Of a DNA stretch of 40,000 nt, positions 1 to 40,000 are shown in pieces. The notes beneath the pieces were generated by a model that made no database searches, was not told the DNA's origin, and was given only the letters and a program-made list of their open reading frames with translations. Numbering within the stretch: the first letter of the stretch is position 1; each line of letters begins with the position of its first letter. Location of the stretch: contig NZ_CP049864.1 in assembly GCF_011300685.1 (NCBI RefSeq), forward strand, positions 572,885 to 612,884, written 5' to 3'. Position numbers and translations under genes: made by a program. Source of the DNA: Lysobacter sp. HDW10. GTDB taxonomy: Bacteria > Pseudomonadota > Gammaproteobacteria > Xanthomonadales > Xanthomonadaceae.

Positions 1-1
1 A

Positions 2-922
2 GATGCAGACGGGCATTACATCGATCCGTTTCATGGACGCGCAGATATCGAAGCGCGCGTGCTGCGTCATGTGAGCGCGGCATTCGCGGAAGATCCCTTG
101 CGCGTGTTGCGTGCAGCGCGGTTTATGGCGCGATTCGCACCTTTAGGTTTTCGCATCGCGCCCGAAACCGTAGCGCTGATGCGCGAGATGAGCGCACGCG
201 GTGAACTCGAACACTTGGTGCCCGAACGCGTCTGGCAAGAAATGCAACGCGCCCTTGCCAGCGCAGCGCCGGATGCTTTTATACGTGCATTGCGTGAGTC
301 GAATGCCTTGCGCGTCGTCTTACCGGAAGTCGACGCGCTCTATGGCGTGCCGCAGCGCGCGGAATATCACCCTGAAGTCGACACCGGCCTCCATACAGAA
401 CTGGTCTTGCAACAAGCAGCCCAGATTGCACCGGGTGATGACCGTATCGGTTTCGCCGCCTTGGTTCATGACTTAGGCAAAGCGGTCACCCCAAAGGATG
501 AACTGCCGAAGCACATCATGCATGAGCAACGCGGCGTGCCTTTGGTCAATGCGGTTTGCGAGCGCTTGCGTGTGCCCCTCCGGCATCGGCAGTTGGCGCT
601 CAGCGTCTGCAAAGAACACTTGAATGTGCATCGCATCTTTGAATTGAAAGACAGCACCGTGCTCGAATTGCTCGAACGCAATGATGCATTTCGTGATCCC
701 GAACGCATCGATGCGCTCGCAGCAACCTGCGAAGCCGACAAGCGTGGCCGCGCGGGTTTGCAATCCACGCCTTACCCTTCGGCGGACGAACTCAGGCGCT
801 TATTTGCAGTGGCCGCAGCGGTGCGCGCGAGTGATGTTGCACCGGGTTTAAGTGGACCAGCGGTTGGCGCTGCATTACGAAAAGCACGCATACAGGCCAT
901 CCATCAGGCACGCGCAGCTTAA
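2..922 (+). CDS. cca: CCA-adding tRNA nucleotidyltransferase, C-terminal part with HD domain (5' end lies outside the window)
   Basis: The frame stays open back to base 2 ([25 protein letters not shown]). Motifs [20 protein letters not shown] and [10 protein letters not shown] (HD) are typical of multifunctional Cca. Confidence 0.85.
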
Positions 923-1323
923 GGCAGCCGCCGATCGAGCCAGATCAAACCGCGTTGCAATGGCGTGAGACACAGTGCAAAACCGCCAATCACGCCCAGC
1001 ATATTTGCGTAGATGTCGTTCAAGTCACGCTGTCGACCTTGGTGCATCGCGCCTTGCAAATATTCCATGGCGATGCCAAGTGCGAATAACAGCACGGCTG
1101 ACGCCACCCAGCTTGCACGTTGCGAATACAGCATCACAGCCCAGGCCATCAACACGAAGTAAGCGAAGAAGTGGCCGACTTTGTCATTGCCCAATGGTGG
1201 GCTCGGAATATCCGCGGGTGGCAACAGTGAGAGTACGACGGCCAACATGATGCCGACGGTCCACAGCGTGGCCCACAGCGCGGGTCGCTTGAACGCGCGC
1301 AAAGAACGTCCCGCGTGCATCAC
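919..1323 (-). CDS. VanZ-like small membrane protein
   Basis: 134 aa and multi-[13 protein letters not shown] and the C-terminal [12 protein letters not shown] resemble the VanZ family. The gene has 4-nt overlaps with both neighbours. Confidence 0.55.
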
Positions 1324-2501
1324 AGGCTGTAGCTCCGGTCGCCCAACAAGAAGGCCGCTTCAAAATCGACGCCATGCGAGAAGCCCATCACTTGGAAACG
1401 CTCGCCCATCTCCGACGGCAAGGTCAGTCGCTTCACTTGCTCACGCACACGCAGATGTGCGATTTCATCCGCGCAGGCACTCTCGGCTAAGGATGCAAAT
1501 TTTTCCAAGCCATTGGCCATCAAGAAGTCCGCTTGCGTGCAGTAACCCGCAAATGTAAAGCCCGCACCCGTACCGGCTTCTGCCAACGCCGTGAAATCCA
1601 CCGATGCGGTGATGTCCTGCAATCCTGGCCACGCCAACACGTCACTCACCACATGGTGGCGTCTGAAAGCACGCAAGGTGCCATCTGTGCGCGACGGATG
1701 GTAATACGCGCGGCGCGGATAGCCGTAGTCGGCAAACACCATCACGCCCGCTTCCATCGGGCCAATCACCGCCTGCACCCAATAGGGCAATTGCGGCAAG
1801 ACTTCAGACCGATAGCCCTCGGCGAGCGGCGCATCCAAACGCGATTCAATATTGCGCACCGCTGCAGTCGTCAACGCGTCGGCAGGCTGCGTCGTCACGA
1901 TAAATTCGTCGCCTTCGACTTCGACGTATTCCTCGAATACTTCGTCTTCGCCGATCACAAATCGCGTCGTCGGCAAGGCATCGATCACTTCGTTTGCAAA
2001 CACCACACCGCGCCATGGTTCGGACAAGGGGCCATCCAACCATGTGATGCGCTGCGCCAAGTGCGCCGGCAACACATCACGCACGCGCTCTGCTTGTCGC
2101 TCACGCAGGTCGGCACTCGGCTCCAAGATGTTGTATGTCCGCGGTAGGATGCCTTGCGCCTCGAAGGCCTGCATCAAATCTACGGCCAGCGCACCACTGC
2201 CGCCACCGATTTCCAAGAAGTCGCCGGTGTTTTCCAACTGCCGCAAGACGGGTGCGGTCGCTTCCGATAAGCATTGTGCAAACAGTGCGCCCAGCTCTGG
2301 CGCCGTGACAAAGTCACCCGCAGCACCGAACTTACGTGCACCTGCGCTGTAATAGCCCAAGCCCGGTGCATACAAACACAGCTCCATGAATTTGGAGAAT
2401 GGGATGCGCCCGCCCTCGGCGGCGATGAATTGCTGGAGGCCGGCACGCAGCGTGTCGCTGTGCGCGCGCGCGTCCTCATCAGGTGCTGGAATGGTGACCA
2501 C
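1320..2501 (-). CDS. MidA/NDUFAF7-type class I SAM-dependent methyltransferase (DUF185)
   Basis: 393 aa. FVTAPELGALFAQCL and the SAM-binding LEIGGGSGALAVDL are typical of the MidA family. Confidence 0.75.
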   Translation of the reverse strand: MVTIPAPDEDARAHSDTLRAGLQQFIAAEGGRIPFSKFMELCLYAPGLGYYSAGARKFGAAGDFVTAPELGALFAQCLSEATAPVLRQLENTGDFLEIGGGSGALAVDLMQAFEAQGILPRTYNILEPSADLRERQAERVRDVLPAHLAQRITWLDGPLSEPWRGVVFANEVIDALPTTRFVIGEDEVFEEYVEVEGDEFIVTTQPADALTTAAVRNIESRLDAPLAEGYRSEVLPQLPYWVQAVIGPMEAGVMVFADYGYPRRAYYHPSRTDGTLRAFRRHHVVSDVLAWPGLQDITASVDFTALAEAGTGAGFTFAGYCTQADFLMANGLEKFASLAESACADEIAHLRVREQVKRLTLPSEMGERFQVMGFSHGVDFEAAFLLGDRSYSL

Positions 2502-2600
2502 GTCGAACCATAATAGAAAGTGAGCGTCTAGGATATCGCCGAAGCTGTGCCGGGTATGTGGTCGGGAGCTTGGCTGTCGCGATCATGCGAAGATACGGCC

Positions 2601-3356
2601 ATGACGACTTCCAACGTGCCCGTGGCATTGGTGACCGGTGCCGGCAAACGCTTAGGCGCGGCCATCGTGCGCGAATTGCACGCGCGCGGCTTCAATGTCG
2701 CCGTGCATTGTCATCGCTCGCGCGCAGCAGCCGATGCATTGGTCGCGGGTTTGAACGACGCACGTCCCGGTGGCGCGGTGACGCTACAAGCGGACTTGAG
2801 TGATCTCGCAAGCGTGCCCGCACTGGTCGAATCCTGCATCCACACCTTTGGTCGACTGGATGCCCTGGTCAACAACGCCTCGACCTTTGACGTCACCCGC
2901 GTGGGCAGCACGACACCCGCACAGTGGGATGCCGCATTTGCCGCCAATGTGCGTGCCCCGTATTTTCTGGCGCAAGCGGCACATACGCATCTCGCTGCGC
3001 AACACGGTTGCATCGTCAACATGGTGGATGTGTATGTCGAACGGCCGTTACGCGATCACGCCTTGTACGTGATGGCGAAGGCCGCGCTGCAAGCCATGAC
3101 ACGTGCATTGGCAGTGGAATTGGCACCCGATATTCGCGTGAACGCGGTCGCACCTGGCGCCATTTTGTGGCCGGAAAGCCCAGATGCGGCCGATGCACAG
3201 ACGGCGTATCAGGCGGACATCATTACGCGTACGCCCCTGAAACGCGCCGGGACGCCCGAAGAAGTTGCCAATGCAGTTGCCTGGCTGATCCTCGATGCGC
3301 GATTCACCACAGGTGAAACCTTGCGTTTGGATGGTGGCCGCATGCTCGTGCCGTAA
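2601..3356 (+). CDS. Short-chain dehydrogenase/reductase, pteridine reductase (FolM-like)
   Basis: Start is taken at ATG 2601 (MTTSNVPVALVTGAGKRLG, Rossmann TGxxxxxG). It has SDR YxxxK (YVMAKAAL) and sits next to folK/folB. Confidence 0.7.
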   Translation: MTTSNVPVALVTGAGKRLGAAIVRELHARGFNVAVHCHRSRAAADALVAGLNDARPGGAVTLQADLSDLASVPALVESCIHTFGRLDALVNNASTFDVTRVGSTTPAQWDAAFAANVRAPYFLAQAAHTHLAAQHGCIVNMVDVYVERPLRDHALYVMAKAALQAMTRALAVELAPDIRVNAVAPGAILWPESPDAADAQTAYQADIITRTPLKRAGTPEEVANAVAWLILDARFTTGETLRLDGGRMLVP

Positions 3357-3376
3357 GGCAACGGAGCAGCGCTCAG

Positions 3377-3871
3377 TTACGGATAGCCTGCGATCATGCG
3401 CACTTCATACGGACGCATGTAGTCCGGGTGTGCGCGCCACATTTCAGCAAGCGGCAATTCACGCACAGGGTCAATGAACTCAGGCGCGATTTCCGCCAAA
3501 GGTTTCAACACAAAGGCATGTTTGATATCCGATCGCGGAATCTGCAAATGGCCAGGCCCTGAGATGACGTGGTCGCCAAAGTAAACGATGTCGATATCCA
3601 AGGTCCGATCACCGAAACGCGGACCACTGCGATCACGATGATGCGCATCTTCCAATGCATGCAGCCAGTCATTCAACGCGAAGACATCCAAATCGCTTTG
3701 CAGATACGCGCCTGCATTCAAGAAATCGGGACCGTCAAATCCCACCGCCGGAAATACGTAAGCCGCAGAAAACACGACGTCACCGAATCGCGCAGCCAAT
3801 GCTTCGCGCGCCGCCGCCAAATGGCGCTCGGCATCTTGGTTGCTGCCCAAGCTCAATAACGCCAAAGTCAT
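3377..3871 (-). CDS. folK: 2-amino-4-hydroxy-6-hydroxymethyldihydropteridine diphosphokinase
   Basis: Start is taken at ATG 3871 (MTLALLSLGSNQ). FLNAGAYLQSDL and GDRTLDIDIVYF are HPPK motifs. The start lies 4 nt downstream of the folB stop. Confidence 0.85.
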   Translation of the reverse strand: MTLALLSLGSNQDAERHLAAAREALAARFGDVVFSAAYVFPAVGFDGPDFLNAGAYLQSDLDVFALNDWLHALEDAHHRDRSGPRFGDRTLDIDIVYFGDHVISGPGHLQIPRSDIKHAFVLKPLAEIAPEFIDPVRELPLAEMWRAHPDYMRPYEVRMIAGYP

Positions 3872-3875
3872 TGGG

Positions 3876-4235
3876 TTACTGACTGCGACTGCGTTCGATA
3901 CGCACACCGACCGCACGCGCACCACGCACCGCACCCGGCTTGCTGAGCTTCAAGCGCACATGTTGCACATCGAACTCGCTCAAGATGATTTCGGCACAGC
4001 GTTCGGCCAAGGTTTCCACCAAACCAAACCCGGTGGACTGCACGTACTCAATCAAACGTTTGCTCACCGCTTTGTAGTTCAAGGTGTGTTGAATGTCGTC
4101 GCTCGCAGCCGGCACACGATTGTCGAATGCCATTTCAATATCGAACGACAAGGTTTGACGCACGCGGCGCTCCCAATCGTAGATCCCGATCAAAGCTTCA
4201 ATTTCGAGTGCCTCGATAAACACCACGTCGGTCAT
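3876..4235 (-). CDS. folB: Dihydroneopterin aldolase
   Basis: 119 aa. [17 protein letters not shown] and [10 protein letters not shown] are typical of the FolB family. Confidence 0.85.
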
Positions 4236-5281
4236 GCTCGATTTCCTGAAATCGTGTCGATGGCGGCTAAGCTTGCCATGTCCCAGCGCGGTTGAACCTT
4301 CACTTGCAAATCGACCGACTCACCTGCTTCCAAGCGCAAGGCGCCCGCGAAGGCAATCATCGCGCCGTTGTCGGTACACAACTCGGGACGCGGAAAACAC
4401 ACACGGCCCCCGCGTTTTTCAGCCATGACCTGCAGCTGTGCGCGCAATTTACGGTTCGCACCCACGCCGCCTGCAATCACCAAGGTGTCGCAAGCCGCTG
4501 CATCCAGCGCGCGCTCACATTTAATGCGCAAGGTATCGACCACCGCTTCTTCAAAGGCCAAGGCAATATCCGCGCGTGTTTGATCGCTTTGGTCTGAACC
4601 CCGCCAGGCCAACAGCACCTGCGTCTTCAAACCGCTGAAAGAAAAATCCAAACCGGGACGATCGACCATCGGACGCGAAAATTTGAATTGGCCCGGACGC
4701 CCTTCGCCAGCCAACTTGGCCAGTTGCGGCCCACCCGGATAGGGCAGCCCCATCAGCTTGGCGGTCTTGTCGAAGGCCTCGCCGGCGGCGTCGTCCAAGG
4801 TTTCGCCCAGCAAGCGGTAGTCACCGATGCGCGCGACATGGACCAATTGGGTGTGCCCACCCGACACCAACAGGGCCACAAACGGCGGTTCCGGCGGGTT
4901 GTCTTCCATAAGCGGCGCCAGCAGGTGGCCTTCCATGTGGTGGACCGCCACCGCAGGCACCTCCAGCGCCCACGCGAGAGACCGCGCAAAGCCAGCCCCC
5001 ACCATGAGCGCCCCAACCAGGCCGGGGCCCGCTGTATAGGCCACACCGTCCAGATCGGTGGTCTCCAGCCCTGCCTCGCGCAGCGTTTCCCGCACCAAGG
5101 GCAGCAATTTGCGCACATGGTCGCGACTCGCCAGCTCAGGCACCACGCCACCATAGGCGGCATGCAGGTCGATTTGGCTGTACACCGCGTGGGCAAGCAG
5201 GCCTTCAGCGCCTGTCCGGGCCGTATCGTAGACGGCTACGCCCGTCTCATCGCAGGATGATTCAATTCCGAGTACACGCAT
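4232..5281 (-). CDS. tsaD: tRNA N6-adenosine threonylcarbamoyltransferase
   Basis: Start is taken at ATG 5281 ([19 protein letters not shown]). The [10 protein letters not shown] metal site and the Gcp/Kae1 family signature are present. Confidence 0.92.
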
Positions 5282-5380
5282 GTGCATAGAGTACCCCCAT
5301 TGCGCAAAACTCTGAACCTGCGCTACCATATGCGGCTCACCCTCGACCGTCAGGTCGTGTTTTCATTTCAGAGATTGCAC

Positions 5381-5596
5381 ATGCCAGCCGTAAAAGTCCG
5401 CGAAAACGAACCGTTTGAATTTGCCCTGCGCCGCTTCAAGCGCACCTGCGAAAAGGCAGGCGTCCTTGCCGAAGTGCGTAAGCGCGAGTTCTACGAAAAG
5501 CCGACGCAGGAACGTAAGCGTAAAGCTGCCGCCGCCGTGAAGCGCCAAGCGCGCCGCATGTCGCGCGACGTGACCAAGCGCCAGCGCCTGTACTGA
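5381..5596 (+). CDS. rpsU: 30S ribosomal protein S21
   Basis: The 71-aa product [42 protein letters not shown] is unmistakably S21. The upstream extension in the ORF track is spurious. Confidence 0.95.
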
Positions 5597-5617
5597 GTCG
5601 CGATTGTTTGGCATATG

Positions 5618-5652
5618 AAGCCGGCACGCACACGCGTAGCCGGCTTTTTGTG
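5618..5652 (+). terminator. Rho-independent terminator after rpsU
   Basis: Stem AAGCCGGC (5618-5625) pairs with GCCGGCTT (5639-5646) and is followed by a T-run. Confidence 0.6.
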
Positions 5653-5675
5653 TTTTTAGCCTTTGGAGAATTCCC

Positions 5676-6119
5676 GTGTCGTTGAAGCAACAACTCACCG
5701 AAGACATGAAAGCGGCCATGAAGGGCGGCGATAAGCCGAAACTCGGCGTGATCCGCCTCATCAATGCCGCCATCAAGCAAAAGGAAGTCGACGAGCGCAT
5801 CGAGCTCGATGATGCTGCCGTGCTCGCTGTGCTTGAAAAGATGGTGAAGCAACGCCGGGATTCGATCAGTCAGTTCGAAGCCGCTGCGCGCGAAGACCTT
5901 GCGGTGATCGAACGCGACGAACTCGCCATCATCGATACGTATTTACCGGCCAAGATGAGCGAAGAAGACATCGCTGCTGCGGTTGATGCCGCAATCGCAG
6001 AAACCGGTGCCAGCTCGGCTGCCGACATGGGTAAGTTGATGGGCGTGCTGAAACCGCGCTTGGCGGGTCAAGCCGACATGTCACTCGTGTCAAAATGGGT
6101 CAAGCAGCGTTTGAGCTGA
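5676..6119 (+). CDS. GatB/YqeY domain-containing protein
   Basis: 147 aa with a GTG start preceded by GGAGAA. LKQQLTEDMKAAMKGGDK and EKMVKQRRDSI are typical of the YqeY family. Its position between rpsU and dnaG is conserved. Confidence 0.85.
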   Translation: MSLKQQLTEDMKAAMKGGDKPKLGVIRLINAAIKQKEVDERIELDDAAVLAVLEKMVKQRRDSISQFEAAAREDLAVIERDELAIIDTYLPAKMSEEDIAAAVDAAIAETGASSAADMGKLMGVLKPRLAGQADMSLVSKWVKQRLS

Positions 6120-6138
6120 GCCGCAACACCGGAGCCCC

Positions 6139-7854
6139 GTGGGACGCATCCCCGATCAATTCATCGATGACTTGCTTGCACGCACGGACATCGTGGAAGT
6201 GGTGCAGGCACGCGTTCCGCTGAAGAAGAAGGGCAACGAGTACACCGCTTGTTGCCCCTTTCATAACGAACGCTCACCTTCGTTCTTCGTTTCGCCGAAC
6301 AAGCAGTTCTATCACTGCTTCGGTTGCGGCGCGCACGGTACTGCCATCAGTTTCTTGATGAACTTTGATCGCCTCGAATTTCTCGACGCGATTGACGAGC
6401 TGGCAAAGCAAGCCGGCGTTGAAGTGCCCAAAGACACGCGCCAACAGAACCGGAATGCAGAAGCCGAACCCCTGTTTGGCGGCTTGGATGCAGCCTCGCG
6501 CTTCTATCAAGCGCAGCTGACAACGAGCACCGTGGCACGCAGCTATTTGGACGGCCGCGGTTTAGATGCCGCCACGATCGAACGCTTCAACATCGGCTAC
6601 GCACCGGACAGCTTCGACGGACTGATGTCGCGCCTGGGCACCGATGCACGTCGCATGGAAGTCCTCGAGAAAGCCGGCATGTTCTCGCGCAATGACAACG
6701 GCCGCGTGTACGACAAGTTTCGTCACCGTGTGATGTTTCCGATTCACGACCGACGCGGTCGCGTGATTGGATTCGGTGGCCGCGTGTTGAGTGACGAACA
6801 GTCACCCAAGTATTTGAATTCACCAGAAACCCCGCTCTTTCATAAGGGCCGCGAGTTGTATGGCCTGTGGCAAGCCAAGCAAGCCAGCAACAAGCTGGAA
6901 CGCTTGCTCGTCGTGGAAGGCTATATGGATGTGGTGTCGCTGTCGCAGCACGGCATTGATTTCGCTGTTGCCACGCTCGGCACGGCGACGACGCCCGAAC
7001 ACGCAGAGTTGCTCTTCCGAAGTGCGCCCACTGCAGTCTTTAGTTTTGACGGTGACAACGCAGGTCGACGCGCGGCATGGAAGGCTGTGGAATCTGTCCT
7101 GCCTGCGATGCGCGATGGTCGCCGTGCGCAGTTCTTGTTCTTACCCGACGGCGAAGACCCCGACACGATCGTGCGTTCGGAAGGCGCGGAAGCGTTCAAC
7201 ACACGCTTGGATTCAGCGATGGATCTGTCTGAGTTCTATTTTTCGCAGCGCGCGCATGGCTTGTCATTGACCACGACGAGCGGCAAGGCAACCCTGCTTG
7301 ATCGCTGCCGCGAAGACATCGCCAAGATTCCGGATGGCGGATTTCGAGACGCACTCGTAGCACGCGTTCGCGAACTGACCGGTGTCGACCTCGGCAAAAC
7401 ACCGCAAGGACAGGTCGCGGGTCAAAACCGATCGATGCACGTGAAGCGAAGCTTGGTCCGCCATGCGATCAGTTTGCTCTTGCAAGACCCAAGCCTCGCG
7501 CTCGACATTCCAGACCCGCGTGTCATTGAAGGCTTGGATGAGCCAGGCGTGCCGCTACTGATTGCACTGATTGAAACCTTGCATGCACGGCCGCAGTTGA
7601 CCACGGGCGGTTTGTTGGAAGCTTTTGACGCGCACGGTGCGCACGGCTCACTCGCCACCTTGGCCGGCATCAGCCTGCCCGGTGACCACGACAGTTGGCT
7701 CGAAGAAATGACGGGCGTGTTCGCGCAATTGGAAAGCCGAATGCGTACGCAACGGATTGATGCGCTCCGAGATCGCATCAGTGAACTCACACAGGAAGAG
7801 AAAATGGAACTCCGAGACTTGTTGACAACACGAGTGGCTGATCGTGGCAACTGA
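6139..7854 (+). CDS. dnaG: DNA primase
   Basis: 571 aa. It has the zinc ribbon CPFHNERSPSFFVSPNKQFYHCFGCGAHG and a Toprim region (VVEGYMDVVSL). Confidence 0.95.
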   Translation: MGRIPDQFIDDLLARTDIVEVVQARVPLKKKGNEYTACCPFHNERSPSFFVSPNKQFYHCFGCGAHGTAISFLMNFDRLEFLDAIDELAKQAGVEVPKDTRQQNRNAEAEPLFGGLDAASRFYQAQLTTSTVARSYLDGRGLDAATIERFNIGYAPDSFDGLMSRLGTDARRMEVLEKAGMFSRNDNGRVYDKFRHRVMFPIHDRRGRVIGFGGRVLSDEQSPKYLNSPETPLFHKGRELYGLWQAKQASNKLERLLVVEGYMDVVSLSQHGIDFAVATLGTATTPEHAELLFRSAPTAVFSFDGDNAGRRAAWKAVESVLPAMRDGRRAQFLFLPDGEDPDTIVRSEGAEAFNTRLDSAMDLSEFYFSQRAHGLSLTTTSGKATLLDRCREDIAKIPDGGFRDALVARVRELTGVDLGKTPQGQVAGQNRSMHVKRSLVRHAISLLLQDPSLALDIPDPRVIEGLDEPGVPLLIALIETLHARPQLTTGGLLEAFDAHGAHGSLATLAGISLPGDHDSWLEEMTGVFAQLESRMRTQRIDALRDRISELTQEEKMELRDLLTTRVADRGN

Positions 7855-8890
7855 GGTACAAGCCGCGGCAGCGAAGCCGATGTGGAAGCGTGTTTTTCCA
7901 GGGGCAGCATTTGCGTTGATTTTGGGTGCATTCGCGCTATGGCTGGCGCGATTTGAGATTTTCCAAAACGCGGGTCTATCTGCGTTGCCGTTGGCGATCT
8001 TGTTGGGCCTCTTAGTTGGCAACAGTGGCGTGATTTCAAATGTGCCCGCGTTAGATCCCGGTTTGGAATTTGCCAAGGCCAAGCTTTTGCGCCTCGGCAT
8101 CATCTTGTTTGGCTTCAAGCTCACCTTCCAAGACATTGCGCGCGTGGGCGTTCCGGGCATCGTGATCGCCGTGCTCATGGTGATCAGTGTCGTGGTGGTG
8201 ACATTGTGGTTAGGCCGCCGGGTCTTCAAGCTCGATGATGAAACGAGTCTCCTCGTGGGCACAGGCTCCGCGATTTGCGGTGCGGCTGCGGTGCTCGCGG
8301 CTGAACCGGTGCTTCGAGCGAAGGCACACACGGTGTCGGTCGCGGTCGCGACGGTCGTCGTGTTCGGCACCTTGGCGATGTTTATCTATCCGCTGCTGGG
8401 TCATGCGTTCGGCATGAACCACTATGCCTATGGCTTGTATGCCGGCAGCACGATTCACGAGGTGGCGCAGGTCATTGTTGCGGGCCGCACATTTAGTGAA
8501 GAAGCCGCGAACTATGCCGTGATCGAAAAGATGATTCGCGTCATCTTGTTGGCACCGTTCCTGTTTGTGTTGTCATGGTGGTTGCGTGCACGCATGGAAT
8601 CCGCGACGCATACGCGTACGCCGTTGGTGATTCCGTGGTTTGCGGTCCTCTTCATGGTCGTTGGCGCGTTCAACTCGCTGCACTTGCTGGACCCGAAGTG
8701 GGTCACCGGCATCTTGCAATTCGACAACTGGATTCTTGCTGCCGCCATGGGTGCACTCGGCGTGCGCACGCACTGGCGCGCGGTGAAGCAGGCGGGCGTG
8801 AAGCCCTTGCTGCTCGCATCAGCGGTGTTCATTTGGTTGATTGTCGGTGGCTACGCCATCAACGCATTGGTGTTGTCGCTGCTCACATGA
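7844..8890 (+). CDS. YeiH/UPF0324 family putative sulfate exporter-type membrane protein
   Basis: 348 aa polytopic membrane protein. VGTGSAICGAAAVLAAEP is the family signature. The start is uncertain: 7844 overlaps the dnaG end, and ATG 7880 is the alternative. Confidence 0.7.
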   Translation: MATEVQAAAAKPMWKRVFPGAAFALILGAFALWLARFEIFQNAGLSALPLAILLGLLVGNSGVISNVPALDPGLEFAKAKLLRLGIILFGFKLTFQDIARVGVPGIVIAVLMVISVVVVTLWLGRRVFKLDDETSLLVGTGSAICGAAAVLAAEPVLRAKAHTVSVAVATVVVFGTLAMFIYPLLGHAFGMNHYAYGLYAGSTIHEVAQVIVAGRTFSEEAANYAVIEKMIRVILLAPFLFVLSWWLRARMESATHTRTPLVIPWFAVLFMVVGAFNSLHLLDPKWVTGILQFDNWILAAAMGALGVRTHWRAVKQAGVKPLLLASAVFIWLIVGGYAINALVLSLLT

Positions 8891-8906
8891 GCGGCAACAC
8901 ATCGCG

Positions 8907-9833
8907 TCAGGCGATTCGCATCCATTCCATCGTCGCAGCCGGGCGCAGCCATGGCAGCAACCAGTGGTCGACGAGCAAGAATGCGAACAAGGCCATGAGG
9001 TAGACCACGGAATACTGGAACACGCGCATGGCGAAGAACTCGTCTGGCGGGTTTTGCAACTTCCATGCGTACCACACGAATACGGCGCCTAGGATGACCG
9101 CACCGACCAAATAGAACACGCCGCTCATCCCCGCGACCCAAGGCAGCACACTGACGACGAAGAGCAACAACGTGTAAAGCAGAATCTGCCAGCGCGTGTA
9201 CTCGACACCATGCGTGACCGGCAACATCGGCACTAATGCACGTGCGTAGTCGGCGCGACGGAAAATCGCCAATGCCCAGAAGTGCGGCGGCGTCCACACG
9301 AAGATGATCAGCACCAGCAGTAAGGCATGTGCCCAGTCCCACTGCCCTTGCATGCCCGTGATGGCAGACCAACCAAGCAGCGGTGGCGCCGCACCGGCGA
9401 TGCCGCCAATCACAATGTTCTGCGGTGTCGCGTGCTTCAACCACGCGGTGTAGATGATGGCGTAGCCAATCATCGAGGCAAAGGTCAACGCCGCACACAC
9501 CCAATTCACGCCAATCAACAGAATGGCCATTGAAAGCACAGCCAACACCACCGCAAACGTCAGCACTTGTTTTGGCGCCAATGCGTGTGTCGGCAATGGG
9601 CGACCTTTGGTGCGCGCCATCTTTTCGTCAATGCGACGATCCAACAAATGATTGATGGCCGCTGCAGAGGCCGCTGCCAACCAAATGCCGAGCAATCCGA
9701 GGATGGCCAGCTTTAGCTCGGCTTGCGTCGGCAAGCCATCGATCGCCAAGAACACACCGACCAAGGCGGTGAACACGATCAGTGCCACCACGCGCGGTTT
9801 CGTCAGTGACCAATAGCTTTGCCAAATGCTCAT
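8907..9833 (-). CDS. ctaB: Protoheme IX farnesyltransferase (heme O synthase)
   Basis: 308 aa UbiA-type prenyltransferase. [21 protein letters not shown] matches the CyoE/CtaB family. Confidence 0.9.
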
Positions 9834-11062
9834 GGCGTCGAGGATGCCTCAATGGGAGATTGAAGGCGCGCTAGCAAGCTCACCAGAGCGAACAAGAGGA
9901 GCGCCGCGACACCATTGTGCGCAACGGCCACCTTCAAGGGCAAGGCATACACGATGTTGGCAATCCCCAAGCAGACTTGCGTACTGACGAGGAGCGCAAT
10001 CGTGGTGCCCCACCCGCGCATGCCCGGCATGCGCATGAACTTCAAGGCCAGCACCCACAAATACAGGAAGACGACGACGGCCATGACCCGGTGCACAAGT
10101 TGGATGCCGATGCGAGATGCGCCATCGAGCACGCCCCCTTCGTAGTCGACGCCAATCCCGCGCCACAGCACAAAACCTTCACTGAAGTTCGCGTCCGGCC
10201 ACCACTGTCCCGCACATTTCGGGAAATAGGCCAAGGATTTGCCCGCGCCGCAGGAGAGCGCAGCGTAGTTGGAGCTGGTCCAGCCACCCAAGGCGATTTG
10301 AATGCCCAGCACCACCAAGCCCACAACGACCCACACGCGAATCTTCTGCGCATCCGCCAGATTGATCGGCACATTCGTCGCGCGCCATGCCATCCAGACC
10401 AAGAGCGCAAAGGTTGTGAAGCCACCTAACAAGTGACTCATGACAACGATGGGTTTCAGCAACCAAGTCACTGTCCACATGCCAAGCAAAGCCTGCACGA
10501 TGATCATCGCCAATGTCAGCACGGCGATGCGCGACAGGTCACTGTTCGACCAACGCCAGGCTGCAAACAGCAAGATCAATTCGCCGATGCTCGCCAGTGC
10601 GGCCGCACCTTCAAACCAAGGCAAAGACTCGGGCGACAAGCGAACTTCAGGCGTCAATGCATCGATCTGCGCGCCCTTCATGTAAAGGAAGATCGAGATC
10701 GCGACCAAGGCCGAGGCACCGACCACCTGCAAGATGCCCTTCGCGCGCTTGCGCACCGCGCCGATCGCCAAGATAAACACCAATACGCCCAAGCCACCGG
10801 CCAGTTGGCGGTGCACTTGTTCGCGCCATGCGCGCGTGTCGTCGAACTGTCGGATGTTGGATGCGGCGTGAGACGCGGCATCTTCAACCGTCTTCGGCCA
10901 TGCGGCTTGGCCATAACAGGTCGGCCAATCGGGACAGCTCAGACCGGCGTTGGACAAACGCACGAAAGCACCGAACACAATCACGCAGAACGCAAGAATG
11001 GCCGCAAACCATGCCAAACGATGGAAGTGGCGTGACACCACGGGCACAAGAGGACGGTTCAT
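9830..11062 (-). CDS. ctaA: Heme A synthase (COX15/CtaA)
   Basis: 410 aa, about 8 TM. It carries CPDWPTCYG and conserved His pairs, and has a 4-nt overlap with ctaB. Confidence 0.85.
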
Positions 11063-11628
11063 CGCAGTTTTAACAGCCTTGAAAGATCGGTGCGAATATC
11101 ACTCGGGTCCGTACCCGGCTTGTAACGCAACACGACAAATCCATTGGGATCGAGAATATAGGTGACCGGGCCCGTGGCATCCATCGCGCGTGGCAGTTTG
11201 CCAAGCAACGCAGGGTCCGCCATCAACGCTCTCGGGTGACTCGTCGCAGGTGCGCCTTCAGGCACCGCTGCCCACCACAACAGATCCACGCGTGGCGCGT
11301 CCTTACCTAAGATTTGCCACAAGGTATCGAGCTGACCGGCCAACTGCGTGCACTGCGCGGCGCAGTTCGCGGACGGCACAACCAAGATGCGCCATTTGCG
11401 CTCAATCGGGTTCCACGGATACGGCGTGCCGTCGGCTAGCTTCGGTTGAATCTGATGCACATCAACCGCGGGCTGCAGCAATTCCCCTTTGGATTTCAAA
11501 CCTTCGGGGCGCCAGCCGGAATAGCGAAGAATGCCCGCCAGCGCAAAACTCCCCAAGAACGCGACCGCGACAATCGTCAAGATGCGTTTGTTGCGCGTCG
11601 TCGTACCGCGCGTGTCTGGAACATTCAT
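11059..11628 (-). CDS. Membrane-anchored thioredoxin-fold protein, SCO1/SenC-like (putative copper chaperone)
   Basis: 189 aa with an N-terminal TM anchor and a CAAQC (CxxxC) motif. It sits between SURF1 and ctaA in the cox cluster. Confidence 0.5.
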   Translation of the reverse strand: MNVPDTRGTTTRNKRILTIVAVAFLGSFALAGILRYSGWRPEGLKSKGELLQPAVDVHQIQPKLADGTPYPWNPIERKWRILVVPSANCAAQCTQLAGQLDTLWQILGKDAPRVDLLWWAAVPEGAPATSHPRALMADPALLGKLPRAMDATGPVTYILDPNGFVVLRYKPGTDPSDIRTDLSRLLKLR

Positions 11629-12344
11629 GGTTTCTTAGCCCTCAGGCTCAACAACACTGTGATGATAAGAATGGCTGCCGCCATGGCGAACCACTGCACG
11701 GCATATGCAAAATGTTTTTCGGGCGGCATCGTCGAGGGGAAGACGTGAAAATCACGCAATCCGCCCACTTTTAATGCCGGGTCTAATCGCAAGACGCGCG
11801 GCGCCACCGGCGTATTGCCCAATGCTTGTTTCAAGGACTGCGCGTCTATGCGCGTCACTACCGTCACGCCACTGCCCTTCTGAACTTGGTCTGCCACCAG
11901 ACCACCGGAGGGCGGCGGCATCAACACACCGCGCACATCCAATGCGGTGGGCAGAATCGGGCGCGGCATCGTGCGATTCGCGGCCAAGGGATACCAACCA
12001 AAGTCGATCATCACGCTGCGGCCGGTGTCATCGATCGCGCACGGGGCAAACGCGCGCACGCCGGCGCGCCCTTCGTTCAATTGGTTATCAAGCAAGATGG
12101 CATGACGCCCTTCGAGCGCACAGCGACCTTCTGCCCAATCAAAGTCCTGCATGCGATCACGCGTAAATGCGAGCGACAGGGGTTGCGACTTGCGCGCGTC
12201 AACTTGCGCCTGCACTTGCGCAAACAGGGCTTCCTTCTCGGCCTTGCGGTGCAACTGCCACACGCCCAAACGCACAAACAAGGCGATGACGACCGCAGCG
12301 AGCAGCCAGTACTTCCAGAATCTGCGAAGCGTTGAAGTCATCAC
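11625..12344 (-). CDS. SURF1 family cytochrome oxidase assembly protein
   Basis: 239 aa with two terminal TM helices. GVWQLHRKAEKEAL is the SURF1 signature. Confidence 0.8.
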   Translation of the reverse strand: MMTSTLRRFWKYWLLAAVVIALFVRLGVWQLHRKAEKEALFAQVQAQVDARKSQPLSLAFTRDRMQDFDWAEGRCALEGRHAILLDNQLNEGRAGVRAFAPCAIDDTGRSVMIDFGWYPLAANRTMPRPILPTALDVRGVLMPPPSGGLVADQVQKGSGVTVVTRIDAQSLKQALGNTPVAPRVLRLDPALKVGGLRDFHVFPSTMPPEKHFAYAVQWFAMAAAILIITVLLSLRAKKP

Positions 12345-12404
12345 TCACATCCCGAGCGTGCGAATTGCGATAATCGAGGCTTCAAAGCCTCGGTAACGCC
12401 TGCC

Positions 12405-12623
12405 ATGAACCCGTCGTTGAAGCTCGTATTGATCGTCGGATTCCTCATCGTGATCCTCTGGAATCTCGGCGCGGGTCTGTACTACATGCTGGTCGATAAG
12501 GGCCAGACGAAACGCACCGTCAATGCGCTGACGCGCCGCATTGCATTCTCGGTGGCGATGATCTTGCTGGTCATCCTGGCCATTTACATGGGCTGGATCA
12601 CACCGCACGGTGTGGGCGGCTAA
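12405..12623 (+). CDS. Twin transmembrane helix small protein (DUF2909)
   Basis: 72 aa with two TM helices. This is the conserved position in proteobacterial aa3 oxidase clusters. Confidence 0.7.
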   Translation: MNPSLKLVLIVGFLIVILWNLGAGLYYMLVDKGQTKRTVNALTRRIAFSVAMILLVILAIYMGWITPHGVGG

Positions 12624-12664
12624 CCGCCCCACCGTTTTAACTTCTGTTGCGTGAATCGCTTCGC

Positions 12665-13549
12665 TTACAGCACGTAGACGAAGATAAACAGCATCAACCA
12701 CACCACGTCCACAAAGTGCCAATACCACGCCACGGCTTCAAAACCGAAGTGGTCATCGCGCGAGAAGTGACCGCGGAAGCAACGCAACCAAATCACGATC
12801 AACATGATCGTGCCCAAGGTGACGTGCAAGCCGTGGAAGCCGGTCAACATGAAGAAGGTTGAACCGTAAATACCCGAGCTCAACTTCAAGTTCAATTCGC
12901 TGTAGGCGTGGATATATTCCTCAGCCTGGAAGAACAAGAAGGTGCAGCCCAACAAAACTGTGAGACCCAAAAACACCAACAAGGTTTGGCGTTGGCCGGC
13001 CTTCAAGGCATGGTGCGCGATGGTGATGGTGACGCCCGAGCTCAACAACAGCAGGGTATTCAGAAGCGGCAGGCCCCAAGCGCCGACCGTTTGGAAATGA
13101 CCACCGATGGAGAGCGGACCATTTGCCGGCCAGCCGCCGGTGTAGCCGTTGTACAGCAACTCGTTGGTCATCACGCCATGGCCTTCACCGGCCAACCACG
13201 GCAATGCGTATTGGCGGGTGTAGAACAGCGCGCCGAAGAACGCAGCGAAGAACATGATTTCCGAGAAGATGAACCACATCATGCCCATGCGGAATGAGGT
13301 GTCGACTTGGCGGTTGTAGAAACCGCGCACCGATTCACCCACCACATCGGCAAACCACTTGAAGATGACGATGGCGAGGAAGACCAAGCCTGCGTAGAAC
13401 ACATACTTGCCGAACGACACTTCGTTCAACATGATGGCGAAACCGAACATCGTCACGAACAATGCCAACGACGCCACGATCGGCCAACGGCTCGAATGCG
13501 GAACGAAGTAGCGTTCGGAAGGGTTTGAGTGAGCGTGGGCTTCAGCCAT
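12665..13549 (-). CDS. ctaE: Cytochrome c oxidase subunit III
   Basis: 294 aa. GFHGLHVTLGTIML and WYWHFVDVVWL are subunit III signatures. Confidence 0.92.
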   Translation of the reverse strand: MAEAHAHSNPSERYFVPHSSRWPIVASLALFVTMFGFAIMLNEVSFGKYVFYAGLVFLAIVIFKWFADVVGESVRGFYNRQVDTSFRMGMMWFIFSEIMFFAAFFGALFYTRQYALPWLAGEGHGVMTNELLYNGYTGGWPANGPLSIGGHFQTVGAWGLPLLNTLLLLSSGVTITIAHHALKAGQRQTLLVFLGLTVLLGCTFLFFQAEEYIHAYSELNLKLSSGIYGSTFFMLTGFHGLHVTLGTIMLIVIWLRCFRGHFSRDDHFGFEAVAWYWHFVDVVWLMLFIFVYVL

Positions 13550-13570
13550 GGCGATATCTCAATTCAACAA

Positions 13571-14182
13571 TCAAGGGGCGGACTTCGCGGACGACGATAA
13601 TGTCCCGGCAGCCGAATGGCGCACGGAGTCGGTCAACGAATCATTTTGGTAAAAGACGTAGGACAAGGTCAGCGTTTTCACGTCTGCCGGCAAGGCAGGA
13701 TCGATGATGAAGCGCACAGGCATGTCCTTGGTTTCGCCTGCGGCCAACTTTTGTTCGGTAAAGCAGAAACATTCGGTCTTGTTGAAATAACCCGAGCCGC
13801 GCGCGGGTTCAACAGACGGCACCGCGTTGCCAACAACCACCGCGTTGCTGATGTTCTTGGCGAAATAGCTGGTTTCGTATTGCTTGCCGACTTGCACCTT
13901 CATCGAACGCGTATTCGGATGAAAGGTCCACGGCAATTTCGAATTCACCACGCCGCCGAATTCCACAGTGACCCAACGATTCGGATCGACGGCTTCTTTC
14001 GCTTTCGCGCCCTTGGCCGGGCCTTGGTCGACTTTGACGCCGAATACCTTTTCACAGGCCACGCGATACAGGGGCACGAGCGAGAACGTAAATGCAAACG
14101 CCATGGCCACCACAATGAGCAATTTGCCCAAGCCGCGGGTGTTGGACTTGTGTGGATCAGTGGCCACGGCCGATGACTCCAC
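13571..14182 (-). CDS. ctaG: Cytochrome c oxidase assembly protein CtaG/Cox11
   Basis: 203 aa. YFNKTECFCFTEQ is the Cox11 copper-binding motif. The start codon is GTG. Confidence 0.9.
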   Translation of the reverse strand: MESSAVATDPHKSNTRGLGKLLIVVAMAFAFTFSLVPLYRVACEKVFGVKVDQGPAKGAKAKEAVDPNRWVTVEFGGVVNSKLPWTFHPNTRSMKVQVGKQYETSYFAKNISNAVVVGNAVPSVEPARGSGYFNKTECFCFTEQKLAAGETKDMPVRFIIDPALPADVKTLTLSYVFYQNDSLTDSVRHSAAGTLSSSAKSAP

Positions 14183-14294
14183 TCAAGATGAAAGCCGCGT
14201 AGATCGCGACGGCAATCAAACCAAACCACAAGGCAGTACGCCGGGCGCGTTTGCGTCCGGCGGCGACTGTCTTGTTGTCGGCGCGATCATCCAT
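14157..14294 (-). CDS. Small single-TM protein between ctaD and ctaG (cytochrome oxidase small assembly protein-like)
   Basis: This 45-aa ORF is not in the supplied track. I hand-translated it as MDDRADNKTVAAGRKRARRTALWFGLIAVAIYAAFILSGVIGRGH: a basic N-terminus plus one TM helix. It fills the ctaD-ctaG gap and overlaps the ctaG start. Confidence 0.45.
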   Translation of the reverse strand: MDDRADNKTVAAGRKRARRTALWFGLIAVAIYAAFILSGVIGRGH

Positions 14295-14304
14295 TCGACT
14301 CGAC

Positions 14305-15930
14305 TCAGTGCGTGATGTCGTCGTGTGCAAGGTCGCCCGGCTTGATCACCGGCGGCACTTCAAAGGTGTGATGTGGTGCCGGCGACGGCACGGTCCATTC
14401 CAGACCCTTTGCGCCTTCCCATGCACGTGCTTCAGCCTTTTGGCCGTTCTTCAACGAGCTGATCAAGATGTACGCCATCAGGAATGGCGTCACGAACATG
14501 CCGAACGCACCAATCGAGCTGATGAAGTTCCAATCTGCGAAGACCACGTTGTAGTCCGGGATTCGGCGCGGCATACCGGCCAGACCCAAGAAGTGTTGCG
14601 GGAAGAACAGCAAGTTGACGAACACCATGGTCCACCAGAAGTGGAACTTGCCCAAGGTTTCGTTGTACATGCGACCCGTCCACTTCGGCCACCAGTAGTA
14701 CACGGCACCAATGATCGAGAACAGCGCGCCCGTCACCAACACGTAGTGGAAATGCGCAACCACGAAGTAGGTGTCGTGGTATTGGAAGTCAGCGGGCACC
14801 AAGGCCAACATCAGGCCCGAGAAACCACCGATGGTGAACAAGAACACGAAACCGATCGCCCACAACATCGGGGTTTCGAACGTGAGTGAGCCCTTCCACA
14901 TCGTGCTGACCCAGTTGAAGACCTTCACGCCGGTCGGCACGGAGATCAACATGGTCGCGAGCATGAAGTAGATTTCGCCACCCAGCGGCATGCCGACGGC
15001 GAACATGTGGTGAGCCCACACGATGAAGGACAAGAACGCAATCGCGGCGGTCGCGTACACCATCGCCTGATAACCGAACAGCGGCTTACGGCTGAAGGTC
15101 GGCAGAATTTCGCTGACGATGCCGAAGGCCGGCAAGATCATGATGTACACCTCGGGGTGACCGAAGAACCAGAAGATGTGCTGGTACATGACCGGGTCAC
15201 CGCCACCGGCGGCGTCAAAGAAGGTGGTACCGAAGAACTTGTCGGTCAGCAGCATGGTCACTGCACCGGCCAACACCGGCATCACCGCAATCAACAAGAA
15301 CGCAGTGATGAGCCAGGTCCACGCAAAGATCGGCATCTTCAACAAATCAACGCCCGGCGCGCGCATGTTCAGCACGGTGGCAATGATGTTGATGGCGCCC
15401 ATGATCGAGCTGATACCCATCATGTGCACGGCAAACACGGCAAACGCCACGTTGGCGCCGCCTTGCAAGAACAACGGCGGATACATCGTCCAACCGCCGG
15501 CAGGTGCGCCGCCCGGCAAGAACAAGGTGACGAGCAACATCGCGAACGCGAAGGGCATGATCCAGAACGAGTAGTTGTTCATGCGCGGCATCGCCATATC
15601 CGGCGCGCCGATTTGCAACGGAATCATCCAGTTGGCGAGGCCCACAAAGGCCGGCATCACGCCACCGAAAATCATGACCAGTGCGTGCACCGTCGTCATT
15701 TGATTGAAGAACTCGGGACCGCCCGGCAACTGCAAGCCCGGTTTCATCAGTTCGTAACGAATCAGCACCGACATCGCGGCACCGATGATGAACATCACGA
15801 ACGAGAAAATCAGGTACAGCGTACCGATGTCTTTATGGTTGGTCGAAAAGAACCAGCGTTCGGCAAACGACTGCTTGTGACCATGGTGGTCGTCATGGTG
15901 TGTATCGAGGTGGGGTTGCGTAACGGACAT
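14305..15930 (-). CDS. ctaD: Cytochrome c oxidase subunit I
   Basis: 541 aa. WFFGHPEVYI and the heme/CuB histidines (HHMF, HFHYV) are present. Confidence 0.97.
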   Translation of the reverse strand: MSVTQPHLDTHHDDHHGHKQSFAERWFFSTNHKDIGTLYLIFSFVMFIIGAAMSVLIRYELMKPGLQLPGGPEFFNQMTTVHALVMIFGGVMPAFVGLANWMIPLQIGAPDMAMPRMNNYSFWIMPFAFAMLLVTLFLPGGAPAGGWTMYPPLFLQGGANVAFAVFAVHMMGISSIMGAINIIATVLNMRAPGVDLLKMPIFAWTWLITAFLLIAVMPVLAGAVTMLLTDKFFGTTFFDAAGGGDPVMYQHIFWFFGHPEVYIMILPAFGIVSEILPTFSRKPLFGYQAMVYATAAIAFLSFIVWAHHMFAVGMPLGGEIYFMLATMLISVPTGVKVFNWVSTMWKGSLTFETPMLWAIGFVFLFTIGGFSGLMLALVPADFQYHDTYFVVAHFHYVLVTGALFSIIGAVYYWWPKWTGRMYNETLGKFHFWWTMVFVNLLFFPQHFLGLAGMPRRIPDYNVVFADWNFISSIGAFGMFVTPFLMAYILISSLKNGQKAEARAWEGAKGLEWTVPSPAPHHTFEVPPVIKPGDLAHDDITH

Positions 15931-15965
15931 GTGTCTCTCTCTCGAAATCGGCTGCGCGCGAACGC

Positions 15966-16910
15966 TCAGCCCTTGGCAGCCGCAGCTGGCGCCGCGGTTT
16001 CGGTGGATTCAGCAGGCGCAGCGGCAGGGTCAGCCGGCGTATCGTTGGCAACGGGTGCAGCGGCAGCCGGTGCGGCGTCCTTCGTTTCCGCCGCTTTTTG
16101 CGCTTGGCGCTGGTCGTACAACCAGGCTTGGAATTCCGCCATCGGCACGGCTTTCACGACGATCGGCATGAAGCCGTGGTCTTTACCGCAGAGCTCTGCG
16201 CATTGGCCGCGATAGATGCCGGGCTTTTCAATGACAGCCCACGCACCATTGACGGTGCCGGGGTTGGCGTCTTGCTTGAAGCCGAGTGCCGGCACCCACC
16301 AGGAGTGGATCACGTCATCCGAGGTGATCATGAAGCGCACTTTTGCGCCCACTGGCAGCACCAAGGGGTTATCGACGTCGAGCAAGTAATGCTTATGGTC
16401 GGCCTCAGTCGGCGACTTGCCCGATTGGCGCAGTTCGTCCGACTTGCGATCGAGGCGGCTGGTGTAAGACACGCCTTGATCGAGGTATTCGTACTTCCAC
16501 ATCCACTGATAGCCGGTCACACGAACGGTGAGCTGGGCATCGCGGGTGTCGTAGATCTTGACGAGGTTCTTGACCGCCGGAATCGACAGCATGATCAAGA
16601 TGATGACCGGGATGATCGTCCAGATAATTTCCGCTGTGGTGTTGTGGCTGAACTGCGAAGCCACGGCACCCTTGGAACGACGGAACTTGAACATGGCGTA
16701 GAACATCGCGCCGAACACGATCACACCAATAATGACGCAGACCCACAGGCCCCACATATGGGTGACATACGCGTTGTGCGCAGTCGAGGTCACACCCTTG
16801 CCCATGTTCAGCTGCCAACGGACTGGGTCAGCCGGGCCGGCCAAAGCGGCCAAAGGCATCAGCGCGGCGAGCGCCAAGGCGGAAAGTTGCATCCAACGCG
16901 ATTGCTTCAT
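15966..16910 (-). CDS. ctaC: Cytochrome c oxidase subunit II
   Basis: 314 aa with a signal peptide plus 2 TM. The CuA site is DVIHSWWVPALG...CAELCGKDHGFM. It ends in an Ala/Pro-rich C-terminal tail. Confidence 0.95.
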   Translation of the reverse strand: MKQSRWMQLSALALAALMPLAALAGPADPVRWQLNMGKGVTSTAHNAYVTHMWGLWVCVIIGVIVFGAMFYAMFKFRRSKGAVASQFSHNTTAEIIWTIIPVIILIMLSIPAVKNLVKIYDTRDAQLTVRVTGYQWMWKYEYLDQGVSYTSRLDRKSDELRQSGKSPTEADHKHYLLDVDNPLVLPVGAKVRFMITSDDVIHSWWVPALGFKQDANPGTVNGAWAVIEKPGIYRGQCAELCGKDHGFMPIVVKAVPMAEFQAWLYDQRQAQKAAETKDAAPAAAAPVANDTPADPAAAPAESTETAAPAAAAKG

Positions 16911-17120
16911 TTAGAACCCCGTGACCACAGTTGGACGCCCAACTACGGAAATCTGGCAATAGGAAATAACAGGCTCCGCGCGGCTGAAAGCCCGCGAAAC
17001 ACCCAACATGGTAAATCGGCGAAGGGCATAGGGGCAAGCATTAAGGTTTCGGTTAAACCTGTACAGGGCCTTCCGGCTGTAACATTGGGCCTCCGTATTC
17101 ACCTTGATTGAACACCGTCA

Positions 17121-20100
17121 GTGACCGACCTCCTCAGCCCCGAATTGCAACCGGTGCCCGCGCCGTTGCGGCATGCCATCACCCAAGCGTGGTGGCGCGA
17201 TGAAGCCGACCATGTCCGCCAAATGCTCGGCGAAGCCCGCCAAAGCGAGCCCGACCGTCAAGCCATAGTGGCCACGGCCGCCGATTTGGTGCGTCGCGTG
17301 CGCGTTCGCGCCAGTGACCAATCCACCGTAGAAGCCTTCATGCGCCAGTACGATTTGGGAAGCGAAGAAGGCGTTTTGTTGATGTGCGTCGCAGAAGCGC
17401 TGTTGCGCATTCCGGATCAAGGCACGGCCGACGCCCTGATTCGCGACAAATTGGGCGAAGCAAACTGGCGCCGTCACCTAGGCCAATCGGATTCGATTTT
17501 GGTCAACGCCTCGACCTGGGGCCTGATGCTGACCGGGAAACTGGTCAACCTTTCCGACGACACCCAGCGTGACGTGCACGGTGCATTCGGTCGTTTAGTG
17601 GGCAAACTCGGCGAACCGGTCATTCGTACCGCCGTTCGCCAAGCCATGAAGATCATGGGCCACCAATTCGTCATGGGCCGCACGATCGATGAAGCCTTAA
17701 GCCGCTCACGCAAGGGCCCGAATGGTGCATATCGCTACTCATTCGACATGTTGGGCGAAGGCGCACTGACGACGGCAGATGCACTGCGTTATCTCGAAGC
17801 GTATCGACAAGCCATTCATGCCATCGGCGGCAGTGGCCCGTTCGAAGACGTGTTCTCGGCACCCAGCATTTCGATCAAATTGTCTGCGTTGCATCCGCGC
17901 TATGAGCACGCGAAACGCGAACGCGTGATGCGCGAACTTGCGCCGCGCGTGTTGGAACTGGCGCAATTGGCGAAGTCTTATGGCATCGGTTACACGATCG
18001 ATGCGGAGGAAACTTATCGCCTTGAATTGTCATTGGATCTGATTGAAGCCGTGTTCTCGGACCGTTCTTTGGATGGTTGGGAAGGCTTTGGTTTGGCCGT
18101 GCAGTCGTATCAAAAGCGTGCGCCGTTCGTGATCGACTATTTGGCCGATCTCGGTCGACGTGTCGGCCGAAAAATTCCGGTGCGATTGGTGAAAGGTGCC
18201 TATTGGGACGCGGAAATCAAAGCCGCGCAGATGGAAGGCCAGAGCAACTATCCGCTCTTTACGCGCAAGCCGAATACGGATGTGAGCTATCAGGCCAATG
18301 CACGTCGCATGTTCGATGCGAGTGATGCGTTGTATCCGATGTTTGCCACACACAATGCGCAAACCATCGCTGCCATCCATCAGATGTCCAAAGGCCGGTG
18401 CTTCGAATTCCAAAAGCTGCACGGCATGGGCGATGACTTGTATGCGGAAGTCATCCCGGAAGACCGTTTGAACACGGCATGTCGCGTCTACGCACCGGTG
18501 GGATCACACGAAGACCTGCTGCCCTATCTCGTGCGTCGACTGCTTGAGAACGGCGCGAACTCGAGCTTCGTCAATCGCATCACCGATGAAAGTGTGCGCA
18601 TTGAAGACTTGGTACAAGATCCGCTCGATGTTGTTGCCACGTTTGACTCCATTCCTCATCCGCGCATTCCGCTGCCGCGCGATCTCTACCGTAACCAAGG
18701 CCAAGACCGGGACAATTCAATGGGTATCAACCTCGCCAACGACAACGAACTGCGCGCATTGGCAGATCATATGAACTCCGCCGGCAGTGGCGATTGGACA
18801 GCAATGCCGTTGGTCCCGGGCGCGAACGGTCAGGGCGAACGCATTGCTGTGACCAACCCTGCTGATCGCCGTGAAACTGTGGGCTATTGGCACTCGGCTG
18901 ATACGGCAACGGTTGAACGCGCATTGGCAGTGGCTGTGCAAGCGCAACCCGTTTGGGACGCGACGCCGGTCAATACCCGCGCTGAAGCGTTGGAACGCGC
19001 TGCGAATTTGCTTGAAGAGCGCATGCCGGAATTTATGGCCCTGTGTACGAAGGAAGCAGGCAAAACGATTCCTGATGGCATTGCCGAAGTACGCGAAGCC
19101 GTCGACTTCTTGCGTTACTACGCACACGAAGCACGCAAGCACTTTGTGGTTGAAAATCTGCCGGGTCCGACCGGTGAATCCAACTCGCTGCAGTTGGCAG
19201 GTCGTGGCGTGTTTGCGTGTATTTCGCCGTGGAATTTCCCGCTGGCAATTTTCACAGGTCAAATTGCAGCTGCACTTGCGGCAGGCAATAGCGTGATTGC
19301 AAAACCTGCAGAGCAAACCAACTTGATCGGCTATGCCGCCGTGAAGTTGTTGCATGAAGCGGGCATTCCGGTCGACGTACTGCAGTTTGTGCCGGGCGAC
19401 GGCGCAACCGTAGGCGCTGCATTGACGGCCGACCCGCGTGTTGCGGGCGTGTGCTTTACCGGTTCAACCGATACCGCACGCTTGATCAACCGTGCATTGG
19501 CGGCGCGTGAAGCCGGCCCGATTGCGACCTTGATTGCTGAAACCGGCGGTCAAAACGCGATGATCGCCGACTCTTCCTCCTTGCCGGAACAAGTGGTGAA
19601 GGACGCCATGGGCTCTGCATTTACTTCGGCAGGCCAACGCTGCTCGGCGGCGCGCGTGTTGTTGGTGCAAGAAGACATTGCCGACAAAGTGGTCTCGATG
19701 TTGGCCGGCGCGATGGCGGAACTGAAAGTGGGCAACCCGGGCGTATTGTCTACAGATGTGGGTCCCGTCATCGACGGTGATGCCAAAACGTTGTTGGACG
19801 ATCACGCGCAACGCATGGCGAAGATCAATGCAAAGCACATTGCGACCGCACAAATGAATAGCGAAGACACCGAGCACGGCACCTTCTTTGCGCCGGTGGC
19901 TTGGGAGCTGAATGCACTCGATCAACTCACCCGCGAAAACTTCGGCCCTGCCCTGCATGTCATCCGCTGGAAGGCTGAGGACCTTGATCATGTCGTCGAC
20001 ACCATCAATGCGACCGGTTTTGGTTTGACGTTGGGCATTCACTCGCGCATCGATGCCACTATCGATCGCATCGTGAACCGCGCGAAGGTTGGCAATATCT

Positions 20101-20285
20101 ATGTCAATCGCAATCAAATCGGTGCAGTTGTCGGTGTGCAACCCTTCGGTGGCCAAGGCTTGTCTGGCACCGGCCCGAAAGCAGGCGGCCCACACTACTT
20201 GCCGCGTTTCGCGACTGAAAAGACCGTCACGGTGAACACCACAGCTGCCGGTGGTAATGCCAGCTTGCTTACGCTGGACGACTGA
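17121..20285 (+). CDS. putA: Bifunctional proline dehydrogenase / L-glutamate gamma-semialdehyde dehydrogenase
   Basis: 1054 aa with a GTG start. An N-terminal PRODH barrel is followed by an aldehyde dehydrogenase domain (FTGSTDTARLI, ETGGQNAMIADSS). Confidence 0.95.
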   Translation: MTDLLSPELQPVPAPLRHAITQAWWRDEADHVRQMLGEARQSEPDRQAIVATAADLVRRVRVRASDQSTVEAFMRQYDLGSEEGVLLMCVAEALLRIPDQGTADALIRDKLGEANWRRHLGQSDSILVNASTWGLMLTGKLVNLSDDTQRDVHGAFGRLVGKLGEPVIRTAVRQAMKIMGHQFVMGRTIDEALSRSRKGPNGAYRYSFDMLGEGALTTADALRYLEAYRQAIHAIGGSGPFEDVFSAPSISIKLSALHPRYEHAKRERVMRELAPRVLELAQLAKSYGIGYTIDAEETYRLELSLDLIEAVFSDRSLDGWEGFGLAVQSYQKRAPFVIDYLADLGRRVGRKIPVRLVKGAYWDAEIKAAQMEGQSNYPLFTRKPNTDVSYQANARRMFDASDALYPMFATHNAQTIAAIHQMSKGRCFEFQKLHGMGDDLYAEVIPEDRLNTACRVYAPVGSHEDLLPYLVRRLLENGANSSFVNRITDESVRIEDLVQDPLDVVATFDSIPHPRIPLPRDLYRNQGQDRDNSMGINLANDNELRALADHMNSAGSGDWTAMPLVPGANGQGERIAVTNPADRRETVGYWHSADTATVERALAVAVQAQPVWDATPVNTRAEALERAANLLEERMPEFMALCTKEAGKTIPDGIAEVREAVDFLRYYAHEARKHFVVENLPGPTGESNSLQLAGRGVFACISPWNFPLAIFTGQIAAALAAGNSVIAKPAEQTNLIGYAAVKLLHEAGIPVDVLQFVPGDGATVGAALTADPRVAGVCFTGSTDTARLINRALAAREAGPIATLIAETGGQNAMIADSSSLPEQVVKDAMGSAFTSAGQRCSAARVLLVQEDIADKVVSMLAGAMAELKVGNPGVLSTDVGPVIDGDAKTLLDDHAQRMAKINAKHIATAQMNSEDTEHGTFFAPVAWELNALDQLTRENFGPALHVIRWKAEDLDHVVDTINATGFGLTLGIHSRIDATIDRIVNRAKVGNIYVNRNQIGAVVGVQPFGGQGLSGTGPKAGGPHYLPRFATEKTVTVNTTAAGGNASLLTLDD

Positions 20286-20292
20286 AGCCAAA

Positions 20293-20361
20293 GCACCTTG
20301 TCCACTTGTGGATAAGGTGCCGCAAACGTTCGTTGAGAGGCGCTCTGAACTCAAGCGCCTC
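20293..20361. terminator. Two hairpins between convergent putA and intI (possible bidirectional terminator)
   Basis: GCACCTT (20293-20299) pairs with AAGGTGC (20314-20320). GAGGCGC (20337-20343) pairs with GCGCCTC (20355-20361). There is no clear U-tract. Confidence 0.3.
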
Positions 20362-21403
20362 ACGCATCCAAAGGACTCCGCACTGCCAATGCACCACGCC
20401 CCAATACGTGCGTGTAAATCTGCGTGGTCGCCAAGTCTTTGTGCCCCAATAGTTCCTGCACCGTTCGAATATCCTGGCCGGCTTCCAGCAGGTGCGTTGC
20501 AAATGCATGTCGCATTGAATGACAACTGGCAGGCTTGTCGATCTTTGCCTGCCGCACCGCCTGTTTGAACGCACGCTGCATGCTCGATTCGTGCAGGTGA
20601 TGCCGTCGGACCTCACCCGTCTCGACATCGGTCGCCAAGCGATCCGCGCAGAAAATGAACTGCCAAGCAAACTCTCTTGATGCGTTCGGATACTTTCGTG
20701 CAAGCGCATAGGGCAGATGCACACCGCCATACCCTGATGCGCAATCTTTGCTGTGCAGCAATCGCACGCATTCTATTTGTGACTTCAAGTGCGGGATCAA
20801 TATCTGGGGGAGCGGCACCCGACGATCTTTGCCGCCCTTTCCGTTCCGCACACGAATTTCATTCAGCGCAAAGTCGACATCTTTGACGCGAAGGCGCATC
20901 CCTTCCATCAAGCGCATGCCGGTGCCGTAAAGCAAAGAACCCAAGAGCCAATGTGTGCCATTCAAATGGCGGAGAATCAGACGCACCTCTTCTCTAGAAA
21001 GCACAACAGGCAATCGCTTCTGCTGGCGTGCCCGAACGAATCCCTCCATCCAAGGCAGCTGCATATTCAAGACGACGCGGTACAGAAACAACAACGCACA
21101 CAAGGCTTGGTTCTGAGTGCTGGGTGCGACGCCCATCTGTGCAGCCAAATAGGTGAGGAAGGCGCGGACTTCAGCCTCACCCATGGTGACCGGATGCCGA
21201 CGACCATTGAACCGAATGAATTTCTCAACCCAGACGAGATAGGCCTCAGAAGTACGCGGACTGTAGTTCCGACGCTTCATCTCCCATCGCACTTGGTCCA
21301 AGAGCCTCGGCGGCCGGACACCGACCTGAAGCGCCGGCACGACCGCCTGTGCGACATAATTCTGGGAATATCGATTTAGACTGCGGTGCGCGTCTTTTGC
21401 CAT
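20360..21403 (-). CDS. intI: Integron integrase (tyrosine recombinase IntI)
   Basis: 347 aa from ATG 21403; the track start at 21430 is TTG. Catalytic boxes GTGMRLMEGMRLRVKD, HSMRHAFATHLLEAG and LLGHKDLATTQIYTHV are present. The IntI-specific extra segment LPYALARKYPNASREFAWQFIFCA is also present. The gene is divergent from the cassette array. Confidence 0.92.
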   Translation of the reverse strand: MAKDAHRSLNRYSQNYVAQAVVPALQVGVRPPRLLDQVRWEMKRRNYSPRTSEAYLVWVEKFIRFNGRRHPVTMGEAEVRAFLTYLAAQMGVAPSTQNQALCALLFLYRVVLNMQLPWMEGFVRARQQKRLPVVLSREEVRLILRHLNGTHWLLGSLLYGTGMRLMEGMRLRVKDVDFALNEIRVRNGKGGKDRRVPLPQILIPHLKSQIECVRLLHSKDCASGYGGVHLPYALARKYPNASREFAWQFIFCADRLATDVETGEVRRHHLHESSMQRAFKQAVRQAKIDKPASCHSMRHAFATHLLEAGQDIRTVQELLGHKDLATTQIYTHVLGRGALAVRSPLDA

Positions 21404-21552
21404 GTAGAAACTCGTTTTGTCGTATAACAATGCGAGGAAGCAAAAGTGATGCGTATTGGAAAAGGGCGATTTATGTGTAGGGGAAGGTTGAAAGTGGGAA
21501 CCGGCTACATGCAGGCTCTTGGCTTATGCTGCTTTTCGGAATCGAAATAGAA

Positions 21553-21559
21553 GTTAGGC
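21553..21559 (+). other. attI-like recombination core (G/TTAGGC) marking the start of the first cassette
   Basis: This is the first GTTAGGC downstream of the divergent intI start (150 bp from ATG 21403). It is identical to the R' box of the best attC sites. The first cassette ATG (21586) follows. Confidence 0.55.
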
Positions 21560-21585
21560 CCCGCACAAAGAATCCGGAGCTCCGT

Positions 21586-22005
21586 ATGCATTCTTGGCTT
21601 TCTAAGATAGTCGGCCAGCCTCGGCGCGCCGAGACCCCGGACTTTGGCAAGCTCACCTACATGGGTGGCTATTGGGAGGGCGCGGGCATCTTCCCCCCGA
21701 CGCTGAGTGAGGTTGAGTACTTCGTTATTGCTGGCGATCTTGGGCCTTCTGATGCAAATCGGCGGGCGTTTCAGTTGATTTGCAGCAACTACGCCGAGCT
21801 ACTGGAAAATGCCGCCGCCGTGATTTCCAATGGGTCGAAAAGCACTGTCAAGGCAAGCGAGCTCAATGTGTCTAGTGTTGATGTTCCGGCCGGAGACCTG
21901 CACGCGGACAAATGGGAGATGAGCTTCTCCAGACGAGACGGCGCTTCGTTCGCAGTTGAGTACCGCGGGCTTGACGCAACAGGTACAGTAGATGTTTCGT
22001 ACTGA
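21586..22005 (+). CDS. Cassette 1: hypothetical cytoplasmic protein (139 aa)
   Basis: Start is taken at the first ATG after the attI core; the track extension to 21526 crosses attI. I recognised no motif. Confidence 0.6.
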   Translation: MHSWLSKIVGQPRRAETPDFGKLTYMGGYWEGAGIFPPTLSEVEYFVIAGDLGPSDANRRAFQLICSNYAELLENAAAVISNGSKSTVKASELNVSSVDVPAGDLHADKWEMSFSRRDGASFAVEYRGLDATGTVDVSY

Positions 22006-22017
22006 TTTTGGGGCGGA

Positions 22018-22130
22018 GCCTAACAGTTCGTTCAACCCGACATTCCTCCGTGGCACGTGACTGAGGCTTTGCGCTACGCTAGCCTCAGTCCCGCTCCACT
22101 ACGGCATGCGGGTTAACTCAGGCGTTAGGC
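22018..22130 (+). repeat. attC 1 (long family, 113 bp)
   Basis: R'' is GCCTAAC (22018-22024) and R' is GTTAGGC (22124-22130). There is an internal perfect hairpin GACTGAGGCT-N12-AGCCTCAGTC. Confidence 0.85.
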
Positions 22131-22138
22131 GGCATGAA

Positions 22139-22465
22139 ATGAACTTCAGCGATCTCCAACAGGCAGCAATCCAGCTAAACGACCTCTACGAACAAATGGA
22201 GGTCAAGCGCTGGGGTCGCGTGTGGACAACGCAGGAGTTGGCCTTGGGCTTCATGGGCGATGTAGGCGATCTGGCGAAACTGATTCAAGCTCACGTCGGT
22301 GTCCGCACCATCGAAGATCACCAAGGGAAACTCGGCCATGAATTGTCGGATTGCCTGTGGTCAATTATGGTTCTGGCCAACAAGTGCGGGGTTGACCTAG
22401 AGGCGGAGTTTCTTCGGAACACCCGAGAGATCTCCGAGTACGTCAAAAGCGAGCTCGCCAAGTAG
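22139..22465 (+). CDS. Cassette 2: MazG-like nucleotide pyrophosphohydrolase (all-alpha NTP-PPase)
   Basis: 108 aa. ELALGFMGDVGDLAKL and LGHELSDCLWSIMVLANKCGVDLE match the MazG/NTP-PPase helix pattern. The ATG lies 9 nt after attC 1. Confidence 0.7.
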   Translation: MNFSDLQQAAIQLNDLYEQMEVKRWGRVWTTQELALGFMGDVGDLAKLIQAHVGVRTIEDHQGKLGHELSDCLWSIMVLANKCGVDLEAEFLRNTREISEYVKSELAK

Positions 22466-22474
22466 TCGGTAGCC

Positions 22475-22534
22475 GCCTAACAATTCGTCCAAGCCGACGC
22501 CGCTTCGCGGCCCGGCTTAACTCAGGTGTAAGGT
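22475..22534 (+). repeat. attC 2 (short family, 60 bp)
   Basis: GCCTAACAATTCGTCCAAGCCGAC...CGGCTTAACTCAGGTGTAAGGT. The R' variant is GTAAGGT. Confidence 0.85.
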
Positions 22535-22545
22535 GTGAAGTGAGC

Positions 22546-23214
22546 ATGACACAACCTGTTCAACGCAGAATCAAACTCGCGCGGCTCTTAGCCATCGCCA
22601 CGATTTCCTTTGGCGTGCTGTTCTACACCATCGGAGCGGCGGTTAAGCCTGGTTATTCGCATTTCACACACTTCATTAGTGAACTCAATGCCACGGGCAC
22701 ACCTTGGGCAGTGCAACTCGGCCTAGCCGGCTTTGTGCCGCTTGGTCTACTCTTCGCCGCCTTCCTCGTGGCGGTAGCTCCAATCGCGCAGGTTCGCGGC
22801 ACAAGTCGTCTAGGGCTGTGGCTATTGTGGTCGCAGCCCATCGCATTTATCGGAGCCGCCATCGCGCCATGCGATGCGGGCTGTCCAACTGGCGGTTCGC
22901 CAATACAGATGGCCCATGACGTCCTCGGACTCGCCACGTACCTTCCCTGCACGCTGGCGTTAGTGCTGCTTTCATTCGCCCCAAATTTGTTATCTGGCTG
23001 GCGGCTGTTCCTGCGTTTTGCTGGCGTCGCGTGGCTAATCCTTTTTGTGGCCATGCTTCAACCTGAGGTCATGCATGTTCGCGGATTGCTCCAGCGGGTT
23101 GCGGACGCATTACTCGCTGCCGCCGTCCTCATCATCGCGTGGCGTATGGTGGACAACGCACTGGCCACACCTAACAATTCATTCAAAGCGAGGCCGCTTC
23201 GCGGCGCTGCTTAA
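22546..23214 (+). CDS. Cassette 3: DUF998-like polytopic membrane protein
   Basis: 222 aa, about 6 TM. YSHFTHFISELNATG resembles the DUF998 signature. The last 14 codons are encoded by attC 3. Confidence 0.6.
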   Translation: MTQPVQRRIKLARLLAIATISFGVLFYTIGAAVKPGYSHFTHFISELNATGTPWAVQLGLAGFVPLGLLFAAFLVAVAPIAQVRGTSRLGLWLLWSQPIAFIGAAIAPCDAGCPTGGSPIQMAHDVLGLATYLPCTLALVLLSFAPNLLSGWRLFLRFAGVAWLILFVAMLQPEVMHVRGLLQRVADALLAAAVLIIAWRMVDNALATPNNSFKARPLRGAA

Positions 23215-23228
23215 TTCAGGCGTTAGAC
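23169..23228 (+). repeat. attC 3 (short family, 60 bp)
   Basis: R'' is ACCTAAC (23169-23175) and R' is GTTAGAC (23222-23228). Confidence 0.85.
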
Positions 23229-23249
23229 CGCTCTGGAGGACCTTGTCTC

Positions 23250-23666
23250 GTGGAGATATCTGCCCATATCCGCAGCGGCTTAGACGTCCACGAGCTCGTC
23301 GTTTCAACCGACGGGAATTCGCGACCGCTCGTCATCTCTGCTAGGCCTTCCGGTCGAGGCAGTGCCGTTAGCGGCGGCGAGCTTCTGATGGCTGCACTCG
23401 CAACCTGCTACTGCAATGACTTGTACCGTGAAGCCTCCCGACTGAGTGTCGCGATCGCAGGCTGTGAGGTTCGGGTCCAGGGCTACTTCAACGGCGTTGG
23501 TCTTGCCGCGCAGAGCGTTACGTACTCAGCCGTCGTGGAGTCCTCAGCACCGGCGGCACAGGTCGAGGCTTTGCTGGCTGAGACGGATCGGCTGGCAGAG
23601 GTCCACAACACACTCAGGACCGGTTGCGCCGTCAACCGCGTTGCGTGGTATGGGCCCGCGGACTAA
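23250..23666 (+). CDS. Cassette 4: OsmC/Ohr family protein
   Basis: 138 aa with a GTG start. GGELLMAALATCYCNDL is the OsmC core with the conserved Cys. The stop codon lies inside the R'' box. Confidence 0.7.
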   Translation: MEISAHIRSGLDVHELVVSTDGNSRPLVISARPSGRGSAVSGGELLMAALATCYCNDLYREASRLSVAIAGCEVRVQGYFNGVGLAAQSVTYSAVVESSAPAAQVEALLAETDRLAEVHNTLRTGCAVNRVAWYGPAD

Positions 23667-23772
23667 CAATGCGTTCAAGCCGACAACCCTTGGTTACGCC
23701 AACCACATGGCAGAGAGAGCTTGCCATGTGGTTCGCTCCACGACGCGGCGCGGCTTAACTTAGGTGTTAGGG
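23661..23772 (+). repeat. attC 4 (long, 112 bp)
   Basis: R'' is GACTAAC and R' is GTTAGGG (23766-23772). The central perfect hairpin is CCACATGGCA-N9-TGCCATGTGG. Confidence 0.8.
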
Positions 23773-23775
23773 CCC

Positions 23776-24159
23776 ATGAGCAACATCGCCGCACTCCTGG
23801 CCACGAAGCGTGATTTCGCGCTCCTGCGTTGGGCCGGTGTGTTGTTCCTCGTTTGGCTCGGCTGCACGGGTCCTCTGCGCTGGCTAGCTGGCACAGTGCT
23901 CCCGCCGTGGTTTGTCGGCAGCGCGCCGAACTTCTTCGCCGGGCTCACGCTTACCTTCTGGCAGGCCTTCGCGGTGCCTTCGCGGCCATTGGGCTCGGCT
24001 GCCGTCGCTTTCGGGGTGCTGGCGCCCGTGGAAGCAATTCAAGTCTCCCTGCCGCAGCATCGCGCTGACCCGATCGATCTGATGGCAAGCCTTGTCGGCT
24101 GCTGTCTAGCCGCCGCGCTCTTGCATTGGCGCCGCCGCGTGGCCGAGCATGTGCCCTGA
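23776..24159 (+). CDS. Cassette 5: small membrane protein (127 aa), hypothetical
   Basis: Three to four TM helices. The C-terminal RADPIDLMASLVG is faintly VanZ/DUF2809-like. The ATG lies 4 nt after attC 4. Confidence 0.55.
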   Translation: MSNIAALLATKRDFALLRWAGVLFLVWLGCTGPLRWLAGTVLPPWFVGSAPNFFAGLTLTFWQAFAVPSRPLGSAAVAFGVLAPVEAIQVSLPQHRADPIDLMASLVGCCLAAALLHWRRRVAEHVP

Positions 24160-24213
24160 CAATTCGTTCAAGCCGATACCGCTTCGCAACGCGGCTTAAC
24201 TCAGGTGTTAGAT
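24154..24213 (+). repeat. attC 5 (short family, 60 bp)
   Basis: R'' is CCCTGAC (24154-24160) and R' is GTTAGAT (24207-24213). Confidence 0.8.
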
Positions 24214-24216
24214 TCC

Positions 24217-24533
24217 ATGGAGCACCACTCATCCGAGCCACCACACTCCTGTTAGCCCTGTTTTTGCCGATCTCCACGCTGCCGGCCGCTAAACCACCGA
24301 CCGAACCTGCTGCATTAAGAGTTCACCTCATGGAAACAAGTAAGGTTGTGGCAGTAGTGGACATCGAGGATCCATCGGCCGCCTTTAGAGACGACGGCGA
24401 CTCCGATTCGTTGCAGATAGTCTTTCTCTCCAAGAATTCAGGATGCCCAAGTCGGGTATCGCCAGGCGGCGAGGTCATCTTTCTCTATAAGACCGACGAT
24501 GACTTGCAAACCAAGCTCATCCGACGCAATTAG
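24217..24533 (+). pseudogene. Cassette 6: small secreted protein gene with an apparently frameshifted start
   Basis: ATG 24217 opens a 12-codon frame ending at TAG 24253-24255. The long frame (to 24533) encodes a signal-peptide-like LIRATTLLLALFLPISTLPAA but has no start codon before ATG 24330. Confidence 0.35.
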
Positions 24534-24570
24534 CTACACTCCACAGGTTGGCTTAATTCAAACGTTAGGG
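24497..24570 (+). repeat. attC 6 (atypical; only the 3' half is convincing)
   Basis: The 3' half GGCTTAATTCAAACGTTAGGG, with R' GTTAGGG at 24564-24570, is clear. The proposed R'' CGATGAC (24497-24503) is weak. Confidence 0.45.
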
Positions 24571-24575
24571 TGCGG

Positions 24576-25019
24576 ATGGAACATTTGTACGCAATTGCTT
24601 ACAGAAGCAAGGCAGCACGCGAGTTGACTTCGCAAGAGCTCGATCGCCTGTTGTTAGATGCCCGCACTTTTAATCAGAGGGCGAGTGTTACGGGCGTGCT
24701 TCTCTATCATGATGGTTCTTTCTTTCAGTTCTTCGAGGGTCCTGAGGAAGGCGTCGATGCCGTTTACCAGCGCATCCGCCCGGCGAGAACTCACACTAAT
24801 ATAGTTGAACTGTTGCGGGCTCCTTCTCGTTCACGACAATTTGAGTCCTGGCATATGGGATTCTGTGAAACGCCTGAGACCGAGCTGCAGACGCTTGCAA
24901 CCGCGTCTTGGGAAGAAGCAATGCCAATCACCCGTGTTAGCTATGAGCGCTCGGAGGGTCTTGGCTTGTTGCTGAATTATTGGAACAAATGGAAAGCCGA
25001 GCCGCACCCTAGCATTTGA
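24576..25019 (+). CDS. Cassette 7: short BLUF-domain blue-light photoreceptor (FAD-binding)
   Basis: 147 aa that aligns without gaps to the AppA/PixD BLUF core. Matching segments are LYAIAYRS (Tyr), TFNQRASVTGVLLY (Asn), FFQFFEG (Gln) and FESWHMGF (Trp/Met). Confidence 0.8.
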   Translation: MEHLYAIAYRSKAARELTSQELDRLLLDARTFNQRASVTGVLLYHDGSFFQFFEGPEEGVDAVYQRIRPARTHTNIVELLRAPSRSRQFESWHMGFCETPETELQTLATASWEEAMPITRVSYERSEGLGLLLNYWNKWKAEPHPSI

Positions 25020-25066
25020 ATCAAGCCGAAGCCGCTTCGCGGCTCGGCTTGATTCGGGCGTTAGAC
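25007..25066 (+). repeat. attC 7 (short variant, 60 bp)
   Basis: CCCTAGCATTTGAATCAAGCCGA...TCGGCTTGATTCGGGCGTTAGAC, with R' at 25060-25066. Confidence 0.75.
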
Positions 25067-25175
25067 TGCGCTGGCTCGCTCGCCCTATCGCCCTGCGTGA
25101 CAAGGTTTCTTGCAGGCTATGAACTAAGGTATCTGAAGCACTCGAAACAGAATTCTTTGTTTGATGGGGGGAAGA

Positions 25176-25574
25176 ATGCGTCGCATCTTACTATTTGGTT
25201 TTCTCATTCTTGCAACAACCCCAGCTTTCTCCCACGGCGGTCGCCTCAACAAATATGGCTGCCATAACGACAGAAGGACTGGCGGATACCACTGTCACAG
25301 ATCGGCAATGGCTCCTTCTGCGAATGCGCGTCGATCCCGCGACTCTGCCGGCGCACGGACTACACGTGCGAAGCGATACCGTGCTGAGGCTAAAAGCTTC
25401 GCTCGCGACAAGTACCGAAGTGCAAGGCAAAACACGCGCACGTTCGTTCGAGAGATCAGATACTTTGCCAATTGCTCCGAGGCACGCGCGCTTGGCGCGG
25501 CTCCTGTTCGACGCGGAGAACCCGGCTATGCTCGTCACCTTGATCGGGACAACGACGGCGTCGGATGTGAATAG
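25176..25574 (+). CDS. Cassette 8: secreted YHYH-domain / Excalibur calcium-binding domain protein
   Basis: Signal peptide MRRILLFGFLILATTPAFS. HGGRLNKYGCHNDRRTGGYHCH is the YHYH motif. The C-terminal CSEARALGAAPVRRGEPGYARHLDRDNDGVGCE is the Excalibur motif. GGGGGAAG lies ahead of the ATG. Confidence 0.75.
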   Translation: MRRILLFGFLILATTPAFSHGGRLNKYGCHNDRRTGGYHCHRSAMAPSANARRSRDSAGARTTRAKRYRAEAKSFARDKYRSARQNTRTFVREIRYFANCSEARALGAAPVRRGEPGYARHLDRDNDGVGCE

Positions 25575-25585
25575 CATCGTTCGCA

Positions 25586-25688
25586 ATCTAACAGTTCGTT
25601 CAACCCCACATACCTCCGTGGCACGTGACTGACGCTTTGCGCTACGCTAGCCGCAGTCCCGCACCACTGGTTAAGTGAGGCGTTAGGC
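25586..25688 (+). repeat. attC 8 (long family, 103 bp)
   Basis: R'' is ATCTAAC (25586-25592) and R' is GTTAGGC (25682-25688). It is a near copy of attC 1, including the TTTGCGCTACGCTAGCC core. Confidence 0.85.
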
Positions 25689-25716
25689 CGCATTTCGACC
25701 GCAAGGAATTTCAGGA

Positions 25717-26301
25717 ATGGATATGTCTGTAACGGAAGCGCAGTCTGATATGCGACAGGGCTACCGCAGCGGAGCTACTGGCATCTTGGCCTCCGCGCTT
25801 GCCTGGTTCACCGCAGCGGGCGTCGCAGCACTCACATCTCCCCAAAAAGGAATCTGGGCGCTTCTCATCGGTGGAATGCTCATCCATCCAGTAGGCCTGC
25901 TTATATGCAAGCTCTTGGGATCGCGCGGCACTCATACAAAGGGCAACCCGTTTGGTTTGCTCGCCGGAGCAAGCACTTTCTGGCTCATCTTCTGCCTTCC
26001 CATCGCCTACTTGCTTAGCGCGCTGCAATCGAACCTATTCTTCCCTGCCTTGCTCCTGATCATTGGCGGTCGCTACCTCGTGTTCGCCACCATCTATGGT
26101 ATGCGGCTCTATTGGGCTTTGGGGTTGGCGCTGGCCGGAGCGGGTTTCGCGTTGGCAAACATCAATGCCACTGCATCTGTGAGCGCCTTAGTTGGCGCAG
26201 TACTGGAGACGGTCTTTGCCATCGCCTGTTTGGGCCAACATCGTCGTTGGGCGCGGCCTAACAACTCATTCAAGCCGACACCGCTTCGCGGCGCGGATTA
26301 A
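25717..26301 (+). CDS. Cassette 9: polytopic membrane protein (194 aa), hypothetical
   Basis: Five to six TM helices with no recognised motif. The C-terminal ARPNNSFKPTPLRGAD is encoded by attC 9. Confidence 0.6.
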   Translation: MDMSVTEAQSDMRQGYRSGATGILASALAWFTAAGVAALTSPQKGIWALLIGGMLIHPVGLLICKLLGSRGTHTKGNPFGLLAGASTFWLIFCLPIAYLLSALQSNLFFPALLLIIGGRYLVFATIYGMRLYWALGLALAGAGFALANINATASVSALVGAVLETVFAIACLGQHRRWARPNNSFKPTPLRGAD

Positions 26302-26315
26302 CTCTGGTGTAAGGC
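26256..26315 (+). repeat. attC 9 (short family, 60 bp)
   Basis: R'' is GCCTAAC (26256-26262) and R' is GTAAGGC (26309-26315). Confidence 0.85.
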
Positions 26316-26546
26316 TGCAGCAACTGATTTCATGGCCATTGTCACACTCATAAAAACCACCGACGCGCATTTTGCTGCCGCAGCTGCTCCTGCAAACCCC
26401 CCTTCTGTCGCCGTCTTGTATAAGCTCGGTTTTAGAGAGACCAGACAAACCATTCAGCGCGCCAATGAGTCACTATCGCTATGGGCAAAAGCACCGGCAG
26501 CAGCTGAGCACTTGGCTCAATCCGGAACACGGTGGTATATCCAGAG

Positions 26547-26846
26547 ATGAAGAATGTGACACTTATTGCGTTGTGGCTCTTAACCTTTTTCGTGCTGGCC
26601 GGTTGCGACGATGGCCATCTGCGAGGATCGGTCAGCCCGTCACAAGACGGCGGCACTTACCTTTCCGTCGTTGATGACAACGGAGGTGCTTGTGGACAGC
26701 TGCTACTTGACGGCAAGCTCTGGCCCTACAAGCTTGGTGAGCTTGGCACCGTATCGGTGGGCCGACACCGGATTGAGTGCGGCGGGTGGGTCGAGTTCGA
26801 CATTCCGCGGGGCGTCGTCTATAAGTTTGACTATTGGGGACCGTAA
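26547..26846 (+). CDS. Cassette 10: small lipoprotein (99 aa)
   Basis: MKNVTLIALWLLTFFVLAGC carries the lipobox LAGC. It is preceded by about 235 bp of cassette DNA with no convincing gene. Confidence 0.65.
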   Translation: MKNVTLIALWLLTFFVLAGCDDGHLRGSVSPSQDGGTYLSVVDDNGGACGQLLLDGKLWPYKLGELGTVSVGRHRIECGGWVEFDIPRGVVYKFDYWGP

Positions 26847-26852
26847 GATGGT

Positions 26853-26879
26853 CTGTAACAATTCATTCAAACGTTAAAC
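26853..26879 (+). repeat. attC 10 (collapsed, 27 bp)
   Basis: In CTGTAACAATTCATTCAAACGTTAAAC the R''/L'' start runs directly into the L'/R' end (GTTAAAC 26873-26879). The central part is missing. Confidence 0.4.
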
Positions 26880-26891
26880 TGCAAAAAGACA

Positions 26892-27146
26892 ATGTCGCAC
26901 ATCGATTTCAGCAAAGCCGAGAAAGCCATTATTGTCGGCAAAATTAAGCTCTATTTTTCGGAGGAGCTTAACCATCAGATTGGGCAATTTGACGCTGAGT
27001 TTCTCCTGGACTTCATTGGCCAGGAAATCGGCTCATACTTCTATAATCGGGGTCTGTATGACGCCCAATCTACGCTCAGCGAGAAGCTTTCGGACATTCA
27101 GGACGCCATCTTTCAACTTGAGCAACCTACGGATTTCAAGAAATGA
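26892..27146 (+). CDS. Cassette 11: DUF2164 domain protein
   Basis: 84 aa. IGQFDAEFLLDFIGQEIGSYFYNRGLYDA matches the DUF2164 family pattern. Confidence 0.7.
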   Translation: MSHIDFSKAEKAIIVGKIKLYFSEELNHQIGQFDAEFLLDFIGQEIGSYFYNRGLYDAQSTLSEKLSDIQDAIFQLEQPTDFKK

Positions 27147-27159
27147 GTCCGATCGCTCA

Positions 27160-27221
27160 GCCTAACAGTTCGTTCAACCCTACATACCTCCGTGGCACGC
27201 GGGTTAACTCCGGTGTTAGGT
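27160..27221 (+). repeat. attC 11 (long-family ends, centre deleted; 62 bp)
   Basis: GCCTAACAGTTCGTTCAACCCTACATACCTCCGTGGCAC joins directly to GCGGGTTAACTCCGGTGTTAGGT. Confidence 0.75.
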
Positions 27222-27327
27222 GTGCAATGAGAGCTCATCCAATCTTGCGTTGGCAACCCAAGCCATTTCCTTAAATGGTTCACTACCCTCTGGCACATTT
27301 TCGTACCATGACGCGTTCGCAGCCGAG

Positions 27328-27374
27328 GCGTAAGAATTGATTCAAGCCGGCGCAACTCAATTTACGCGTTAAAC
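27328..27374 (+). repeat. attC 12 (short, divergent, 47 bp)
   Basis: GCGTAAGAATTGA pairs with TCAATTTACGC and is followed by GTTAAAC (27368-27374). The R'' box is non-canonical (GCGTAAG). Confidence 0.45.
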
Positions 27375-27389
27375 ATTTTTGGAACAGGT

Positions 27390-27911
27390 ATGCGCAAGGC
27401 ACTTGGTACATTAACGGTTCTTCTATTGGTGTCAGCATCGTGTGCGGCAAGCGAAGTGGATGACTTCACGTATCTATTCGCCAAGACTTGCATGCAGAAC
27501 TTCTACACGCCTGAAAATTTGGTTACGCAAATGGCGGCGAACCCCGTACTAGAAGCGGAAAGTGCTAAGTTTTTTCTAGGCAGCGGCGTTGGCACGGCTT
27601 GGTCAATTGACGATGGCAACGCTAAGTATGTCGTGGCACTTCGTAACGACAATGTTTGCGTGGTCTTTGCGGCGCAGGCACCCATTGAGGAGGTCACGCA
27701 CAATTTTGTACATAGCGTGAGCACGGCGCCCCCGCCCTTAGTGGCTGTCGAAAGACCGGGATTGGTCCCGAGCACAGAGCACATAAGGACGACTGCCTAC
27801 GGCTGGTCACGAGAGCAAGACAAGACGGAGCTGCTGTTCACTCTGACGACGTCAAGCGACCACCTCTCTCCAGTCAAAGCAATGGCGTCCGTGGCACTCG
27901 TTGCCAAATAG
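27390..27911 (+). CDS. Cassette 13: secreted protein (173 aa), hypothetical
   Basis: N-terminal signal peptide MRKALGTLTVLLLVSASCAAS. No recognised domain. Confidence 0.6.
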   Translation: MRKALGTLTVLLLVSASCAASEVDDFTYLFAKTCMQNFYTPENLVTQMAANPVLEAESAKFFLGSGVGTAWSIDDGNAKYVVALRNDNVCVVFAAQAPIEEVTHNFVHSVSTAPPPLVAVERPGLVPSTEHIRTTAYGWSREQDKTELLFTLTTSSDHLSPVKAMASVALVAK

Positions 27912-27966
27912 GTCTAACGGCGCGTTCAAGCACGCTGCACGATATTCGCTTCAAATGTCGTAACGA
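27912..27966 (+). repeat. attC 13 (divergent, 55 bp)
   Basis: A canonical R'' GTCTAAC (27912-27918) sits directly after the stop codon, with L'' GCGCGTTCAAGC. The proposed R' GTAACGA (27960-27966) is weak. Confidence 0.45.
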
Positions 27967-28199
27967 AGCGAGCAATTGCTCAGAATCACGGCGCGCAGCT
28001 CACGATCCCTCAAGAGGGAGAGCTGATCCTTCAAAATCCATTTCGAGGCTCAATTCTTACTGCCATGGATGCCAACCCCAAGCTTGAGTCATCGCCGGAT
28101 GGAACAATCGTGCCAAATACATCCAACGTCGAGATCCTCGCGAAGGCTGTCTTATCTACCAGGATGGGCGCGCTCGAATAGCGCTTCACTTCCAGCAGG

Positions 28200-28313
28200 G
28201 CGTGTCGCTGCGAACCAGGAATTGCATGTCTTCGGGGCACACGGCTCAGGCATTGCGTTACGCTAGGCGCTTCCCTGCACCAATACGAATGCAGGTTAAC
28301 GCTGGTGTCAGGC
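28200..28313 (+). repeat. attC 14 (long family, 114 bp, degenerate R'')
   Basis: The 3' two-thirds match the long family (GGCACACGGCTCAGGCATTGCGTTACGCTAGGCG...GCAGGTTAACGCTGGTGTCAGGC). R' is GTCAGGC at 28307-28313. Confidence 0.55.
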
Positions 28314-28335
28314 TGCGGGGAGGCAGCATCCCAAT

Positions 28336-28626
28336 ATGGACAAACAACAAGCCGAACGCGTTTCCGATGCAATTCTAGAACCGGCCAGACAGGTTCAGGA
28401 TATTCGCCGAAGCGAAATTGAACTCAAGGCACATCGACTGGCACATAAACAGCGTCAGGCGAAAATTGTCGGCCCAATACTTCTGATTTTTGGTGCCGTG
28501 GGTTGGCAATTGGCGACGCACCTCAACATCTCTGCCAGCAAAGGAATTCTTGCTGGTTCGATCGTTGGTTTAGCCGTTGGCCTGTTCGTAGCGCGCTGGA
28601 AACTCAAATCGACTTCAACCCAATAG
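28336..28626 (+). CDS. Cassette 15: small two-TM membrane protein (96 aa), hypothetical
   Basis: A charged N-terminal helix is followed by two TM segments (IVGPILLIFGAVGW, GILAGSIVGLAVGLFV). Confidence 0.55.
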   Translation: MDKQQAERVSDAILEPARQVQDIRRSEIELKAHRLAHKQRQAKIVGPILLIFGAVGWQLATHLNISASKGILAGSIVGLAVGLFVARWKLKSTSTQ

Positions 28627-28730
28627 CGCGTTCAACCCAGGATCTTTTCGATCCGTAGGATTGCTGCCTCACCGCTGCGCTAGTCCTATTCCCGCTGCGC
28701 TATGCCGCCGAGCTAACTCAGGCCTCATCC
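28620..28730 (+). repeat. attC 15 (long-family relic, both core boxes mutated)
   Basis: CCAATAGCGCGTTCAACCC...GAGCTAACTCAGGCCTCATCC. By alignment, R'' is CCAATAG and R' is CTCATCC in place of GTTAGGC. Confidence 0.45.
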
Positions 28731-28843
28731 CCCTGAAAACCATGGTGGCGGCACCGTGGCGGCTACTGGCGGGTAAATGTCGTATTGATAGAATCGATTT
28801 GGTCGCACGCTTCAGATGGTCCAACACCCATCGGAGCTTTGTC

Positions 28844-29443
28844 ATGGAACATGAAATGAAGATCTCATCATCTGTCGTACGTCGCCTGCGCACAGCGCGC
28901 GGGTGGTCCCAGGATCAGCTGGCCGTCGCATCCGGACTAAGCCTGCGCACAATCCAACGGGTTGAGGCGGAAGGTATCGCCTCTATGGACACGGCAGTAA
29001 GTCTCGCAGCAACCTTTGAGATCCGGCTTATCGAGCTGCAGGAAGATCAGCACGCATCCACTAACGAGAAGCCCGCGTTGGGTCACAGTGCGCTGTTCTT
29101 CGGCACTGCTGTTATCACCGTGGCGGCGCTCAGTGAGTCGGGACGGTTGCCTAGCCCTCAATCCGACGCCTTCACGGCAATTAATGTTTTAGCTGCCATT
29201 GTCGGCGCCGCGCTGCTGGTACCGTCTCTTGTGCGTGCTTTCAAAGATCGTCAGTACATTGGCGCTGCACTAGCGCTCATTGGTACATTCCTGATTACGC
29301 TTCTGGCTGGCGGAGGCATTTATGCACTTATTGGCCAACGGCCTCTGACTTGGCAGTTAGCCGGTTTCGGTGTCTCGGGCGCTGTATTGGTCTTCATTGC
29401 GATTCGAGAACTTAGAAGTGCCAACAGTCCAGCCCGCGTCTAG
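28844..29443 (+). CDS. Cassette 16: XRE-family helix-turn-helix regulator fused to a four-TM C-terminal domain
   Basis: VVRRLRTARGWSQDQLAVASGLSLRTIQRVEAEG is a Cro/C1 HTH. Four hydrophobic helices follow. The start is uncertain (28742, 28844 or 28856). Confidence 0.7.
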   Translation: MEHEMKISSSVVRRLRTARGWSQDQLAVASGLSLRTIQRVEAEGIASMDTAVSLAATFEIRLIELQEDQHASTNEKPALGHSALFFGTAVITVAALSESGRLPSPQSDAFTAINVLAAIVGAALLVPSLVRAFKDRQYIGAALALIGTFLITLLAGGGIYALIGQRPLTWQLAGFGVSGAVLVFIAIRELRSANSPARV

Positions 29444-29497
29444 CATTTCGATCAAGCTGACGTTGCTTCACGGCGCGGCTTGAATCAACGGTAGTGG
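29438..29497 (+). repeat. attC 16 (short variant, 60 bp)
   Basis: GTCTAGCATTTCGATCAAGCTGAC...GCGGCTTGAATCAACGGTAGTGG. R' is degenerate (GTAGTGG). Confidence 0.6.
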
Positions 29498-29574
29498 TGC
29501 ATGTAAAGCTTGCGCAGATCTTTCATTCCGGATGCGTTTCGCGTCTTGCCAGGCAAGAAAACGCGGTGCGCAAG

Positions 29575-29613
29575 TGATTACACTAAGTAACTCGGGTGAA
29601 TCCAGTGTTAGAG
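29575..29613 (+). repeat. Orphan attC 3' half
   Basis: CGGGTGAATCCAGTGTTAGAG resembles the CGGCTTAACTCAGGTGTTAGG end of the short family (R' GTTAGAG 29607-29613). The 5' partner is barely detectable. Confidence 0.35.
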
Positions 29614-29619
29614 GGTAAG

Positions 29620-30402
29620 ATGAAGAAAGCTAGCGTTTGGATCCTTTTGCTTCTCCCGACCTTCGCTTACGGGCAAGAATCCTTGAAAATTCGTGAGTCT
29701 ACGAAGGGGAATTTCGTTGCCACCCTCAATTCGAGTAGAGAGCTGAGCATTGAGGAATCACAAAGCAGAGTACTCGCGCAGGCCGCCCAGTTCTGCGGAG
29801 AACTCATCCCACAGCTGGGTCGTTACAAATTCAATTTGAGCAAGCCAACATCAGTGGCTCAACAATCGAACGAAAAATTTGAGTTCAATCAAGATTTCAC
29901 GTGCCAAGATCACGCAAGCGTTGAACCGAGCGACATTCATCCAACATCAATTTCCGATGCTGAGAAAAAGCGCGTCGTCGACCTGGCCACCAGCGAAACC
30001 AGAAAAATCATTAGCGCCTCAAATGCAACCACGTATGAAGCGTTCCACAAATATTTCTCTGCCACGTTAAGTTCGATGTTTCCTTTGGAAGAATGGATTG
30101 ACCACCAAACGACGTTGCACAGCAACGCAGGTGCCATGAAGCCAGACCCGCTGCTTAAGGTCACGACCTATCTGGACCCGCAGAATGCGCCCGGACCCGG
30201 ACTCTACATCGCTGTTGATTTTCAAGTCAGCTATGATCGTGCGCCCTTCAGATGCGGCTACCTGATTTGGCTATTTGACCAGCAAGCAAATCTTTCCGTA
30301 TTGCGAATTGAAGACGGCATCATCTATAGCAAGGTCGCGTCTGGTATGACGAAGGAAGCGCTTGAGCAAACGAAGCAACAGTACCGCTGCTTTGCCCCGT
30401 AA
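29620..30402 (+). CDS. Cassette 17: secreted protein (260 aa), C-terminal half DUF4019-like
   Basis: Signal peptide MKKASVWILLLLPTFAYG. GAGGG inside the R' box serves as the SD. The cassette is visibly more AT-rich than its surroundings. The domain call is tentative. Confidence 0.6.
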   Translation: MKKASVWILLLLPTFAYGQESLKIRESTKGNFVATLNSSRELSIEESQSRVLAQAAQFCGELIPQLGRYKFNLSKPTSVAQQSNEKFEFNQDFTCQDHASVEPSDIHPTSISDAEKKRVVDLATSETRKIISASNATTYEAFHKYFSATLSSMFPLEEWIDHQTTLHSNAGAMKPDPLLKVTTYLDPQNAPGPGLYIAVDFQVSYDRAPFRCGYLIWLFDQQANLSVLRIEDGIIYSKVASGMTKEALEQTKQQYRCFAP

Positions 30403-30524
30403 TTCGTTGTTCAAGCCGATGCCGTTTCGTGGCACGCGTTTGTGGCGATGCGCTACGCTAAGCTCAGCAACGTTTTCTTGAGTTCCACGCTGTTGTTGCA
30501 TGCGGGCGAGCTCTGCCGTTAGAC
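30396..30524 (+). repeat. attC 17 (long family, 129 bp)
   Basis: CCCGTAATTCGTTGTTCAAGCCG...GATGCGCTACGCTAAGCTCAGC...GCCGTTAGAC. R' is GTTAGAC at 30518-30524. Confidence 0.65.
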
Positions 30525-30557
30525 CGTAGAACTACACGCTCACCCTCGGAGAAAAGC

Positions 30558-30938
30558 ATGCAACGTGTGACTGGCATTGGTGGCATCTTCTTCAAGTCTA
30601 CGGACCCGAAAGCACTCAGTGCGTGGTACCGCGATCATCTTGGCCTGGACGTGTCGGACTGGGGTGGTGCCATCTTTCGTTGGGGTGGCTCAGACAGCCC
30701 CTCGGGAACGACCATCTGGAGTCCGTTCGCAGACGATACCAACTACATGGCGCCGAGCTCGGCGCCTTTCATGATCAACTTTCGCGTGGCCGACCTCGAT
30801 GCACTTCTCGCGGCGCTGCGTCTGGAGGGCTGCTCTGTTCTCGACAAGACCGATTCATCCGAACAAGGCAAGTTCGGGTGGGTCATTGATCCGGACGGCA
30901 ACAAGATCGAGCTGTGGCAACCACCTGCTGGGCAATGA
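30558..30938 (+). CDS. Cassette 18: VOC family (glyoxalase/bleomycin-resistance fold) protein
   Basis: 126 aa. IGGIFFKSTDPKALSAWYRDHLGL and GKFGWVIDPDGNKIELWQP are typical VOC beta-alpha-beta-beta-beta modules. Confidence 0.75.
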   Translation: MQRVTGIGGIFFKSTDPKALSAWYRDHLGLDVSDWGGAIFRWGGSDSPSGTTIWSPFADDTNYMAPSSAPFMINFRVADLDALLAALRLEGCSVLDKTDSSEQGKFGWVIDPDGNKIELWQPPAGQ

Positions 30939-30950
30939 GCAAGGGCCGCG

Positions 30951-31061
30951 GCCGAATAGTCCGTTCAATTTGAATCTGCGCTATTCCGCGAGTTGCGCAG
31001 AAGTAGAACGTCCCCCGCGATTGGCTACACTACGCGAATCCGGTTAACTCAGACCTTAGGT
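30951..31061 (+). repeat. attC 18 (long variant, 111 bp)
   Basis: GCCGAATAGTCCGTTCAA...TTGGCTACACTACGCGAATCCGGTTAACTCAGACCTTAGGT. R' is CTTAGGT, so the first G is lost. Confidence 0.55.
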
Positions 31062-31066
31062 CTCTA

Positions 31067-31423
31067 ATGAACGGTTGTCTCAAAAGCCTGGTTGTCTTGG
31101 CGCTGCTCGCGTTCTCGATGTCTGCCTTAGCCGGCAAAGCCCATCTCGGTTTCACCGTCCATTACACGCTCAAGCGCAGTGCCTTTGACGCGAAGCTTGA
31201 TCATGTCGTCGTGACCAAAGTCAAAGAGAACTCGCCCGCAATGCGCGCCGGGCTCATGCCAGGCGATGTCATTGAGGTTTTGAATGGCGCCGTGGTATCT
31301 GGCAATTCCGCACGCAAGCTCGACAATGAAATGGGTGCCGTCCAACCCGGTGACACCGTCAAGATGACCGTGTTGCGCTCTGGCAAAAGGATTGCCATCC
31401 GCATGGTTGCTGTTGAGAGCTAG
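31067..31423 (+). CDS. Cassette 19: secreted PDZ-domain protein
   Basis: Signal peptide ending SALAG. VTKVKENSPAMRAGLMPGDVIEVLNG...GDTVKMTVLRSGKRI is a PDZ pattern. Confidence 0.7.
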   Translation: MNGCLKSLVVLALLAFSMSALAGKAHLGFTVHYTLKRSAFDAKLDHVVVTKVKENSPAMRAGLMPGDVIEVLNGAVVSGNSARKLDNEMGAVQPGDTVKMTVLRSGKRIAIRMVAVES

Positions 31424-31470
31424 CAAATCATTAGGGCCGACGCGGCTTTAGGGCGAGGTCTAAGTTGAGT
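31418..31470 (+). repeat. attC 19 (divergent, boundaries uncertain)
   Basis: AGCTAGCAAATCATTAGGGCCGACGCGGCTTTAGGGCGAGGTCTAAGTTGAGT. The candidate R' is GTTGAGT at 31464-31470. Confidence 0.35.
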
Positions 31471-31565
31471 GTTTGGTCGTATGCCAATCGTCACCCGCAC
31501 ATGCAGCACTTACGCATTGCTTTACACGTCGACAACAGTACGGGCTCGCGCAACGGAATTTATTC

Positions 31566-32255
31566 ATGACCACTGAAAAGAACCTCGGCCGGCTAGCAGG
31601 TGCGCTGTATCTCGTCGTTGTTTTGACCGGCGTGTTCAGCCTGATGTATGTGCCTTCTCAGATCACGATTACGGATGACCCCGCTGCATCCGCGAACTCA
31701 ATAGTCGCGCATAGCGCCTTGTTCCGAGCCGGCATCGCAGCTTTCTTGATCAAGCAAGTTGCGTTTTTGCTGCTGCCGCTTGTGCTGTACAAACTCCTGC
31801 GCCCAGTGCAACAAAGCATTGCGGCGCTGATGGTCGCACTTGCTGTTGTGAGCGTGCCGATCGCGCTCGTCAGTTTGGCAAACAGGCTTGATGTACTCGA
31901 CATGCTCAATGGCCCACATAGCCAGGCGTTCACGCTTGAACAGCAGCAATCGCAGGCCATGCTTTCCCTCCATGCATATGGCAATGGCTTACTTGTGACA
32001 ACGCTTTTCTGGGGGCTTTGGTTACTCCCCTTCGGATACTTGGTATTGCGTTCAGGGTTTCTGCCAAAGATCCTTGGCGTGTTCCTGATTCTTGGCGGGC
32101 TTTGCTATGTGGCTCAAGTGTTCTGGGAAATTCTTTTGCCAGTAGTAGCTTTTCCGGACACCGTATTGCTGAGCGCCGCAATCGGGGAGATCGGCATTTG
32201 CCTATGGCTTCTCATCGTCGGTGTTGGCAAACGCCCGACTTTGAATTCACCCTAA
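31566..32255 (+). CDS. Cassette 20: DUF4386-like polytopic membrane protein
   Basis: 229 aa from ATG 31566. LAGALYLVVVLTGVFSLMYVPSQI and LFRAGIAAFLI match the DUF4386 pattern. Confidence 0.6.
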   Translation: MTTEKNLGRLAGALYLVVVLTGVFSLMYVPSQITITDDPAASANSIVAHSALFRAGIAAFLIKQVAFLLLPLVLYKLLRPVQQSIAALMVALAVVSVPIALVSLANRLDVLDMLNGPHSQAFTLEQQQSQAMLSLHAYGNGLLVTTLFWGLWLLPFGYLVLRSGFLPKILGVFLILGGLCYVAQVFWEILLPVVAFPDTVLLSAAIGEIGICLWLLIVGVGKRPTLNSP

Positions 32256-32302
32256 TGCTAGACAATGGAACAAGTTGATCTCCGGCATTCACCTCACTAG
32301 GC
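32250..32302 (+). repeat. attC 20 relic (53 bp)
   Basis: R'' is CCCTAAT (32250-32256) and R' is ACTAGGC (32296-32302). L' GGCATTCACCTCAC compares with the consensus GGCTTAACTCAGG. Confidence 0.4.
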
Positions 32303-32309
32303 GACATTG

Positions 32310-32492
32310 ATGGCATTCAAACCGAAGCGTTACACATTAGTCGCGCCGTATCTTTCAGTGAGTGCCGCGCAAGAAACGGTTGATTTTTTGGGCAAAGCGC
32401 CGGATCAAGCAGATGACACCGACAAACGCGGCGGGTTCCAACATGCAGGCGGTGCGACCTGGTGGGTGAGCACACAAATGGATGAGGCTTAA
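32310..32492 (+). pseudogene. Internally deleted VOC/PhnB-like gene remnant
   Basis: 60 aa. FKPKRYTLVAPYLSVSAAQETVDFLGKA looks like a VOC N-terminus and GGFQHAGGATWWVSTQMDE like a VOC C-terminus. About 70-80 intervening residues are missing. Confidence 0.4.
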
Positions 32493-32500
32493 CAACTTAT

Positions 32501-32872
32501 ATGGAAACGTTTCTCTATTTGGCAGCATTTCTCGCTGCTGCGCTGGGCGTTGCGCACTCCGTACTTGGCGAGAAGTACATTCTTGTTCGGCTCTTCCGTC
32601 GCGATAATTTGCCCAAGCTCTTTGGCGGCACCACATTCACCACCGGCACACTGCGCTTTACGTGGCATATCACCACGGTTGCATGGTTTGGATTTGCTGC
32701 GCTGCTTTTTCATGCAGGCCGCGGCGACTTGAATACTACCGGCGTGCTGAAAATTGTGGGTACCACCTTCATCGCATCTGGCTTCCTTCCGCTTTTCATT
32801 ACGCGCGGCAGGCATTTGTCTTGGCTGGTACTGTTCTGCATCGGCGGCATTGCACTCTGGGGCGCGGCTTGA
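32501..32872 (+). CDS. Four-TM membrane protein (123 aa), hypothetical
   Basis: Regular TM pattern. It starts 8 nt after the remnant above, with no attC in between. Confidence 0.55.
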   Translation: METFLYLAAFLAAALGVAHSVLGEKYILVRLFRRDNLPKLFGGTTFTTGTLRFTWHITTVAWFGFAALLFHAGRGDLNTTGVLKIVGTTFIASGFLPLFITRGRHLSWLVLFCIGGIALWGAA

Positions 32873-32977
32873 CGCCAACCTTGGCACGCGATGAACGCTG
32901 ATTCCGAGGACAGCGCGGAAGGCCAGCTCGCATCTTGAAGTTGGCTACACTACGCGAATCGGACTCAGGCATTGGGT
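32867..32977 (+). repeat. attC 21 (long variant, 111 bp)
   Basis: R'' is GCTTGAC (32867-32873). The 3' module TTGGCTACACTACGCGAATC is identical to attC 18. R' is ATTGGGT, so the crossover G is lost. Confidence 0.55.
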
Positions 32978-32997
32978 CTAGTTCACTGGAGGCGCCT

Positions 32998-33330
32998 ATG
33001 CGATTCGCTGTCAGCTTTGTCGCTTTCCTGCTGCTGACGGGTTGCGCCACCCTTCCGGAAGACAACGGCGAGCATCCGATTCCAAACGGTGCTGCCGTAG
33101 CCCAATCCGTCGAGTTGTGTAAAACCCGAATTGCTGAGCTCAGAGCACGACTGGGTGAGCCGAGTCGTGAGGGCGTTCTTGGGCGCGCTCGCATCACCAC
33201 TTGGGTGGTGGCTTGGGATCCTTTGACGAAATATCTGGGCGTCATGACCAACGACTCGGGTACGGTGGTTGACGTCTACTGGGACCTGCCTTCTGAGGTG
33301 ACTTGGGCGCCGACTGATCGATGCAAGTGA
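32998..33330 (+). CDS. Small lipoprotein (110 aa), BamE/SmpA-OmlA-like by pattern
   Basis: MRFAVSFVAFLLLTGC carries the lipobox LTGC, with GGAGG 6 nt upstream. It is the first gene of a two-gene cassette. Confidence 0.65.
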   Translation: MRFAVSFVAFLLLTGCATLPEDNGEHPIPNGAAVAQSVELCKTRIAELRARLGEPSREGVLGRARITTWVVAWDPLTKYLGVMTNDSGTVVDVYWDLPSEVTWAPTDRCK

Positions 33331-33341
33331 GTCACGGCAAC

Positions 33342-33965
33342 ATGCGCGCGCTATTTGTTCACGGCCTGGGCCGCACGCCACTTTCAAGCTGGCCATTACT
33401 TTTGCAGCTTCGACGCGCCGGCTTTGCGACAGACACGTTTGGCTATTTCGCAGCTGCACAGAGTTTCGCTCAGATACGGGAGCGGCTCACTGCAAAGGTC
33501 ACGATGCTTGCTGCGCGGGATGATGGGTACGTGTTGATTGGACACTCATTGGGCGGCGTTCTGATTCGCGCGGCGGTCAATGCGCTTCCGCCCGGCACAC
33601 CGCAACCGAGTCATGTCTTCTTGCTCGGTTCACCCATTCGAGCGTCTCGACTCGCTCAGAAGTTACAGAATAACCTCGTCTTCCGCGTGGTATCGGGCGA
33701 TTGCGGGCAACTGCTCGGCTCTGAAAATAGAATGCAAGAGATCCATGCACTCTCAGCGCCGACAACGAGCATTGTTGGCGATCGTGGCATTGCTTCCACG
33801 CATGGTCCTTTTGCAGGTGAAGCGAACGACAGTATTGGTCCAGTGTCGGAAGCAACGGCTGATTGGTTCACTGCGCAGGTTCGGATTCCGTGCATCCACA
33901 CCCTGCTTCCAGCCAGTCGACGTGTGGGTAAGATCATCATCGAAAGCATGGGCATGGCGAATTAG
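33342..33965 (+). CDS. Alpha/beta-fold hydrolase (esterase/lipase-like)
   Basis: It has the nucleophile elbow GHSLGG, an N-terminal FVHGLG oxyanion region and a C-terminal His in IPCIHTLLP. The alternative start ATG 33321 overlaps the lipoprotein gene by 10 nt. Confidence 0.7.
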   Translation: MRALFVHGLGRTPLSSWPLLLQLRRAGFATDTFGYFAAAQSFAQIRERLTAKVTMLAARDDGYVLIGHSLGGVLIRAAVNALPPGTPQPSHVFLLGSPIRASRLAQKLQNNLVFRVVSGDCGQLLGSENRMQEIHALSAPTTSIVGDRGIASTHGPFAGEANDSIGPVSEATADWFTAQVRIPCIHTLLPASRRVGKIIIESMGMAN

Positions 33966-34074
33966 CCAATCATCCAAATGCCTGGCTCGTTGCCATGGCG
34001 CACGCGTTCGGCTTTGCGCTACGCTAGCGTCTGTTCCGCGCCACTTTGGGATGCGGGCCAATTTGGGCTTCGGC
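33959..34074 (+). repeat. attC 22 (long-family relic)
   Basis: The central GGCTTTGCGCTACGCTAGCG matches attC 1 and 8. The ends are degenerate: R'' is GAATTAG and R' is CTTCGGC (34068-34074). Confidence 0.5.
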
Positions 34075-34142
34075 CATCAGTCGCGGGGAGCAACGGCTTG
34101 AAGATATGGACAGCACTACTGGGGAAATCCGGTCTGGGAAAA

Positions 34143-34529
34143 ATGACCGCCCGTGAGTACGAAGCAAATCTCAACGGTTTGAATATGTTCTTCGGCGCGG
34201 TACTGGGTTTCGTTCTAGCCGGCACAGAAAAGCTGACCGATCTTCAGTTCGGGGTCGTTCTTTTCTTCCTCGCTTGTACCGTGATCACGATTCTGTTTAT
34301 TTCATCAAGCCGACATCGCGTCATGTATGCCGTGCTTGCGCTGGTGTATTCCGCGAGCTTCCCGGAGATGACTGACTATGTTCTGCGAGGACATGATTTG
34401 GTGTCAGGAAAGCTTCGCCCCACACTCCTTGTATGGACGGCGATGACCATCATGGTTGAGTTCTGGGCGCGCGATAAGGCGCCGGTTGCGGATGCAGCCA
34501 CGATTGCGGACGAAAGCGCCGCTTCGTAA
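34143..34529 (+). CDS. Four-TM membrane protein (128 aa), hypothetical
   Basis: Start is taken at the first ATG after the attC relic (MTAREYEANLNGLNMFFGAVLGFVLAG). Confidence 0.5.
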   Translation: MTAREYEANLNGLNMFFGAVLGFVLAGTEKLTDLQFGVVLFFLACTVITILFISSSRHRVMYAVLALVYSASFPEMTDYVLRGHDLVSGKLRPTLLVWTAMTIMVEFWARDKAPVADAATIADESAAS

Positions 34530-34573
34530 CGCGGATTGTCCACGGCAAGCGACACGCACTTCAACGTTTAAAC
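34524..34573 (+). repeat. attC 23 (short, divergent, 50 bp)
   Basis: TCGTAAC (34524-34530) ... CTTCAACGTTTAAAC (to 34573). Its 3' end is similar to attC 10 and 12. Confidence 0.4.
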
Positions 34574-34587
34574 ACAAAGGCAAACAC

Positions 34588-34782
34588 ATGCAGCCCTCAA
34601 AACCGAAGCAGTACAAACCTGGGCGCGCCGTTGCGGTCGGCCTCATCCTCGGAACGTTCGCCGGCATTGTGTTGCATAAGCTCGCATTGGGCATTATTTG
34701 CGGCTTGATCATTGGTTTGGCTGTAGATGCCCGTAAACGAAAGACAGCGTCGGATAGCACGCTAGATGGAAATGATGGTTGA
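34588..34782 (+). CDS. Small glycine-zipper-like membrane protein (64 aa)
   Basis: MQPSKPKQYKPGRAVAVGLILGTFAGIVLHKLALGIICGLIIGLAV has two short Gly-rich helices. Confidence 0.45.
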   Translation: MQPSKPKQYKPGRAVAVGLILGTFAGIVLHKLALGIICGLIIGLAVDARKRKTASDSTLDGNDG

Positions 34783-34864
34783 CCTGCCAAATGGCAAACT
34801 TGACGATACTGGCGTTGTCGTTCGCACTTTTGCGAAGCACAAGACGTTTTAGATAGAGAAGCCC

Positions 34865-35203
34865 ATGGAACCCATTTCGTTTGACGACTTCATGAAAGTG
34901 GAGCTTCGTGTTGGCAAGATCATCGATGCAAGCGTGTTCAAAGAGGCACGAAAGCCAGCCTACATTCTGCACGTCGATTTCGGCGACGAGATCGGCGTCA
35001 AGAAATCCAGCGCGCAGATTACGGCGCTTTATCAGCCCGAAGCACTTATTGGCAGGCTTGTTCTTGCGGTCGTCAACTTTCCCCGCAAGCAGGTGGGCCC
35101 GCTGATGTCGGAATGTCTGGTTACCGGCTTTCACAACGAGAACGGTGAGGTTTCGCTCTGCGTACCAGACAAGGCTGTTCCACTCGGCACACGCTTGTTG
35201 TAG
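34865..35203 (+). CDS. csaA: tRNA-binding domain protein / chaperone CsaA
   Basis: 112 aa. FMKVELRVGKIIDASVFKEARKPAYILHVDFGDEIGVKKSSAQIT and VNFPRKQVGPLMSECLVTG match CsaA/Trbp111. Confidence 0.85.
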   Translation: MEPISFDDFMKVELRVGKIIDASVFKEARKPAYILHVDFGDEIGVKKSSAQITALYQPEALIGRLVLAVVNFPRKQVGPLMSECLVTGFHNENGEVSLCVPDKAVPLGTRLL

Positions 35204-35238
35204 CGACGCCGCATAGGCCCGCAAACTTGGTATTGGTC
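35198..35238 (+). repeat. Possible attC relic
   Basis: TTGTAGC sits at the stop codon. GGTATTGGTCTAG resembles the GGCATTGGGTCTAG 3' end of attC 21. Confidence 0.3.
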
Positions 35239-35320
35239 TAGGTCTTTCGTCTAGTGACCATATGCACGCTCTCAACCGCGCAGCACATTGGATGCTAGCG
35301 CTTCGAACGGAGCCAGTGCC

Positions 35321-35746
35321 ATGTCCCAACTTGAAGACATCCAAATTCCGACCAAGGTAAAACTGAGCTTGCTTTGGACCTGCACGATTCTCTGCTACTT
35401 GTATTGCGACTACTTCGGCCTGTACGTGCCCGGGAAGATCAGCGGGATCATGGCGGGGAAGGCGGACCCGCTAGGCGCCATCACCCAATCGAGCCTGCTT
35501 GCCATGGGCATGTTGCTGTTGGTGCCTTGCTTGATGGTGGCCGCAAGCATCTTTCTGAAACCGCAGTATTCGCGCTGGATGAATCTCATCGTCGGGGCGA
35601 TTTACACGATCCTTATGGCCGCCATCGCCGTGACCGTTAGCTGGACGTTCTACCGGATTTACGCTGGTGCAGAAGTACTCCTGACGCTCACGATTGTCTT
35701 GGTTGCTTGGCGCTGGCCGAGGGTGGGCGTTCCGACGACTCGGTGA
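35321..35746 (+). CDS. DUF6326-like four-TM membrane protein
   Basis: 141 aa from ATG 35321. KVKLSLLWTCTILCYLYCDYFGLY resembles the DUF6326 N-terminal pattern. Confidence 0.55.
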   Translation: MSQLEDIQIPTKVKLSLLWTCTILCYLYCDYFGLYVPGKISGIMAGKADPLGAITQSSLLAMGMLLLVPCLMVAASIFLKPQYSRWMNLIVGAIYTILMAAIAVTVSWTFYRIYAGAEVLLTLTIVLVAWRWPRVGVPTTR

Positions 35747-35848
35747 CGCCGCTGAGCTGTTGAATGGCGCTGTAGTTTCCGGCCGAGTGACGCCTTAAGA
35801 TTGACCTGCTGCGCGCTTCCAAAAGGCGTCTTGTCAGTCGCGTCACGG
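35741..35848 (+). repeat. attC-like element (108 bp)
   Basis: The terminal inverted boxes are CGGTGACGC (35741-) and GCGTCACGG (-35848). The internal inverted repeat is GACGCCTT/AAGGCGTC. The next ATG follows 11 nt later. Confidence 0.4.
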
Positions 35849-35858
35849 TGGAGCACAC

Positions 35859-36212
35859 ATGAAAAACGACTTTCGCATTCCGCTCATGAGCGTCTCAAAG
35901 GTCTATCCCGCCTATGTCGCCAAGGCGGAGCGGAAGAACCGCACCAAAGCGGAAGTCGATCAGCTCATTTGCTGGCTCACCGGATATAGTCAGTCGCAGT
36001 TGGACAAGCAGCTGAAGAAAGACATCAACTTCGAATCATTCTTTGCTGAGGCACCTGCCCTTCACCCCAACAGCGCACGCATTTGCGGTGTCATTTGCGG
36101 TGTGCGCGTCGAGGACATTGAAGATCCGACTGTTCAGCTCGCGAGGCGTCTGGATAAGATCATTGACGAACTCGCGAAAGGCAAAACACTCGAGAAGATC
36201 ATGCGTCAATGA
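35859..36212 (+). CDS. DUF2200 domain protein
   Basis: 117 aa. [29 protein letters not shown] and [14 protein letters not shown] match the DUF2200 family pattern. Confidence 0.75.
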
Positions 36213-36248
36213 CGATCTGATTGCACTTAGACAAAAAACGGACGCAGC

Positions 36249-36638
36249 GTGCTCAAGACCTACATAAGAGATCTCAAACCCGGAAAGATAACGCTTTGGT
36301 GTTATCTCATTTGGTATCTGGTAACGGTCATTCTGTACTTTGATCCGCAACCTCGGATTTGGATCAACTCACTCGGCATCAGCGCGATCATTGGCACGGC
36401 GCTTCTGTTAAGCGTGAAGAAGGGTGCGGAGACGGATCACTGGCAGACCTTCAGACTTTTCATGATGCCGTTTGGTGTGTCCAGTTTCGCTGCACTCATT
36501 AAGAGCAAAGGCTTCTATTTGGTCTTTCCTTCCAATCTCCAACATCTGGGCGTGCTCATCGGCGCCTGCCTGTCGTTTCTGCTGATCGTTGGTTTACTGA
36601 AAGGGTGGATGGCGCCGCATGATGAAGCGGGCGCCTAA
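36249..36638 (+). CDS. Four-TM membrane protein (129 aa), hypothetical
   Basis: GTG start 36 nt after the DUF2200 gene, with no attC between them. Confidence 0.5.
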   Translation: MLKTYIRDLKPGKITLWCYLIWYLVTVILYFDPQPRIWINSLGISAIIGTALLLSVKKGAETDHWQTFRLFMMPFGVSSFAALIKSKGFYLVFPSNLQHLGVLIGACLSFLLIVGLLKGWMAPHDEAGA

Positions 36639-36685
36639 GCGGGTGGGCATTTAGCCAATAAGCGGCCACGGGCATCCGCTTAGCT
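36633..36685 (+). repeat. attC-like relic (53 bp)
   Basis: GCCTAAGCGG...CCGCTTAGCT. The R''-like box is GCCTAAG and the R'-like box is CTTAGCT, each one base away from GCCTAAC and GTTAGC. Confidence 0.4.
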
Positions 36686-36826
36686 GCCATCATTAGGTCA
36701 CTGGTTGCACGGGGTGCCTTTGGGAAGCTTTTTCTTGCAGTGGCGGTGTTGCTGGCGCGCCATGATCAGGATTCGAAGCGACACGCATGCCCGACCTGTC
36801 GGATTGACCCACCTTAGGAGACTTAC

Positions 36827-37192
36827 ATGTACAAGCCATTTTTAGTTGCAGCTGTATTGTCTTGCTTCGCGACGCCTGCCTTGGCGGATTGCAAGAATCC
36901 CGTGACACAGTTGGACATGAATCAATGTGCTGCGAGTGACTTGGCGCGCGCTGACGCCAAGCTCAATGCCAATTACAAGAAGCTCATGACGCTGCTGGAT
37001 GCAAATCAAAAAGCCGAGGTGAAAGGGGTTCAACTTGCATGGATCAAATTCAAAGATCTCAACTGCAAGTTTGAATCATCAAGCGCAGAAGGCGGATCGA
37101 TGCAGCCGCTGCTCCGCGATTCGTGTTTGATCGATTTGACAGAGGCGCGCAACAAAGACATCTTGAGCTGGATTGAATCGTTTGGCATGTAG
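36827..37192 (+). CDS. Lysozyme inhibitor LprI family protein (DUF1311)
   Basis: It has a signal peptide. CKNPVTQLDMNQCAASDLARADAKLNANYKKL and QLAWIKFKDLNC are DUF1311 motifs. Confidence 0.75.
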   Translation: MYKPFLVAAVLSCFATPALADCKNPVTQLDMNQCAASDLARADAKLNANYKKLMTLLDANQKAEVKGVQLAWIKFKDLNCKFESSSAEGGSMQPLLRDSCLIDLTEARNKDILSWIESFGM

Positions 37193-37278
37193 TGGCGTAC
37201 GTTGCGTCATTCCATTGGAGACAGCCATGAAGCGCACCGTTTCAGCTTTGCGCGTCAACTTGATTCACGCCAAGGCAT

Positions 37279-37806
37279 GTGAGGCATCGAACTGTCGTGA
37301 TAGGTCTTAAACAGCTCGAGATCATCTGCCCCAGGTGCGCGGCGCATGCTGTTTTTCGCGAGCCCTATGCGTTTCATTCGGGCGATGGTGCGGAGACCGT
37401 GCTTCGATGGGGCAATTGGCACATTGTGGAGCGTTATCCCGAGCTTTTACCGTGGCGCGCACCGGCAGGTAGCAACAACCAATATCTAACCTATGGCGAA
37501 AGCGACGGCGATGGCTATGCGTTGTTCAAGGAAGGTGTCGTCGAATGCAAGGCGTGCGCCGCGTCGTTCGTACATGCCTTGGCATGGCCGACAGATGCAT
37601 GGTGGCAATGGTCAATTCGCGGACAGATGCTCTGGGCATGGGACCGTGCACATGCCGAACAGATTTTGACCTACGTGCGTGCGGCAGATCGCCCGCCTCG
37701 CCCCATCCATGGGCCCTTGGGAAGTTTGCCCACGCACTTCCTGACCGCAAAAATTCGGCCTACAGTGGTGAAGGTGATGACGCGCAAGTTGACGGAGAAG
37801 ACTTGA
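37279..37806 (+). CDS. Hypothetical Trp-rich protein with CxxC...CxxC
   Basis: 175 aa with ICPRCAAH and ECKACAAS pairs. It has a GTG start with a weak SD. The start is uncertain (see findings). Confidence 0.45.
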   Translation: MRHRTVVIGLKQLEIICPRCAAHAVFREPYAFHSGDGAETVLRWGNWHIVERYPELLPWRAPAGSNNQYLTYGESDGDGYALFKEGVVECKACAASFVHALAWPTDAWWQWSIRGQMLWAWDRAHAEQILTYVRAADRPPRPIHGPLGSLPTHFLTAKIRPTVVKVMTRKLTEKT

Positions 37807-37842
37807 TGCAAGGACGTTCGTACAGGTTGCCAGTCGACACAC

Positions 37843-38511
37843 ATGATTGCTAGGTTGCCGCGCTGGGTGTGGCCCGCGACGTGGGTGCTGGCTTTCATGG
37901 CAGGGATCATCAACGTCGTCGGCTTCTTGGGGTTCGAGCATCAAGGCATCACCCACTTGACGGGCACCACCTCGATGCTGGGCGCCGCAATCGCGGACGC
38001 AAATATGTCGGGTGTGTTGCACTTTGCATTGTTGATTGTCGCGTTCGTTCTGGGTTGCGCGATCAGTGGCTTCGTTATTCAAGACAGTAAGTTTCAACTT
38101 GGGCGACGCTACGGTGTGGCATTGCTGTTCACTTCGTCACTCCTGTTTCTCTCTGTGCCACTGCTGTCACGAGGCAGCGCATGGGGCATGTATTCGGCGG
38201 CATGTGCCGCCGGCATACAGAACGCGATGGTCAGTGCCTTTAGTGGTGCGGTCGTTCGCACGACGCACGTCTCGGGCATGCTGACGGATCTCGGCATTTC
38301 GTTGGGCCATGTATTGCGTCGTTTGCCGCTGGATACACCGAGGCTTCGATTGAGTCTTACGGTGATTACGGGTTTCTTGTGCGGCGGCATTGCGGGCGCG
38401 CTGTTGTTTCGTGCAGTGCGTTATGAGGCCTTGCTTGTACCGGCGTCGCTTTCTGCGCTTGCTGCAGTGAGCTATGTCGTGTTTCGTCTTCGTCATCCTC
38501 GCCAACACTAG
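37843..38511 (+). CDS. YoaK/DUF1275 family membrane protein
   Basis: 222 aa. LAFMAGIINVVGFLGFEHQGITHLTGTTSMLG matches the DUF1275 pattern. Confidence 0.7.
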   Translation: MIARLPRWVWPATWVLAFMAGIINVVGFLGFEHQGITHLTGTTSMLGAAIADANMSGVLHFALLIVAFVLGCAISGFVIQDSKFQLGRRYGVALLFTSSLLFLSVPLLSRGSAWGMYSAACAAGIQNAMVSAFSGAVVRTTHVSGMLTDLGISLGHVLRRLPLDTPRLRLSLTVITGFLCGGIAGALLFRAVRYEALLVPASLSALAAVSYVVFRLRHPRQH

Positions 38512-38544
38512 GCCGGCGTACACTGAATCCGTCTGCAAGAACGG

Positions 38545-38910
38545 GTGAGTCTCGTGACTGTAAAACTCAAGCGTGCCTACGACGCACCTGCCGACCAGGA
38601 TGGCTACAGGGTGCTCGTCGACCGTCTTTGGCCACGTGGCGTGGCCAAAGCAAAGGCCAAGATCGACCTCTGGCTAAAAGACGTTGCCCCTTCGACCGAG
38701 CTTCGCAAATGGTTTGCGCATGATCCTGAGAAATGGGCTGAGTTCAAGAAGAAGTACGCTGAAGAACTCAAGAAGAACCCGGCGTGGGACGAACTCAAAT
38801 CGTTGGCCAAAGGCAAGTCCATCACCTTGATCTATGCGGCCAAGGATGAAGTCCATAATGAAGCCGCTTATCTCAAACAACGCCTGGACCGTGGAAAATC
38901 GCATGCGTAA
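38545..38910 (+). CDS. DUF488 family protein
   Basis: 121 aa. YRVLVDRLWPRGVAK, WLKDVAPSTELRKWFAHDPEKWAEF and ITLIYAAKD are DUF488 signatures. Confidence 0.8.
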   Translation: MSLVTVKLKRAYDAPADQDGYRVLVDRLWPRGVAKAKAKIDLWLKDVAPSTELRKWFAHDPEKWAEFKKKYAEELKKNPAWDELKSLAKGKSITLIYAAKDEVHNEAAYLKQRLDRGKSHA

Positions 38911-39309
38911 ACACACGCCGCTTTTGAAGCGCGCCGCACCAACGGGCATGTATGTCGCCGCTTTTTTATGCGCCATTGTTGCAACCAGCAGCAATGCGCA
39001 ACAAGCGCGTGTGCCCATCGTCGGCCTGCCCTGTGAAGGCTGCGAAGCGGTCTTTGATGGACAACCCGCGCAACTCAACGCGCGTGCACGTATTGCGCCG
39101 CTGGCGGAGCCGGGCTCGCGACGTACTACATCGACGACATCATGTTCACCGATGATGCGCGTTTGACGCCAAAGCAGATTCAGCGAATCGCGAAGAACCG
39201 CGGTGGAAACGGCATCTCGACACCGGTGCATCACAATGGCGTTTGGTATGTCACGCGTGACATTCAACTCGGCAAGAACATTCCCGGGTATGCCGCGTGC
39301 AAGGCCTGA
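38903..39309 (+). pseudogene. Secreted dioxygenase-like protein gene with internal deletion and frameshift
   Basis: The N-terminal frame gives MRKHTPLL...GLPCEGCEAVFDGQPAQLNARARIAPLAEPG, then runs out of sense. A second frame from 39124 gives YYIDDIMFTDDARLTPKQIQRIAKNRGGNGISTPVHHNGVWYVTRDIQLGKNIPGYAACKA and stops at 39307-39309. Confidence 0.5.
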
Positions 39310-39333
39310 CATTGCGTTTAGTTGAGGTGATTT

Positions 39334-39606
39334 TTGCGAAAACATGAACTGTATGCCGCAGCGGCTTCGATTCTGACATTTGTACTTTTGTGTCGTGTGT
39401 TCTCCGGTACGCCGGAAAACGCCGGCCCACTTGCTTGGTTGAGTCCGGGTGCGGCCGTGAATGGCATCTCATTTGCGTTGGCCTTTGCGGCAGGCATGCC
39501 ACCTAAAGTGGCCATGACCCTCGCCATTGTTTTGATGATTGCATTGCCCTACGGCGTTTACCGCCTGACACGATTTTTGCTGGCGCGCCGGATAGCGAAA
39601 GGTTGA
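39334..39606 (+). CDS. Small membrane protein (90 aa), hypothetical
   Basis: TTG start and three hydrophobic helices. It abuts the SMR gene. Confidence 0.4.
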   Translation: MRKHELYAAAASILTFVLLCRVFSGTPENAGPLAWLSPGAAVNGISFALAFAAGMPPKVAMTLAIVLMIALPYGVYRLTRFLLARRIAKG

Positions 39607-39609
39607 GTG

Positions 39610-39930
39610 ATGAATTGGTTTGTTCTGGTGGTGGCTGGCTTGTTTGAAGTGGTTTGGGCTGTGGGGCTTAAACACACGGAAGGCTTTACGAAACTTTGGC
39701 CATCCGTGATGACCTTGCTTGCGATGGGCATCAGCTTCTACCTGCTCAGCACGGCATTACGCACTTTGCCGATTGGTACGGCCTACGCAGTTTGGGTGGG
39801 CATCGGTGCCGTTGGCACCGCCATCGCCGGTATCGTGTTGTTCAATGAACCTGCGACGTTTCTGAAGGTGATGAGTTTGTGTCTCGTGGTGGGCGGCATT
39901 ATTGGTCTCAAACTCTCCAGTTCAACTTAA
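39610..39930 (+). CDS. sugE: SMR family transporter, SugE/Gdx-type
   Basis: [32 protein letters not shown], with the essential Glu in LFEV. It has four TM helices and is 106 aa. Confidence 0.85.
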
Positions 39931-39950
39931 GTCCACTCAGGGAAGCCGTT

Positions 39951-40000
39951 ATGAATGTACTGGCCGTCGTACTGGTTGCATTGGTTGCTTTGATTCACAT
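39951..40000 (+). CDS. 5' end of a membrane protein gene (truncated by the window edge)
   Basis: The ATG at 39951 is preceded by GGGAAG. MNVLAVVLVALVALIH is hydrophobic. Identity cannot be determined. Confidence 0.3.
   Translation, partial: MNVLAVVLVALVALIH

Follow-up and report, generated by a model that had tools for sequence, protein, structure and literature searches.

The window, by which we mean the whole 40,000-nucleotide stretch analysed from Lysobacter sp. HDW10, a member of the Lysobacteraceae, carries an integron integrase gene next to putA. The latter (17121–20285, plus strand) encodes a bifunctional proline dehydrogenase/P5C dehydrogenase, recognised by the Pfam families PRODH, Pro_dh-DNA_bdg, Pro_dh and Aldedh. 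It is followed, after a gap of 74 bp, by the convergent (tail-to-tail) intI (20360–21403, minus strand); the element does abut putA, as the original prediction had it. Beyond intI lie an attI region and a run of small plus-strand open reading frames (ORFs). The GC content shifts only slightly, from ~0.58 to ~0.55.

The COX operon–putA synteny is conserved among relatives, and the order COX operon–putA–intI is common to HDW10, the related locus L016 and L. soyae, whose PutA is 93% identical to that of HDW10. At a further related locus, L017, the position of putA is taken by a large ORF cut by the contig end. The integron is missing at putA in a relative whose PutA is 81% identical, where a FadL-like gene directly follows putA. 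Since the integrons of related genera sit beside mfd (Lysobacter sp. 13A) or a TonB-dependent receptor (Pseudoxanthomonas wuyuanensis), the putA location is in itself not remarkable.

The integrase and its attachment site

The intI ORF encodes 347 aa, running without interruption from the ATG at 21403 to a stop-inclusive end at 20360, and its translation contains all four peptide motifs on which the gene had originally been described as intact-looking. The product scores 470 bits against TIGR02249 (cutoff 265), which makes it a full-length integron integrase, and matches QIK80634.1 of Lysobacter sp. HDW10 at 100% identity. The protein aligns full-length with the Vibrio cholerae integrase VchIntIA (PDB 2A3V), over 312 residues (E 7e-96), with R164, K189, H295, R298, H321 and Y330 corresponding to the catalytic R135, K160, H267, R270, H293 and Y302. 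The IntI-specific segment, including its W and HH, is also kept in this alignment. The counterpart of VchIntIA P232, which we take to be one of several residues contacting extrahelical bases, is Val in HDW10 IntI, and this counts against the integron reading. The ORF is also full-length in L016, L017, L. soyae and further metagenome and Logan clusters. A simple consensus scan of 21000–21700 gave no sigma-70-like Pc or Pint promoter. HDW10 IntI is presumably catalytically active and expressed, and we infer that a promoter drives the cassettes.

The attI region (21437–21559, plus strand) ends in the core GTTAGGC (21553–21559), found where it had been predicted, 150 bp from the intI ATG. Compared with L016 (IntI 99% identical), the window is near-identical up to ...GAAATAGAAGTTAGGC and unrelated beyond, and in L017 and L. 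soyae the conservation runs to AAGTTAG before the sequences diverge. Aligning the locus across relatives, a check proposed with the original prediction, thus yields four related putA–intI platforms that can be aligned to AAGTTAG, each with a different first cassette; cassettes are replaced from strain to strain at this point. Such comparisons identify GTTAGGC (21553–21559) as the attI crossover. We would note that the differences in first cassette between strains could in principle stem from homologous recombination within conserved flanks instead of from IntI.

An imperfect 27-nt palindrome, ACTCGTTTTGTCGTATAACAATGCGAG (21410–21436), directly precedes the intI start codon. The four putA-linked platforms agree at 26 of its 27 positions, with a single G-to-A change in L. 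soyae; the attI sequence flanking it diverges among the same four. Its 14-nt core is confined to putA-linked loci among the 23 loci compared, and the integrons of Lysobacter sp. 13A and Pseudoxanthomonas lack the 27-nt palindrome. We regard it as a candidate operator or 5'-UTR element.

Proximal cassettes and the attC family

Ten cassettes, all on the plus strand, follow attI. Cassette 1 (21554–22124) has an ORF (21587–22005) with no Pfam match and a 113-nt attC (22018–22130; 58 bits, E 5e-14 with the order-level attC covariance model, hereafter R2), the bottom strand of which folds into a hairpin of -35.3 kcal/mol (z -7.7). Cassette 2 (22125–22528) combines an ORF (22139–22465) that is weakly MazG-like, its match being below threshold, with a 60-nt attC (22475–22534; R2 81.5 bits). 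This cassette is shared between genera: it recurs in the Lysobacter sp. 13A integron with 88% aa identity, while the two IntI are ~63% identical, and the homology starts exactly at GTTAGGC and stops inside attC. Cassette 3 (22529–23222) encodes a DUF998 membrane protein (Pfam; attC 23169–23228, R2 68 bits), and cassette 4 (23223–23766) an OsmC-like protein (ORF 23250–23666, Pfam OsmC) with a 112-nt attC (23661–23772; R2 52 bits, hairpin z -5.0). The ORF of cassette 5 (23767–24207; attC 24154–24213, R2 76 bits) has no assigned function. In cassette 6 (24208–24564), the ORF ends at 24533 and only the right half (L'/R') of an attC can be recognised, ending at 24570; it scores 22.6 with the right-half position-weight matrix, and the full-length covariance match is sub-threshold. 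A BLUF blue-light sensor (ORF 24570–25019, Pfam BLUF 7e-26) occupies cassette 7 (24565–25060; attC 25007–25066, R2 69 bits). Cassette 8 (25061–25682) holds an ORF (25161–25574) with a C-terminal Excalibur domain (Pfam) and a 103-nt attC (25586–25688; R2 31 bits, E 3e-6), and cassette 9 (25683–26309) a DUF7010 ORF (25717–26301, Pfam; attC 26256–26315, R2 74 bits). Cassette 10 (26310–27215; attC 27160–27221, R2 53 bits) is probably two fused cassettes. It contains an ORF (26548–26846) with no family match, which from a reading of its sequence only we take to be a lipoprotein, a DUF2164 ORF (26892–27146, Pfam) and, within the cassette, a truncated attC remnant (26853–26879) with a sub-threshold R2 score of 14 bits. 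The expectation of plus-strand cassettes of mostly unknown function is borne out.

The 60-bp repeat family is likewise real, comprising six near-identical 60-bp copies plus longer variants. The window has eight copies of the motif GTTAGGC where 2.4 would be expected, with seven of the eight within 21553–27166. R2 and the window-derived model R1 were built from the window and its relatives rather than taken from the independent IntegronFinder model, a point that weighs against the integron reading. R2 gave 10 hits with E<=3e-6. They fall on the plus strand, from 22018 to 29497, and the array holds all of them; two marginal sites extend the span to 22018–31477, within which a position-weight scan adds about six half or truncated sites. 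The family is absent from 1–21000, where the best covariance match has E about 1, and no attC-like site was found with the covariance model from 31477 to the window end. The original estimate of about 25 cassettes is therefore too high, 25 being close to the number of ORFs. Nor is the claim confirmed that an attC-like repeat follows most ORFs: the ten solid and two marginal sites are joined only by the half or truncated ones and by two clear eroded remnants.

As to structure, R/L-box cells are paired in 78.5% of cases, compared with 11–52% when the partner is slid, and two L-box pairs show compensatory changes. The bottom strands of the proximal attCs fold with an R box, an unpaired spacer and a bulged L box (z -2.5 to -7.7). 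By these features, namely paired R and L boxes, a bulged base and a bottom-strand hairpin, the 60-bp repeat is a true attC. In Lysobacter sp. 13A and P. wuyuanensis, all arrays detected by R1 lie on the cassette side of intI, and R1 found none in the integron-free relative L019. Its 60-nt hits in the first two score 74–87 bits, in agreement with the original assignment to a Xanthomonadales/Lysobacterales attC type.

Erosion of the array and the distal segment

A degenerate-cassette zone follows at 27216–29497 (plus strand). It starts with a weak 47-nt attC-like site (27328–27374; position-weight scan) and an ORF (27390–27911), followed by two orphan attC halves, a left one at 27912 and a right one that ends at 28313, both recognised by half-site scores. 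After a second ORF (28336–28626), a degenerate attC (28618–28730) folds no better than shuffled sequences. An ORF with HTH_3 (Pfam) and membrane parts then runs to 29443, overlapping a good attC (29438–29497; R2 48 bits) that has a mutated R' core, GTAGTGG. Three eroding ORF–attC pairs occupy 29498–31477 on the same strand: a DUF4019-like ORF (29596–30402, Pfam below threshold) with attC 30397–30524, a partial R2 match only; a glyoxalase-family ORF (30558–30938, Pfam) with attC 30951–31061 (R2 E 0.006); and a PDZ ORF (31067–31423, Pfam) with an attC-like site at 31418–31477 (R2 E 0.02). None of these three sites folds as a hairpin better than shuffles.

The next part, 31478–34572 (plus strand), contains a DUF4386 ORF, three ORFs without annotated function and an alpha/beta-hydrolase ORF, and gives no covariance-model match. 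Alignment to intact long attCs nevertheless reveals eroded long-type remnants at 32872–32982 and 33966–34078 and a possible one at 34497–34572, with conserved central segments and mutated or deleted R and L boxes; an exact 20-nt repeat is common to 31021–31040 and 32941–32960. The fossils thus extend to ~34.1 kb and possibly to ~34.6 kb. Structurally sound attCs that look competent for recombination are confined to the promoter-proximal 6–8 kb (about 10 cassettes), sites that look functional at all to roughly the first 10 kb of the array, and the distal sites are eroded.

From 34573 to 40000, small plus-strand accessory ORFs continue, with Pfam matches to tRNA_bind, DUF6326, DUF2200, LprI, DUF1275, DUF488 and SMR/Gdx (the last at 39610–39930), and the run goes on past the window end. 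The right end proposed originally, 36685, is not upheld, since no attC-like site was found by model after 31477 and the small ORFs run past 40000. That the distal half has no recognisable attC counts against its membership of the integron. The ORFs that start at ~34.6 kb and continue past 40 kb may represent cassettes of great age, or else a distinct accessory segment. That they lie outside the integron, in a separate accessory or ordinary chromosomal region co-oriented by chance, is a serious alternative, which we rate at somewhat under even odds. It accords with the lack of any kind of attC signal in 34573–40000 (position-weight scan and covariance model) and with the generic, small housekeeping-like families encoded. 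Against it, the segment is contiguous with fossil attCs reaching ~34.1–34.6 kb, consists uniformly of small ORFs on one strand, and belongs to the stretch that begins at putA and lasts until synteny picks up again on the FadL side. Furthermore, the best 120 matches of the DUF1275 protein (100% in HDW10, then 87%, then <=72%) include none named L. soyae, although PutA is 93% identical there. We infer that the distal ORFs without attC are former cassettes.

Interpretation and comparison with known systems

We conclude, with a probability of about 0.92, that Lysobacter sp. HDW10 carries a sedentary chromosomal integron in this region. The label 'sedentary' is often reserved for integrons with more than 19 attCs; the 10–12 found here fall short of this and count against the term. 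The term as originally applied is supported by the putA–intI–attI junction, which is conserved in four platforms including L. soyae. The same conservation makes it very improbable that a mobile integron on a transposon, ICE or genomic island landed recently beside putA, even though the region is accessory relative to the relative with 81% PutA identity and integron location varies between Lysobacteraceae genera. The intI–attI platform lies beside putA wherever the neighbour was identified (HDW10, L016, L. soyae), over distances of 93% PutA identity (HDW10 versus L. soyae) and with IntI as little as 81% identical. The ORFs screened against Pfam include no genes for a transposase, tni or conjugation, and the small GC shift also argues against a recent arrival. 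Still harder to sustain, to the point of being nearly negligible, is the view that the repeats are REP-like or of another type scattered between genes, with no connection to the recombinase next to them. They are indeed short imperfect palindromes between genes, but all have one orientation, they are missing from the 21 kb left of intI and from the sequence after 31.5 kb, in three other genomes every member of the family lies to the cassette side of an intI, and repeats bound the cassette common to another genus.

A relic, in which an intI of intact sequence would be silent or inactive, the array static, and the strain differences ancient or due to homologous recombination, is unlikely, if less so than the two preceding explanations. 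Functionally, such a relic would amount to a group of attCs lying beside intI by chance. The promoter scan, the erosion and lack of folding of most attCs beyond ~28 kb, and the frequent inactivity of Xanthomonadales integrons would fit such a relic. However, full-length intI with its catalytic residues is kept in at least four diverged platforms (IntI identity 81% to 99%, L. soyae left out), which argues for purifying selection; a strain with 99% IntI identity and near-identical attI has another first cassette, the break falling exactly at the crossover core; and ten proximal attCs are structurally sound.

Following what is established for integrons, namely those of class 1 and VchIntIA, a mechanism can be proposed for the sedentary integron. 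IntI, a tyrosine recombinase, would recognise the folded bottom strand of attC hairpins through their paired R and L boxes and extrahelical G. It would recombine attC with attI at G|TT of GTTAGGC (21553), so that new promoterless cassettes would enter at the array head on the plus strand, and would excise cassettes through attC x attC recombination. By the comparisons above, the platform (intI, attI and the 27-nt palindrome) was inherited vertically beside putA in the HDW10/L. soyae clade; cassettes turn over and are exchanged with other Lysobacteraceae. With distance from attI, attC erosion grows, as seen in half sites, mutated R' cores and the lack of a hairpin, and distal cassettes are therefore probably frozen as ordinary chromosomal genes.

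Xanthomonas chromosomal integrons are ilvD-linked with intI mostly inactivated (Gillings et al. 2005, PNAS 102:4419; bioRxiv 10.1101/2025.06.18.660453), in agreement with the original prediction. They resemble the present integron in belonging to the same bacterial order and in their vertically inherited chromosomal platform, strain-specific arrays, cassettes mostly of unknown function and loss of recognisable attCs from some array genes. The Xanthomonadales-type attC is a further likeness, the model used here having been tested on Lysobacter and Pseudoxanthomonas arrays, not on Xanthomonas. In contrast, the HDW10 integron lies beside putA rather than ilvD, its intI is intact whereas that of Xanthomonas is frameshifted or deleted, and its IntI is only ~62% identical to that of the Xanthomonas lineage ([Pseudomonas] boreopolis). 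The integrons of Lysobacter sp. 13A/Novilysobacter and P. wuyuanensis share the 60-nt and ~112-nt attC types (the latter at 50–62 bits with R1), are oriented in the same way with respect to intI and have at least one cassette in common, but differ in their IntI (~63–64% identical), their neighbours (mfd and the TonB-dependent receptor gene) and an attI without the 27-nt palindrome. Compared with the V. cholerae superintegron, that of HDW10 is far smaller (10–12 recognisable attCs versus about 180), has a different attC family, and shows no toxin-antitoxin cassettes in the window; a non-rigorous search recognised no LexA box in it. The two are alike in architecture, sedentary nature, homogeneous attC repeats, identical catalytic residues and presumed mechanism. 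The HDW10 integron, itself undescribed before, belongs to a well-known kind, of which it is an unexceptional example.

Integrase and insertion point

The element in the window is a real integron and was correctly recognised as such in the original prediction, its intI, attI and attC sites each having the expected features. It was already implicit in GenBank, where a protein 100% identical over 347 aa to the HDW10 integrase (QIK80634.1, in a record of 2,177,853 bp) is labelled ‘integron integrase’ and adjoins PutA QIK80633.1; no description of the HDW10 integron was found in the searchable literature. A scan of genome contigs with the single IntI sequence returned relatives of at most 58% identity, mostly from Acidobacteriota and Verrucomicrobiota, and missed HDW10 itself.

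By translation, intI (20360–21403, minus strand) encodes 347 aa with no stop inside, and all the peptide motifs quoted in the original prediction are found in it. In the family model search, TIGR02249 (‘integron integrase’) scored 470 bits on this protein (cutoff 265), and the XerC and XerD models scored far under threshold. Residues 35–346 align to VchIntIA (PDB 2A3V) with an E-value of 7e-96. Counted along this alignment, the RKHRHY set is kept, with R164, K189, H295, R298, H321 and Y330 corresponding to R135, K160, H267, R270, H293 and Y302 of 2A3V. The IntI-specific additional segment, ALARKYPNASREFAWQFIF, aligns with the VchIntIA insert, with the W of EFAWQF and the RRHH motif conserved. 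One substitution falls at P232 of VchIntIA, one of the residues touching the extrahelical bases; the HDW10 IntI has Val there. Since the motifs, score, catalytic residues and IntI-specific insert are retained in an unbroken ORF, the sequence supports the description of the integrase as apparently intact, and we infer that the enzyme is catalytically active.

The attI core GTTAGGC lies at 21553–21559, 150 bp from the intI ATG, as originally placed. Its function as the entry point of new cassettes emerges from four putA-linked platforms, namely the window, L016 (an ENA metagenome contig with intI beside putA, IntI 99% identical), L017 (a Logan contig, IntI 81%) and L. soyae (intI of 347 aa; PutA falling within the same 90% cluster, with 93% identity to its representative). 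From intI through ...GAAATAGAAGTTAGGC, L016 and the window are near-identical; directly past that they are unrelated. In L017 and L. soyae conservation extends to AAGTTAG with divergence after. Thus, in the locus comparison, the breakpoint sits at AAGTTAG|GC in all four. The comparison downstream of putA proposed in the original prediction gave four different first cassettes: a 139-aa ORF with no assigned function in HDW10; a 125-aa ORF in L016; a Gp49 (HigB-like) and HTH_3 (HigA-like) toxin-antitoxin pair in L017 (692–1298); and a 351-aa DUF8426 and Mrr_cat (restriction-endonuclease-like) protein in L. soyae (14517–15572). Insertion by IntI at G|TT would yield just this pattern. We regard the comparative data as decisive in pinning the predicted attI crossover without experiment, and the pair whose IntI are 1% apart shows cassette turnover between strains. 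The first cassette of L. soyae is of unusual size and may have a role in defence; downstream of it are two attC sites (15585–15694 and 16157–16269).

attC sites and cargo

In the 60-nt attC, 5 nt separate R'' (GCCTAAC) from L'' (GTTCAAGCC); a short GC stem leads on to L' (GGCTTAAC), and after 6 nt comes R' (GTTAGGC). A C bulges out of L'' on the top strand and corresponds to an extrahelical G on the bottom one. Across 13 sites, the R/L cells are 78.5% paired, compared with 11–52% with slid partners; this slide control is informative, and a shuffle control is not, as the R/L columns hardly vary. In two L-box pairs the changes are compensatory, G-C being replaced by C-G in four sites and by A-T in two. 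The bottom strands of 22018–22130, 22475–22534, 23661–23772 and 25586–25688 form the expected hairpin, with z of −2.5 to −7.7. Similarity among the sites is high, with a mean column identity of 84% among six 60-nt sites, and the long sites have a common central segment. The repeats are therefore imperfect palindromes of the layout R''-L''...L'-R'; they have a GTTRRRY core and an extrahelical base, and lie in a single orientation within a few kb of intI.

The attC models were built in this analysis and are not those of IntegronFinder. A covariance model (CM) from six window sites only gave 24 matches (50–87 bits) in four other loci, those of Lysobacter sp. 13A, Pseudoxanthomonas wuyuanensis, L016 and L017, all on the cassette side of intI. 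It found no attC in L019, an integron-free relative, and in a search of two Acidobacteriota loci no match had an E-value below 0.04. The original assignment to the Xanthomonas attC type holds at the order level, in that Lysobacter sp. 13A and Pseudoxanthomonas share the type and the host belongs to Lysobacteraceae; the link to Xanthomonas itself is tentative and follows the order-level classification. The first CM was narrow, based on six 60-nt sites, and did not detect the long attCs; an order-level model (R2) was built instead from 31 sites of five sources, using R and L pairs only and run with filters off. Because RNAalifold on the mixed-length attCs did not recover the R/L structure, the structure was imposed by hand. 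An Rfam search of the window gave no match, and simple pairing-rule scanners for R/L boxes, which returned either zero or hundreds of chance matches across the window, were abandoned.

Pfam searches left most ORFs of the cargo as DUFs or without a match. The families found were DUF998, OsmC-like, BLUF, Excalibur, DUF7010, DUF2164, HTH_3, glyoxalase, PDZ, DUF4386, alpha/beta hydrolase, tRNA_bind, DUF6326, DUF2200, LprI, DUF1275, DUF488 and SMR. The recognisable array holds no transposase, toxin-antitoxin pair or resistance cassette, and the cargo no evident resistance or virulence gene except an SMR-family transporter outside that array. The latter, a 106-aa small multidrug/guanidinium-type protein (39610–39930), lies at the far end of the accessory run with no attC nearby. 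The BLUF (blue-light FAD sensor) protein at 24570–25019 forms a cassette with a good attC and is unusual as sensory cargo. The toxin-antitoxin first cassette of L017 has no counterpart of its kind in the HDW10 window. Two successive plus-strand ORF fragments in different frames at 38936–39309 (...CEGCEAVFDG...EPGSR and TYYIDDIMFTDD...NIPGY) resemble a single gene disrupted by a frameshift or an internal deletion, an idea that no Pfam match at 38950–39309 supported.

One cassette is shared across hosts. Cassette 2 (22125–22528), with a 108-aa, weakly MazG-like ORF, recurs in Lysobacter sp. 13A (2970–3424 of that locus) at 88% aa identity, the two IntI being about 63% identical. The DNA homology begins exactly at GTTAGGCGGCATGA, covers the ORF together with the left portion of the attC, and ends where the two attCs part, that of the window being 60 nt long and that of sp. 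13A 112 nt. The case shows that cassettes are exchanged between genera of the order.

Extent of the array

R2 found 10 sites in the window with E ≤ 3e-6, starting at 22018, 22475, 23169, 23661, 24154, 25007, 25586, 26256, 27160 and 29438, the first 465 bp past attI. Two more were marginal (30951–31061, E 0.006; 31418–31477, E 0.02), and elsewhere in the window, outside 22018–31477, nothing scored better than E 0.9. Half-site position-weight matrices (PWMs) gave orphan right halves ending at 24570, 28313 and 29613, an orphan left half at 27912, a shortened attC (26853–26879), a 47-nt site (27328–27374) and degenerate attCs at 28618–28730 and 30397–30524. The distal sites at 28618, 30397, 30951 and 31418 fold no better than shuffled sequence. 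Further on, 32872–32982 and 33966–34078 match the central parts of intact long attCs with their R and L boxes mutated or deleted, and 34497–34572 is a possible third remnant. Past the remnants, to 40000, neither PWM nor CM gave an attC signal, though small plus-strand ORFs go on; a Logan contig overlapping the right end extends the run at least 0.8 kb past the window, with DUF1304 and an ORF that, by eye only, is Rnk-like.

The attC signal being absent distally while ORFs continue, the ‘about 25 cassettes’ of the original prediction is a count of ORFs, and its right end at 36685 is no boundary. The 10 solid and 2 marginal sites fall short of the more than 19 reportedly in common use as the threshold for a sedentary integron; with half sites and fossils added, the total is about 19–21. 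Such erosion from proximal to distal attCs is a caution for cassette counting, ORF-based counts overestimating the mobile part of an array. An 81%-PutA relative has a FadL-like gene directly after putA, and since none of that downstream gene set occurs in the window, the entire stretch right of putA is accessory with respect to that relative. Among the best 120 hits of the DUF1275 protein, HDW10 itself stands at 100%, a Logan contig at 87% and the others at ≤72%, none named L. soyae. Overall, the comparison leans towards the distal ORF run being part of the variable region.

Some 400 bp separate the left half at 27912 from the right half ending at 28313, and between the two lies a 113-aa ORF on the antisense strand (28031–28372); they may represent a single attC that was interrupted, or a pair of decayed cassettes. 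The best attC-like match outside the array, 17861–17894 inside putA (left-half PWM 15.9), was judged to be chance at a CM E-value of about 1.

Upstream palindrome, location and comparison with other integrons

Directly upstream of the intI start codon, at 21410–21436, lies a 27-nt imperfect palindrome, ACTCGTTTTGTCGTATAACAATGCGAG. It is kept at 26 of 27 positions in the four platforms while the adjoining attI sequence diverges. The integrons examined in Lysobacter sp. 13A and Pseudoxanthomonas lack it, and an exact-match metagenome scan for it returned nothing. Its possible roles include those of an operator and of a 5'-UTR element. LexA boxes are of the type CTGT-N8-ACAG in E. coli and TTAG-N6-TACTA in Xylella/Xanthomonas. 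Judged by eye only, the palindrome has the spacing TGT-N6-ACA and fits neither. A crude sigma-70 consensus scan of 21000–21700 found no promoter (Pc). LexA of Xanthomonadales, according to the literature, works without the E. coli box, and loss of the integrase has been proposed as a consequence.

Two wider readings may be offered, to which, taken jointly, we give rather low odds. The palindrome might be a lineage-specific operator acting in place of the LexA control that Xanthomonadales lack, which, if true, would explain why intI is intact in this clade and decaying in Xanthomonas. The array, for its part, might record cassette domestication in progress, along a gradient from recombination-competent attCs by attI, via half and unfoldable sites, to attC-less former cassettes that would have become fixed as chromosomal genes. 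If domestication is indeed under way, the small 2.18 Mb genome would offer a natural time series of integron cargo assimilation.

The left 17 kb of the window is core sequence (UbiA, COX15, SURF1, COX3, CtaG, COX1, COX2, putA), syntenic with relatives. The intI-attI unit has a fixed location in the lineage of HDW10, L016, L017 and L. soyae, beside putA in three of the four; in L017 the ORF beside intI is cut by the contig end. The 74-bp spacer (20286–20359) between the convergent stops of putA and intI contains a GC-rich inverted repeat, GAGGCGCT...AGCGCCTC, a possible bidirectional terminator; the L. soyae spacer measures only 16 bp.

In Xanthomonas, intI lies downstream of ilvD, most copies are inactivated and some array genes have no recognisable attC (Gillings et al. 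2005, PNAS 102:4419; bioRxiv 10.1101/2025.06.18.660453), in agreement with what the original prediction said of the ilvD neighbour and of frequent intI inactivation. In contrast, the HDW10 intI neighbours putA, and there is no ilvD in the window. Other Lysobacteraceae integrons sit beside mfd or a TonB-dependent receptor, and the putA site is therefore a lineage peculiarity and no surprise. The present case corrects the original picture towards a smaller recognisable array, an erosion gradient and an undefined right end, and leaves the understanding of integrons unchanged. It does give Lysobacteraceae a clean example of a chromosomal integron that is apparently live, in a group whose best-studied relatives, in Xanthomonas, mostly have dead integrases.
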